A stretch of DNA of 63,774 nucleotides, counting the filler, from Rhizaria sp. SCN 62-66 (taxonomy: Eukaryota), in assembly GCA_001724265.1 (NCBI GenBank). It is 2 parts of 2 records of this genome, joined end to end, with 100 filler letters (N's around TTAATTAATTAA, not from the genome) between each part and the next. Parts side by side here need not be neighbours in the genome. Positions count along the whole stretch, not along the records: positions 1 to 31,862 come from MEDY01000349.1; positions 31,963 to 63,774 come from MEDY01000351.1. One strand, 5' to 3'. Every line of letters starts with the position of its first letter. Position 1 is the first letter of the stretch. Below, piece after piece: positions 1 through 63,774 of this stretch. The notes below the pieces were generated by a model. The model worked only from the letters and a program-made list of their open reading frames with translations, did not search any database and had not been told where the DNA came from. The position numbers were made by a program, and so were the translations under genes.

Positions 1-1
1 G

Positions 2-35
2 GCCAGAGCTGCGGCGGCGGGCGGGGACGCCGCGC

Positions 36-66
<31 letters not shown>

Positions 67-1438
67 GGCCGCGGTTGCCGGCGGGGGCGCCGCTGCGGCC
101 GCGGCCGCGATGGGCGCCGCCGACCTCGCCGGGCTGCTGCGGCCTTACTTTGAGGAGGCCGCGCCGCTGCATGCCACTGCGGCAGCCGCGGCGGCCGCGG
201 AGGCGGTAGCAGCGCGCGCGGCGATTACGGCTGCGAGCAGCAGCAACAGCAGTAGTTGCAGCAGCGTAGGAAGTAGTAGCAGTATCGCCAACAGCGTCGC
301 CGCTGCTGTCGGTGCCAGTGGAGAGCTTGGCAGAAGGAAGAAGACGGTTGCCCCTGCGCGCACGCTTGCTGCCGTCGTCGCTGCCGCCGCCGTCGCCGGC
401 GTCTCTGCGCCCGAGCTGTGCCACGGCGGCGAGCAGAAGGAGCAGCACCACGCGCGGTCACAGCAACAACAACAGCAGCAGCAGCGGCAGCTGCATCCGC
501 TGCTGCGCGGGCTGCCGCTGGGCCGCGCCTTCGAGCCAGTGCCCTCCGCGACGGCGATCAGTGTCGTCGCCGCGGCCGCCGCGGTTAGCACGCCCGCCTC
601 CGCCACCGGGACTGAGAGCGACGCCTCCGCTGCTGCCACTGGAGCTGCTGCGGCGAGCGCTGCCCCAGGCGCATCGACGGCTGACTCAACTTCCTCTACT
701 CCGCTTGCGCAGTCGCAACTGGCACAGTCGCTCTCGCATCCACACTCTGCCGTGGCCGCCACCGCGGCGACTCAGTCGTCGTCGTCGTCGTCGTCGTCGT
801 TGCCCGGCGGCCTGCGGGCGGTCGCCGCGCGCGCCGCGGCGTGGCTGTCGGACACGGGCGACGTGCAGAGCTTCTCCGTGCTCGCGTTGGCGCTGACGTC
901 CTGCTTCCCGCCGTCGCAGCTCTCGGAGCGCGAGGAGGACGCTGCGGCGGCCGCGCCCGGCGCGCGCGTGACGGCGACGTTCGACGTCAACGACCTGGTC
1001 GCGCGCCCGCTGCGCCGCCTCGCGCTGCACAGCTACCGCGAGCTGCTGCGCCGCCTGCGCCTCGACGTCGAGGCAGCGCGCGTGCTCAAGCTCAGTCGCA
1101 TCCCCGCGCTGGCCACGGAGCCGCTTAAGGGCACCGCCATGGCCGACGGAGGCGTTGCCGACCCGTCGCCGAGCGCGCCCGCCGCGCTGGCCGCGATCAA
1201 CAACGAGCCTGCGCCTGCCGCCGGCTCGGCGGGGCGACGCGGGCAGCCGCTGTGCGGCGTGTGCCGCGAGGGCGTGGCGGGGCTCTGGGTGTGGTGCCGC
1301 GGCTGCGGCCACGGCGGCCACCTCACGCACGTCATGGACTGGTTCCGCACAGGCGCGCAGCACTGCCCCGCCGGCTGCGGACACGCCTGCGTGGAGGACG
1401 ATACGCTTGCCACGGGCCCTCAGGACGACTGGGCGTGA
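2..1438 (+). CDS. WDR24: GATOR2/SEA complex subunit WDR24 (Sea2)-like, 3' part only (5' end outside window)
   Basis: Frame is open from base 2 to TGA at 1436-1438. The C-terminal RING-like motif [31 protein letters not shown]...CPAGCGHAC and the upstream GDVQ...[11 protein letters not shown]...VLKLS segments match recalled WDR24 features better than WDR59 or MIOS. Confidence 0.8.
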
Positions 1439-1649
1439 GCCACAAAAATATTATTGTTACGTTTATTTCCATGATCTAACCAAAGCTTACAATATCTATT
1501 TAGAAGTATTAATAAAACACTATATTGATTGTCATTTCAATCTAGAACTATAAAATAAAGTGGTAGCGCCTCAATCTACTAATTTTGATATTCATATTGT
1601 CATATTGCACATTCACGGCGACGGTGACATTCTCATCCTCGAGCTAACA

Positions 1650-3410
1650 TCATCGCTCCTTAGGCTGCGGTACAGCATCATCATGTGTCAGGTCACCCAC
1701 AATATCCACCAGAAGCTGATCCAGTCGTATTGCTTCTTCCCTCTCATCAGTGCACGATTTCTGTTTCCGCCTTAGCTTCGACAGCGCGTCACGGCCACCC
1801 GCATCGAAGAAGGCTGCCAGGAACACATTGCGCGGCACGGCGCCCTCAACCAGCACCGCGGGGTCTGCGCTCGTGTCGCCAGCCTGAATCATAAGGCGCA
1901 CAGCCGTGTAGAGCCGTTCCAGCGAGGGTGCCATGGATATGGCGGCGGCGGCAGACAGCGTCTGCGCTAGGTAGAGGAGCGCGCCAGATTCGAGCAGCGC
2001 ATGCGCCACATCCGCCACGTTGCCACCTTTGTCTGTCGGAGCCGCAGCAAGCGCATCGCGCATCAGAGAAGACAGCATTACTGCTACCCTCCACTCAGGC
2101 CTCCGCATATCACCAGTGTGTGGGGGCACGGCCACGCGCGGGATGAGCGTTTGCAGCGCTTCCGAAGCGAACACGCGCGCCGCCATCTCGGGGCCCTTGG
2201 CCTGCAAGTTGGCCAGCGTCCGTATCAACTTTGTCAACTCAGAGAACTCATCGGGTTCAAGAGACATGGCAAGCCGCTGCAGATGCAAGAGCGCGGGCGG
2301 CGTGAAAATGCGCGCAGATACGTCACCGTCGCCGGTCACCGCGGCGACCTGGCGGACAAGGTCCAGCGCGTGACTGCGCATGAAGATGGTTCCTCCAACA
2401 AGCGAGACAATGTCGATGCCACCAGAGACCAGAGCTTCAAAGCGCACACCCTCGCTTTCTTCACGGAAAATGGCCGCTAGCATGCTGACTGCGGAGGTAT
2501 ACGCATCAGCCAACATAGGATTTCCATGAAAGTTTTGTAACGCGAAAAAAAGCAGCGGTAAGATTGGCTCTGTGACACGAAAAGGCAGCGGTGGATCCGC
2601 CGCGTCAAGTAAAAAGGACATCGTATGCAAGAGGGCTATGGGCACAGCGGCACCTACAATGACGGCGCGCTCGAACATCTGGGCCCCGTAGCGAAACACG
2701 GTTGCGAACACGCCGCGCTCGATTAGCGAGTCGATAACGTGGCGCCCTTCGCAGGCGAGGCGGCCCAGCGTCAAAAGCGCGCTACTGACAATCTCTTCGT
2801 TGTCACCATCTTGGTTCAGCATGCGGCAAAGCTTCTCCGACGCGCCGCACTGAAGCAGCGCTGTACAGCCTTCGGAGACAATTGCAACGTTGTAGAACAA
2901 CATAAGAGTCTCGTTTTTGCGTTCGAGCTCAAGCGAGTCTGCACAGTATTCAAGCGATTGCAAAAGCCAATCAAACAAGCTAAGTTCGAGACACGTTTCC
3001 ATAAAGGGCTTCACATTCGACTAACGACGAATGAACGCATTGAGACGCACAACTCCGGTGGGCTTTGGTGTGAGTGACATTAAGTCAGCGAGCGCCCCAT
3101 GGAACTAGACGTCAGAAAACCAGGATGTTATTCGTGAATCAGCGTATTTGACACAGTAGTTGCTCATATATCCCTTTGTAGAAGCTTCAAAGAACATAGC
3201 ACAGAGGGATGCGAGGTTAACAGTGTATACAGGGAGAGACAAACAAAAAGTGGGCGGGGCAGAGTTAGCGTAAGACATGGAAATGGAGAGAGAACGAGTT
3301 TGTACAGCGTAATAGCAAACCCATAAAAGACGTGACATCAATAAAGTACATAAGAATAGCCATTTGTCAAGATTCTTTTTGTTAAATTGCTGTTTTCGTA
3401 ATGTTGACAT
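1650..3410 (-). CDS. Divergent importin-alpha-like armadillo-repeat protein; 5' end uncertain; two in-frame TAG (3105-3107, 3021-3023) if it starts at 3410 or 3167
   Basis: ARM-like helical repeats (NEEIVSSALLTLGRLACEG...IDSLIERGV; IRTLANL; FFDAGGRDALSKL), ending at TGA 1650-1652. ORFs 3105..3410 and 1650..3014 share a frame and are separated only by two TAGs. The N-terminus MSTLRKQQFNKKNLD resembles the start of importin-alpha. A pyrimidine-rich stretch (~3184-3350) may be an intron. Confidence 0.55.
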
Positions 3411-3775
3411 GATATGTCGGCATCAATTTGTGTTTCATGAGGTGGGTGGTGGGTGTTCGTTGACATAGTCTAAAAACAGCATATATCTTTGACATTTGAT
3501 CGTTAAACCAATTGATATAACAGTATATGTCTGTTACACATGTAGTATAAACGAATACTTAATTATATCTCTTAGAGTTGCGATTTAACGCTGTTATCAT
3601 TGACACGAGATTTGACTTGTGGTTGTCGCAACTGTCACACGTAGCTAGGCAGCTTGTGAACAGTGAGCCGTTGTCAACACCGAGACTGAGTTTTGAAATA
3701 AATTTGTATGAAATGATATCAAGATATGATAAAACTGCCCGCACAATCATCAACATATCGATAGTTCCAGCTGCA

Positions 3776-6772
3776 TTACACCGGCAGGTAGGTCCCCACA
3801 GCCTGCGCCACGTGGTGGATGGCGCATGCGTAGAGCCACGAGAAGTTGGCCAGCGGCACGTCGGTCAGCTGCGTGCTGTCCAGGTTCTGCACAGGCGCCT
3901 TAGCCAGCACGTCCTCGAGGCAGGCGTGCGCACCCGCCATCGTCGACGCCAGCAGCAGCAGCCCGCCGCCGCCGCCGCCGCCGCCACCGCTGGACTCGGC
4001 AGCCGACAGCGACTCTAGCATGGGCAGCGAGCCGAGGCTGCCGAAGTTGCCGCTGCTGTTGCCGTTGCTGTTGAGGATCTCGAGCGGGAGCTCCGCGTCG
4101 GTGGCGCAGCGCGCGCCGGCCGCGCGGGCCAGCGCCTCGGCGACCTCGCGCGACAGCGCCGCCGCGGCGGGGCCCGCGGCCGGGGCGCCCAACGCGGCCG
4201 CGCGCGCGTCGTCGGCGACGAAGAGCACGCAGCCGAGCAGCGGCCCGCCGAGGTTCAGCGCGGTCGCGCTCAGGTGCACGGGACACGGACCCGAGGCCGC
4301 CGCCAGCGCCGCCCGCAGCGCAGGCAGCCGCAGCACCGCGGCCAGCAGTCTGCTGCCGGCGTTGCTGTTGCCGTTGTCCGCGCCGGCAGCGGCGTCGTTG
4401 TTGCTGTCGTCGTTCATGGCGGCGAGGACCGAGGCCGTCAGCACCGCGGGCGCGCCGCCCTCACGGTCAGTCTCGTGGTCGGCCTGCATCGAGGCTCCCG
4501 GACTGAGACTCTGCCCGTAGCCCTGGCCGTGGCCGTCAGCGGACTGCTGCTGCTGCTGTTGTTGCTGTAGGTGCGGCGGCGAGAAGGCGGCCAGCGCGCG
4601 GCGCAGTGAGAGACCGCGCGGCAGCGCGCCTGCGGCGACCGCGGCGGCGGCGTCCCTGCGCGCGGCGCGCACGAGCGCGGCGGCGCGGGCCTGCGGCGCC
4701 TCGAAGCCGGCCTCGTCGAGCCACGCTCCCGCGCGCAGCGACTGCAGCAGCCAGCCCGAGGACACGACGAAGGCGCCGCGCGCGATGCCGAAGATGACCT
4801 TGAGCGTGTACTTCGGGTCGTCCGTCAGCAGGTGTGTGTGCGGGGTCGCGGGACACGCGCGTTGGCGACCGAGGCTATTGCTGCCGCTGCCAGAGCCAGT
4901 GCCAGTGCCCGGGGGGTCGGGCTCGATGTAGGTGACGGAGGCGGGGAGCGTGACGGCGGCACGCGCGGCCCGCAGCGCGGCCTCGGACTGCGCGTGCACC
5001 GACGATGTCATGATCACGAACGGGAACGGTGGCTCGGGCATCACGATCAGCCCGTTGGCGTCCGTGACTGGGCCAGCGCCGGCCGCAGCGGCGGCGTCGC
5101 CGGCGGCGTCGGCGGGTGGAGACCCGGCAACGGGGGGCGTGGTGACGGGGCCGGCCAGAGACGCGGCGCTCACCGTCACGGGCGCGGGCGCAGACACGGC
5201 GACGACGGTGGCGGGCTCAGAGCTCGCAGTCGCGGGGGCAGCGGTCTCTACCGCAGTCTCAGCCGCGGCCGTAGCCGCAGTCTCAGCCGCGGTCTCCGCC
5301 GCGGTCTCGGTCTTGGTCGCGGCGGCGTCTTCGCTGCCTGCGCCGGCGCCGGTGCTGTTGCTGGTGCTGCTGGTGCTGCTGGTGCGGGAGACAATGGGCT
5401 TGCCGCCGCTGGGCTTCGACTCGGGCTGAGACTCTGACTGCAACTCTGACCCCGACTCGGACTTCGCGGCAGCAGCAGCAGTAGCAGCAGCAGCAGTGTC
5501 AGCAAACTCAGTCTTGCTCGCAGCGGAAGCCTTGTCGTTGTCCTTGCTATCCTTCGCATCCTTGGCAGTGTCTTTCTCTAACGAGTCAGCACTGGCTTTG
5601 CTCTTGGCATCACCGTCAGCGGCCTCGTCTGAAACAACGACAATAGCGTCGTCGTCGTCATCATCATCATCAGCATTCTTGCTGCCCGCAGCATCGGCGG
5701 CGGCGGCGGCGGCGGCGCTGGTCTTGCGCGCGCCGCACGCGCTGCAGCGCTGACGCTGCGGCTTGTTCAGCAGCGTGCAGGTCCCGCATACCCACTCCGC
5801 CGCACCAGCAGCAACAGCAGCCGCAGCAGCAGCTCCAGTCGAGGCGGGGCTGCCGGCGCCCGCGGTCCGGCTGACGCTCTTGCCGCCCGTGGGCGTGCTC
5901 GCGCCGCTGTTGGCCGCGCTGCCGGCGGGGCGCGCGCGCTTGGAGACGGGGGCGACTGGCTTCAAGTCGTCATCAGTGGCGGACGCAGCAGCAGCAGCAG
6001 CGGCGGCGGCGGCGACAGAGGTGTCGGACGAGTCAGTCCCAGTTGTCGCGGCGCCAGAATCGGAGTCCGCAGCAGCAGCGCTGGCGGCGTTGGCGTTGGG
6101 CGAGAGGGACCGCTTGCCGCGGCGGCCACCGTCGGAGCCGCCGCGGATCCGGACACGGCCGCTCGGGGTCACCTCAGCGGCAACCTCAGGGGCAGTCTGA
6201 GCGGCAGCCTCAGCAGCTGCCTCGGCGGCCTTGGCGGCAAGCGCGGCGTCCGTATCGGTTATGGCCTGCGCGTCGACCGACAGGGGCTCCAGCGCGGGCA
6301 GCGACTGCGGCGGCTGCAGCGACTGCGAGTCCAGGAGCTCCAGCGGCTGCTGCTCCGGCGACAGCGACTGCTGCGAGGGCAGGGTTGGCGGCGGCACGGA
6401 GCCGAAGTCGGTGTCCGGCGCGAAAGCCACCGAGCGGCCCGAGCCGCGGCTGGACGCGCCGGGCGCGCGCAGGTTGCCGGCGAGGTTGGCGGTGCCGGCT
6501 AGCGCTGACGCGGCTGCGGGCGCGGATACAGCCGCAGGAGCGCGAGAGCTTGCGTTTGCATTGCTGCCGTCAGCGTTGGGGTCGGCGTCCGTCATGGGGA
6601 CGGCGCTCGCGCTCGCGCTGCTGCTGCTGCTGCTGCTGCTGTTGTCACTGGCGCCACTGCCACTGGTCTCGATGGTGCCAGAGGTGTCGATGGTATCGAT
6701 GGCTTCAATAGTGTCTACGCTGTTGCTGACGTCGACGACGTCGTCAGCGGCGTCCTGCATCTTCGTCGCGGG

Positions 6773-6807
<35 letters not shown>

Positions 6808-7298
6808 CGTCTTTGCTATCGCTCTTGGCCGTGCTCTTGGTCGTCTTCGCAGCCGCCTTGGTCTCAGCCTTCTTGCCCTTGGCCTTGTTTGGAGACGCGG
6901 ACGCAGACGCAGTCTTACTGTTCTTGCTCTTCTTATCGTTCTCGTTGGAGTCATCATCGCTCTCGTTGTCGCTGACGAGCACGACCTCGTCCGCGTCAGC
7001 GTCAGCGCTGCCACTGCCACTGCGAGGCGCAGCTGCGGCCACGGGCGGAGTCGCAGCCGGGGCCACGGGTTGCGCGCCCGCGAGCGAGGAACCGCAGACA
7101 GGGCAGCAGCGCGCGCGCGCCGCGCACGAGAGCGTGCACGTGGGACACGAGACCTGCGCGGGGACACGCGACTGCGACTGCTTGGCGGGCTGAGGCTTGG
7201 GCTTGGGCTTGGCGCTGCCCGTGTCAGCGCTGCTCGTGTCAGCCTCCGTCGCTGTCTTGGTAGCCTTCGCCGGAGTTTCAACAGCAGCAGCAGCAGCT

Positions 7299-7334
<36 letters not shown>

Positions 7335-8548
7335 GCGGCAGCAGCTTCAGCCTCAGCCTCAGACTTGGCCTTAGCCTCAGCAGCAGCCTTGGCCTTCGCA
7401 GCCCTGGCCGCCGCCTCCGCCTGCTTCTTGGCCTTGGCCTCCACCTCCGCCTCGGCCTTAGCTTTTGCCTTGGCCTCGACCTCAGCAGTCTTCTGCGCCT
7501 TGGCAGCGGCGGCAGCGGCAGCAGCGGCCTCGGCAGCCTTGACCTTATCTTCAGCCCCAGTCGCTCCCACCTTGCCAGCCTTGCCTTTGCCCTTGCTCTT
7601 CCCAGCCTTGTCTTCGGCCTCAGCATCTGCCTCCGCCTCCGAGTCCGAGTCCGCCTCGAGCTCCACGACGGGCGGCGGCGGCGGGCGCGGCCGCGCGCAC
7701 ATGGCGCACAGTTGCGCGCGCGCCGCGTTGGTGAAGGTGCACCCATGGCAGCTCCACGTCGCCGACAGCAGTGCGTCCGCCGCGGACTTGCCCGGGGCCG
7801 CACCAGAGCCAGAGCCAGAGCCAGAGCCAGGGCTAGCAGCAGGCGAGGCTGATGCGCTAGAGCCGGCACGGGCACCGCTCTTGCCCTTGGTCTTGGTCGG
7901 CGTAGCGGCGGTCGCAGGAACAGCACCAGCAGCAGTGGTGCCTGGCTTCGTGGCAGCAGCCTTGCCCTTGCCCTTGGCCTTCGAGTCTTTGCCCTGATCG
8001 TCATCGTCGCTGTCATCGACCATCACGAGTCCACCGTCGTCATCGTCGTCATCATCGGCGTCTTTGGCGGGGCTGCCTTTGCCTTTGCTCTTGCTCTTGC
8101 TCTTGGCATCGTTGGCCTTACTCTGCGCCCTCGCCTGCGGCTGAGCCTGGCGCTGAGCCTCATTCTGCGTCACTGGCGTCCCTGTCGCAGCCTCCGCCTC
8201 GGCCTCGGCCTCGGTTTGCGGCGTGAAGTAGGGGCTGAGGCGCGGCTGGCGCGGCGCGTCGCAGACCTGGCAGCGCGACACTGCGCGCGCGTTGTGCATC
8301 GTGCACTGGTGGCACGCCCACACCTGTGCAGCAGCCTTGCCGGCCACCGCGGCGGCGGCGCCGCGGCCGCCAGTCGACTCAGTCATTGCAGACGATGACG
8401 ATGATGAGGAAGACGCTGAAGAGGCCGAGCGAACCGGGGGCCGCGCGGGGCCGACCGCAGGGGCGGAGGAGTCCGCGGAGGCGGCTAAACCAGGCTGGGC
8501 AGCTGGAGCCGTAGCAGCAACAACACGATTAGGCGTGCGGGGGGGCAT
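3776..8548 (-). CDS. 1590-aa protein with four RanBP2/NZF-type zinc fingers and C-terminal BRCT domain(s); probable DNA-damage/ubiquitin adaptor
   Basis: Fingers WACHQCTMHN...CQVC, WSCHGCTFTN...CAMC, VSCPTCTLSC...CPVC and WVCGTCTLLN...CSAC. BRCT signature THLL...YTLKVIFGIARGAFVVSSGWLLQSLRAGAWLDEAGFE, plus a degenerate second repeat ending FSWLYACA. ATG 8548, TAA 3776-3778. Confidence 0.8.
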
Positions 8549-9878
8549 GCGACTTGTTGTGGAAGACGAAAGAAGTCTTGGTCAATATCAACAGAAGAAC
8601 CGCGTTTCCTAGAAAAACGAGACGCTGTGCAAAAGAACAAGACAGTGTTGCCAATGAGCGTGTTGAGTATGCGGAAGAGTCGAGTCAAGATTGTGCGGCT
8701 GACGAGTGAGTGGGCAGAGTTTGATGATGCTTCCTGGTGCCCGCCATTTAGCGTTGATTTCCCCAAGGTTCAAAGAGTGGCAATCAACGCAAATAGACAT
8801 CATAACAGCATAGTTGCGCATATCACAGCAGATACTAATTGGTAATTATAACTGATTCTCCTATGAGTCCGAAATAACAACATTGTGAGAGAGAACATTA
8901 TGTTGCAGCAAGTCTAGCTTCGAAGTGAAGCTCCAGAGTGGAGAAAATGAGTAGCAAGGACCCAAGAAAAGCACCAGGCGCACATCACTAAAAGAAACAA
9001 ATAGTATACTCTACTTGGAAATCCTAAACAATTGTCAAAATTACACTTTACGATAATCGTATAGCGCACTAACCTGCTTTCACCCTGGTTAGGGAAGGCG
9101 CGTACGAAGGCCCGCCACTGGTGACAAAAACCCGTATGTGGTCGATCTGCTCGTCAAACAAAATCTGGGCTGACTAGTCAGGATCGAAAAATGACCGTGA
9201 GTGACGGCGTGTTAAGGCAGAAAACCCACCGTTCGAACACGATTGCGGGCGACAAACCGAGCAGCAACGCATACTTGTTAGACTGGGCGGGATTGCGTCA
9301 ATTGAAAATACTAGCGCGTTATTTTAATTTGATTCGACTCAAGCGTTAGCCTGTACGCACGATTGCGGGCCTCCTTCGCGACCTCCCATCTGCGAGACAA
9401 AGGGCGCCGTGGGAAGATATGTTCTGCCTTCTGTGGGATGCATACGGGCGTTGCCCGCTGTTAATTTTGAACAATGAGTTTATTCGGCGCGTTATTATCC
9501 TGGCAAAAATCGCTATCTCCATTGAACTTGATTCCCGGAGCGTAGATTGTCTCTGCCATAGTCATTCAGTGACGTCCAAACGCGCTGCTTCCGTCTTCCG
9601 AGACGCGTCTGCATGCCTTATATCACCCCTGACTCACCATACTGCTCGTCATGTTCTCTCCCTTTGCTACTGGCCTTAATCAAAACTCTTATCACACTCA
9701 CTCTCACCTAGCGCTCGTCTCGCAAGACACCCCCTTCGTAACCATCACTTCCAAGTGCGAGCTTCCCTCCCTTTCCCCACGCCATCCCCGTCGTCGCCGC
9801 CGCCGCATCGCGCCGTCTTCTTGCCGCGCATCCGCGCCCGCGCCGACCGTTTCTAAATTTTATTTTCCGTGTCGCGCC

Positions 9879-10273
9879 ATGTTTCACCCCGCTCCGGGCG
9901 CCGCGCCCGCGCCCGCGTCCGCGTCCGCGTCTTCACCGTCGCCAGCCGCTCCGGGCTCTGCTTCCACCAGTACCACCAATAACAACAATAACAACGCTAT
10001 GAATGCGAACAACAACACCGGCAACGCACCCGCAGGCCCCGGTGCGTCCTCGTTTTTCTCCCTGCCTGGCGGTAGCGCCGGCGCTGACGCGGAGCACTTC
10101 CAGTCGCAGATGCTGCTTCCGCTCGCGCTCTCGCTCGACGCGCCCTTCGGCATCGGCCTCGGCGGCCCCAGCAGCGGCGGCGGCGTCGACAGCGGCAGCA
10201 ACTACATCTCCGCGCCCTGGCCGCGCTTCACCGACCTGACCCCCTCCGAGAGCCCCACGCACGCAGGCAGCGG

Positions 10274-10309
<36 letters not shown>

Positions 10310-10447
10310 TAACAGTCACGGTATGAACATGAATAGTGCCGGCAGCGCGGGCGTCTCAATGGGCGCGATGGGCGGTATCAATCTGCACAGCATGAGCGTT
10401 AGCTCCACCGCGCAGGCGCACGCGCAGCTGCAGACCCAACACCAGAT

Positions 10448-10488
<41 letters not shown>

Positions 10489-10517
10489 TGCAGCAGCAGA
10501 TGCAGATGCAGCGAGGC

Positions 10518-10554
<37 letters not shown>

Positions 10555-11617
10555 GCAGCAGCAGCAGCAGCAGCAGCGGCAACGGCAACATGCACCTCAG
10601 CAGCATCAACATGTGGCCCACCGAGCCCGCGGGCATGTCTTGGCCTTCGCTGCCGCTGTCATCCTCCGCGTCCCTGTCCTCCTCAGCCTCGGGCTCCGGC
10701 TCCGCCTCGGGCGCAGCCGTTCCCGGTCCGATCCCCGGCTCCGGCTCCGGCGCTGGCGCTGGCTCGGCGGCGCTGCCGCTGCCGCTGTCGCTCTCGCTCG
10801 ACCAGACCGTTCCCGCATCGGTCTTCCTCCCCAACAACAACAGCAGCGGCAGCAGCAACAACATCAACAACAACGCCAGCAACAACAATAACAACAACAA
10901 CATGCTCGGCGGCGGTGGCATGCCGTCCCTGGGCCGCGCCCCGTCGGTGCCCTCGACCGTTGCGCTCGCGCTCGCGGGCCTGCCCAGCTCCAGTGCCGCC
11001 GCCTCCGGCTCCGCCGCCTCTGGCTCCACCGGCTCCGGCTCTGGCTCTAACTCTGGCTCACACAGCAGCCACCTGCCGCCCGCGGCGCCGGCGCCCGTGC
11101 TCGACTTCGCCGGGCTGCCCCCCCGCACGGCGCAGAGCAACACGCCCAGCAACAACCTCAGCGGCAACAACAGCAGCAACAACACGCCCAGTCCGCACCA
11201 CCACGCGCAGAACCACGGCCATGGCCACGGCGGCCACAGCGGCGGCGGCGGCGGCGGGTCGCGCGCGTCCAGCCCGCACGGCGGCGGGCGCAACTCGCCA
11301 CACGGCAACAGCGGCGGCAGCGGCGCGAACCGGCAGATCTGCGACTTCTTCGTGCGGTCAGGGCTGTCGTCGTGCGTGACGCCCTGCTCCAAGGGCGACC
11401 GCTGCCACTTCTACCACCCGGCGACGACGGCGCCCAACGGCAGCCGCACGCACCGCATCTGCGAGGCATTCCTGCTCACCAAGACGTGCCCGCGCGGCGC
11501 GGCCTGCGGGGATTTGCACCCTGCGGGCAAGGTCTCGCCCAAGCTGCTGCCGCGCCTGCGCGTCGGCGCCGCCTCCAGCCTCGACCTTATCTACGCCGCG
11601 CACCTGCAGCAGCAGCC

Positions 11618-11667
<50 letters not shown>

Positions 11668-11687
11668 CCGGGCTCGGCTCCCCAACA

Positions 11688-11722
<35 letters not shown>

Positions 11723-12765
11723 GCAGATGCAGCTTGGTGCGCTGCAGCTGCAGATGGGCCGCGGGCTCGCTATGCAGCACCAGCAGCACTTCCAGCAGCA
11801 GCAACAGCAGCAGATACAGAGCGTGAACGCGCAGGCGCAGGCGCAGGCGCAGGTTGTCGCGGCGGCCGCGGCACAGGCGCAGGCGCACGCGCAGGCGCAG
11901 CTGCAGCTGCAGTTGCAGCAGTTGCAGCTCCTTCAACAGCAGCAGGGCCAGCAGCAGCAGGGGCAGCAGTATCAGCATCAGCAGCAGCTGCAGCTTCAGT
12001 TGCAGCAGCAGATTCAGCAGCAGATCCAGCAGCAGATCAATCTGCAGCAGGCCCAACAGCAGCAACAACAACAGCAACAGCACGTGCAGCAGCACGCGCA
12101 GCAGCAGCAGGCGCAGCAGATCTTGATGCAGCAGCAGCAAATGTGGCAGCAGCAGCAGCTCCAGAAGCAGCTGCAGTCACAACCGCCGTCGCAGTTTCCC
12201 GGCAGCCAGACCCAGGCCCAGGCCCAGGCCCAGGCCCAGGCCCAGGCCCAGGCCCAGGCCCAGGCCCAGGCCCAGGGCCAGGGCCAGCAGGGCCAGGGCC
12301 GCGGCTACCCCGCGCGGCCGCCGTCGCACCCGCAGCAACAGCAGTTGCAGCAGCACCATTTGCAGCACCAGATGCAGCTCCAGATGCAGCAGCAGAACGG
12401 CGAGCAGGTACGGCAATCGCGAAAAACCTTTGGTTATCGCCTCATATATTTTTATATGCATCATATTTAAGAGGATAGTCAGTAATATAAATCCTTGAAA
12501 GCCGGGATTTATATTACTGACTGTATTACACATATGTTTTTTGATTAACGAATTGAAAAATACTTTATTTGTATATCTCTGACATATCCCTCCAATATCT
12601 CTCTTTTTGTTTTCCTTGTCCGTCCCTTCCTCCCAGGAGTTGCCCTCGCTGCCCGTGTCGCGTGGCGGCTTCAGCCCCGCGCCCGTCCTCAGTCCCAGCC
12701 CCGTGCCCTCGGGCGCCGGCGCGTCGCCCTACCCGCGCAATTCCACGCCCGTCTCGCTCGCTCAG

Positions 12766-12802
<37 letters not shown>

Positions 12803-13026
12803 TGCAAGGGCTGAGTCTGCAACTGCAGAGCCTGAGCCTGCAGCAGGGCGGCGCGCCCCCGTCGGCCGCCGCGGCCGCCGGCATGCCTGTGGGCTACCCG
12901 GTTGCGGCCGGGATGCCGCAGCAGTTCCAGTTCCAGCAACAGCAGCAGCACCAGCAGCATCTGGGGGGCAACGCGGGCGCTAGAGTCGTCGGCATGCCCT
13001 ACTTGGGGCCCGGCAACAGCAGCAGC

Positions 13027-13061
<35 letters not shown>

Positions 13062-16000
13062 CGGCAACGCCGGTATGGGTGGCCTGGGTTTCGCAGTCAT
13101 GTCCCCCACCTCCGCCTCCGGCCTCAACCTCAACCTCAACCTCGGCCACGGCCTCGGCCAGGGCCACGGCGGCCACGGGATGGGCATGCCGCTCGCGCGC
13201 GCGCCCCCCGGTGCGGGCCCAGGCTCGGGCAACGGCGGCGGCCAGAACGACTCGGCCGCTGCGGCGGCAGCGGCGGCGGCGGCGGCCTTCGCGGCGTACG
13301 GCGCAAACAAGTATTAGACGCAACTGCCACCACGGTAGGTGCCGTCGCCGGTGCGGGACTTTGACAACTACAGCAACAGCAACAACGAGAATGGCGGCGG
13401 CGAGAGCGGCGGCGGCGAGAGCGGCGGCGGCGGGAGCGGCGGCAGCGGGCGGACGCGGATGACGGGAAACGGGAGCGGTGAGAGCGAGCTCGACGACCAG
13501 GGCCTGGGCCAGGGCCTCGGCCGCGCCCTCACCGACGACGCTGGCCGCGACTCGACAGTGAACGTGTCAGACGATGATGAGGAAGACGAGCGGGGACGCA
13601 ACGTGCACAACATCGTCAACAACATCATCTTGCCCGACGAGGACGACGAAGAAGACATCGACCTCAACGAACGCGATCGCAAAGACGTCAGTGCTTCCGA
13701 GAAGCAAAACAGCAACGACGCCTCCAACGAGACAGCTTTGAACTCGCTCACCGACACCATCGCCAACGCCAACGTTGCCGTGGAGTCCCCGGGCGCCGCC
13801 GCGGACATCGTGTGCCAGCCCTCGCGCTCGCGGTCGCTGTCGCACTCACACTCACACTCGCGCTCGCGCTCGCATTCGCAGCCGCGCTCGCGGCCGCTCT
13901 CGTGCGCGCACGACGGCGACGCTGCCAGCACCTTCGACGCCGCCGGCAAAGCCTCCCAGCAACCGCAGCAGCAGAAACAGAAGCAGCATCAGCAGCCAGT
14001 CGCGAACGCCAATAGCGGCCTCGTCGCCAGCAACAGCGGCAGCGGCGGTGACGACCTCACTGGCGTCGGCTTCGGCGTCTCGCTGGCCTCTGCCTCGGAG
14101 CTGCCCTCCGCTCTCGCCGGCCCCGGCCCCGGCCCCGGCCTGACGTTCGCGCTGTCGCCGCTGCCGCTGGCGCAGGCGCACTCGCTCTCGCAGGCGCACC
14201 TCAACGGGCACCCGCATTCGCATTCGCGCTCGCATTCGCACTCGTTCTCCCGCAGCGGGCTCAGCAGCATCGCCGGCCTCAACAGCAGCATCAGCGGTGC
14301 CAACGCCAACATCGATTGCAACAACGGCAGCATCGCCGACACCAGCGGTGACGCTGGCGGGCCGCTCTCGGTCGCTCTGGGTCTGGGGCTAGATCTCGGG
14401 CTGGGGCCTGGGCTCGGCCTCGGCCTCGGCCTCGGGCTCAAGGACAGCAACGGCGGCACTCACTCCGAGCGGCCGCAGCCGCCGCAGCCGCAGGAGGTTT
14501 TCGCCGGCCACGCACATCTCGAGCCTTCGCTGCAGCACGACATCACTACCGTCGTCGCCGATGCTGCCGCCAACTGCGAGCTCGTCGCTAGCATCGCCCG
14601 CGCCAAGCCGCTACCCGCGCCGCTCTCTCAGTCGCAGTCGCTTGCACATGAAGGACCCGCGGCCCGCGGCGACTGCGAGGTGTGCGTGGGGCTCCCGCTC
14701 TCGCCCCTCTGCAGCCACAGCCGCGATCACGGCCACTCGGCCGGCCAGTCCGGCGGGCTGCAGTCGCAGTCGTCGTCGCAGCAACTCGCCGCGACCACGC
14801 TGCCCCCGTCCAGCGCCGGCGATGCGGCATCCGCCTGCGGTTCCGCAGTGGGCTCCGTCGGCTTCCCGCTCAACACCGTCCCGGAGACCGAACCCGCGAC
14901 CCTGCCGCCGGCCGACTACGGCGCCCACGACGCTAATGGCGGCTTTCTGCACAGCGCTACGATCCACATGTCGGGCCTCGCGCTCGCGGCGGACCCCGGC
15001 GCCGGCCTCGTCCCCACGCTTGCCCACAGTCCCCGCCCCAGCCCCAGCCTCAGCCCCAGCCTCAGCCCCAGCCTCAGCCCCAGTCTCAGCCCCAGCCTCA
15101 GCGACAGTGCCGCCAATGCCGAGGCAGGGGCCCGCGGCCTCGCCCCGGCGCCCATGCCCGTCATCACCGGGAGTAACAACAATTACAGCAACAACAGCAA
15201 CGGTTACGGCAACGCGACCCCGATCATTGGCTACGTGTCCGTGACGGCGCAGAGCCAGCGCCTCTCGCAGTCTTCGCTGCCGCCGCACTCGTCGCGCTCA
15301 CACTCGCGACAGCCCTCGACGTCGTCGTGGACCAACGCGGCCGCACTCCCGGTGCTTTCCGCTGCCAACTCCTCTTCCTTCGGGCTGGGCTCGGGCGCGG
15401 GTTCGGGCTGCGCCGCGCTGGGCCCCTGGGCCGGCCCCGGCGCGCCCAGCAGCACGGTCGACCTGTGCGGCGGCAGCGTCGCCGCGCCCAGCCTCTGCGG
15501 CATGAGCGTGCTCGGCGGCGACGGTCTCAATAGCACCGCCGGCGGCCTCAGCGGCGGCGGCGACGGCGCGCGCACCGGCGCCGGCGGCGCGGCGAGCCCT
15601 GGCCCCGGCCTCTGGCCCAGCGCAGGCCCCTGGCCCGGCGCAGGCCCCTGGCCCGGCGCAGGCCCCGCGGCGCCCGCGGGCCTGGGCGCAGCGCCCTCGC
15701 TGGCCAACACGGTCGCGCTCGCAGGCTCCTACCACTACTGTCGTAGTCACAGCGGCTTTCACGGACACGGTCACGGACACGGTCACGGACACGGACACGG
15801 GCATGGACACGGCGGCGTCTACGGCGCCCCCGCATCGGGCTCCGCGACGGCCGCGGCGGCGACGCTCGCTGTCCAGCACTCCGGCCCCGGCTCCAGCCTC
15901 AGCTCCAGCAGCAGCGCCGTAACCGGCAGCGGCGGCGGCGGTGGCGGCGGCGTCAGCGTCAGCGGGGGCGGCGTCAGCGGGGGCGCGTACAGCGCGGGCG

Positions 16001-19000
16001 CTGGCGACCACGGCGCGGCCTTCGTGGGCGCGTCGCCGGTGCAGTCGTCCGTGTCGCTGGGCTCCTCGTTCGGCTCGCCGCTGCTGCCGCCGTCCTCAGC
16101 CGCGCTGACGCCCGCCGCGCGCTCCTCGGTGCTCGCGGCGCACGCCGCCGGCCCCTGCAGCAGCGGCGGCGGCGCGCCGGGCGCCGGCCACCACGGGCAC
16201 GGACCCGGACAGGGCCACGGCCACGGCCAGAGTAACAATGTGACGCCGCTGAGCCACACGCACGGGCTGAGCTACGGCCACGGCCACGGCCACGGCCACG
16301 GCCACGGGGGCGCGGCGTCGACCCACGGCGTGGCGCACCGGCGCTCGCTGACGTCGTTGCGCACTGCGTACCAGCACCAGAGCGCGCACTCGTTCGCCCA
16401 CCAGCAGCACCACCAGCAGCAGCTCACACAGCAACAGCAGCAGCAGCAATTCGCGCTTCCGCAGCAGCAGTACCAGCAGGCGCATGCCGGCGCGGCCGCG
16501 GGTCTGGGCTCGATGGGTGGCGTCTCGCTAACGCCGATGCAAGCCATGACTAAGCTCGGCCCCGGCCACTACGGCCACGGCCACGGCAACGGCCCCATCG
16601 GCCCCGTGGGGCTGAGTCGCGGCAGCGGCAGCGGCAGCTTCAGTGCGTATCCCGCGGACGCGTCGCCCGCGCTGTCGGTCGCCACACTGTCCACGCCGCT
16701 CGTGTCGGCCGCCTCGCTCGCCAACACGCACCAGCAGCAGCAGCCGCAGTACGGACCGCAGTACGCGCCGCAGCACCAGCTGCACCAGACGGCGTTCGCG
16801 CAGGCGCAGGCGCAGGCGGCGCACGCCGCGCTGGCCGCCGTCTCGGGGCTGCCCGCGGCACACTCGCACTCGCCCGCGCACAGCAACAGCAGCAACTACA
16901 GCAGCAGCTGCAGCAGCAGCGGCGGCAACAGCGCCACCGCGGCCGCGCTCAGCCAGGGCGCCACGCACGCGCTGCCGATGCCGCAGAGCGGCCGCCTTCG
17001 CACGCGCACCAGCGCCAGCGGCGCGCTCAGCAGAACGGCTACGACCATCGGCCTCGCCCCCGGCGCCGGCACGAGCTACGGCGCGGGCAGTGGCGCGGGC
17101 TACGGCGCTGGCGCGGGCGCTGCGGCGGGCTACGTGTCCACGACCGCGGCTGCCGCGACGCCGGTCGGCGCCGCTGGCCAGTGCGGCAGCGGCAGCGGCA
17201 GCGGCAACGGGGCCGGTGGACTTACGGCGCGGCTGCCCCCGACGCCCACGCGCAGCTCCGGCCCGCTCATGACGCTGTCCGCGGGCGGTGCGGCGGCGGG
17301 CTCGAGCACGGGCGCGCTGCCTGCGTCGCTGTTCGCGCTGCTGGCGCCCACGGCCGCGCCTGCCGCGCCGCCCTCGGCGCTCTCGCGCACGCGCACACAC
17401 ACTACCAACGCGGGCGGCGCCGTCAGCGCCAACGGCTACGGCCTGGGCGGCTCTCTGTCCCCCGAGCCCGCGGCGGCCGCTGCCCCTGCGCCCTCGGTGG
17501 CGGTGACGGTGTTTGCGGCCCGCGCGGGGGGCTCCAGCTCTGTGTCGGTCTCGAGAACGGACGCGACGCCGCAGCAGTCGCCGTCGCCGTCGCTGCAACA
17601 CTCGCACGCGCACTCGCCGCTGCCGTCTCCGCTGCCCTCGCCGCCCTCCGCCTCCGCCTCGGTGTTCGTCTTCGGCAACGCCACCGCCAACACGATCACT
17701 GTCGGCACCAGCAGCAGCGGCAGCGGCAGTGGCAGCGGCAGCGGCAGTGGCAGCGGCAGCGGCAGCGGCAGCGGCAGTGGCAACGCGGGCGCCGGGCAGC
17801 CGCAGCCGCAGCTGTCGCTGGCGGAGCAGCAGTCGCTGCTCTCGGCGCTCATCCACCAGCAGCAGCCCCAGGGTGACGGCGGCAGCGGCAGCGGCAGCGG
17901 CAGCAGCGACCTGGCTGCGCTCGCGGCCCACAGCCTCTCAGGCCTCGGCCTCGTGCTAAGCCACAGCCACAGCCACGGCCACGGCCACGGCTACGGCTAC
18001 GGCCACCAAGGCCCGCAGGCCTTCGCGGGGCCGTTCCCGCAGCAGTCCAGCGTGCCGACGCCGACGGCGAGCCCCGACGCTAGTCTGACCCTGAGCCTCA
18101 ATCTGAGCCCCAGCCCCAGCCCCGACCCCAGCGACAGGGACAGGGCCGGGGACAGGACGGGTGCCGCGTCTGCGTCTGCGTCTGGGTCTGGGTCTGGGGC
18201 CGCGCACTCGCCGTGCGCGCAGTCCCAGCTGCAGTTGCAACTGCAGGCTCATCTGCAGGCCGTGCTGGCGGGTGTGGACCCCTCGCTGCTGGCCGCCGCC
18301 GCGGCCGCCGCCTCCGCGGGCGCCGACTCGACGTCGTCGGCGGCGCTGGCGGCCCTGTCGGCGACCACGGGCGTGGACGCGCACTCGCTGCTCTTCGCGC
18401 TCAGCCTGGGCGCGCTGCCGCCCGCCGCCGCCGCGCTCGCCTCAGCTGTCTACGCCCGCGCGCTCGCCGCAGGCGCGTCGGCCGCCACCGCCGCCTCCGC
18501 AGGCGCCGCTGCTGCGAGGGCCGAGCTCGTCGCCAGCAACAGCGGCAGCCACAACGATAGCAACCACAACAGCCTTTCTGACGTCAGCAGCAGCAGCAGC
18601 AGCAGCAGCGCATGCAACACCGGCTTCAACGACGCATCGTTCGCGCCCTCGTTACGCGTCACGGCCCCCGCGCCTGTGCCCGGCTCCGGCTCCGGCGCGA
18701 ACACTAGTCTTGCTGCGGCATTGCCCCCGCTACTGTCGCTGCCGGTGTCCCCGCTCAACGCCCCGCTCAGCGCCCCGCTCGGCGCCGCGCCACACGCCCC
18801 GCCTCACGCCGCGCCCAACGCCGGAGTCTCCGACGCGGGCGCTCAGCCGGCGCGGCAGCAGGAGCGTGCGTCGCAGTCGCTCGCCGACACGGTCATAAGC
18901 AGCCGCGGTGGCAGCGGCCGCGGCAGGGCGCGCGCCGCGGCCCGGGGCTCTGACGGCCTGCAGCTGCAGCTGCAGCTGCAACAACTCCAGCAGCAACAAC

Positions 19001-21282
19001 AACTTCAGCTCCAGCAGCAACAACAACTTCAGCTCCAGCAGCAACAACAACTTCAGCTCCAGCAGCAACAACAACAGCAGCAGCACATGCTCTCCGTTCC
19101 CTCATTCACCAACGGCGGCCCCGGCGGCTACGTCGGGCTGCAGGTGCGGCCGTCGGCGTCGCGCTCGCTGTCGCCGCTGCAGCCGCTGTCGCCTGCCGCC
19201 CACGCCGCGGCGCTGGCCAACGCCAGCGCGAACCCCAGCGCCCTTGGCAGCGTCACCGGCAGCGTCGCCGGCAGCGTGGCGGGCAGCGTGTCTCCGACGT
19301 ACCACGCGCAGCAGGCCTTCGGGCCCAACGGCGCTGGCGGTAACGGCGGCAGCGCACAGGCGCAAGCCCAGGCGCAAGCGCAGTCGCGGCGCGGCGCCGG
19401 GCACGGACAGGGCCACGTGCGTGTGCCCAGTCTGGGCGGTTCCAGCTCGCGGCCCAGCCCCAGCCACGCCTCCGGCGCCGGCCACGGCCACGACTACGGC
19501 CACGGTGCCGGCGGCGGCAGCGGCGGCAACAGTAACGATTGGCTGGGGCTGGGGCACGGCGGGAACCACGGATACGGACACGGCTACTCGCGCAGCCACG
19601 GCGACGTACTCACCGAGCTGGGGCTCGAGCTCGACCACCTGCCCGCGTTCGCGCAGCAGCACGGCCACGCGCACGCGCACGCCCTCGCCAACACGCACGT
19701 GCACGGCCAGGTCTACGGGCAGCAGAGCCCAACGCAGACGCTGACCCAAGCACAGGCGCAGACTGCGCAGACCCAGGGGCAGCGGGTGGCCGGCTCCAGC
19801 AGCCGCAGCAGTAACAGCAGCGCCAGCAGCAAGAGCACGCGCGCCCGCACCCTCGGCGTCCCGAGTTCCAGTGCCGCTAGCGGGGCTGGCGCTGCAGCGC
19901 AGTCCGCGATCGGCCACGGCCACGGCCACGGTCGGGCTCAGGCCCAGGTCCAGTGCCAGGGCCAGGGTCAGAGCAGCTCGCTCGCGTCGCCTAGAGTCAG
20001 CACCGCCCATGGCGCCGACGCCGGCAACTGCAGCAGCGCCGCCGGCGCCGCGGCCGCCGCGGGGTCCCACATGGCGCTCAGCATCAGCGCACCCGCCGCC
20101 AGCGCGAGCGCCGCGCCGACGCCTGGCCCGCCGAGCGCGGCTCTCAGCGCGGCCGCGAGCGCGAACTCGGGCGCGGGCATGAGCCCCAATGTCAACGTCA
20201 GCGCCTCCGCGGGCGCCACTGCCGCCGCGAGCGCGAGCGCGAGTGCGAGTCCGAGCGCGAGCGTGGGCGTCAGCGCGGCGTCCAACGCAAGCCCCAGCCC
20301 GAACGCGTGCGACCGGATCTGCGTGTTCCACATCTCGCCGCAGGGCTGCGTCAAGACGGCCAAGTGCGACCACCTGCACATCGAGCCCAAGCCCTGCGTG
20401 TACTGGCACACCAAACGCGGCTGCTCCAAGGGCGACTCGTGCAAGTTTCTCCACCTCACCGCCGCCGCACTCGCGGCCGCGGCCACCGCGACGGCGCCCG
20501 CGGCCACCGCGTCCGGCGCGGGCGCGGCCGCCATCGCCGCCGCTACGGCCACCGGCACCGCCCGTCCTGGCTCTCGCGCTGGCGCGGGTATCGGCTCCAG
20601 TAGCGCGACGTCTGTGGCAGGGTCAATGTCTCCCAGCGATGCCGATGCCGACGCCGCTGCCGCCGCTGTCGCCGTGGGCTACGGCGGCCTAGGTGGTTTC
20701 GGCGCTCTCGGAGGCTGCTATGGTGGCGGCGGGAGCTATGAGGCGGAGACGGACCTGGACGCCGTGGTGACCTCGGCGGGCGGCTGGGAACGCGAGCCGG
20801 GCGACCGCGAGCTGGCGGGCTCGGCCTGGGACTGGGGCTCCGCCAGCGACGCCACCTCGGCGGCCACTGCGGCCTCGACCCCGCTCGTGCTCTCGCAGCC
20901 GCACGCGCTGGCGCTGGCGCCTCCGCACGCGCACGGCCCGCCGCAGGGCTCCGCCGCAGCCGCGGCCGCTGCAGCCGCAGCCGTGGCCGCTGCGACAGCG
21001 ACCGTCTGCACCTGTTTGCGCAACGGCAACGGCAACGGCAGCGGCGCTGCTGGCGCGGGCGCTGCGCTGTGCCTGTGCGGCGCGTCCGCCGCCGCCGCCG
21101 CCGCCGCTGCGGCGACTGCGGCGGCAGTGAGCGTGGGCGGGAAGCGGCTGAAGAAGGCTAAGGTGCAGCGGCTGTCGTACGAGCTGGACGTGCGCGTGCA
21201 GGCCAAGGCCGAGGCCTTTGACGCCAAGCTGCGCATGCTCAAGGCGCGCCACGAGCTCGCACTGCAGCACAGAAAGAAGTAA
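9879..21282 (+). CDS. Giant low-complexity CCCH zinc-finger (probable RNA-binding) protein, join(9879..12407,12637..21282), ~3724 aa if the two in-frame TAG (13315-13317, 13336-13338) are sense
   Basis: Two CCCH fingers in exon 1 (CDFF...CSKGDRCHFYH; CEAFLLTKTCPRGAACGDLH) and two near the end (CVFHISPQGCVKTAKCDHLH; CVYWHTKRGCSKGDSCKFLH). Phase-0 GT-AG intron. ORFs 12607..13317 and 13339..21282 share a frame; final stop TAA. Poly-Q/N/S/G/A tracts throughout. Confidence 0.7.
10445..10578 (+). repeat. Coding microsatellites (CAG)n, (AAC)n, (AGC)n giving poly-Q, poly-N and poly-S
   Basis: Directly visible trinucleotide runs. Confidence 0.9.
12210..12276 (+). repeat. Coding hexanucleotide repeat (CCCAGG)n encoding (QA)n
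   Basis: About 11 tandem copies visible. Confidence 0.9.
12408..12636 (+). other. Spliceosomal intron (229 nt)
   Basis: CAG|GTACGG donor, AT-rich body, TACTGAC branch-like motif, pyrimidine tract and CCCAG| acceptor; removal keeps the frame. Confidence 0.85.
18985..19075 (+). repeat. 24-nt coding tandem repeat CTCCAGCAGCAACAACAACTTCAG (LQQQQQLQ), 3 copies plus a partial
   Basis: Exact tandem copies visible. Confidence 0.85.
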
Positions 21283-24200
21283 CCAATGCTTGTTGACTCG
21301 CTATGATTTAAGATAGTCATGTGTGTTCAATTCTACTGTATAATGATGCGCTTTGATCCTGACATTTCTTTCCGCAGAAGAACAAAAAAGAGAAAACTCA
21401 GATTATGTGTGTGAGAGAAATATTTTTTTCACGAGAGAGAGAAAAATGAGAAAATTGAAAGCTATCTACTTTTGTTTATTTTACACTTTGCTGCACTTCA
21501 CTTGCTAACATGTAAACGTACGTGTCCTGGATATAACTCTGTGTTCGAGTGATTGTGTGTTATTTCTTTTCTTTTTCGATTTTTGTTTTGATCTGTGCTT
21601 TGATTGACGCCGAGAAGGCCGTCGTGATGCAGCGCCGACGCGTTGTCTGTATGACTGCTGCTGCTTCTGCAGTGTGCCCCGCTGGACAGCACACGCGTAC
21701 TTGTGTACTCGTGCGTGTGTGTGGCGGGTGCGCGCTGCGGTCGTCGCGGCACGAAGACGCCGTGTCTGCGTCTGTGTTTGTGTGAGTGAGCGTGTGTGAG
21801 TGAGTGAGTCAGGTGCCTCTGCTGAGACTGCAATGGCAACGGCGAGAGCAACTGATGTTGTGGCCGCTACATTGCGCGTCTCGATGGAGGCCGTGACAAA
21901 TTGTGATGTGAGATATGAAGACGCTGAAGCGTGTGATCTGTGTTGTACGTTGAGCACGGCCGTGCGAGTCTGACTTGCGCTGCCGTGTTTGCGATGTGTT
22001 GATGTCGAGCTTTGTGTAGTATGTCGAGCTGGGTGAAAGCTCGAGCCGAGTGGCTCAGTGTGCGTGTGTTGTCAAAGTGTAAGTGTGTGCGTGTGTGCGA
22101 TTGTAAGTGTGTAAACAAGCTGCAGAACAGTCTCTCTCTCTCTCTCTGTCTATCTTTTCTCGATATAGTCACGATCTTTCCCTCTCCTATGGTGTTTTTT
22201 TAATGCGTCTGTTTGTTCTTTACAATGTCGGTGCGTGTTTTGCTGTATATGTGCCTCTTGTCATCTCTCTGTCGTCACATGTGGCGCAGAATTTCTCTAT
22301 TTTGTAACGACCTCAACTATGTCACAAAAATATCCTGCACTCACAATGCATGCGAATCGTGTGTGCCTCATAATCATTCTCAAACCAAGGAACCTTTCGT
22401 GGAAGGCCTTTGTATGCCCCATGTTTTGACCGACACGCCTGCCGTGTTTCTGGGGTTCGTTTTTATTTCGTTCTGTTTCATTTTATACTCGCACTTCTCA
22501 TGTCATCACGCCTAGTCATGCCATGTCTTAGTCACTGCTACTCAGTGTTACTCTGGCCGAGTGATATTGGTAGAAATACGTCAACAGTCCAAGATTATAT
22601 AACAAACGCCGCAACGTGTTTACTCAATTGACACTACGTCGCTTCCGTGTGTGTTTCTCGTGAATTTTATTTACGTGTTTTGTTTCTTTCCCTTTGTTTC
22701 GTGTCTTTTGTTTCACATATGTCTTATTTTCGCTCCCCCACTTGTTTGTTAGTTGCCGCCTGCCTGTCCCATTCTCATCGGATTTGTGCACAGCAAACAC
22801 CCAGCGCACATAACTCGTGACTACATCTGCGAATCACTTTTCGCGATCAACCAATCAAACAACCAATCGATGACTCATTCGGATGGCGACTCAACCAACT
22901 GTCCTCATCGTCCACTCAGTTCATTTGTATTTGTTCATTATCATAATCTTCAGTAAACAATCATAATTCTTCTTTCTCATTCAAATAATCAATCACAATC
23001 ATCATTGTCAATTCGACATTACTCATCCATTTTTAGTCGTAAAGTCACATTAAAAGTTTGTTCAATGTCACTGCTACTGTCTCCACAAGCGAGAAACCAC
23101 TCAAGAACCAACTCAAATCACTGTTTGCGCCAAATTGCTGGCGCTCACCAACAACCTTCATGCACTCAGCATCACTCCCACACCCACACTCAGTCACAGT
23201 TTTCTTACTGTGTGTTGCTGCCATCAGCCAAGGACGTTGTTGTTTTTTGTTTCTGTTGATTTGGCTCGTTTAAACTCGAAATTTAAATCAATTTTGAATT
23301 CTGATTTTGTCTGTATTTTTTATACTTTCTGTGTCATCGCATCGTGTAATGTTGTTGCGTCTTTGTGACTGGGCTTGTTATGAGTTTCGACGGATAATGG
23401 TGTGTTACCTTACACGCAAACTATCTCTCACTCTCTACACTCTCCCACATATCACACCACACACAGGGAATTCCCTATTAGTCATTTTGTCTCCATGTCC
23501 TCTGTCTCTACCCAGTCTGCCTGTGTTCCTGCAGCAAGAGCAGCAGCAGCAACAGTTGTACGCTGCTGCGCCGTCGTCCTCTCCTCTTCATCATGGCCCC
23601 GTCACGCCCTTCTTCTTCGCCATATCATACTCCGTCGTTCATCTTTTGCTGACTGTGTTCACTATCCCTCTTTTGATTTTTCGCCATTTTGTTTGTGCTT
23701 ACACAATTCTGTGTTCCATTATACTACTAATATTGTATGTAGTCGGCTGAATGATTAGGCGAACTATTTGATATTGGTTTCTAGTTTACTTTGTTTTCTG
23801 CGTCTCTAATCGATTTCGTTTCATATCATGTTGTTTCTCCTTATTTTGTTCGATTGTTCCCCCCTCCCCTCATATCTCGACTCTGAGTCTTCGTTTCATA
23901 TCGCAATGTATGTTGTCTGCCATGCCCTGTCTTGCCTTGTGGTGCTATGCTGTGTCGTGCCGTGCTCCGATCTGTTGGGCTGAGCCGTGCCGTGTTGTGC
24001 TTTGCTGTATGTGCTGTGTTATGGCTGTTATCCGTGACTGTCCACTGCGAGCCAGCTTGTGAAGGTTTGCTTGGTACGTTGTGTGATTGACCGGTGACAC
24101 TGCTTGAACGCAGCTACGACTCCGTACGCACTAGTCACTAATTTTGACTGCTTCCGGACTGGCTGACTACCTGATTGGTTGGCTGGCCGGAGCTGGTGGC

Positions 24201-24789
24201 ATTAACTTGTGTGCTGGATGAGGGGCGATTGGCGGCGGGTTTGTCGGGCGACATACCTCTCATATGTACGTTTAGAATACATTATTTTTATTTGGAAAAG
24301 CGGCTTATCAAAACCTAAAAGTCGACTCAGTAATGCCATATAGCGTGATATACCCTGCGAAATATGACCAAATGAATTTCGACCACATACTCATTTTGGC
24401 GCGCACAGTCGAAGTGAGCGAAGCACGAAGCAACAACCCTGCGGCGCGCGCGCGAGAAGCGATTTCCCGCAGAGAACAGCGTACATTTGGATAATCTATT
24501 CGTATTATGCGTTTTAAAGCCACTATAGTATGACATCTCAATTTGTTTCTAATTGGAAGAGGATGTTTTGCGCTTGAAACGCCGCTTGGAATGCACGCGC
24601 ACTCCCAGTCGCCCCTTGAGCACCTTTGGTTTCCGCTGTGTGCGTCTCACGGTTCTCCCGTGTGCTATTATGCCTTGACACCGCTGCGTACACTATTTCC
24701 CCCTTCTTATCTATCCCTATCTCTTTCATGATCTTCATTACACCCACACCCCGCCCCACTGCACGGCCCCGCGGCGCTCGCAGGTCCGC

Positions 24790-27700
24790 ATGCCCCCCAA
24801 GAAGAAGCCGACCAAGGCCAAGACGATGACCGCGGCGGCGGAGGCCGCGCTCGTGGCGAAGAAGGCCGCCGCCAAGGACGCCGAGCAGGAGTCCGGCAAG
24901 GTTGACCGCGCGCTGCCCGCGTACCTGACGCAGGGCATCACGCAGAAGGACCGCGACGTCGTCATCGACAACTTCTCCATGACCACGCCTGACGGCCGCA
25001 CGGAGCTGCTCAAGTCCGCCTCGGTGCGCTTTGTCTACGGCCGCCACTACGGCCTTATTGGGCAGAACGGCATCGGTAAGTCGTCGCTGCTGCGCATGAT
25101 CTCCAACTACGAGATCCCTAAGTTCCCCGAGTACCTCCGCGTCGTCCACGTCGCGCAGGAGGAAATCCCCCACGTCGAGCAGGTCCGTCTTTTTTTGCAA
25201 GTCATTTCGTATTTTTCTCAGTACATATTGGCTGTCTATGTCAGTATCACCTTGTCATATGTCTAATTTTGATTGGTTTATTCGACAAATCTCACTTCTC
25301 CTTCCCCTATTTGCGCTTTACAACAATCCTTCTCACTTGTCCGAGTTTAGGAGCAAAACGTGATTGACTTCGTCGTGGGCTCCGACATCCAGAAGAACTA
25401 CCTGGAGGGCGAGGAGTCGCGCCTGCTGGACCTGTTGGAGCAGGGCGGCGAGGGCGGCGACGACGGCGAGGACATGGGCGACTTCGACGAGATCCAGACG
25501 CAGCTCGACACGGTCTACCAGCGCCTCGACGCCATCGGCGCGCGCAACGCCGAGGCGCGCGCGCGCGCCATCCTGACCGGTCTGCAGTTCACGCGCGCGA
25601 TGCAGGACGGCCCGATCGCGCGGCTGTCCGGCGGCTGGCGCATGCGCGTGCGGCTGGCATGCGCGCTCTTCGTGACGCCCGACATCCTGCTGCTCGACGA
25701 GCCGACCAACCACCTGGACTTCCCCGCCGTCGAGTGGCTTGCCGGCTTCCTGAAGCTGTACGAGCCGACGCTGCTGGTGGTATCGCACGACCGCGGCTTC
25801 CTGGACCAGGTGATGACGGACTGCATCGACTTCCGCGACAAGACGCTGATGTACTACCGCGGCGACTACTCCAACTACCTTAAGGTGCGCAAGGAGCACA
25901 TCGCGCAGCACAACCGGCTGTGGGAGAAGACGGAGAAGAAGCGCGCCGCGCTGACCAAGTTCATCCTCGAGGCACGCGCCAAGGCGCACGACGACCCGAA
26001 CCTGGCGGAGCTGGCCAAGACGCGCCAGCGCCTGCTCGACCAGCTGCCCGTGATGGAGGAGATCAAGGAGGACCGCGCCATCTCCTTCACCTTCCCCGAG
26101 CCCGGAAAGCTGGACCACTCGATCATGTCGTGCAAGAACATGAGTTTCCACTACGACAAGACGGCCGACGGCGTCAACAAGCCGTACATGCTCAACAACA
26201 TCAACGCCGTCATCGACATGGACTCGCGCATCGGCATCCTGGGCGCCAACGGCGCCGGCAAGACGACGCTGATCAACGTGATGCTGGGCAAGTACGAACC
26301 CTTGGCGGGCGAGTGCAAGCTTAACGACCAGGCGCGCGTCAAGATCTTCACTCAGCACCACCTGGACCAGCTGGACCCGGCCAAGACGCCGCTCGAGTTC
26401 ATGACGGAGAAGTTCCCGCAGAAGCGCGAGGGCGAGATGCGCGGCTTTCTGGGCCGCTTCGGGCTGGACCGTAAGCTGGCCGAGCAGAAGATCGAGCTCC
26501 TGTCCGGCGGGCAGAAGTCGCGCGTGGCGTTCGCCGTGCTGACGTGCTCGAACCCGCACCTGATCATCATGGACGAGCCGACGAACCACCTGGACATCGA
26601 GACGATCGAGTCGCTGATCCACGCGCTCAACAGCTTCGCGGGCGGCGTCATCGTCATCTCGCACGACCGCTACTTTCTCACGCAGACGGCGCAGGAGTAC
26701 TGGGCCGTGTCGGCCGAGGGCACGATGAAGATCTTCTACGATCTGGACGAGGCCAAGGACTACTCCTACAAGCCGATCGAGTACATCGTCGAGGGCGCCA
26801 AGCGCCGCGCCGAGAGCAAGAAGGCCGACGTCATCGTCAACGCCGACGAGGAGAAGCTCAAGCGCCTGCAGGCCGACCTGGCCGCGGTGCTGGCCGCCGC
26901 CGGTGGCGACGACGACGACGACGACGAGGACGCGCTCCAGGCCGCCGCCGTCGTCGCCGCCGCCACCGAGGCCGCCTTCGGTGCTCCCGCTCCCAAGACC
27001 GGCAAGGCTGCTAAGGCTGCTGAGCCCGAGGCTGAGGCTGAGGCTGAGGACGACGACGAGGCCGCGATGCTGGCCATGATGGCCGGCCTGGCTGACGAGG
27101 AGGAGGCCGAGGAGGAGGAGAAGCCCAAGGCCAAGAAGGACAAAAAGAAGGGCAAGAAGGCCGCCGCTGAGGCCGAGGCTGAGGCTGAGGACGACGAGGC
27201 TGCGATGCTCGCTATGATGGCTGGTCTTGCCGATGATGACGACGCCGCTGCCGCCGAGGAGGCCGCGCCCGCCAAGAAGGACAAGAAGGCCAAGAAGGGC
27301 AAGAAGGCCGCCGCGGCGGACGAGGACGCCGACGCCGACGCCGAGGCTGAGATGCTGGCTATGATGGCCGGGCTCGCTGGCGACGACGACGAGGAGGCGG
27401 CCGAGGAGAAGCCTAAGGCCAAGAAAGACAAAAAGAAGGGCAAGAAGGCCGCCGAGGTCGCGGCCGAGGACGACGAGGACGACATGCTCGCCATGATGGC
27501 CGGGCTGGCCGGCGACGGCGACGACGACGAGGCTCTCGAGGAGGAGGAAGAGGAGGACTTTGCGGCCGCCGCCAAGAACAAGAAGGACAAGAAGAAGTCT
27601 GCGTCCGCGGTGGCGATGGCTGCGCTGCTGGCGAAGCAGCAGGCCGAGGCTGCCGCCGCCAAGGCGGGTGGCAAGAAGAAGAAGGGCAAGCGTGACGACT

Positions 27701-27846
27701 TCGACGACGACCTGGGCGAGATCCCCACCACGAGCGCCGAGGCCGCGGCCGCCGCGGCGCCCGTGCTCGACGTCAAGGCGCTCAAGAAGCTCGAGAAGAA
27801 GAACAAAGGCAAGAAGGACAACGACGAGGAGGAGGACGACGCCTAA
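24790..27846 (+). CDS. ABC-F family ATPase (ABCF/GCN20-like), join(24790..25182,25351..27846), ~962 aa
   Basis: Two NBDs: Walker A GQNGIGKS and GANGAGKT, signatures LSGGWRMR and LSGGQKSR, LLLDEPTNHLD / IIMDEPTNHLD, SHDR H-loops. No TM helices, strong GC3 bias, TAA stop. Confidence 0.93.
25183..25350 (+). other. Spliceosomal intron (168 nt)
   Basis: CAG|GTCCGT ... TTTAG|GAG, AT-rich, phase 0, joins the two halves of NBD1. Confidence 0.85.
27040..27600 (+). repeat. Four imperfect ~45-50-codon coding repeats (EDDEAAMLAMMAGLA...KKDKKKGKKAA) in the ABCF C-terminal tail
   Basis: MLAMMAGLA occurs four times, each followed by acidic and then KKDKK lysine-rich blocks. Confidence 0.85.
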
Positions 27847-28106
27847 GCAAGACGACGACACAGCGAGTTTGTTTTTCTGTTTGTATACGCAATGATGTGA
27901 AATTTAATATGATAACTTTTTTTTAATACAATATAATACAGTATTTCAAATGCTAACCATCGGTATGGAATTTGGACGTGTATTGTGACGCTGCTCATTG
28001 CTTTGACAGCAGCGATTGATTGTGTTATGCGTATCGTGTCAAACTAAGTATGGAGTCATCAGCGCTAGAGCTGATTCTGATGTCTGGTGGTGTAGTTGGC
28101 TGTTCT

Positions 28107-28651
28107 TTAGGGCTCGTCGACGGGCTCTTGCAGCGCACGCCGCGCCGAGTCGTTGGCGAAGAGAAAGCCCGCCACGACCTCAGGCTCGCGCAGGTGCGGG
28201 TGTCCGGCGAAGTGGCGCGAGGCAAGCTCGACAAGTTCATGCTTCGTCGCGTTCGGCGGTGCATCGAGGTCGAACTGCGCCACGTAGCGCTGCAGCGATG
28301 ACATCTCCAGCCGGGACAGGTCCACAAGCTACAAGGAGAAGGAGAAAGAAGCGGAGACGAGGAGGAGTGAGAGGAAGAAAAGGCGTTGCGAGGAAGCTCA
28401 TCGAGCACAAAAATAATGAAACTAATAAAAATTGTAAAATTGAGGAATCGTACCAGAGGTGTGTAGGTTCCGCCGCGCTTGACGATAGTCTTGGTGCCGA
28501 GCGGATAGTCGGCAGTGGTGCTGCCAACAGGCATGACGCGGGTGGAGCGGTTGGGAACAACCGCTGATTCAGCCAAAGGCGCCGAGGAAAGAGGTTGAGC
28601 AGATGCTCCAGCAGCGCGCCGCGCAGACTGGCGCCTGTAACCCTCATCCAT
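28107..28651 (-). CDS. SAP30-like Sin3-binding protein, exons 28454..28651 and 28107..28328, 139 aa
   Basis: Exon 2 encodes VDLSRLEMSSLQRYVAQFDL...TKHELVELASRHF...LREPEVVAGFL, a SAP30 Sin3-binding-domain pattern. Phase-0 intron 28329..28453 (GTACGA...TTGTAG); TAA stop. Confidence 0.8.
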
Positions 28652-29666
28652 TGTCAGATACAAGTGCTGTGAGCCTCTGTTGTTGAGAAAAGGTCAGGAA
28701 GAAGGCTGTGGCAACCATAGAGAAAAGGACGCAACGGCAAAGCAAGGATTGTGAGTGTTCCGCAAATGTAAGGCGCGCATAAAATAAAGGTCTGACGGAA
28801 TACGTCAATTCAAATCGAATGAATTTCAATAAATGACCATACACGACCACTTCATGTCCCTATAGTCATTTGATTCTATCCCTCTTTCTTCACAATCTCC
28901 CGAACGCACCTAAAATTGCGCACGGTCATTCACATGTACCTTTATTCGACAAAACAAGATTTAATGAAAATAAAATAATCAAAAAATAATTTAAACATAT
29001 TATATACAGTATTTGTAATTTTTTACTTTTAATTGCATCTATTTAAGTTTATTGATAATTAAATATGCTTTTTTAGTAAATAATTTTTGATAAAAATATT
29101 TATACATTTAATAAAACTAGTACACTTATTTACTTGATTATCATTGAAGATTTTATCAATTGAGAAAGTAACTTCATTTTTGATTAAACAACTTAATGTT
29201 AGTGTTTATGTGCTTTAAAAAAAGTATATTTGCGTATTTAATATGATTTAAATGTTATCACAGCATTTAGTCAATATATTGGGAGCTAAACCATTTTAAG
29301 TTTTAAGGATTGTGTGAATGAATTTATGACTAATATATTTGCATTATTATATCTTTTTATTTTTATTCACTTTTATTAATGCGGTAAAGACGTTAAATTG
29401 GTCAAATTTAGTCAGTATCTGATCAAGATCAACGTTTGCTTTTTTTCTGTGCATCTAAATCGATTTAGGAGCAAATCAAAGATAAACGTTTAGCAAGTAA
29501 TGCTTTGTTGCATAAGGAAGTAATGTTTTATGGTAGATATGTCATCTAGATAGCAGAACGTAGCAGAAAATAAACTTTCAAGTTAACCATTAGCATGGTT
29601 CCCTTCGGGAGCGAGCCACTGAGTCAGTAAAGTCAGAAAAGTGAAATGATGTTCAAACAATATATG

Positions 29667-31862
29667 TTAAATAGTCAGCATTTCGGATTGCATGAGGGTC
29701 ATTTGGATACGTGCAGTGCGAATTGTCTCGTCGCGGAGGCTTGCGAAACATTGCGACTCAAGGAACGCGGGCCAGTAGTACAGGTTGATGGCGCTTAGCA
29801 CGCGCTCCTGTGCCTCAGCGAAGAAGTGCCGTGAGATACGCGCTTGTCGTTGCTGGTGCCGCGCCACAGCCGCGCGACGCAGCACAGCATCGTGCCCCGA
29901 CAGCGCCACTGCACTACGCCCGTTCGCTGTCGTGGACGCTGCCACGGTCGTAACGATCGGTCCTTCTGCGTCTGAGTTATCATCGTCCAAGTCGTCCGCC
30001 AGCGCGCGCCCCACTTCAGCATCAGAGTCATCGCCCGCGCCTCCGTCCACAGCTAAGACGTCTCCAGCGCCCATTATGCTGCCACGGCCATTGCCGGCAC
30101 TCGCCGTGAGTGTGTAGTGCGTTTGGTATGCGTCGAGCGCCTCGATGAGCGCGTGCCGCAGATACGGCGGCAACACGTCCACCACACGCGTTGGAGCAGG
30201 GCCTACACGCGCGCGCTCACGCAGCATCCGCCGCTCCGCACGCCGCGTCTCACGTGCGCGCCGCCGCGCCGCCGACACAGCATGAGCAGTGCGCCGGCCC
30301 ACAGAAGAGCTCATGCGCGCGCCCGCGCCCGCAGCGGCCTCAAGTGCGCCCATCGCTGGCGATGGCGCTGCGCTGCCATCCTCTTGCTGCTGTTGCTGTT
30401 GCCGATTGGCCTGGCCATTCGCATTATCACTGTACTCGTACTCATGCTCGTCTTCATAGTCGTAGTCAAAATCGTCGTCGCCGCAGTCGTCGGCGCCCGG
30501 CAGCCCTGCGCGCGACCCCAGGAAGACGGGCCAACCCAGCGCCGCCATGTGCGCGTGCGCGGCGCGCATGTTCGCGACCGCGGCCAAGGCCGAGGGAACT
30601 TGAAGGAACTCTGCGAAGATTTGCACGGCCGCGGCAAAGCGCGGGGAGCCCAGTCCACGCGTGCCACGCGGGAGCGCCGCGAACAGTGCCGTCTGCACGT
30701 GGAACGCCAGCAGCTCGCCCGCGCCCGGGGTCTCGCGCGTGAAGCGCGCAAAGGCGTCGAAGACGGCCACCTCGGCCAGCGCCGCGGCCGACGCCCATGC
30801 GGCCGGCACCGCGGGCCCGCCGCTTGCAGCCGCGCCCGCGCACACGCCCGCAGCGGCCGAGGCCGAGGCCGCCGACAGCGCGGCCTTACCCTTATAGCCG
30901 AACTCGTACTCGTACTCGTCGTCGTCATCGCCGTCGTCATCTCCGTCAAGGCCGTCGTCGCCGGTGCAGAAGCAGCAGCAGTAGCCCCACAGCGCCGCCT
31001 CGACCGCGACGCACACGCCACCGTCTGCGCCCTTGTCGCCCCCCGTCGCGGCGGCGCCGATGATGGCGGGCCTGAGCGCGCGCGCGAGCGGGAGCCAAAA
31101 GCTGGCGACGCAGCAGGCGAGCACGCGCGCGCCGACGACGGCCCGCAGCGCGCCCGACTGCGCGAGCCCGCCCAGCGCGCCGCCGCGCAGCGCGTAGGCC
31201 ACGGCGAGCGCGACGGCGAGCGCGTCGGCTGCCAGCACGGCGCGCAGCTCGGCGCCCATGGCGAAGCGCCGCCACGCGCGCCGCGCTAGCAGCGCCGCGG
31301 CCGCGAGCAGCAGCGCGGCGTAGAGGTGGAAGGCCGCAGCCGCGCCGTAAGCGGGCGTCGCGCGCGCGCCGGGCCCCGCGGCGAGCGCAGCGCAGGCCGG
31401 GGTGGTAAGCGAGACGGGCGCGCCCGTGAGCTGTCGCAGCAGCGCCAGCAGCAGGAAGAGCCCCGCCGCGGGCAGCAGCCACCACGCGATGCGCGCGTCG
31501 GAGAAGCCCACCGGCGGTGCGCTGCGCGCGGGGACGCCGCCCGCGGCCGGCTGCGCCGCGTCAACCACCGCGCCGCTGCCGCCGCGCGTACGCGCGCGCG
31601 CGCGGGGGCGCACCGCCGAGGAGAAGGATGGTGATGCCGCGGCGGCTGCGGCGCCATCCGCGGCGGCCCCGGCGCCGGGCCCGCGCTTGGCGCGCGGCGT
31701 GGCGGCGGCCGCGGCAGCGGTGCCCGGCGCGACGGTGACAAAAGCGACGGCAGCGGCGAGCCCCGCGCTGCCGGCCGACGGCGCCTCGCTCCAGCCGGCC
31801 TCGGACGGCGCAGTCGCGCCCGCGCCCAGCACCGCGCCCGCGCCCGTGCGGCCCCACACCGC
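29667..31862 (-). CDS. Transmembrane RGS (regulator of G-protein signalling) protein, 7TM-RGS-like; 5' truncated at the contig junction
   Basis: About four hydrophobic segments precede RGS-like motifs: FDAFARFTRE...ELLAFHV...AVQIFAEFL (N-half) and FAEAQERVLSAINLYYWPAFLES (C-half). TAA stop. Confidence 0.7.
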   Translation of the reverse strand, partial: AVWGRTGAGAVLGAGATAPSEAGWSEAPSAGSAGLAAAVAFVTVAPGTAAAAAATPRAKRGPGAGAAADGAAAAAASPSFSSAVRPRARARTRGGSGAVVDAAQPAAGGVPARSAPPVGFSDARIAWWLLPAAGLFLLLALLRQLTGAPVSLTTPACAALAAGPGARATPAYGAAAAFHLYAALLLAAAALLARRAWRRFAMGAELRAVLAADALAVALAVAYALRGGALGGLAQSGALRAVVGARVLACCVASFWLPLARALRPAIIGAAATGGDKGADGGVCVAVEAALWGYCCCFCTGDDGLDGDDDGDDDDEYEYEFGYKGKAALSAASASAAAGVCAGAAASGGPAVPAAWASAAALAEVAVFDAFARFTRETPGAGELLAFHVQTALFAALPRGTRGLGSPRFAAAVQIFAEFLQVPSALAAVANMRAAHAHMAALGWPVFLGSRAGLPGADDCGDDDFDYDYEDEHEYEYSDNANGQANRQQQQQQEDGSAAPSPAMGALEAAAGAGARMSSSVGRRTAHAVSAARRRARETRRAERRMLRERARVGPAPTRVVDVLPPYLRHALIEALDAYQTHYTLTASAGNGRGSIMGAGDVLAVDGGAGDDSDAEVGRALADDLDDDNSDAEGPIVTTVAASTTANGRSAVALSGHDAVLRRAAVARHQQRQARISRHFFAEAQERVLSAINLYYWPAFLESQCFASLRDETIRTARIQMTLMQSEMLTI

Positions 31863-31962
31863 NNNNNNNNNNNNNNNNNNNNNNNNNNNNNNNNNNNNNN
31901 NNNNNNTTAATTAATTAANNNNNNNNNNNNNNNNNNNNNNNNNNNNNNNNNNNNNNNNNNNN
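31863..31962. other. Artificial contig spacer N44-TTAATTAATTAA-N44
   Basis: Exactly 100 nt with symmetric N runs around a palindromic 12-mer that gives stops in all six frames. Confidence 0.97.
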
Positions 31963-34900
31963 CGCTGCCCACGCGCCCGGCCGGCGCTGCAGAGAGTGCG
32001 GCAGGCGTGGCAGTGACAGAAGTTGTGGTGACAGAAGCAGCAGTAACTGTAGCAGTGAACTCAACAGCGCCACCGTCGCGACCACTCGCGTCGCGGTCAC
32101 GGTCACGCTTACTGTCCGAGCTGCTGTGATGGGTGTGATGCTGCGCGTGGTGCGTGGTGTGCCTGCCACTGCCACTGTGCGCTGCACTGTGCACGCGCGA
32201 CGAAATGGTTTTGGCACCATAGCCATGCTCGCCAAGACTAGGTTTGGCCGATGGCGGTCGCGGCACAAGTGTAGGTCCGGGCGCGGACGCGCCAAGTGCG
32301 CCCAGCGCCACTGCAAACGCGGATGACAAAATACTGTCAGCTGCCACAGCATTTGACCTTGTAGACGCAGTGGTCGTTGCGTTCGCAATGTTACGATGCG
32401 CATTGCTTGCATGCGCGTCTGCAATGACAAGCGCTCTAGCAAGCTTGGCCAGAGCACGGTCACCATCAGCCGTGGCAACAGCAGCGGCAGCACAGGCTGT
32501 TGCTGTCGGCGGAGGGAAGAGCGACCCAAGACGCGCAGGTGCGGCGGGCGCGTCCGTGAGCGCGCCAAGCGTGCCTACGGTCAGCGCGCATGTTGTGGCG
32601 TCAATAACAGATGCCGCGACGACTTCAGTCTTCGCTGCGGGGACTGTGCCAACAGATGTGGTTGGAGCAGGGCGTGAAGCTGAAGGTGGAAGATCTACAG
32701 TGGGGCTTTCGTCGTCGTCACCGGCTCCGGGGCTCAAGAGTGCAGCCGTTGCCGCTGCTGCTCCCGAAGACGCGGAGGCAGCCCCTGCGTCGTCGATATC
32801 GTTATCAGTGGCAGGGGACGCCACGGCCGAGGCTATCGTCGCCGCGTCGGGCAGCACGGAGTGTGTGGCAGCGGCGGCGGCCAGCGGCAGCACTGCGGCT
32901 TCCGCGGCGCCACCACGCGGCGCAGGGCTGGGAAACAGTGGCAAGCGCGGCCGCGCGGGTGCAGCGCGCAGCGCGGCCGCCGTGGCCAGTGGGAGATACT
33001 CTGGATGCGGCGGCGGGTGGCGCGGTGCATCAGGCGTAGCAAACGCGACCTGTGCAGCCGTAGCAGTGGCACCAACACCAGCGAGATCCAATAGTGTGAG
33101 TGCGAGTGCACGGCCCAATGCTGTGTAATGCTGCGGACCCAGGTGTGAGAGCCTTAGAGCGCCGGCCTCCGCAGCGGCGTAGGTGACCTCGAGAGTAAAC
33201 GTGTGCGGCACGCCAAGCAGTGCCCACAGCGCAACACGCGCAGCACCCGCCTTGCCGCCGCGCGCACGGTACAGACAGCGCGCGAGCGTCGTCAGCCCAG
33301 GCGCGCGGCGCGCAAAGAGATGCGGCAGCGTGCGTTCGGTGCCAAATTGCGGCAGCACCCAGGGCAGCACAGGGAGTGCACTTGCGGGCGGTGGCGGCGC
33401 CAACAGCATTGCAATTGTATTGCTGCCGTTAACGTTGTTGCTTGTGCTGCCGTGCGGCAGCATGGGCCACGCTACGGGCGCGCGCGGCACAGCCGTTGTC
33501 AATGTTGTCGTCGCCGCTGCCAAGATGCTGTCAGAGAGTGCGGGCGGCGGAGGAGGCGGCGTGCGCGGGCGGATCGGCACGGCGCCGAGCGTGCGCAGCG
33601 GGAGATCGGCGGTCGCAAATGCAGGTGCAGCCACGGTAGCGGCGTTAAGCGCGCTGACAATGGCGGGTGCAGAGGGAAGCGACACTGAAAGCGCAGCGTT
33701 CGCTGCGGCATCAGATAACGCGCGCGAGGCGCCCACACCATGAGTGATTGACATGGTGGAGGCGGTAGACGAGGCGCGCGTGGCTGGCAGTAGCCCCGCG
33801 GCGGCAGCAGTGGCTAGTGCAGCTGACGGCGGCGGCAGCAGCTGCGCGGGTGTGCCGATGGCAGCAGCAGCGGCAGTAACTGCAGCAGCAGCGTGGCCGT
33901 AGCCGCGGCCCCAGAGAGCGATCACCGAGGGCGGGAACAGTCCGCTCAGCCACTGCTGGTGCGCGGCCGTTCCTGCTGCGCCCGGTTCCATCGCGGCAGC
34001 GGTGGCGGCCGCAGAGGCAGTGGATACAGGCGCGGGCGCGTGCGCGAGCGTTGGCACGGGCGGCGTGTCGGCCGCACCGAGGGAGAGACTAGGGTCACAG
34101 CCATAGAGCGCACAGGAGCGAAGCTTCGAGTGCGCATGAAGGTCAAGTAGTGCGGCGACAGTGCGTTGTTGCGCAAGAGCAGCAATGAGTCGGCGCGCCC
34201 AGAAGATGCTGGGATGCTCAACAGGGCACGGTGCGGCCCAATGGCGGTTGAGGTCAACTCCCGACAACCCGCAACGCGTGTGGCCCGACGAAACGCCATC
34301 CGGATTGAGCATCGGCACAATCTTAAACACGAATGCCTCGCGCAACGCGTGCGCGTGCGGAGAATCGCCCGTGATAAAGTCAATAAAAGGCTGCAATACC
34401 CATGACGCCACAGTCTCAGCTGGGTGCACACGGCCCGTCACGACCACCACGGGTCGCGCGGCCACAGACGCTACCGCAGCCACCGCAGCGGCGCGCGCAG
34501 ATGCGCCCGTCGCCGCGTACGACGGTGATGGCAGCGCGGGCGTAATGAAACCGCTCAAGTTGCTGCTTCCGCTCACGGGGGCGGGAACAAACGCAAAGCC
34601 AGCTTCTGCGTCCGTCGCAAAGTTCGTGACTGTGAGAAGTTCAATCGGTGCGCCTGCACGGCTGCGGCACAGCACCTGACGGTGCATCACGGACCGCGCC
34701 ACCGGCAGCTGCAGCGGTGACGCAGCAAGAGAATCAACAGACTGCGCTACTGTGGCTGCGGGTGTTGCAGCCTGTCGAGCCGATGACGCGAGAAGCGCCC
34801 CACCTAGCCCTGTAACACTGCTGCGGTTTGCACTGGCACGATGCATCTCATGTGCTGTTGTGGCAGCTGAAGGAAGAGCTTCTGTAAGCGCAGGGCGTGC

Positions 34901-37900
34901 ACGCACAGCGGCAGCGAGTTCTGTGCGCGCGAGACTCAGGTGTTGGAACGAGGCCGTAAAAGGCAGACAGTAAGCTAGCATCACCACGTCGTCAGCATGC
35001 GGAAACGTAATTTGGAACGAGATGCTGTAGTAGTGAGGCGCGCTACCTCCATCTTCGTCGTCATCGCCGCCACCAGTGCCGTTGCTGTTGCTGCTGGTGT
35101 TGGCGGAGGAAGTAGTAGTCTTCTTGCGCGCAGAGGTCCGCTTGTCGCCACTTTTGTCCGCGTCCCCTGCGGTGGCACCAGTGCCAGACATTGGTGAACC
35201 CGAGGTCACAGGACTCAGCAACAGCGATGCAAGCGTGGTGCCGTTGCCAGTCGCAGCTGCCGCAGTCGCAGCCGCCTCAACCGCAGCGCCCGCGTCCGCC
35301 TCGCTCAAGGCTGGAGTGATGCTGTTGGTCACACCTGTGCTTGGGGTAGCAGTCGCAGATGCGGAGGAGACGGAAGCTGCAGCCCCTGCTTTTGACTTGC
35401 TGCCTAGGTAGTGCGGTTGCGAAGTTGAGGCGGCGCCGGTGCGGCGACGCGAATTTGACGATGTTGCAGCCGCCTTAGTCTTGCTGGACTTGGCACCCTT
35501 CTTGCCCCCAGCAACGCCGTTCTTCTTGGCAGCAGCGCGCGCCTTCTTGCTCTTAAGAGAGGCGTTGGTGTTGTTGTCAGGATCATGTTCGTCGCCGAGA
35601 CCTTCAAACGTGTCTTCTTCTTCCTCTTCTTGCTCCTCCGCGCCATCATCATCGTTTTCAATGTCGTCGCCCTCACCCTGTGCAGAGCCACCGTCGCCGT
35701 CATCATCGCCGTCGCGGTTACTATTGCTGTCCCGTACAGTCGCTGCAGCAGCGTCAGAGGCGGATTCAGACTCCGATTCAGGATCGTCGTCACTGGCACC
35801 ATCGTCATCATCGTCATCATCATCGTCGTCGTCATCGTATTCAAATTCGTCGTCATCCTCGTCATTGTCACCATCTTCGTCAATTCCAAGGTCAGACATT
35901 GCGTCTCCATCATCATCTTCGTCAACAACTTCGACAGCATCACCGTCGCCATCATCACTGTCATCACCGCCCAAATTGTCGACATCATCACCGTTATCGT
36001 CATTGTCGGCGTCACTGGCGTGCGCTGTGGGTGTGGCGTCACTAAAGCTCTTGACCGTGCTGCGTGATTGAGCAAAGTGCACGGGCTTGCTGTCGTTGGA
36101 CCGAGCTTGCTGCTGCATGTGTTGCGGCTTCGCACTATCGCGTGCGCGACGTGCCTGTCTGCCCGAAAATAAGGCGGAGTTACCAGAGGTAGTCGTTTCG
36201 CTTGTCGTGGTTGCGGGTACAGTAGCGCGGTGCATCTTACGCATCTTCTTCGCCTTTGCATACGCGTGCACGAGTCCGTCAAGTTGATGCTGCGCGCTGC
36301 AACCACCATGCGCGGCGACCATGCCAGCAACGAGTGCTGTGAGGCTTGCCTTAGTGCGTCCGCTGTTATTGCCGGCCACCCCATCCTCACCCGCACCGGG
36401 GCCGGTCGCGCTGCTCGTCGCACCGCTCTTGCTCTTGGTTGCAGTCAGGGCAGAACCGGCAGCAACTGCGGCGGCAGCGGCGGACTCGGCGCCTTCGACA
36501 CTCGGCCCGATTCCACGCGCAACGCGTGAAACAACGGCGGCGCGGCCAGCAGTTGCGGTAGATCCCCCGCGCGCGGGCGCGGCAGCGAGTTTGCCAGCGA
36601 GCGGCGGGCGGCGCCAGTTGCGCTGATACGCAACATCTTGCGCACAGTCTGCGCGGCGCCACCCAATGCCGCGGTCGTGATGGTCAGTGAGCGAGAAAAA
36701 AGCGGGACGCATGCCTTTGGCAAAGATCGAATCCTTCTTCTGCGCGTTGACAATATTGAACGTGTACGATACACCGGCGCGCATGCCCATCACGGCAAAA
36801 AGAAACCATTGCGTGTGCGCAGTGCTGTTCCCATCGCTGGGCAGGAGCAGGTCGTAGCTCCGCGGACCCGTCCGCACTGCGCGCCGCAGTGCACCGCTCT
36901 CAAACCGAGACTCAAACACAAGCGCAGGTTCCACACCAGCAGCAGTGCTAGAGTGACCGTGGGCACCGCTCCATGGTGAGGGAAGCAAGAACTCGTGTGC
37001 AGGTCGCGGCACAAACGCGCGCGAAGCACTGTGCGTAGCGGCAGCACTAGCGGTGACAGAGGAGACGGAGATTGCTGGCGCGGCGGAAGGGTGTGCGTGA
37101 CGGTTGCAGAGCGCGGGCCCAAGCTCAGCATCGAGCCAGTCTGGCACCACGATGTCAGCCACAACACCACCACCGCCTCTCCCATTGCCGTTGCCATGCA
37201 GAGATAATGATGTTACATTAGCGCCGCGTGCGCCTGGACCAACTACCTGCATCACAATCGGCGTTGTGAAACCGCCACCTCCCACTGCCGTTGTTTCTGT
37301 TGATGTAATCGCAGAGGAGGGCGCGGGAAGAAAGGCCGGCGGCGCGCGGCGCGCAGGGACACGATCAAAGACAACCTCGATCTCAGCAGCCGGAAAACGC
37401 AGCGGCAGAGCCAGCGCCGCAGACGGAAGCAGGGACAGAGGGTCGACACCTGGCAGGGCGACAGCATTGTAGCTGGACTCCACGGCATCACTGCTCGCAC
37501 TCGATGCTGTTGATGCCGCTGAAGAGGCAGCAGAAGCTGACAGAGTCGCGGAAGCAATTGCGCGCGCGGCAGCAGTCGCAAGCATCGTCTGTGTGGCCGC
37601 AGCGGTGGACAGTGCGCGGCGCGACAAAGACGCCCACAGTGGGCTGGCTGCATCTGTGGTCAGTTTATGAAGACTCGCCAGCGGCGGGGTCGAGCACAAA
37701 GGTTCCGGCAACATCAAAGACTCTGCGCCAGAGGTCGTCGTACTATTGCTGTCAATGTTTGTGTTGTTAAAACCGTTATGATTGCTGTTAGTATTGTCGT
37801 TACAAAAACTTGGGTCCCATAAACGACGATTCACGAGCACGCCGTAGCGGTCCGCACCGCCGGGCACATGCGCCCATGCACGAGGACGAAAAATAGGACG

Positions 37901-40900
37901 CATGTCTGGTGAAAGCCAGACAAGGCTGTCCGCGTCACCCGGCAGTGCGCCACGGCGGTCACACTCGTCGTCGTCGCTGTCACTCCCGCTGTCGCCGTAG
38001 CAGTGGCCTGCGTGCGTTTGGCGCAGTGAGGGCAGCACTGGCACCGGCACAACGCCCTCAGTCCCGTCGGCATTGCTGATGTTGCAGTTGTAGGCGCTGG
38101 TGCCCGCGCCAGCAACGGACTCAGGGCGCGCCAGCACACGCGGCAGCGCCACGGCGCGCGCGGGCCAGGGACCGCGGCACGCTCCGGACACCGTAGCGTC
38201 AACGCCACTGGCGGGAGATAGCGACAAACGCGTGCCTGCGGCAACCGTCACAGGCACTGGCAGAACGGGATCCGCAGTTGCGCCTGCGACTTTGGCGGTG
38301 CCAGTGCCAGAGGCGCGACCCGTGCCAGCACGCGCAAGTGCGCTGTTCGCGGTGGGGCGGGCAAGCCAGAGCTCGGGACAAAACTCGTTCAGGTTCCACA
38401 AGTCTTCAGCAGCGCGGCGCACCGCTGCGGCGCGGCTGCGCAGAAGCCCGCGCGTCGCATCATCCGCAGCAGCGGTAGCTGCAGTGCGGTCGGCGCGCGT
38501 GCCGCTGAATGCAGCACCGGCGGCCCAAAGCGGCGGCACAGCGGCGACTGCGGCTGCCGCTGCAGCAAGAGCAGCAGCGATCGGGTCAGCTGCGTTAGTA
38601 GAGCTCGACGCAGAGGCGGCGGCCGCGGCGTTGAGAGAAGCAGCGAGCACGACGGCAGCGTCTTCGGCGGCCTTGGCACCCTTGCGGGCAGCCTTCTTCC
38701 CCTTTCCTTTGCCTTTGTGCGCTTTGCCCGCTGTTCCTGTGGCTGTGGCAGACGATGGTGGCGGCGGCGGTGCGGGACTCGCATAGGCGCTCTTCCGTGC
38801 AGCCGTGCGCAAAATAGCAAGCGTTGCCTCCTCGTCAGCCTCCTGCGTTCCAGCCGCACCGCAGAGCAGCGCTGCACCAAATCGCGGTCGCTTGGGTGGG
38901 CCATCCGGTAGCCGCAGCAGACACTGCATCAACAACTGAGGGCCGATTGCCATCGACCCTGCTGTCGCGGCAGCAGCAACTGCTGTCTTGGCTTTGGCCT
39001 TGGCGGCGGCGCCGGTCCCTCCACAGCGCAGCCGAATAGCAAGGTGAGCTGCAGCCGCTGCAGTAACAGCGCCTCGCAACGCACGGACGCTCACCGTCGC
39101 GCCAGCCAGCGCCAAGGTTGCCGCGCCAGCGTGCACGAGCGCTGCACCAGACGGCGGCGCAACAGCAGCGGAGTTTGATGCAGCCGTTGGAGCCGCCAAA
39201 AGCGCGTCTAATGAGCCTCTAAACATACCAGAAGTCGCCCCATACGCGCTAGCGCTCGCAGTCGCGGTTGCAGGCGTCGTGGCACTGGACGCCACGGGCG
39301 TTGTGCTCGTGGCGGGAAGCGTGGAGACGTACGGGGAGAGAGCTGAGTCAACAATCGCAGTGCGAACGGCATCAAGCACAACACGATGGCTTTGCGCTGT
39401 AAAGGGGCCAAGAAACTCGCCAAGCTCGCGCGCGATAAAGACACCACCGCTACAGATTTGCTCACGCTCCGTGGCACTATCCATATTTGCGGTCGCGTTC
39501 AGCGGGGTCCACTGCTCGCGGCTGCTGCCTGCTATTCCTACCGCTGAGGCATCAGAGGGAGGAGCAGCTTCCGCCCAGCACCACATCTCGCCTGCATTGA
39601 CACCATCTGCCTCCCCGTCTTTCTTTTCGTGGCGTGCGCCACACTGAGCGCATACGTGTACATCAGTGCTTGCGAGGACAGGGCTAATACAATGGCACAC
39701 GCCACCGCGCCGGTAGGCGTTCCTGCGCACAAGCGCAAGATCGTTGTTCATGCTGACCTTATTGTTCGTGACACTTTCGTTGATGTTGCTAACAGAGACT
39801 GACTGGGGAATGACCGCGACAAACTGCGCCTCAAAGCCCGTCGCTTCTGCTCGCACGGAGATTCCAGCAGCGTCAGCGCCAGCGCGTGCGTCCAGACCGA
39901 GCGCGCGCTCCAGGCCTGTGCGCCTCCGGCGACCGTGCGAGCGGCTGTGCGCGTGCGCTTGAGCGGGGACGGTCGCATTCCCGTGCAGGCTGTTGCGGCA
40001 AAAGCCATGACGCGGAGCCACAGGGGCAATAACAGCTTCAGCTGCAGCAGCAACCGCAAGGCGCGCAAGTGCGGTGGCAGCAGTAAGCTGCCACGCAGTC
40101 TCAGAGTCCGCGCTGGTGTCACCGGGCGCGATGACAACCGCGCCGCTGGCGTTGCTCGCGGCGGACGCTGCAGTCTGCATCACCCAAGGCGCCAGTGCCT
40201 GGAGCTGCCACACCAGCAGACGCGCACGCTCCGCCGTTAGTTCCGCGATTTTCGCCGGCCCAACACTAGCGGTCGCAGAGTGCGGCGGCGCAAAGGCTGT
40301 GACAAACGCGGCGGGACCTGCCGGCACTGCGAGCGCAGCAGCAACATCCGGTGCAAGGAGGTGCCATAGCGCGCGGCCCATGCTCACACTCGCGACGCTC
40401 ACAGAGCCGGCATTTGCGGCAGACCCTGAGGCAGCAGCGGCGAGTGCGGCGGTGGCGGCCGAGACCCAAACGGAGCTGCGAGCCGCGGTGAGCGCCGCAA
40501 AGGCCTGCAGCGGCAGCGCGGGACCCAGTGACGGGTCCAGCGCCAGGCGCGCAAGCGGGTGCGCAACGGCCACGGCAGCGCTGACAGGGGTGGCGGGCGC
40601 AAGCGCAGCGGGCGCGGCGCGCGAGCGGCCCAGCTGCAAGAGCAGCAGCTGTGCTGGAGTGGCGACCGCTGCACTGGCAGACGCACTGGCTGGGCGCGGC
40701 GCGGGGCCGGCTGCGGGAACAGCAGGAAGACACAGTATTAACAGCGACGCCAGAGCCCCACGCTCACTCGCATTGGTGACCACAGCAGCTGCAGCAGAGC
40801 CCGGGGCCGCGGGCGCGATCGCAGCTGCGGCCGTTGCGGTGGCGATGGCGCGCGCATCCGCGGGCGAAAGGTCCTCAACGCGCGCGGCGTGCAGCGACCA

Positions 40901-43480
40901 AGCCACAGCAGCGGCAGCACGCGCGGCCGCGGAGCCCTGCGGAGCCGCCGCGCAGAGCAAGAGCAGCACGGCCTCCAGCGGCAACACCGCGCCAGTGCTG
41001 ATCGCAGGGCCAGCGGCGGCGACCACAGTGGAGTTCGCGCCAGAGGCGGTTGCAGCGAACACGAGCGGCGGTGCGGCGGCAAGCGCACGCGCGCCTTCGC
41101 TGTTTTGTGACAGCGTGCGCATCGCGCGCAGCAGCAGAAACACGACGGCGCCCGCTGCGGCACCCAAGCACGGTCCGCTGCCAGCAGTGGGGCGAGCGCC
41201 GAGAAGTCCAATGACGCGCGAGCCCGTCGCAGTGGTCGTCGCGGGGCGGGCTGAGAGCGAGGCTAATGTCGGCAACATGTCGCCATCTACAGTCGTCGGC
41301 GCGGTTGCGGGAGCAGTTGCGGCTGAGTCGGGAGCGCCAGTCCAAAGCAGTGCGAGCGGCACGCGGGAGCGTTGGGCCCCAGCAGAGACTGTGGTGCCAG
41401 CGACGAGCGCCTTCGCGATCGAGACCAGCAGCGGCAGCGCGCCCGCGGTAAGCGCAGTGCTCGCGCGGCGAGAGCACAGTCGTTCAAGCAAACTCAGCTG
41501 CAGCGGCAGCAGCGCCGCGCGTGCACGGGCTGCTGCAGGGCTTTCCGCCGGCGTCGACGAGGCAGATGCGCTAGCTGTGGCCACAGCAACCACAGAAGGC
41601 CCCGCGCCAGCGCCTACGCCCAAGCCCGTCGCATTGGCGGTGCTTTGCTGTGCGAGCCCCAGCGCGGGCCCAAAGTGGCCCTTGACGGCAGCGACGACCG
41701 CGGGTGCAGCGCCCAGCATCGCCAAGAAAGACAGTGCGCTGGCCGCGTGCGGCGACGGCGCGCTGCGAAGCCCGAGCTCCGCCAGCGTTGCAGCCGATGC
41801 GCCAGCACCCGCCACAGCGCCAGTCTCACCCGGCGCACCTTTGCCCGCGCCGCTTGCAGCGCGTGCTTTGCCCTTGCTTGTAATAGTGGGCGCAGGCGAG
41901 GGCTTGTCATCGGCGCCCTTGCCGCCGCCAGTGCTAAGCGTCAATCCACGCGACGCAGCGTCGGCAGTCTTCTTGGTGACAGCTATGCTGTTGCTGTCGC
42001 CGCCGTTGTCGCCAGGGTTGGCGTCTGCGTCTGCGTCTGCATCGTAGTCGTCGTCATCGTCGCCGCCTGCGCCCGCACCTGCGCCCCCCGCGTCGCCGTC
42101 GCCGTCGTTGCCGTAGTCGACATCGGCATCGGCGTCAGCGTCGGCATCGGCGTCTTCATCGTCGCCGCGCCGCCCCGTCGCGCTCACGGCGGCCGCAATC
42201 GCGCCCTGCACGGGGTCGCTCTTGCTCTTCCCAGCGGCGTTCGCACCGGACGCTGAGGTTGACGCCGATGCGGACACGGGGACGGGGACGGGGACGAGTC
42301 CGCCAGTGGCGCGCACGAGCACGGTGAGCACGCAACGCAGCGCGCGCACGGCCAGATTGCCGCCGCCGCCCAGCACTGCGGGCGCGCCACCGGGCAGTGC
42401 GGGCGCGACGGCCGGGGGCGCGTGGAAGGCCCCGACCGCGGCGGCAGCCGACGCGGCCGCGGTCGCGTGCGCCGCGGGCGTGGCGACGGCCAGCGGCGTG
42501 CGCGCCGAGGCTGCAATAACCGCGACAAGCGTGGGGAAGGCGCGCAGGCGGAGCAGCGTGGCGACGCGAGGGTAGGACTTAAGCAGCGTGAGCAGAAGTG
42601 CGAGCGCAGCCACTGGCGCCGCCGCCGCGCACGACACAGCAAGCGCGTGCGACGCTACAGCGGGCCCCGAGGCTGCGACGGCGGCTGCGGCGGTGGAATG
42701 CGCGGCTGTAAGCGTAAGCAGCGCGTATGCATGCGCGGGCGCCGTCGCGAGCGCCGCGAATCCCGCGGGCGTGGCAGCGGCGTCGGCGACGCGCGTCACG
42801 GCCGACAACAGACTTGGGCAGTCAGCCAGGCACCAGCCGAGCATGCGGCCGGGCGGGGGCGAGCCGGCCGCGGCGGTTGCAGCGATGGCGCCTGTGGGCG
42901 CGTCCTCCGCAGCGGCGAGCGCGCAGAGGGCGCGGAGCGCTGCAAAGGCCGCCACCGGGTGCGGCAGCGGACCTGACGCGCCGCCGGCAATAACGACTGT
43001 GCTGTTGCTGCTGCAAGCGGAGCCGCTGCCGAGAGCGCCGCGCGCGCCGCCGGCTGTAGACGGCGCTGCAGCTGCGGACGCGGCGGCGTTGGCGGAGGCG
43101 GAAGAGGCCGAGGCCGGTACGAGCACGGAGAGCGCGCGGTCGAAGCCTGCAGTGAGCGACGCGAGGTATGGGGGCACCGTGCCGCCGCCACGTCGCGGAC
43201 GCACGGGGGGCGACGCGGAAGCGGCAGCAGCTGCGGCGGCGCGGGCTGCGGCACGCGAGGATGTCGCGGACACAGAGCCGGGCGCAGCCGATCCTGCGCG
43301 CGCGACGTTACCAACGACGGAGGCGGGGTCTGGCAAGGATGTGAGCGCTGAGAGACCCTCTGTCACGACAGCGCGTGTGATCGAGTCAAAGCATGCAGTG
43401 AGCACAGTGGGGTCATTTGAAGACAGAAGCAGGTCGGGGATGTCCCCCAGGGCGCGGGGCACACCCCGGGAAGCGGACAT
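31963..43480 (-). CDS. Giant cytosolic carboxypeptidase (M14D; CCP1/AGTPBP1/Nna1-like tubulin deglutamylase), >3800 aa, 3' truncated at the junction
   Basis: Ordered motifs FESRFESG, YDLLL...HTQWFLF, YTFNIVN...KKDSIFAKGMRP, YYSISFQITF...LAYCLPFT, RVHPAE, FKIVPMLNPDGV, RCGLSGVDLNRHW, LDLHAHS and FTLEVT. First in-frame ATG is at 43480. Confidence 0.88.
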
Positions 43481-44025
43481 GACGCCGCGCACGCGGGAGG
43501 GACGAGAGCTGGAGGGGAGTAACGAAGGTGCTGAAAGAGTGGTGTCCTTCGAGTTGGTTTCTATGCAAGTCCAAGAGAGATTATTTAAAAATCATGCAAA
43601 TTAAAGGATTAGACGCCAAAAATGCAACCATTCAGCACGTTATCAGTCTATTATACTGAGAGCAGAGAGCAAGGCATCATGTGATAGAGCGTCAAGCGAC
43701 CCGATGCCCCCTGCCAACTCGGCTCACAAAATCGGTGATATAGAATGTTGGTGTCGAGAAATAGCGATATAATTAAAGTGATATCAAGAAAATAGAGTAT
43801 ATATTGCTAAAGCTAGGTAAGTTATAAGAATATCGGACACCAATACGCACTAGATGCGTTTGCGGTTTTCAGATCGCTCGAGTCAATGTGTCGGCTCGAG
43901 TATCTTGGTCACATGCAACCGCTGTCACATCCTCTTCAAATCCAAATTGAAGTCAAAAATAAACTCAATTTGAGAAGATGATACAAAATCGTATGTAAAA
44001 CACTTAACTATACATATTAATGAAC

Positions 44026-47000
44026 TCAAAGTCCGCGGTGATGATTACTATCTTCTTCTTGCTCTGGAAAGCACCACTGGTGCTGCTCATGACACTTCTT
44101 GTCACCTGCGTGCCCAGAGCTTTCCGGCGCTGCCATTAGTGCAGCAGCCATCACAGCGTCGGAGGCAGCCAAGGTACTCAATGTCATTGCTGTCGCAACC
44201 ACTGCAGAGCCGACCTGCGCGCCACTCACGCTTCGTGCATGGTCGTCACAGCCGTTGCTGTTGTTCAAGTTGTCTTCTTCGCTGCACCTGTCGCATTCGT
44301 CGTCAGCGTCAGACGCGGTGCCAAAAGCACAGTGCGATGTAGCAAAAGTGCCAGTCTCACCTGCAATGTTATTGTCGGCGCAGAGCTGGACTAACACCAC
44401 TGACTCGTCATCTTCTTGGTGACCGTGACTGCGGCCGTGCCCATCACTTTCACCGTGGCTCTGGTTGTGGCGGTGATGACCGCGGTGGCTACCATGCTGA
44501 TGACTGTGATGCTTGCTGCTGCTCCTGCCACGCATGCCTAGCGCCAGCGCTGCAGCGCGCCGCGTCTTGCGGTGCGGGAACACGGCGGCCACGAGCGCAC
44601 TGACTGCGGTGACAGCCGGCGCCGCGACTGGTTGCGACTGTGAACAAGCAAGACGCACAACGGGACGCAATGCACCAAGACCGACGCCCAGCCCGCCCGC
44701 GCCGGCAAAAAGCGCAGGTAACGTGACGGTGGCCACCGTGCCCGGGAATAGTGCGCGCGCAGACAGCTCGACGCGATTCACAGTTACACCAGCCGAATCG
44801 CCATTTTGACTGTCACTGGTGCTGGTGCGATCATATCTGTTGATGCCGTCGCCGCGCGTGTCGACCCTGATCACGGTCACAGCTGCGTGGGGCGCAGCGA
44901 GGCGCGCGCGGCCGGCGGCCAACAGGGCGGCGACGACGGCGCTGCCCCTGCCCCCGCGGCGCAGCGAGCATGGCAACACGGCGAGATTCGGCGCTGCGCC
45001 CGCAGATGTCAGCACGCGCGCGTGCAGCAACGGCCGCAAGCCGGACGTTGTTGCTGTCAGCGCGGGAGCGCTCCACATGTCGTTTGTTCGCGCTTGTATA
45101 GCAGTCGCTAAAGCGTGACTCACAGTCGTTGTCGCCGTCGCTGGCGCAGAAGAGGAAGAGACAGGCAGCAGCAGCCGCAGCCATGCTGCTACGGCTGCGG
45201 GCGCAAGGCCTGCGCCGATTAGCATCGTAGTCACGGACGCACGCGTCAGTGTCTCCGTGGCACGAGCTGCATGCGCCTTAGCGGCAGCACCTGCTGCTGA
45301 ACGCGCAGCGCCGGCGCCAAGACTGGCTGCTGCGCCGCTGCCATGGAAGGGCTGGTACGTGTCCCCATCTTCATCGTCGCCGTGCTCTCCAGTCGCACTG
45401 TTGCGCGCGGGCCGCACCCAGGCCGCGGGGGCGCAGGTCGCCCCGCGCAGCAGGCTCAGTGCGCGCGAGCGGCGCTGCTGGCTGAGCCCGCGGTTGCGTT
45501 GCAGCTTCGCCAGGTCACCCCAACTCGGGACTGGCCGGAGCCCGCGCGCGCGGCCGCCAGCGGTTGCTAAAGAGCCACGAGCGTGGCCGTTGTCATCGCC
45601 TGTACTCGCACTGTCAGTGCCTTCACCGTCGCTTTCACTGTCACTGCAGCTGTCACTGTCTGAACCGCTGTCTGAACCTGTATGCGTGCCCGCATTATCA
45701 CAGGCATTGCTATTGCGGTCGCCGTCATTCGCAAAAACAGGGCGTGAGTGCCAGTAGAGCCCTGGCACAGCCTGCAACGCAGCGCGACATGACCTGTCAG
45801 CGCTTGCGTCGGCACCCGCGATGACATTTGTGGGGGCAACAAAAGCTGCGGTAATAAGCAGCGGCAGCAGTGCCCGCCACCCAGCGCCAGCAACGGCCGC
45901 TGGGAGTCGCGGCGCAGCATGTGCACTGTCACGGTCACGCCTACGGTCGTGGGTACGATCACTTGTAAGTGCACAATGCGCAGCTGCGGGCGCGAGATGC
46001 ACGAAGGCTTTAGCATGCTGCCAATGGAGACTATCGTGACACGCACGGAGCAACCACGAGTGCGGTGCACTGCTGCTCTCACCGGTGTTCGCCTTTGTCC
46101 CCGTCTTCGCGGAGCTGGCGTTCGCGGTAGCAATCGACACCGCCGCATTGCAATCAAGTTGCACAGCTTGCACCAACGCAGCAGCGGCGGCAGGTCCAGC
46201 GGATGCGGTAACGGGCGTGGAAGGAACAGGAGCGGGCACGAGGCGCAAATAGTGCGGCACGTTGTTATCAGTCAAAGCAATCATTGCTGCAGTTGTAGTA
46301 CTAGAGACGGAAGCAGAAGCGTGACCCCGAAGCGCAAGCAGGGAAATCGGAGGTGGTGCGGGCAGCTGCAACAGCGTAGCAGTGGGCGCGGCGGCGGGCG
46401 GTGGCAGCGTGCGCGCAAACGCGTGGCCAACCGCGAGCATTGACGACGCGGTCACCAACGCCGTGACGTCCACGGTTGCACTCGTCGCGGGTGCCGCCGC
46501 AGAAGCAGTAGCAGTTGTCGCGGCGCTATCGGACTCGCTTTTCGCGGCTCTCGCACGCGCCGACGATGACGAAACAGGCGTGCGCGGACACAAGAAGGGG
46601 AAAAGCGTGTGCTGCGCAAGGCGTGCTAAGTGCACCACGGGAACAGTGCAGAGTGGTGGGAACGGGTCCGAGAGCGAGAAGGCAGCTTCAGCGCTCGCTG
46701 CCGCTGCAGGCAACATCGCTGACGGATGTAGCACTACTGTCGGCGTCGGTGGTGACACAGGTGTTGCCATTGCAGCTGCAGAGTGACCATGAGGAGCTGC
46801 GGGTGGTGGGACCAAGTCATGCAGATTAGCTGCGATGAGAGGCGTATGCAATCCAAGCGCAGCCTCGAGATCGCGCTGCGTGTACACTGCGCCGCCCAAA
46901 ATAAGGGCAAGCCGGCGTGACAAACGCTGCGGGCCACTTGCACCGAAGTTCATGTCAGAAGCAAGAGCGGCATTGGTCTTTTGAGGACAGGCGTGGCACA

Positions 47001-50000
47001 GTTGCGCCAAACCGGTGGTGGCACGAGGCCCCGCTGCAGCGAGTAGTCGAGTCAACGTCGCCATAGCGCTCCTCGATGCATGCTTCGAGCCACCGCTTTC
47101 AGAGTGCCTTGCAGCGGCACTGTCCTCATGCTGAGGAAGATTGGGCGAAAGTGCAAGCCAAGTGAGTGCAACGCGCTCAGCAGTGCCATCAATAGGCCCA
47201 GCACAAACAAATTTGTCAGCACCACCAAGAGGGCACTGAGATTGCGTTGCCGCAGAGTTGGAGCGACCGCTTCGATGAACGGCGGCAGCAGCATCACGTA
47301 TCTCATCACTAATGGACACAGAGATAGCTTCCAGTGGTAGAGACGCCATGCGCAGCAGCGCCAGAGACAGTGTTGTGTCATCCGCCGAAGTCACGGTCTC
47401 CGACGCAGCACACAAAGCTTGCGATGTGAAGAAGTCCAACAACACAATGAGGTTACGTGCGTTAATAAGCAGACTTACACAGTCACCAACTGCATTGTCG
47501 GCTGCAGCCGTTGTCCGACTGCGCTTCCTGGCCCGACGTCGGTCATCACTGTGACTGTGTCCGTAACCGTGGTTGTGATCGACAGCCTCATGACCACCGT
47601 GCACGCGTGCTTTTGCGACTGCGCGGGCCAGCGCGGTGATGCTGCTGCAGCCTGCACTGAGTAGCGCGTCAGGATCACACCATCGCGGCGGCGTAAACAG
47701 CGGTGATGCAAGTGACGAGTTTGCAGTCCCGGAGCACGATGGAGAGTCGTCACACGCCACACGCGCAGTAGCAGCAGTTGAAGCAAGCGCAAAGGGCGGC
47801 GTAAGCGCGTGCCATGGGCGTTGCAGCGCACGTGCGAGTCGGTGCATGCGAGCAGCCGCAAGCGGCGCACAATGTGTCCCGAGCGCTGCAGCTGCCGAGG
47901 GCGCCAATGCGGCGTCATCAGAAGCAGGAGCTGCTGCTGCAAGGGCAGAGAGAGCAGTAATATCCGCATTTGCACCAAAGAGAGAGAGGAGAGCATAGAG
48001 TATGTCAGCCTTACTCTTCGTTGAATCGTCATCATCTTGGCCGTTAGTGTCGCCATATTCGCGTCGTTGCGGCAACAGCGTGTGTGTCCCACTCATTGCG
48101 TTGCAACAGTTTATGAGTGAGGGCAACATCAGCGACTTGACCGGGTCTCCTCTGTTTATTCCAACAGGCTCCAACCGGGAGTGCTCAACCCGATGCCGCT
48201 GTGTTCTCGTCACACCGTTATGCTTGGAACTTGTACTCGCGGCCGAGTCTTCAAGCGCTGTTGCAGCACTGTGACGAGCAGTGCTGCGCTGAAGTCTCGC
48301 TGCCTGATTTCCCGGAACAGGCGAGAGTGGTGCGAGCGCAGGAGGAAAGTTCAGTGCAACTGGCACAAATGCGCCGTCGAACGATGCTTCATCATCACGC
48401 CCACTACTCAACGCAGACGCAGCAAGTGATGGGTTCTCCAACTCCGGCGGAGCCGGCGGCAATTCGGGGCCGAGAGGCTGCGTGATTGAGTTATCGAGAG
48501 CTTCGTCGCCAAGAGGTGTTCTCAATTGCGCGTCGTTGTGTGTTCTGCCTGTGGCGTAGTCTGCGGCGCGTGCAGCAGCACGCGCAAGCGCTGAGGCAGA
48601 AACAGTGTGAGCCTCCTCAACCGCAGCGCGCACAAGCGCCCTGACGGCCAGGACAGCTGTCGTAAGAGCTGCCAGGCGCGCGCCCGCAGACACTGCCGCC
48701 GCAGCTGTTGTGGCCGCCTCTGCAACCGTTTGTCGCCCCTCACAGTCATTAAGCGCGGCTGACGCGATTGCAGGTAACAGCAAGCGGTGCGTGGCGCATG
48801 CACGCCACGATGGCAGACGACGTAGCCATAGTGAAGCTGCAGCTGACGAGGAATGATATAGCGCGCAAGCTGGCGTGGGACGCGGCGGGGCGGCGGCCAG
48901 CGCCAACGAGCGCAGCGGAGCCGCAGCCAACCGCGCTGCAAATCCTGCGAGCTCAGCGGCATCTGTTGCGTTGCTTCCAAGAGCAGCAGCCGCAGTCTCC
49001 GTGCCAGCAGGGGCTGACGCAGTCGGACTGACATGTGCGAGCGCAAGAGAGGGCAGCAGGCGTGGCGGCAGCAACACAGGCGCGTTGAGAACCGTGACCG
49101 TGGGCCAACAAAGGCGATAATACGTTGTCTGCTGAGGTTGAAAATAAACACACGATGCGCCGCCGCAGGCCGTATCAGAGCGTGTTGCACCTTCTCGACA
49201 CTCGCATATACACTCGCTCTCGCACTGGCAGTCATTGGAGCCAGCTGTATCGCTGCAGCTGCAACTGCAACTGCATTCGCTGCGATTAGCATCAACGCTC
49301 GATCCTGCGCATGGATGCACAAGAGCGAGGTAGCCGCGGTCGAGCAAAATCTGTCCTAACGCAACAACCCACGCCTCTGCGCCTGTCTTTTTACACAAGG
49401 TAGCAGGGGCAACATTTGCAGTGCTATGAGACTTAGTATCACTCACAGGCTTGGGACTCGTGGCACCGACGGATCCGGCGACTGTTGCGCGCGCAGCGTC
49501 TGCAGCAGCAGGCCCCCAGCCGCGGCCAACAGCGGCTGCAATGAAGGCCGCGATCTCAGCGCCAGTGGTGCAAGCGGGTATATTTGCACCACCGCGCTGC
49601 CGTGCGCGCAGAGACAAAGGCGCGAGCGCAGGCGACACGCGGTGCGCTAGGAACCACGCCAGCGAGCCTGCGGGCGCGACCGGCGCTGCAGCAGTAGGAG
49701 CAGTGAGACCGTCTGCATTTGCGCCAGCCCAGGCCGCTGTGGCGGCGTCAAGCGTAGGCTGTGACAACACCTGCGTTTGAGCGTGCTCGAGCGACTGCGC
49801 TGCAGTAGGTGCGGGCGGAGAAACGGGGCTGTGCCATGGCGGCGAAAGCGGTGAGCGATCAAGCAGTGGCGGCTGCGGTGTGGCAGCTGCACCAAGAGCA
49901 GGGGAGTAAAAGACAAAGTCGTCGCGATCCGGCGAGCTTAGTCCTGCCTCGTCATCAGCACTCAACTTAGCCGCAGCAGACTTTGCAGCAGTAGTGATGT

Positions 50001-53000
50001 TGCCAGTAATAGCAGTTAACCCAGCGCAAGCACCCAGAGTAACTGCCGATTGTTTATCCTTGCTTGTAGTTGTAGAACGAGCAGTCCCGTTCGTCGCAGT
50101 AGTTTGCACTACCGCGGCAGGTGTGCCGTTGTGCATTGCGGTGGCAAGCACAAACAGGTGGTAGTCGGTCAACATCCACGGTGTCGCAAGGGCAGGTCCG
50201 CTCGCAATCAGTCCAGTGTCAATTGCACGCGTCACGCCGTCCGCAACGACAGCATCCACAGCGGCTGCCTCTGCAGCGGCTGCGGCGGCCTCATTCTCGG
50301 CTGCAGCGCAAAGGTTAGCAGGGCTGCTGCTGCTGCGGCTCATCGCACGCGTCGTGCCACGCGCACCGCTGACCGCAGTGCTCGCACGTGCTGCGGCGTA
50401 CGCGCGCGCTCTCGCGTGCGCAATCGCCGTCAGCGTGTTCGAGGCGGCGAATGCAGCAACATCAGCAGACGCGGCGGCAGCCGGGCCCAGCAGGCAGAGC
50501 GCGCGCGGCAGCTGCGGCGCGGCAACTGCGAGCTCAAGATCGTCACCACCTTCAAGATTACAGGGCGCTAGTGCAGTTGCAGCAGATGTGGCTGTAGCAG
50601 CAGCGGGCAGCAGCGCTAACGGAGGATCGTAGTGGTTGTCACACACAAGTAGCCGGTCACTGCGCGCGCGCGCACTTTCGCGGCGCTCAACAGCAGCTCT
50701 CGCAGCAGAGCCCCAGCCAGGTCGAGTCATGGAGGGCGCGGGCGAGGACGCGGCGACTACATCGTAAGCCGAGTGCGAGTGCCCGTCAGCTGAGAGCGTG
50801 GGACTGGCCGACGTCGGACGCGGCCGCTGGTGTGGAGTCATTGACGGAAAATGAAGTCGCTCTCCGCTGCGCCCTGACGGTGGCGTTACCGTGCGCTGTT
50901 GTTGATGTTGTTGTAGAGATGGCGACAGCAGAGTGCGCCCTTGTACCAGCCCCTGCATACAAGACTGGGATGACTGTGATTGAAGGTGAAGCTGGGTGCC
51001 ACCAAGCGCGTGTGTGTTGACGTTCGTACATGTGAGCAGAGGCGTGTGCGCAGTCTGCGACAGCCACAACGACTCGTCTTCCACGGGACACCACATGCGG
51101 TTCCCGTCGCGCTCACTCTCACGGGCCTCCGCACCGCCGTCGCTCCTGCTCGGCTGCGGAGCAGAGTTGCCACTGGACGCGCCCGACCCTGGTGCCAGCG
51201 CGGGGCTGCGGCCGCGCGTGGCCGCGGTCACAGGCGCCGGCTCCAGCACCACGAGCTTGTACCCGCGCGGGGCGTGCTGCGGACTGTGCGCACGGCTGTG
51301 GCCATGGCTGTGTGCGCGACTGCGCGCGAGGCCGCGCACGGGACTCGCGCTGAGCGGTGCCTCGCCAGCCGTAGCAGCGGGCCCGACCACGCCGACGGGC
51401 GCGGACAGCACCGGGACTGGCGCCGGCACTGCGAGAGTCGTTGTCCCCGCCGTAACGGCGCTTGGCGAGAGCAGCGCGGGCGGCGGCGACGCGGCGCGCG
51501 GACTGATAACCGTGGGAGCAAGAGTGGGCGTGACAGTAACAGTAACTGTAAGCGAGCGACGCATGCCGCCAAAGCGTGCCTTCAAGGCATTAGCGGCCTC
51601 GCCATTCCCCGCGGTTGTCGCAGCAGCAACAGGCTCGTGTTGCGTGACCTGTTGTGACGGCTCAGTCGCGTCGTGCAGGGAGAAGCGCCGTCCAGCCCCC
51701 GCGCCCACACTCGCACTCGAAGTCGGGCCGTCATCGCCGTCAGTCGCACTCGCCGAAGCAGTTGGCACGGTCACGGGCGCGTCCGCGTTCGCCGAGAGAT
51801 GTACCGTAGCGCGACTGAGCGCAGCGCCGCGCGGCGTAGGCGGGACAACAGAGAGTGCGGCGTGCAGTGCAACTCTAGCAACGCCACCGTCACTCGTGCC
51901 TGCGGCCGCCGGCAGCCCGGGCGACGGCAGTGGCGACAGAGCGGCGGCCGGCGCACGCATCTCCGACAGCGCTGCTGCTGAGTGCAGCGGGGAGAAGTAT
52001 GTGTTGCTCAGTGTCACGCCAGAAAGAATGTTAACGTGCGCGCCTGGGGCAACCGCAATCACTGTGCGCTGCGGCGGCGGATGCAGCAAGTTCGACGCTA
52101 AAGCCAAAGAGGAGGACGACGAGAGCGCTGTGTTCGAAGCAGCAGCGCCAAGCGCAGGCGGCAGCGCTGGGGACATGCAGGGCGACGCGCGCGGTGACGG
52201 CCGCGGAGACCACTCCAGATAGGGCTGCGCCACTGCACCTGCGTGCGCGCCGCTGTGGAGCCCGGCACTGCTGCCGCTGCTGCTCGCACTGTGCTGGAAG
52301 TTGAGGTGCAGCTGTTGCGGCTGTGGCTGCACAGGTTGCGCTTGTTGTACCTGAGCTTGTGACAGTGGCTGCACGGCAGGGTGCGACTGCGGCCCGTGTG
52401 CATGGCCGTGCGAGTGCGCGTGCGCAGGAGGCTGGTGATGCATGAGAGGAGGGGAGTGCGGCGGCAGTGGCGGCAGCGCAAACACGCCTGCGCCTGCCGA
52501 TGCCGGGACAGTGGTTGCCGCGGAACCGGCTCTTGTGCCAGTCTGCTCCAACGATCTCCCGCCGGGTGCAGCGCTCACATTGCTGCCGCTGTTGTTCCCA
52601 GCAGTAATAGCGGAACTATGCGCGGGAAAGAGCGCAGCGACAGCAGAGTGGGCGGCCCCGAGCCCCGCGAGACTCATATCAAGCCCGAAGCTCGCGCCTG
52701 CAGCGCCAGCAACGACGGGAGACATCGCGGGCGACTGACGCATGCTTGCGCTCCCGCTGGAGCCCCCGCCGGCAGTCACGGCGGAGCGCGCGGCAGCCGC
52801 GGCGTGCGCGCGCGCAAGGAGGCGCGGAGACGGCAGCGTGATGAGCGACAGTGGCTGCAGAGAGGCAGTGGGCAGCGAGCCGCTTTGGAGAGCGATCGGC
52901 ACCAGCGACGGCGACGGCGACGCTGACGGAGAGCGCACATAACCTGCAGACATGGGCACACGTGCACGCGGGGCTAGCAGCGGAGACGCCGTCGCTGAGG

Positions 53001-56000
53001 CCGCGACTGAGGCAGAGCCTGAGCCGGAGCCCGAGTTTGAGGCCGGAGCAGCGACTGACAGCTGTGCTGGCACCGGGCCAGTCGCGGGGGCAAGGAACGG
53101 AGACAACGCCTCTGGCCCACGTTTCACTGGAACAATAGAAGTCATCTGGTCTGCAGCAAACACAGGGGCAGCGGCAGCAGTCGCTGAGGCCGAGGTGGCC
53201 GCAGTGGGCGTAAGCGGTGGCAGCCTGCGAACAGCGCCCGCGTGCGCCCGCGGTGACGGTAGCGGCGGGAAATGCGGGGTCGACGTCGGCGACGGCACCG
53301 CGGACGCTGTGGCGGACTGCAGGTGCGAGGCCGCGGCAGAGCCGGAGCCAGAGCCGGGAACCGAGCCGGGCGCTCCGCCTCCCGCGAGCGGGGGCGTCGC
53401 GTCGCGGCCAGCGCCACCCTGGCTGCCGGCAGCAGGTTGCGCTGCACTGCGGCCGTGGCTCAGCGTGCCGGAGCGGTGGCTGAGGGCGCGGCCGCGCGGG
53501 GGCCCCGTGTAGCCGTTGCTAAAGTCGTTGTTGTCTCCATCTTCAACCGCAGCGTTCAGCCTTTCTGCGGCGGCACCGTCAGCTGCAGTCGCAAGCGCAG
53601 TCGCGCCAGCCGCGTTGACAGGCGTCACGTTGTCTGGCCCGGAGCCAGCTTCGGAGCCGGTCTCGGTCACGGTGACTGCTGGGCGTCCTGAAGAAGAAAG
53701 CCTTCTGTCGCCGCTGCTTGCCACACTGTGGCGTGCGTAATGCTCCTTACTATCATCAGCAGTAACGGTGGGGAGCGGCAGCGCAAGGTTGGTGCTGTCG
53801 TCGAGACGCAGGTCCTCAGCGCCTCCGTCGTGAGCTACAGGCGGCGGCGCGCCACAGTGAAGAGGCGGGGGCGTGGCCACGTAGAACGCTTCCTTGACAG
53901 GCGCTGCCAAACCCAACGCAGAGTTACCAGCTTGCACGCTGGCCAAGTCGCCCTCAGCAAGAAGCGCATTTGCAAGAGCAATGGGTTGCTCGAGGTCTGC
54001 GGGGACATTGCCAGCCCCCCGCAAGCGGCGCGAGAAAGCCAAACCAGGCGGTGTCTGAAGCAGTGTCTCAGTAGGGTCATCCGACATCTCTGTGCCAGCA
54101 TGTCGCTGTTGCAGTTGCTTCTGCAGTGCATTGGTTGGCGACGGCGAAGTTGAGTCTGCGGGCGAGGCAAGCTTCGAAGACGGAATACGCTTCACACCCG
54201 TAGCGCCAACAGCAGCGCGGCGAACACGCTCATAACCATCAGCGCCAGCCTCGGTTGCAGTGGCGCCAGCAGAATCAGCGATTGACACCAAGGGCGCGGC
54301 AGCCGTCGCCAGGGCGGAGTCCGTCACAGAGACCGCTGATGCCGCGGTGCTGTAGCAGTTTGAGTGGGCCGACAGGTCGGATCTCGCGCGCATCAGCTGC
54401 GACGGCACCAAGCCCTGTGCCTGACCAGCGCTGCTGCCCTCGCTGTTTGCATGCGTTGGCGAGTGCAGTTGTGAGTGCCCACTGAGCGTCGAGTGTAACG
54501 GGAACAGCGAGTCCGAGGGCGAAAGTTCGTGATGAGACTCAACGTCGGCGTGAAAGTCAGGCTGGCACGCCCCAGACTGCGGCGAAGACTCGCCCCGCCC
54601 AGTCTGCACAGACGCAGGTGCTTGTGCCTGTGTCTGCGCAGCTGCGTCTGTCGGCGTCAAGTTCAGAAGCGGCTGTGCGTGGGTCGAGAGCGAAACACTG
54701 TTCCCACCCGCGCCACGGTTACTCTCGCGGTCGCGGTCACGCTCCCCGTTGCTACTGCGGAGCCCGCGCAGTGGCGGGGGAAGGCGGCTAACCTTCCTGC
54801 GCCCGGTCCTGCTCACGGCCACCACGTCCACCGCTGCAGCAGGCTCCGCAGCAACAGCGTCGTGCGGCGCGCTCGCAGCAGACACGGCTGCAGCGCGGTC
54901 AGCATCGCCCACAGTGGTAATGCTGTCACGGTTGTCCGCGTCTGTCGCTGACTTAGGACTGGCCTCGGCACTGCCGGTCGCCGCTTTACCCAAACCGCGC
55001 GCGCGCACGAACGGCGGCGCCGTGACCGACACCAGCGCCGGCACGGCCGCCCCAGTCTCCGCCGCAGCGGCAGCGCCCGTGCCGGCCACACCTGTGCTGG
55101 CACAGGCTCTCGACGCAATGTTCGGCACTGCGAGAAGCGTTGCCGTCATGAACGCCTGCTGTTGCTGCTGCTGCGCGAGCGTCTGCTGTGGCAGCGTGAC
55201 TGTGTGCGTGGCGAGCTGCGACAGCGTGCGCGGGCGCGTGTCGGCGGAAGCCAGCGCAGCACCCGCTGTCTGCAAGCCGGCCGCGGCGGACTCCGTCTCC
55301 GAGGGCGCGGGCGAGGCCGAGGGCGAGTGCTACGGCGACCGCGGCGACGCCGACGAGGCCGCGGAGCCGGAGCCCGTCGCGGAGAGCGTGGCGCCAGAAA
55401 GAGAGCTAGCCAGGTGCGCGCTGTAGCACGAGGACGCGTTCAGCGGGCCGCCGACAAGGCCGCCGCTGACGCCGTTGCTGAGGCGACAACTGGGGGAGCT
55501 GCCGCTGCCTTGCGCGCCGGCGCTGTTGGTGCTCACGCTGCTCTCGCGCGCCTCACTGTAGGCGCTCTCGCTTTCGCTCTCAAGATCGCTGTCGCTGTTG
55601 CCACTGCCGTCGCCGCTAGCGTCGGCCTCGTCCTCGTTGTCGTCGCCGTCGTGGGGACTGAGACCGCTCCGAGCGACAGTGGTCACAGTTGTCGTTGCGG
55701 CAGTCGCGGCAGCGCGCGTGCGCACTGGGCCGTTGCGACTGGGTCCATGCGCGTGAATGCTACCGATGGTAGCGTTAAGCGCAACTGTGATCGGATCTGA
55801 TTCAGCTGAGTCTGCATTGCCAGCGCTTGGAGTGGCGCGCAGGTTGCCGCTGCCCCAACGCACGCGGGTCCGTGCCGCCCCTGCCGCAATATGCTCATGT
55901 TGTTGCTGCTGCTGTTGTTGCGCGCATGCGTCGTCGTGGCGCTCTAAATACCCCGAGCTGTCTAAGTACCCCGGCGACGCGGGTAAGTACCCCGCGGCGG

Positions 56001-56865
56001 ACATCTCCGGCGTGTGCAGGAAGCCCGGCGGCAGGAGCCCGCTGTGGCCGTGGCCGTGGCTGTGGCTCTGGCTGTGGCTCTGGCCGTGGCTCTGGCCGTG
56101 CCCGTGGCCGGCGCGGCCGTCCTGGCTGTGGCTGAGGCTGTGGCTGTGGCCGCGGCTGTAGGACTGGCTCTGCAGTAGCCCACTGCAGGCGCTGCTAGGG
56201 GTCGTGATGCGGCTGAGCGCGTGCGCGTTGTCACTGCTGAGCTTGGCCTTGTCACTACCGCCGCTGCCGCTGATGCCACCGGCATCGCCATTGCCGATGT
56301 TTCCACTGTTGCTGTTGCTATCATTATCATTCTGGTTATCGTTGTTGTTCTTGCTGGTGCTGGTGCCGGCGATGTTCTCACTGTTGAGCATACTGCACAC
56401 ACTGCTGCTGCCGCGACTGGGCAGAGACAGCCCTGCAGGCCCCGACACACGGCTAGAGCCAGAGCCGGACGTGAGTGTCTGGATATGCGTCTGCGTGCGT
56501 GTCCGCGCTTGTGTTGGCGTTTGCGATTGCGCCTGCGCCTGCACTTGCGCCTGCACCTGCCCCTGCACCTGCAAGGCTGCGGGTGCAGGGGCGGACGCGG
56601 GCGCGAGCGGTGGCGATTGCTGTGAAAGCAGCGCTTCAGCTAGCAGCGACCTGCGCGGGCCCTGCTGCTCTTGTTGACGCTGCTGTTTCTGCTGTTGATG
56701 TTGCGACAGCGAGCTGCTGCTGGTGTTGTTACTGTTGTCGCGCGCGCTGTCACTGGGGGTGAGAGCGGGGGCGGGGGCCGAGCGCGGCGGCGGCTCGGCA
56801 GAGGCAGGGCTCAGCGCGCCACTGGACTCTCGTTGCCTACTCTGAGAGGTCCCAAACGGGTTCAT
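44026..56865 (-). CDS. Giant (~4279 aa) low-complexity protein with a DEP domain and a degenerate DUF547-like region; one in-frame TAG at 55330-55332
   Basis: ORFs 55330..56961 and 44026..55275 share a frame, with only a TAG between them. DEP-like: CTTGAEIAAFI...VALGQILLDRGYL...FQPQQTTYYRL (~49110-49610). DUF547-like: LLINARNLIVL...ILGGAVYTQRDLE (~46650-47480). TGA stop. Confidence 0.6.
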
Positions 56866-57562
56866 GCGCTGTGAGTGGGCGCGTAAGCTAAACGGGGCTT
56901 GGGGAGCGCGGAGTCGAGGGGGGAGCAAGGGGAGGGACCAAGCGAAGCTTGTTTGTGCCAAGTAGAGGTGAAAAGTGCGCTATGCAGAAAAAATAAAAGC
57001 AAAAAATAAAAGAAAAATATGGAACAGTCAGTAAAATGCACCATACATTGTCATTGGAAGATATTCCATGGCTCTGGGACAGGTTGTCATTTCAAGAGGA
57101 GAAAAGAACGTATATGTGGTAGACTGAGTTTGAGCTGTGATTATAGCCGCGCGAAGCGCTAACTACTCAAAGCCAGATAAGATCTGACCACAAATAACTA
57201 AACAGGCCCAAGATACAAGTTGGCTTCCACACCAATGACATTAGTATTGAGAAAGTGGCATAGATTCGTGTGGGTCGGCGGGTTGCACGGCGGACTCGCC
57301 CGAGGCAGTGGGACAAGCACAAAAAACGTTTGCTGTCACACGTGCCCTGTCCGTCGAGAACTCCACAGACAATCATTTGAAGCATAGTTTCCGATTCAAC
57401 GCTTAATTTTAATATTATGTCTCTCAATTGTCAGGCTGCGCTTCTTTTTGCTGACTTCCAACAACTGCTCTCCCCCAGTGCTTGGGGCCCAGCCCTTCCA
57501 TTCCGCAGACCCCAACCCTCTGGCTCTCCCGTCTTCTCCACTACAAACACAACTGGCCTACC

Positions 57563-58562
57563 ATGGCTAAGAAGGTGGCATTTTGGCCTGCCGAGCTCCG
57601 AAGCCTCGGTGAGAGCGCTGCTGAGGTCGAGCGTCTCGTCATTGAGCTCGACTACACCAAGTCTAAGGTCAGTCCATTAAGTATTCTCATGTGTGAACTA
57701 TAACGACTCTGTTTTTATGTAACCTTGATGTCTATTGACACTGTATTGTGTATTTACCTTGATATTTGCTGACTGCGTCACTTTTTTCGTGTTTGTACTC
57801 GCCTCTCGCCGCAGAGCATTGCGTGCGACGCTCGCCGACAACGCAACAAGGCCGCGCTCGCCGAGCTCCGCAAGAAGGCGCACACCGTACGTCTCCTCCC
57901 TGCGGCATGCTGTCGCACTTTGCACACTACTTTATCACTCTCCATTCACCCATGTTTTACTTATGCTGATTTGGTCTGCAACTTGTAAGAGCCGCCTCAG
58001 TCATATCACTTTTGTTCTCACGCGGTGCTATGGTTGTGTTTTCTTCCTTCGTCCCGTCTAACATTGTTTCATTCACATTTTGCACACAGGTCTCCGGCGA
58101 CCCTGGTGCCCAGGTTATGTACAGCTCTGGTTCCTTTTTCTTCAAGACCTCTCCCGAAGCCGCCGTCGAGGCACTCAAAGCAGGTTCGTTTTATTCTGGA
58201 AGTTCTCTTAGCTATCTTGCACCTATATAGACCTGCTTCTACACGCCTGTTTATGGAGTACCGTCATCAGACCACATATAAGACCTTCACATTTTAATGA
58301 TATCATTGCAACTCCTCATTGTCTTTCATGCGCATATCCTCGCTTTGTGTGCGCTCTCTCAGAAGAGATCGCTCTCTCGGCCGAGATCTCCGCCCTGCTA
58401 TCGAAGCAGAAGTCGCTCGTGGCGCAGATTGCCGAGCTGTCGGACCTCTCCGGCGGCGCGTTGGGTGTGCGCGCGCGCGACGACCCCGTGTCCGCGTCCG
58501 CGGCGGCCGCGCGCGGCGAGGGCATCGATGCCGCCTCGCTCAAACTGCTGCTTCGCAATTGA
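57563..58562 (+). CDS. PDRG1: PDRG1-like prefoldin-family protein, join(57563..57667,57815..57886,58090..58183,58363..58562), 156 aa
   Basis: Three GT-AG introns give an open 157-codon frame: AEVERLVIEL...DARRQRNKAALAELRK...VMYSSGSFFFKTSPEAAVEALKAEEIALSAEISAL. This helix-hairpin-helix pattern matches recalled PDRG1. TGA stop. Confidence 0.75.
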
Positions 58563-59119
58563 GGCAGCGTCGCACGGTCATGGCTGTATCTCGGTCTGAA
58601 TGGCCTTGTGATCTAAGGTATACGCCATAATGTTGGGTGGGACTCTGTACTTAGCTGAGGCTGACTTCAGAAAGCAATAGTGACGCTTCAAAGGCCAATT
58701 ACGTGTCGCAAATGCCTAACTTGGCAAAAGATATCTCGCGACTACTTAGATCAATACAGTAGAACTTCATGTATTTGATTAACTTACCCATGTTTTACAA
58801 CACCTCTGAACGATGAGCTCACAGGCTACCGTTTCATTGATATCATGACACGAATAATGAAAGTGACACTTGCTTGATGCTGCCTCGGTTCTTTGGGTCC
58901 TCCAACGGCCCTCGGACCGAGTTAACGCATTGATGAGCAACTCACTCCACATGCAACCTGTTAAAGTTGCACCTTGATGAATAGGCTAACGCGACTGCAT
59001 ATTATTCTGTTATATTATTACAATTTAATAATTTCTTATCTACCGCTCCCACACGCATCTTTGCTTCTCACTCTGCGCTAACTGAACGGTCACCGTCCCG
59101 CCAATCTAAACTAGGATCC

Positions 59120-62100
59120 ATGGAGGTACGCTTTTACAAGATTTTAATGAAAACGCCTTGAATACCTGTAATGACAACCAAAAAACAATCTTGCTGATTT
59201 GATTGTTTCATATAACTCTATGATTGTCTCTACATCGTAGGACTTCGACTCAGTTCTCATGGGCACTTCGGGCGCGGACCTAATGTCCGGTGCCTTGGTC
59301 CCTTCCGAGGGCTCCGCACCTGCCTCTGCTGAGATGGCCTTTCTGGAGCAGCTCGCTGAGGTGGCTGCGCAGGCTGTGTACGATGACGACCGCGGTGCTG
59401 AGTTTATCGAACACCACATCGCGATCTGGGATATGCGCCGCGGCACCGAGAGCGACACGCTCACTCGTGGTGACTTCCCGCCCCTGCCCGCGTCGCTGCC
59501 GCCGTCCCTTGCGCGCCAGCGCCAGGAGCTTGTCTTGTTCTGCGCAGAGAACGAGCTCCGCACGTGGGTACTGTTGCGGCACCTGCGTAAGGTCGAGGAG
59601 ATCGTGGCCACCGAGGCCTACGCTGCTATTCGCGCCGCACCCTTCCCCGCGCCCGCCGCGGCGGCCTTCTCGCCCGCGCGCGTCGCAGAGGCCTGCATTC
59701 AGCGTGATCCTGAGCTGCTGCGCTGCCAGGCCGTGCTGGACTGGCTAGAGTAGACAGTCGCCGACGCCGACGCCGCTGCCGCCGCCGCCACGTCAGCCGC
59801 ATTGCCGTCGCTGTCATACCGCCCCACGCTCACGCGCCTCAGCGCGCTTAAGGCCGTCGCAGGCGCGGACCTGCCGTACGCCGACGTGGACGCCGGCGCG
59901 GCGCTGCTGGACCCGCGCGACGCCGAGGCCGAGACGCAGGCGCTGCGGGCGTCGTGGCGCCACCTGCGCGCGGGCCGCGGCGACCGCGCCGTCGCAGACT
60001 GCGCCGCCGTCGGGCTCGGCTGGCGCGCCGCGCTGCTCGCCGGTTCCGGCGACGCCATGTTCGACGTCACGGCCACAGGAAGCGTGCGTGGGAATCTTTC
60101 CTACGCGCTTTTCAAGCAACACATGCGCGCTCTTGCGCTTGGTGTGCCGTACCCCGCGACCGGCGCTGGCAGCAGCACCAGCGCGAGTTCGAGTGCGGCG
60201 CCGGGCAGCGCGCTGGCACTGGAGCGGGCCATCTTCGGCGTCCTCTCCGGCGCGCCGGGCCCCGCGCTGGCGGCCAGTGCGGACTGGACGGACGCGACCT
60301 GGGCGCTGTTCAAGTGCCTGGTGACCTCGACGGTCGACGCCGAGGTCGCGCGCGTCGTTGCCTCGCACGCCGCCGCCGCGGCCACCGCTACGACCGCGGC
60401 CGCGATGGGTGACTGTGCGGCCCCGCGCCGTGGCAGCGCCGGCGTGCTGTGCAGCGACGCAGACGACGAGGACGCGGACCCAATTCTGTCGTGGTCCGTC
60501 GCGCGGCACGAGTACTCGCCCAGCTACGCCACCGCCGCGGGCGGCGCCGGCGCGCAGGCCAGAGTGTTTGCCGCCGCGGCCGCGTACGACCCCGATGTGT
60601 TCGCGTGCCCGCCGCCGACGGTGGACGCGCGCTGCGCTGACGCCGCGGCCGCGCTGGCCGAGGCGCGCCGCCGCTTCGCGCTGCCCGCCAACGACGCCGA
60701 CGCGCGCTTGCTCTTTGCGCCCGCCGCCGCGCCATCGGCCGCCGCCGCGCTCAGCGCCAGCAGCGCCAGCATCGCTGACGCGGGCGTGAGCGAGGGCGAC
60801 GACGCGGGCGCCGATGCTGCGGCCACCACTCAGTCTCCGTTGTCGTTCCTGGCCACTACGTACCGCGTGTTGCAAGAGCTCCTCATCCTAGGCCGCTACG
60901 CAGAGGCCGAGGCGCTGCTTGCGCGCAGGCTCACCGCCGTCGCTAAGGCCGCCGGCGTCGCCGCGCCTGCTCCCGCCGCCGCTGACGCCGCTGCCGCTGC
61001 CGACGCCGCTGCGGCCGCATCGGGCGCAATGACGCTGTCCGTCGGCGCGGGCGCTTTCTCTTTCGCCGCCAGCGGCAACACCAACAACAGCAGCGGCGGT
61101 GCCAACGCCGCGCTGTACGCGGCTGCGCTGCCGGGCCTCTCCGCGCTCGCCGCGCACCTGAGCCTGTACCTGTTCAAGGGCGTTCCGCAGCGCGCGACGG
61201 CGACCGCGGCGGGCACGCGCGCGCTGCGCACGCACGCTCTCGTGCTCGCGCGCGGCGGCTGCGACGCCGCCGTGCCGGTCTACTGCGACCTGCTGCCGCC
61301 CGCGGCCATGGTGGCGCACTACGCGGCCTACCTTTCGGCGTTGGGCACGACCGAGGAGCAGCGCGAGATGCTGCGCGAGGCCGGCCGCTTCCCGCGGCTG
61401 CGTGCGCAGGTGCTGCCCATCACCAAGCTGCTCGTGCAGACCGTGCTCACGGCCTCGGAGCTCGCAGACCTCGCCACGTCCCGCCTCGGTTACGACGGTG
61501 ACGACGACGAGGCCGGCGTCGACGCCATCGCTGAGGCTGCCGGCGCTGGCGCCCGCAGCGGGCTCTTCGGCGCCGCGACGCCCCAGTCCGCCGCCGCCCC
61601 GGGCCGCAAGTCCAAGAGCGGGTTTGCCAACGCCACCGGGGCGGGCACGCTGTTCGCCGCGACTCCGGCTCGCGCGGGCGCCGGCGCCACGCCCCGCGGG
61701 CCCTTCGGCTCCGCAGCGGCGCGCTCGGCTGCCGGCGCGGGTCACCGCAATACTGGCCATGGCAGCCAGTTCAACACCCCTGTCGTGCGTCTCAACTTCT
61801 CCTCCCCCGGCGCCAACAGTGCGACGCCCGCCGGCGCGACACCCGCTGTGGCTCCCGGTGCGCTGATGGCGTCACCGGGCGGCCGCGGCGCGTTCCTGGC
61901 GTCGTCCGCGGTCGTCGCGGCCGACACTGAAGTTTCTGCGGGCGACGCGCAGAAGATCGCCGTCGTCTCCTGCTTCGAGGCCGACACGGCGGGCCCTGCG
62001 CATATCCTCGAGGCGCTGCTGCATACCAACGCGCTGTCGCGCTACTTCGTCTTTGAGGGCAAGCTGGGCGCGGCGCGCGAGCTGGCGCGGCACTCGACCC

Positions 62101-63050
62101 CGCTCGCGGCGGCTGCGGAGGCGCGGTTGGGCGGTGAGATGGCGGCCGCGGTCGACCCCGCCACGGGCGACGCGCTCGTACGCGCGCTCATCGCCGAGCA
62201 CCCGCCGCAGACCGCCGCCAAGCCCGGCGTGGTGTCTGCCGCGGCCGTGGAGGCGATCGCGGCGGCCGAGGCGCGTGCCAACGCGGGCCGCGAGCTGCTG
62301 TCGTGGCGCTATTTCCTCACCTGTCTCGACTGGCTCGAGGCGTGGCGCGTGCACCACGCAGCCCGCCCCGCGCCGCTGCTCTGCGTGCCTGACGCGGCCC
62401 CCGAGGGCTTTGCGGTCGCCGGCGCGGTGCAGGGCTCCGAGGTTGAGGTCCTGCGGGTTGCGCCTGGGCCCAACGCCTCGCTCCGGAGGCAACAGGAGGC
62501 TGTCCGCCGCGCGCAGGAATACGCGTACGTTTGAACACAACTCGATAATATCTTTAGATTTCGCAATATTGTTGTCACATTCAATATTATATCATGTTAC
62601 CACCTTGTGTATTTTATTTTTAAAACTTCCTAATCTTTTTGCCATTTGTTCTCTTTTAGCGAGTGGGACGCGATAGACAAGGACAACGCTGAGAGCCTTC
62701 TCGACTCCTTCGTGCAGACCCTCACATTTCCGGGCGGCTGGCTGCTCGACTGCGCGCTGCCGGGTTCTCTCGTGGCGCAGACGCCCGAGCGTTTGGCCGA
62801 GACCCGAGCGCTGCGCCGCGCGTGCGTCCCGCAGCTGTGTCTGATGCTGCTGCGCGTGTGCCTCGAGAGCGGCCTCCACGCCCGTGCCCGCGCGGTCGTC
62901 GCTCTCATCGTCGACCCGCAGCACGCACTGTCGCGCGCGTTTGCCCCGCTCGAGCTTTCGCACGCGCTGCGCATGGCAGCCGAGATCCAGCTCAGCGCCG
63001 AGATCGCAGGCGGCGAGGCCGCCGTGGCGCCTGAGCTGGTGGCCGAGTGA
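59120..63050 (+). CDS. NUP107: Nucleoporin Nup107/Nup84, join(59120..59125,59241..62524,62660..63050), ~1226 aa, with one in-frame TAG at 59751-59753
   Basis: Nup107 motifs ENELRTWVLL, QAVLDWLE, LDPRD...WRHLRAG, GLGWRAALLAG, LERAIFGVLSG, DWTDATWALF, GGWLLD...LRRACVPQLCLML. Introns 59126..59240 and 62525..62659 (GTACG...TAG). TGA stop. Confidence 0.88.
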
Positions 63051-63642
63051 GCTTTCGCACAATGTGCGCGCTTAAAGCGTGACGGATAGAATCAAGTCAC
63101 TCATATGCCTATTATAGAGAGGGCCATATGTACATAATAAATCTTATATTTTATTTTCGCTTTGATATGTCCCTTTCTTTAAGTACTTTCATTCATTTTT
63201 CCCTGTCAAGACTCACACAGCTGCTCACAGTCACCTGCTTTGCTCACGGTCATTTCCCGATGAGCGACTGACGCCAGCCGCTCACGGTCGTCTCGCATCG
63301 TGGGACTGTCCGCACTTTCGAAGAGGTATTGTGGCCCTGTTTTAGCTTTCTTTGACGTGTTGATTTATGTCCCTATAGGTGTACATGATATTTGTCTTGT
63401 TTTGATTTCCGCGCAGGTAACAACCGAAGACTAGCCCTCCTTCAGAAGCACGAAAGCTCTGGAATGGTGCGACTCTGAACTGAGTACGAGAGTCGTTCTT
63501 TCCGTCTCTGCTCTGATCTCCCACACATGCGGTGATCTTGCCACGCGTTGTATTCCTTTATTTCACCCTATATTTATTTCTTTTCACACCTTTTCTGTCC
63601 TCGTTCCCCTTTTCTGCCGTCCCCACTGTAGCCTCGCACAAC

Positions 63643-63774
63643 ATGGGTCGTATGTACTCCTCTGGTAAGGGTATTTCCCGCTCCTCCCTCCCCTACAAGC
63701 GCACTGCGCCCACCTGGAACAAGGTGACCGCCAACGCCGCCAAGGACGAGATCTTCAAGCTCGCTCGCAAGGGT
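63643..63774 (+). CDS. RPS13: 40S ribosomal protein S13 (uS15), 5' part
   Basis: MGRMYSSGKGISRSSLPYKRTAPTWNKVTANAAKDEIFKLARKG, preceded by a pyrimidine tract and TGTAG (likely a 5'UTR intron acceptor at 63630-63631). Confidence 0.95.
   Translation, partial: MGRMYSSGKGISRSSLPYKRTAPTWNKVTANAAKDEIFKLARKG

Follow-up and report, generated by a model that had tools for sequence, protein, structure and literature searches.

In-frame UAG is probably translated as an amino acid in the genes of the window, by which we mean the whole 63,774-nucleotide stretch of DNA analysed here. A code with UAG as sense and UAA and UGA as stops is, on balance, the best account of four of the six TAG triplets named in the original prediction of such a code. 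The claim is one of translation, and not of the completeness of reassignment. All six triplets are present at the positions and in the frames given there, but as evidence the six sites in four genes reduce to four sites in three genes, the two associated with an armadillo-repeat gene lying upstream of its coding sequence. Coding sequence, judged by third-position GC (GC3), does continue at 13315, 13336, 55330 and 59751 as originally described, but not at 3021 and 3105. The three genes and their TAG codons are:

12640..21282, plus strand: gene e, a Q/N/A/G/H-rich, low-complexity CCCH zinc-finger gene of 2800-2900 codons, stop TAA
13315..13317, plus strand: in-frame TAG of gene e, first of a pair 21 nt apart, sequence and frame read directly
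13336..13338, plus strand: in-frame TAG of gene e, second of the pair, sequence and frame read directly
44026..56865, minus strand: gene i, encoding a low-complexity protein of 4280 codons, ATG at 56865, stop TGA
55330..55332, minus strand: in-frame TAG of gene i at codon 512 of 4280
59259..63050, plus strand: gene j, a Nup84/Nup107 homologue, stop TGA
59259-62524 and 62660-63050, plus strand: exons 1 and 2 of gene j, separated by a predicted intron at 62525-62659 (GTACGT..TTTTAG)
59751..59753, plus strand: in-frame TAG of gene j at codon 165 of 1219

In the 17,593 codons of 11 gene models, TAG is the only stop triplet found in frame, with four occurrences; TAA and TGA are absent, as originally described for modelled exons. 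Off-frame, the same models contain 130 TAG, 124 TAA and 553 TGA. Chance was ruled out as the source of open frames interrupted by TAG alone, TAG making up 16% of off-frame stops (130/807; p ~7e-4 for four out of four). The 11 genes within the window end in TAA (six) or TGA (five) and never in TAG, for which p is ~0.02-0.09 if TAG normally accounts for 20-30% of gene ends, the sample being small. The internal TAGs fall in three of the 11 models, each within a continuous GC3-rich frame, and since three genes carry internal UAG while none is terminated by it, UAG probably encodes an amino acid. The sample is small nonetheless: three genes supply four codons, and all but one of these lie within unalignable low-complexity sequence. 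In-frame UAG has a density of ~0.23 per 1000 codons, with 4 UAG against 436 GAG and 596 CAG (the latter two counted over 10 gene models), a rarity suggestive of a reassignment that is recent or still carries a cost. The predicted code is partly supported, by four sites and by the terminators, and weakened by the loss of two sites, by an overstated argument on introns (see below) and by the low density of UAG.

The best-supported site, and the only alignable one, is the TAG at 59751 in the Nup107 homologue. GC3 is 0.68-0.96 from 59226 onward, and the Pfam family Nup84_Nup100 matches on both sides of the codon (profile positions 5-69 upstream and 136-271 downstream), with exon 2 corresponding to profile positions 616-711 of 717 (E 9.4e-7). 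A relative, P0003 (47% identity), aligns collinearly and without gaps across the site (DWLE-E-T against DWLE-TAG-T), and residues 208-470 of human NUP107 (solved NUP107 chains) form a single unbroken profile alignment spanning it. Each of the 29 homologues aligned carries an amino acid in this column (E 10, S 5, K 3, D 2, R 2, H 2, Q 2, A 2, N 1), Trp in none of them, and although the column is variable overall it is Glu in all five of the top-scoring relatives. These aligned sequences weakly favour Glu as the amino acid at UAG; Gln, Ser and Lys may be alternatives. The TAG is not a one-off assembly error, since P0127, a 164-residue ORF ending at 59751, is on record from six contigs of four sources and the TAG is also read in other studies' runs, including a contig from run X4 (59614-59766). 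It is identical in a strain ~0.5% diverged. Both this TAG and that at 55330 are unchanged in contigs of other studies' runs (dated 2025; the likely source dates from 2015-2017).

The TAG at 55330 in gene i lies between windows with GC3 of 0.88-0.90. From ~56900 down to 54900, GC3 is 0.66-1.00 in 24 of 27 windows, with values of 0.54-0.66 in three windows over 55932-55633. The 511 codons upstream of the TAG contain no TAA or TGA, which has a chance of ~5e-5 at the off-frame rate. Strain differences in this upstream ORF are synonymous in four of five cases, the fifth being S to T, and the indels listed near 55330 are 6 nt long. A contig from run X7 (55327-55548) reads the TAG and extends just 3 nt past the triplet. 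In gene e the GC-rich frame starts near 12640, the first ATG is at 12883, and all 150-nt windows between ~12640 and a point past 13900 have a GC3 of 0.84-0.94. ORF look-ups for the gene e TAGs gave no match, and so no independent confirmation.

The two rejected sites lie in the flank of the armadillo-repeat gene:

3021..3023, minus strand: TAG six codons upstream of the ATG at 3002, in noncoding flank, rejected as support
3105..3107, minus strand: TAG in AT-rich sequence flanking that gene, likewise rejected as support

Upstream of both, GC is 0.34-0.52 at all codon positions with no third-position excess, and two in-frame TGA triplets occur near 3440. Armadillo-repeat matches are found only downstream of 3021 (residues 168-250 of P0275). 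The frame shared by the two TAGs nevertheless runs for 132 codons with neither TAA nor TGA, a length that only 1.1% of shuffles attain.

The distribution of the four retained TAGs bears on how UAG is decoded. They occupy codons 145 and 152 of 2800, 512 of 4280 and 165 of 1219, all within the first 5-14% of very long genes (nominal p ~0.0025, post hoc), and this clustering counts against a freely used sense codon, for which an even spread is expected. Ambiguous or leaky decoding of UAG, akin to position-dependent stop/sense codes and to the dual UAA of Blastocrithidia, would accommodate the 5' bias, the great rarity of in-frame UAG (4/17,593 codons) and its absence from the ABC-F gene, which is conserved and compact (963 codons). 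Such position-dependent codes are known (10.1101/2022.04.12.488043, PMC12153298). We nevertheless regard this explanation as doubtful: whatever the 5' bias of the internal TAGs, TAG terminates none of the 11 genes, and the triplets that follow the four TAGs (ACG, GTG, CAC and ACA, with next bases A, G, C and A) provide no common 3' context. Nup107 is a scaffold nucleoporin, and inefficient readthrough at codon 165 would therefore be costly. Programmed stop-codon readthrough, for which one expects a shared stimulatory 3' context and a stop that closes a functional ORF and is followed by a C-terminal extension, does not fit the sites, which have no common 3' context, lie at 5-14% of the coding sequence and, in one case, split a single domain.

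It is also unlikely that the code is the ordinary one and that the four TAGs are true premature stops, whether as tolerated 5' nonsense alleles, as pseudogenes of recent origin or as errors in the metagenome assembly consensus. Tolerance of such alleles might come about through downstream re-initiation or carriage on a single haplotype. Nonsense codons are tolerated best when 5'-proximal, and the contigs are of metagenome origin. Moreover, most random nonsense changes in this codon usage yield TAG (63-66%, ~64%), so that p for all four being TAG is ~0.17 under a model of mutation or error, and the Nup107 TAG is a single G-to-T step from the GAG or GAA Glu codon expected from its relatives. Yet three of 11 genes would have been hit, while downstream of the TAGs 1054, 2647 and 3767 codons stay open: GC3 is strong there, and there is no frameshift, TAA or TGA. 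With nonsense changes forming 2.2% of substitutions, four nonsense codons imply ~180 random changes in 52 kb. The recurrence of the 59751 TAG in six contigs and in the diverged strain, and the lack of TAG terminators among the 11 genes, also tell against premature stops.

Removal of the TAGs from the mRNA was considered against the introns of the window, which are:

25183..25350, plus strand: ABC-F gene intron taken as reference, length 168 nt, GTCCGT..TTTAG, GC 0.38
57564..58562, plus strand: gene k, a small gene of four exons, stop TGA
57668-57814 and 57887-58089, plus strand: introns of gene k, with a cDNA contig from run X7 showing the splicing of both
58184-58362, plus strand: predicted intron of gene k

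Together with the predicted intron of the Nup107 homologue, all five introns, observed or predicted, are 135-203 nt long with a GTNNGT 5' site, and are AT-rich (GC 0.38-0.46 in the four measured). The original statement that no frame-preserving intron could remove the TAGs went too far. GT..AG pairs of 3n length that remove the TAG and leave an open frame number 117, 117, 193 and 92 at the four sites respectively, one of them, the 63 nt at 13311-13373, would excise both TAGs of gene e, and TAG forms a real 3' splice end elsewhere in the window (TTTAG at 25350). The candidates nonetheless differ from real introns, having a GC of 0.57-0.77 and, among the 40 shortest per site, only one with GTNNGT (59564-59842), which would delete residues conserved with P0003, and an intron at a TAG site is unlikely. 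Any intron at 59751 would delete conserved residues, since the uninterrupted ORF of the relative aligns residue by residue. No GT..AG joint fell at any TAG site among the 15 joints listed (there being 17 further), and the same cDNA run shows the gene k introns spliced. The contigs that cover the TAGs at 59751 and 55330 reach 13 nt and 3 nt past them, and run X5 (polyA) gave an unspliced contig across two introns, so that it contains DNA or pre-mRNA. A-to-I editing of UAG to UGG is known from filamentous fungi; here the residue aligned with UAG is Glu or another, mostly polar, residue and never Trp in 29 homologues. Loss of the TAGs through unusually short, GC-rich, frame-preserving introns or through RNA editing is thus very improbable.

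Translation of UAG in this organism would involve a tRNA with anticodon CUA that inserts the amino acid and an eRF1 that recognises UAG poorly, with termination left to UAA and UGA. The window contains no tRNA gene (ARAGORN), no Rfam match and no eRF1 gene. The organism has not been cultured; it is a eukaryote with few introns and GC-rich genes (GC3 0.63-0.93), and its DNA turns up repeatedly in metagenomes from bioreactors and wastewater. The ABC-F protein, which has ABC_tran domains, is nearest to metagenome proteins and next to those of oomycetes, at 46-47% identity. These affinities and the GC-rich genes indicate that the organism is not ciliate-like. A more specific and less probable reading is that UAG alone has been captured for Glu, with UAA and UGA as stops, in a GC-rich, non-ciliate, possibly stramenopile-related protist at an early stage of reassignment. 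At such a stage UAG is still very rare and restricted to the 5' parts of long genes. A code in which UAG alone specifies Glu was not found in the literature searched, and to our knowledge there is no NCBI table for one.

Nuclear codes that alter UAG but not UAA are few, and each is a test of the co-evolution of release-factor specificity and suppressor tRNAs; the present candidate stands outside the ciliates. In genes this rich in GC, a codon loss caused by base composition would be expected to have removed UAA, and not UAG. Sparing use of UAG is the expectation soon after capture or with incomplete suppression, and an early stage, if confirmed, would make it possible to examine directly whether the tRNA or the eRF1 changes first when a stop codon is captured. 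There is also a practical consequence, as gene callers split or truncate these genes. The Nup107 gene is represented in databases by separate pieces of 164 and 343 residues, and the 4280-codon gene by P0005, a 3707-residue ORF call that begins after 55330 and is found on three contigs. Metagenome annotation of this lineage will be systematically wrong if the code goes unrecognised.

The closest comparisons are with Iotanema spirale, in which UAG=Gln and 126 genes hold 204 in-frame UAG, and with the rhizarian exLh, in which UAG=Leu and 71 genes hold 384 (PMC5304391). There, as here, in-frame stops are solely UAG, terminators are UAA and UGA with UAA common, and the tRNA(CUA) and the altered eRF1 are matters of prediction, not of observation. 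The UAG density of the window is at least 10-fold lower (4 in 11 genes), its sites are 5'-biased, its alignable site points to Glu and not to Gln or Leu, and its genes are very GC-rich and known from DNA only. Phyllopharyngean ciliates use UAG=Leu or UAG=Gln with UAA as the preferred stop (PMC11687900); they too reassigned UAG alone and were found through metagenome or public assemblies, but with widespread UAG and identified suppressor tRNAs, whereas the window has no tRNA gene and the organism is not ciliate-like. Use of UAG as Glu, the residue of the closest Nup107 relatives, is described for Oligohymenophorea sp. PL0344 (UAG=Glu, UAA=Lys, UGA stop; PMC10553269) and Blastocrithidia nonstop (UAR=Glu, UGA=Trp, UAA also stop; PMC12153298). 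In both of these UAA is reassigned, whereas here it ends six of 11 genes and is never in frame. In the ambiguous, position-dependent codes of karyorelict ciliates and Condylostoma (10.1101/2022.04.12.488043), 'stop' codons lying well short of the 3' end are sense, and the UAGs of the window all lie far upstream; there, however, the same codon also terminates, which TAG does in none of the 11 genes here. UAG-only codes are already known, and the pattern in the window, with UAG as the sole in-frame stop and UAA and UGA as the sole terminators, matches those published (PMC5304391, PMC11687900).

The window's DNA is nuclear and eukaryotic. Its products include a Nup84/Nup107 nucleoporin, an ABC-F protein, a protein with a SAP30-type Sin3-binding domain, and RanBP2-type, CCCH and RING zinc-finger proteins, and its genes contain spliceosomal introns, two of which are removed in a cDNA contig. 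Coding sequence is very GC-rich (GC3 0.63-0.93 per gene in the 10 gene models measured), while intergenic DNA and introns are AT-rich (GC 0.31-0.49 in the AT-labelled stretches). The longest gap that holds no convincing gene is a mostly AT-rich region of ~3.4 kb at 21300-24700 (GC ~0.43). Several giant low-complexity ORFs of 2,800-4,300 codons are present. The minus-strand ORFs 29667-31862 and 31964-43591 lie on either side of two 44-N runs (31863-31906 and 31919-31962, 12 nt apart) and may be one gene of >4600 codons. The five defined introns are 135-203 nt long, with a GC content of 0.38-0.46 in the four measured. They are listed here with two further features.

Introns and associated features in the window
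25183-25350, plus strand: intron, GTCCGT 5' end
28107-28328, minus strand: SAP30 Sin3-binding domain exon, E 4.2e-12, ends TAA
57564-58562, plus strand: gene k, small, four exons, between giant gene i and Nup107; two introns backed by the spliced cDNA contig from sequencing run X7
57668-57814, plus strand: intron of gene k, GTCAGT 5' end, spliced in X7 cDNA
57887-58089, plus strand: intron of gene k, GTACGT 5' end, spliced in X7 cDNA
58184-58362, plus strand: predicted intron of gene k, GTTCGT 5' end
62525-62659, plus strand: predicted intron of Nup107, GTACGT 5' end

Two exons of gene k were searched against Pfam and gave no significant family. A TAG immediately before the SAP30 exon resembles an intron's 3' splice end. 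The same DNA recurs in sequencing runs of bioreactor, wastewater and activated sludge from 10 studies. Among the best 120 of 7,055 hits to the ABC-F protein there are five metagenome relatives with 65-76% identity; the best named hits in the same set are from oomycetes (46-47%), followed by diatom and dinoflagellate proteins (~41-42%). The lineage is not ciliate-like and, from such sequence relationships, is perhaps related to stramenopiles. A Protein Atlas search with the ABC-F protein returned generic ABC-F clusters only, with no taxonomy. The C-terminal tail of this protein (26900-27846, plus strand) is long and rich in K/E/A/D repeats, in which (A/D)MLAMMAGLA(D/G) recurs four times.

The 11 gene models, with 17,593 codons in all, contain four TAG, no TAA and no TGA in frame; out of frame the same models hold 130 TAG, 124 TAA and 553 TGA. 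Six genes (c, d, e, f, g and the SAP30-like gene) terminate with TAA and five (a, b, i, j and k) with TGA, and TAG terminates none of the 11. TAA is the commonest stop (6/11) despite a GC3 of ~0.8. ARAGORN detected no tRNA gene in the window, and there was no Rfam match.

The original prediction, that UAG is read as sense while UAA and UGA stay stops, cited six in-frame TAG codons in four genes. All six triplets are present where they were placed, so that the observation is confirmed in part and the interpretation partly supported: four TAGs, in three of the four genes, lie inside coding frames (13315 and 13336 in the CCCH zinc-finger gene e, 55330 in the giant gene i and 59751 in the Nup107 gene j), and the two on the minus strand at 3021 and 3105 give it no support. 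Both of the latter precede the ATG (3002) of the armadillo-repeat gene and were rejected as coding. Counted along the read-through frame, the two TAGs fall at residues 105 and 133, ahead of the Met at 140, and matches to solved armadillo-repeat structures occur only downstream, at residues 168-250. The flank of these TAGs has a GC content of 0.34-0.52 at all three codon positions, without the third-position excess typical of every gene in the window, and two in-frame TGA codons occur in the same frame near 3440. A search of the extended gene b frame against NCBIfam gave no match. This region does include a run of 132 codons (3024-3419, minus strand) free of TAA and TGA and interrupted by TAGs only, a length reached by 1.1% of shuffles. 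The run has no GC3 signal and no homology; it is recorded as an oddity and left out of the evidence count.

At the four remaining sites the coding signal is continuous. GC3 is steady at 0.84-0.94 across 13315 and 13336; the windows flanking 55330 have values of 0.88-0.90, and those flanking 59751 have 0.78-0.86. The GC-rich frames start right after AT-rich spacers, several hundred codons ahead of the TAGs. Off frame, TAA and TGA together occur at 0.019 per codon; at this rate, upstream stretches of 225, 511 and 164 codons would remain open with chances of 0.013, 5e-5 and 0.043, respectively. Between Met 56865 and the TAG at 55330 in gene i there are five differences between strains, four of them synonymous third-position changes and one Ser to Thr. 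Three indels were listed. Gene i has one of 6 nt on each side of the TAG, with 56260 on the upstream side and 54724 on the downstream side; the third, at 60390 in gene j, is a 2-nt gap. The strain differences and the 6-nt indels around 55330 fit translation of the frame before and after the TAG, but indels of this length could also arise from hexamer repeats. A search for gene i orthologues around its TAG returned the window's own 3707-aa ORF call only.

The TAG at 59751 is the only one of the four in alignable sequence, and it splits a single domain. The 164 residues before it match the Pfam family Nup84_Nup100 at profile positions 5-69 (E 2.5e-4; 19.8 bits, which alone is below the 22.5-bit cut-off), and the sequence after it matches positions 136-271 (E 3.2e-32). 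The last exon (62660-63050) matches the C-terminal end of the profile, positions 616-711 (E 9.4e-7), and is reached through the 135-nt intron 62525-62659 (GTACGT..TTTTAG), so that the TGA at 62532 is not the gene end. The relative P0003, taken from a JGI record, is one uninterrupted ORF of 1029 aa, 47% identical and collinear with the window gene from residue 23 to its end; at the site of the TAG it reads DWLE-E-T against DWLE-TAG-T in the window. The recorded ORF of P0003 runs 46 residues into the apparent counterpart of the 62525-62659 intron. A profile built from the window protein and P0003 aligns in one stretch across 59751 to the solved structure of human NUP107 (residues 208-470).

An exhaustive HMMER search for Nup107 homologues returned 356 hits at E <= 0.001, among them the window's own pieces as split by gene callers, P0127 (164 aa, ending ...DWLE) and P0126 (343 aa, starting just after). 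The TAG column was compared in 29 of the 35 best hits, leaving out these two pieces, P0133 and P0154, whose best stretch falls short of the column, and, without a rule, P0149, P0151 and P0153. A residue occupies the column in all 29 homologues: E in 10, S in 5, K in 3, D, R, H, Q and A in 2 each, and N in 1. All five best-scoring relatives have Glu, and the column adjoins an invariant W-L and a nearly invariant E. From this alignment, the ancestral state in the lineage is Glu, with other polar residues tolerated. Scanning metagenomes with P0003 for relatives' DNA yielded a single contig, L001, whose 2269 nt are identical to window positions 61141-63409, and scans of genome and viral contigs with the Nup107 alignment yielded no relative.

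Other records bear on two of the four TAGs. Six contigs from four sources carry the 164-aa ORF that stops at 59751, and three contigs carry the 3707-aa ORF starting after 55330; exact look-ups of 12 ORFs up- and downstream of the gene e and gene i TAGs found none in the collection. Sites 55330 and 59751 were also compared with Logan contigs of four runs, which give patchy cover and come from studies other than the likely source, and no alternative letter was reported at either site. Uncovered stretches carry no weight either way. A contig from run X4 (59614-59766) carries TAG at 59751, has one synonymous difference at 59705 and reaches 13 nt past the site, and an X7 contig (55327-55548) reads the 55330 triplet without differences and reaches 3 nt past it. 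None of the contigs listed spans either site with a 31-nt flank on each side. The long joints at about 55320, 55921 and 59785 were taken to be repeat artefacts, as their sides are 21-28 nt of low-complexity sequence. Run X5 is labelled polyA RNA, but one of its contigs (57569-58135) spans two introns unspliced, so coverage by this run does not prove transcription.

We therefore consider it probable that UAG is translated at the four sites, whether by full reassignment or by leaky reading. The leading form is full reassignment, in which UAA and UGA would be the sole stops, and we favour it with more modest confidence. Next comes position-dependent or leaky reading of UAG. The TAGs are at codons 145 and 152 of 2800, 512 of 4280 and 165 of 1219, within the first 5-14% of the coding sequence (nominal p ~0.0025, post hoc), whereas a freely used sense codon would be expected to be evenly spread. 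Such clustering near the start may reflect position-dependent reading, or early stops that are tolerated. In-frame UAG is also far rarer than GAG (436) or CAG (596) in a count over 10 gene models, and the conserved ABC-F gene has none.

Tolerated 5'-proximal nonsense alleles, or errors, rank third. The restriction to TAG separates well from chance open frames (p ~7e-4) but poorly from nonsense mutations (p ~0.17), because 63-66% of random nonsense substitutions under this codon usage give TAG. On the other hand, three of 11 genes would be hit, yet 1054-3767 codons downstream are perfectly open; four nonsense codons imply ~180 random substitutions in 52 kb, at a nonsense fraction of 2.2%; and the Nup107 TAG is common to six contigs and to a strain ~0.5% diverged.

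Removal of the TAGs by splicing or editing ranks last. The original statement that no frame-preserving intron is available was too strong, as there are 117, 117, 193 and 92 frame-preserving GT..AG pairs able to remove the TAG at the respective sites. These candidates have a GC content of 0.57-0.77, and GTNNGT occurs in only one of those listed, where splicing would take out conserved residues shared with P0003. The 15 joints listed (17 further joints exist) include no GT..AG joint at a TAG site. Separate genes abutting at the TAG were rejected: the sequence runs on in one frame with unbroken GC3 and no spacer, and a single domain is interrupted. Elsewhere, the spacers between adjacent gene models measure ~210 to several thousand nt and are mostly AT-rich. 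Recoding of the pyrrolysine or selenocysteine kind was likewise rejected, as no downstream element is common to the four contexts, and such recoding of UAG is not known from eukaryotes.

The window has the pattern of known UAG-only codes. These are described for Iotanema spirale (Gln) and the rhizarian exLh (Leu) (PMC5304391), and for phyllopharyngean ciliates, in which UAG is Leu or Gln and UAA the preferred stop (PMC11687900). No GC-rich non-ciliate or stramenopile lineage with a reassigned UAG came up in the literature searched. The candidate differs in its use of the codon, in-frame UAG being at least 10 times rarer here than in published UAG-only codes (PMC5304391). It probably joins the UAG-only codes already known. 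UAG is known to encode Glu only alongside reassigned UAA (PMC10553269, PMC12153298); if the amino acid here is Glu, with UAA kept as a stop, this would be a new code variant.

Follow-up and report, generated by a model that had tools for sequence, protein, structure and literature searches.

An in-frame TAG at positions 59751-59753 of the DNA analysed here (the window, a stretch of 63,774 nucleotides) interrupts an otherwise open Nup107 gene. UAG is probably a rare sense codon in the source organism, an uncultured, very GC-rich protist of engineered wastewater habitats, with UAA and UGA as its stops. On our sequence-based proposal, this organism would decode UAG as an amino acid and terminate at UAA and UGA, and TAG 59751 would be an ordinary, very rare sense codon, so that Nup107 would be made full length. 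Such decoding would be expected to involve a tRNA that reads UAG (anticodon CUA) and a release factor blind to it, as in known UAG-only codes; the window contains no tRNA genes, no eRF1 gene and no Rfam matches. The Nup107 sequence past the TAG is still under coding constraint. Telling against a sense reading are the rarity of UAG (4 of 17,387 codons) and the location of three of the four sites in low-complexity sequence.

The predicted Nup107 gene comprises:

59120..59125, plus strand: putative first coding exon, ATG GAG, predicted from ATGGAG followed by GTACGC.
59126..59240, plus strand: predicted intron 1, GTACGC...CGTAG, AT-rich, 115 nt.
59241..62524, plus strand: exon 2, supported by GC3 of 0.85-0.88, 56% full-length identity to the relative P0127, a Pfam match and NUP107 structure matches.
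59751..59753, plus strand: in-frame TAG, codon 171 of exon 2, supported by the sequence, the PF04121 match, the homologue alignment and metagenome contig L001.
62525..62659, plus strand: predicted intron 2, GTACGT...TTTTAG, phase 2, AT-rich, 135 nt.
62660..63050, plus strand: exon 3, with the true stop TGA at 63048-63050, supported by the frame and by the drop in GC and GC3 past the stop.

The frame that opens at 59241 runs through the TAG (CTG GAC TGG CTA GAG TAG ACA GTC GCC), with QAVLDWLE translated before it and TVADA after it, as the first-pass annotation had described. A stop-to-stop ORF of 170 codons (59241..59753) and one of 926 codons (59754..62534) both lie in this frame, and the TAG alone splits them. 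More than 900 in-frame codons had been claimed beyond the TAG, in agreement with the 926-codon ORF and with about 1052 codons once intron 2 is removed, and a stop here would indeed leave about 170 amino acids. The longer ORF closes at a TGA (62532) inside intron 2, and the frame picks up again at 62660; the P0127 gene call enters AT-type residues directly after the same EYA as at this intron. Past the TGA at 63048-63050, GC falls to 0.42 and then 0.34, and in-frame GC3 goes from 0.87 to 0.37. At the other end of the gene, the TAG at 59238-59240 is the acceptor of intron 1, and an alternative start, the ATG at 59259, is the one chosen by prokaryote-style gene callers for the product P0128. In total, the Nup107 frame holds one TAG and no TAA or TGA in 1223 codons. 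Off-frame stops within the window's coding segments number 118 TAA, 129 TAG and 552 TGA per 34,748 codons, a density that far exceeds the in-frame count, and chance openness of a non-coding frame therefore does not account for the Nup107 frame.

The Nup107 product matched the PF04121 profile (Nup84_Nup100; Nup107/Nup84) with an E value of 1.1e-40 and 140 bits, against a curated cut-off of 22.5. The best of the two stretches reported covers amino acids 103-375 (profile positions 5-271 of 717), which places the TAG, at amino acid 171, inside the conserved domain, as first proposed. Matches to solved NUP107 structures from human (5a9q_4, E 3.3e-11) and Xenopus (6lk8_I, E 3.2e-10) also include the TAG, with the DWLE motif aligned and Ser at the TAG column in both. 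Nup107 is colinear with P0127 over 1095 amino acids, at 56% identity along the whole length, including after the TAG. P0127 itself is a single 1029-amino-acid ORF on a different contig and has Glu at the TAG column; the databases searched contained no other close Nup107. Protein searches for further close relatives returned P0127 and P0128 only, and queries with Nup107 and ABCF sequences against genome and viral contigs gave nothing, or bacterial or viral ABCFs only, the best at 47% identity.

An intron that excises the Nup107 TAG is ruled out. The sole local GT..AG is, as annotated, the 8-nt GTAGACAG at 59750-59757. The flanking residues (DWLE on one side, T.A.A on the other) align ungapped to P0127, the nearest relative, so that no intron can remove the codon, and the region is 70-83% GC, unlike the AT-rich introns of the window. 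An amino-acid reading is the best explanation for the TAG, as the first-pass annotation had held.

All 72 homologues that cover the place have a residue, ungapped, opposite the TAG: E in 12, K in 9, S in 9, Q in 8 and L in 2. E, K, S, Q, R, A, N, H, D, T or G occupies the column in 64 of the 72, and F, L, V, M or Y in the other 8; among the seven nearest homologues, six have E. The expectation of a polar or small residue after DWLE is thus borne out, but the preference for Gln over Leu that had been drawn from it does not stand as stated, since the column barely discriminates. Profile emissions there (E 0.142, K 0.111, S 0.102, Q 0.092, L 0.032) favour Gln over Leu by about 3:1 and Glu over Gln by about 1.5:1. 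We take the column to be variable and polar, one that Glu would fit at least as well as Gln. None of the four in-frame TAGs of the window has a Gln neighbour, compared with 39% of Gln codons that do, which is mildly against Gln (0.61^4 = 0.14), and no internal repeat motifs able to reveal the residue were found at the three low-complexity TAGs. Gln may be the leading candidate for the meaning of UAG, if a tentative one, with Glu a weaker candidate, Leu an unlikely one, and Ser, Lys and others sharing the remainder.

The window holds four in-frame TAGs in three genes, and the three besides that of Nup107 lie deep in two giant exons:

9876..21282, plus strand: giant CCCH/poly-Q gene, ORFs 'D' and 'E' joined, stop TAA at 21280, 5′ limit approximate.
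13315..13317, plus strand: in-frame TAG in this gene, between ANKY and TQLPPR, with GC3 of 0.90 upstream and 0.88 downstream.
13336..13338, plus strand: second in-frame TAG in this gene, 7 codons after 13315, between PPR and VPSP, supported by frame and GC3.
44026..56979, minus strand: main exon of giant gene H, with stop TGA at 44026-44028 and no Pfam family.
55330..55332, minus strand: in-frame TAG in gene H (4333 codons, low complexity), between SPRSP and HSPSASP, with GC3 of 0.87 upstream and 0.88 downstream.

The intron at 12408-12636 (GTACGG...CCCAG, in frame) joins ORFs 'D' and 'E', and the exon opening at 12637 reaches TAG 13315 after 226 codons. An intron excising TAGs 13315 and 13336 was ruled out, the sole GT..AG (13311-13338) being 28 nt long and breaking the frame. 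Further TAGs, at 59238, 25348, 56982 and 3023, serve as intron acceptors or fall within AT-rich 5′ regions and were rejected as coding. The three TAGs outside Nup107 sit in low-complexity sequence without alignable homologues, and one of the four is thus alignable.

Across 13 coding segments comprising 17,387 codons, TAG occurs in frame four times and TAA and TGA not at all; the eight gene ends in the window use TAA (four) and TGA (four), never TAG. Downstream of all four TAGs, GC remains between 0.62 and 0.83 and in-frame GC3 between 0.88 and 0.93. At all nine TAA or TGA frame ends, GC drops to 0.24-0.42 and GC3 to 0.17-0.50; the nine include TAA 12468, which lies inside the intron at 12408-12636, leaving the eight gene ends. 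Were TAG to make up a share of 0.2-0.33 of terminators, its absence from all eight ends would have a probability of 0.04-0.17. The TAG-only pattern is weak evidence by itself, because 63-66% of random nonsense changes with the window's codon usage would be TAG, giving P of 0.16-0.19 for four out of four. If UAG means Gln, it would account for 0.5% of Gln codons.

Of the rival explanations, leaky or programmed readthrough survives best, although we consider it unlikely. UAG would then have a dual meaning, still terminating many genes and being suppressed here by a near-cognate or suppressor tRNA. The great rarity of in-frame UAG would suit such an arrangement, context-dependent stop/sense codes are mentioned in PMC5304391, and, with eight gene ends sampled, TAG terminators may occur elsewhere in the genome. 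At those eight ends, however, TAG does not appear. The bases that follow the four TAGs (ACA, ACG, GTG and CAC) share no common context, and local RNA structure at none of the four was more stable than in shuffled sequences (z-scores of +1.38, -0.30, +0.19 and +0.03). It also seems unlikely that an essential scaffold nucleoporin would be produced through inefficient readthrough alone.

Less probable again is a true nonsense allele, with this Nup107 broken and an intact copy elsewhere; the gene would be a pseudogene, a polyploid or heterozygous genome would carry it as a null allele, or a base would be in error. TAG is the commonest random nonsense outcome under this codon usage, and P0127 might conceivably be a paralogue instead of the orthologue of a relative. 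The identity to P0127 nonetheless extends past the TAG, and the TAG itself is reproducible. Contig L001, the sole match of a metagenome scan and from the same organism, is independent and 100% identical to window positions 57473-60831 over 3359 bases, TAG included, and a 164-amino-acid product (MGTSG...DWLE) that ends exactly at the TAG is called on six contigs from four sources; the Nup107 TAG is therefore not an assembly slip. Sampled words of 59100-63100 are present at 0.99 in three runs from two studies, runs that are flagged as possible sources. The four TAGs, spread over three genes, come with no frameshift, and neither TAA nor TGA occurs in frame in about 17,400 codons. Random single-base changes are nonsense in only 2.3% of cases, and four nonsense codons arising by decay would therefore imply far more than 100 substitutions, together with indels; frames of 2881, 3767 and 1052 codons are still open.

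Strain differences, obtained by aligning contigs of runs X4-X7 to 44000-63774, also bear on a nonsense allele. Downstream of the Nup107 TAG, the listed differences are five synonymous and one non-synonymous (P of 0.008-0.013 if unconstrained), and gene H shows two between-strain indels, each 6 nt long, one before and one after its TAG. At none of the TAGs in 44000-63774 do these contigs list a differing letter, though they perhaps leave the exact places uncovered; an X5 contig, which has T>C at 59705 and ends 62 letters away, probably spans the Nup107 TAG. The poly(A) run X4 shows no mature mRNA, because its contig at 62105-62722 is unspliced across intron 2 and X4 also covers intergenic DNA. 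Among the contig joints listed (15 of 29), none is an intron joint. Many contig joints and loose ends stem from low-complexity repeats.

Restorative RNA editing would also account for the TAG-only pattern; A-to-I conversion, known from filamentous ascomycetes, would give UGG (Trp), and U-to-C conversion would give CAG. In Fusarium and Neurospora, editing prefers U at -1, often converts UAG and is needed for full-length protein from premature-UAG genes (PMC11156358, PMC5496914, PMC10776026). Editing is highly improbable here, given that the system is known only from sexual stages of ascomycete fungi and the source organism groups with cercozoans, that none of the four TAG sites has a hairpin signal, that Trp occurs at the Nup107 column in none of the 72 homologues (profile emission 0.003) and that four runs list neither A>G nor T>C at 59751-59753, a place they perhaps leave uncovered.

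Decoding of UAG as an amino acid would have several precedents, one of them cercozoan. The source organism is probably a cercozoan, as a single-gene ABCF tree grouped it with cercozoans. In the literature we found no report of this organism, nor of a cercozoan UAG code other than that of exLh (Sainouroidea, Cercozoa), whose nuclear code, as described in PMC5304391, reads UAG as Leu with UAA and UGA as stops. Both have only UAG in frame and only UAA and UGA as terminators (56 and 15 in exLh, 4 and 4 here), and the source organism is probably, like exLh, a cercozoan. They differ in abundance, with 384 UAGs in 71 exLh genes and 4 in 17,387 codons here. UAG is also the commonest Leu codon in exLh proteasome genes, and exLh UAGs fall at hyperconserved Leu columns (PMC5304391); of the 72 homologues at the Nup107 TAG column, 2 have L. 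Abundant UAG at conserved Leu columns, the exLh pattern, was thus not found here; with a single alignable site, Leu keeps a small chance.

Iotanema spirale (Fornicata), with UAG as Gln and UAA as stop, would resemble the source organism in that UAG alone is reassigned and is a minority codon (about 8% of Gln codons there) (PMC5304391), and the polar Nup107 column would suit Gln; it is an unrelated lineage, however, and UAG use in the source organism is more than 10 times lower. Reassignment of UAG alone is also described for phyllopharyngean ciliates and Protocruzia (Gln, Leu) and for Scotinosphaera (Ser), and one ciliate has UAA as Lys and UAG as Glu (PMC11687900, PMC10553269). In these codes, too, UAG is separable from UAA and takes several meanings, including Glu and Ser (PMC11687900), both of which would suit the Nup107 column as well as Gln; their bearers are ciliates and a green alga, unlike the source organism, whose genome has GC-rich exons, cercozoan-like ABCF affinities and spliceosomal introns measuring 115-229 nt. 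Codes in which UAR means Gln, as in Amoeboaphelidium protococcarum, ulvophytes, hexamitins and oxymonads, likewise turn a stop codon into a polar residue in a nuclear genome (PMC11687900), but TAA is sense in them, whereas here TAA ends four of the eight genes and is never in frame.

One practical consequence concerns annotation. Gene callers working with the standard or bacterial code have cut Nup107 at the TAG into two predicted proteins, P0128 and P0126, and because callers split genes at TAG, public metagenome resources carry a mis-annotated proteome for this organism. Only a few lineages are known whose nuclear code gives UAG and UAA different meanings (PMC5304391, PMC11687900). If true, UAG decoding in this non-ciliate and apparently widespread wastewater protist would be an independent data point on stop-codon capture, and the extremely low UAG use in a GC-rich genome could show an early phase of that process. 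More tentatively, and with considerable doubt, this may be a second, independent UAG reassignment in Rhizaria, with a polar meaning unlike the Leu of exLh and caught very early. UAG would then be gone from gene ends and just reappearing as sense (0.02% of codons), a natural snapshot, under extreme GC pressure, of the 'codon capture' stage that is usually only inferred.

The in-frame TAG that the first-pass annotation had placed in the nuclear-pore gene Nup107 is confirmed, being supported by a metagenome contig, by the end of a database protein and by the word content of three runs. On the + strand at 59751–59753 the context reads GAG TAG ACA in the frame starting at 59241, and the stop-to-stop ORFs 59241..59753 and 59754..62534 lie in one common frame. 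The gene model inferred from the sequence has the following parts:

59120–59125, + strand, possible two-codon first exon (ATG GAG)
59126–59240, + strand, intron 1 (GTACGC...CGTAG)
59241–62524, + strand, exon 2
62525–62659, + strand, intron 2 (GTACGT...TTTTAG, phase 2)
62660–63050, + strand, exon 3, with TGA at its end

With X in place of the TAG, the product matched Pfam family PF04121 (Nup84_Nup100; E 1.1e-40), and the TAG, residue 171, lies inside the best stretch (residues 103–375). The solved human and Xenopus NUP107 matched the same region (E 3.3e-11 and 3.2e-10, respectively).

The metagenome contig, from another collection, is 100% identical to 57473–60831, TAG included. When a library of 1.84 billion proteins was searched, the two best matches apart from a relative were P0128, a 164-residue protein (MGTSG...DWLE) whose last residue falls exactly before the TAG, and P0126, which begins at a TTG just past it and finishes at the edge of a contig like that one. 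These are both halves of this Nup107 as cut by standard-code gene callers; P0128 is present on six contigs from four sources. A fraction of 0.99 of sampled words of 59100–63100 was found in three runs from two studies, possibly the assembly's own source. Contigs of four other runs, whose cover of the exact spot is not certain, list no variant letter at 59751–59753, which is weakly consistent with these findings.

That the TAG is spliced out or lies outside the gene is ruled out, because the nearest relative's Nup107 (P0127, a single 1,029-residue ORF with 56% identity along the whole length) aligns over it gaplessly (...RCQAVVDWLE-E-TAAHA against ...RCQAVLDWLE-*-TVADA), because all 72 homologues covering this column have one residue there, and because the surroundings are 70–83% GC, unlike the AT-rich introns. 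The public gene call of P0127 carries an AT-type tail (YVLLIVFLVCSV...) after EYA, probably a read-through into an intron homologous to 62525–62659; the position of intron 2 therefore appears conserved between both genes, and the database protein appears to have a false C-terminus. One contig (62105–62722) of a poly(A) metatranscriptome run is unspliced across putative intron 2, and contigs of this run also cover intergenic 57569–58135; carry-over of DNA, intron retention or a transcript missing from the annotation could account for this.

The window consists of nuclear DNA of a eukaryote, in which exons at 65–76% GC (GC3 0.8–0.9) contrast sharply with introns and spacers at 24–45% GC. Scanning it with only TAA and TGA counted as stops revealed three additional TAGs inside long GC3-rich frames:

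13315 and 13336, + strand, in-frame TAGs of a giant CCCH/poly-Q gene, 7 codons apart, 226 and 233 codons into its second exon
55332, − strand, in-frame TAG of the low-complexity gene H, 549 codons into its main exon

In the giant gene (9876–21282, + strand), ORFs 9633–12470 and 12583–21282 fuse in frame across an AT-rich intron at 12408–12636 (GTACGG...TTACTGAC...CCCAG). Its roughly 3,700 codons encode CCCH zinc fingers as well as extended poly-Q, poly-N and HG repeats. Gene H (44026–57027, − strand, 4,333 codons) matched no Pfam family. Further TAGs at 59238, 25348, 56982, 3023 and 3107 were rejected as coding, being intron acceptors or in AT-rich 5′ sequence.

Over 13 coding segments (17,387 codons), delimited by us and including 18 codons of segment E subsequently placed in an intron, the in-frame stops were four TAG, no TAA and no TGA. 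Downstream of all four TAGs, GC stays at 0.62–0.83 and in-frame GC3 at 0.88–0.93; at nine of nine TAA or TGA frame ends, GC falls to 0.24–0.42 within 90 nt and GC3 to 0.17–0.50. Four of the eight gene ends are TAA, four TGA and none TAG; TAA 12468 was discarded as a gene end, falling in the intron of the giant gene. Readthrough of a UAG with dual meaning is unlikely, as no context or local structure is common to the four sites.

Two of these arguments are weaker than they look. Under this codon usage 63–66% of random nonsense changes would yield TAG, giving four of four a probability of 0.16–0.19, and TAG at none of eight ends has P = 0.04–0.17 for a TAG share of 0.33–0.2. The arguments from decay, strain differences and indel length are stronger, and a true nonsense allele is improbable. 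Nonsense is a computed 2.3% of single-base changes, so four by decay would bring well over 100 substitutions as well as indels, whereas every frame is intact. Strain differences in Nup107 number one synonymous and two non-synonymous upstream of the TAG, and five and one downstream (P = 0.008–0.013 if unconstrained), with four of those six coming from one low-depth contig and so perhaps not independent. Both strain indels of gene H, one either side of its TAG, are 6 nt and in frame. Its strain differences, at 5 synonymous and 11 non-synonymous (11/16), show little constraint on this gene. That TAG is translated as an amino acid, as first proposed, has good support from within the window, short of proof.

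As to which amino acid, the column after DWLE (n = 72) holds E 12, K 9, S 9, Q 8, R 6, A 5, N 4, H 4, D 3, T 2, F 2, G 2, L 2, V 2, M 1 and Y 1, with E in six of the seven nearest homologues and S in human and Xenopus. The emissions of a homologue-built profile (E 0.142, K 0.111, S 0.102, Q 0.092, L 0.032, Y 0.017, W 0.003) put Gln over Leu by about 3:1 and slightly behind Glu, so the initial preference for Gln over Leu holds weakly and Glu is slightly ahead. No TAG of the four adjoins a Gln, against 39% of Gln codons, which speaks mildly against Gln. At the other three TAGs, neither homologues nor internal repeats were found from which to read the residue.

An ABCF protein (25351–27846) gives a tentative placement of the organism:

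~24790–25182, + strand, ABCF first exon, followed by an intron ending at 25350

Four metagenome relatives share 67–73% identity with it. The best named matches, at 41–46% overall, include a Bigelowiella cluster, two Paulinella, Nonionella and Lapot within Rhizaria and, in the same range, choanoflagellates, brown algae and a dinoflagellate outside. In a fast maximum-likelihood tree built on 21 rows, the window and its four relatives group with support 99 and then join Bigelowiella and Paulinella with support 99. The organism is probably a cercozoan, a grade set by the single gene, sparse sampling and possible paralogy. Restorative RNA editing of the fungal type is very improbable, as it suits neither this lineage nor the TAG column, where none of the 72 homologues has Trp. 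Metagenomes with the locus come from bioreactor, wastewater, activated-sludge and fuel-cell sources. The C-terminal tail of the ABCF protein carries four copies of a ...MLAMMAGLA... motif with K/E/A-rich spacers.

Elsewhere, two 44-N runs (31863–31906 and 31919–31962) lie inside a minus-strand gene whose flanking ORFs (29667–31910 and 31907–43591) are in different frames, so that the junction is unreadable. In a 3,876-codon ORF (31963–43591, − strand), a cytosolic-carboxypeptidase N-domain (PF18027, E 2.4e-07) and a Peptidase_M14 domain (PF00246, E 3.1e-13) lie amid thousands of Ala/Ser-rich low-complexity residues. At 63643–63774 (+ strand) begins what we take, from its sequence (MGRMYSSGKGISRSSLPYKR...), to be a ribosomal protein S13/uS15-like gene, which leaves the window at its end.

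A UAR = Gln code is ruled out, since TAA ends four of eight genes. Nuclear reassignments of UAG alone include those to Leu in the rhizarian exLh and to Gln in Iotanema (PMC5304391); others are that to Ser in Scotinosphaera, those of several phyllopharyngean ciliates and of Protocruzia, and that of one ciliate reading UAG as Glu (PMC11687900). The window is of the same kind, with only UAG in frame and only UAA or UGA as terminators; unlike exLh, its UAG usage is very low and its single readable column is non-Leu in character. If borne out genome-wide, this would be a new member of the few nuclear codes that reassign UAG alone, and the unusually low UAG usage could reflect an early stage of reassignment.
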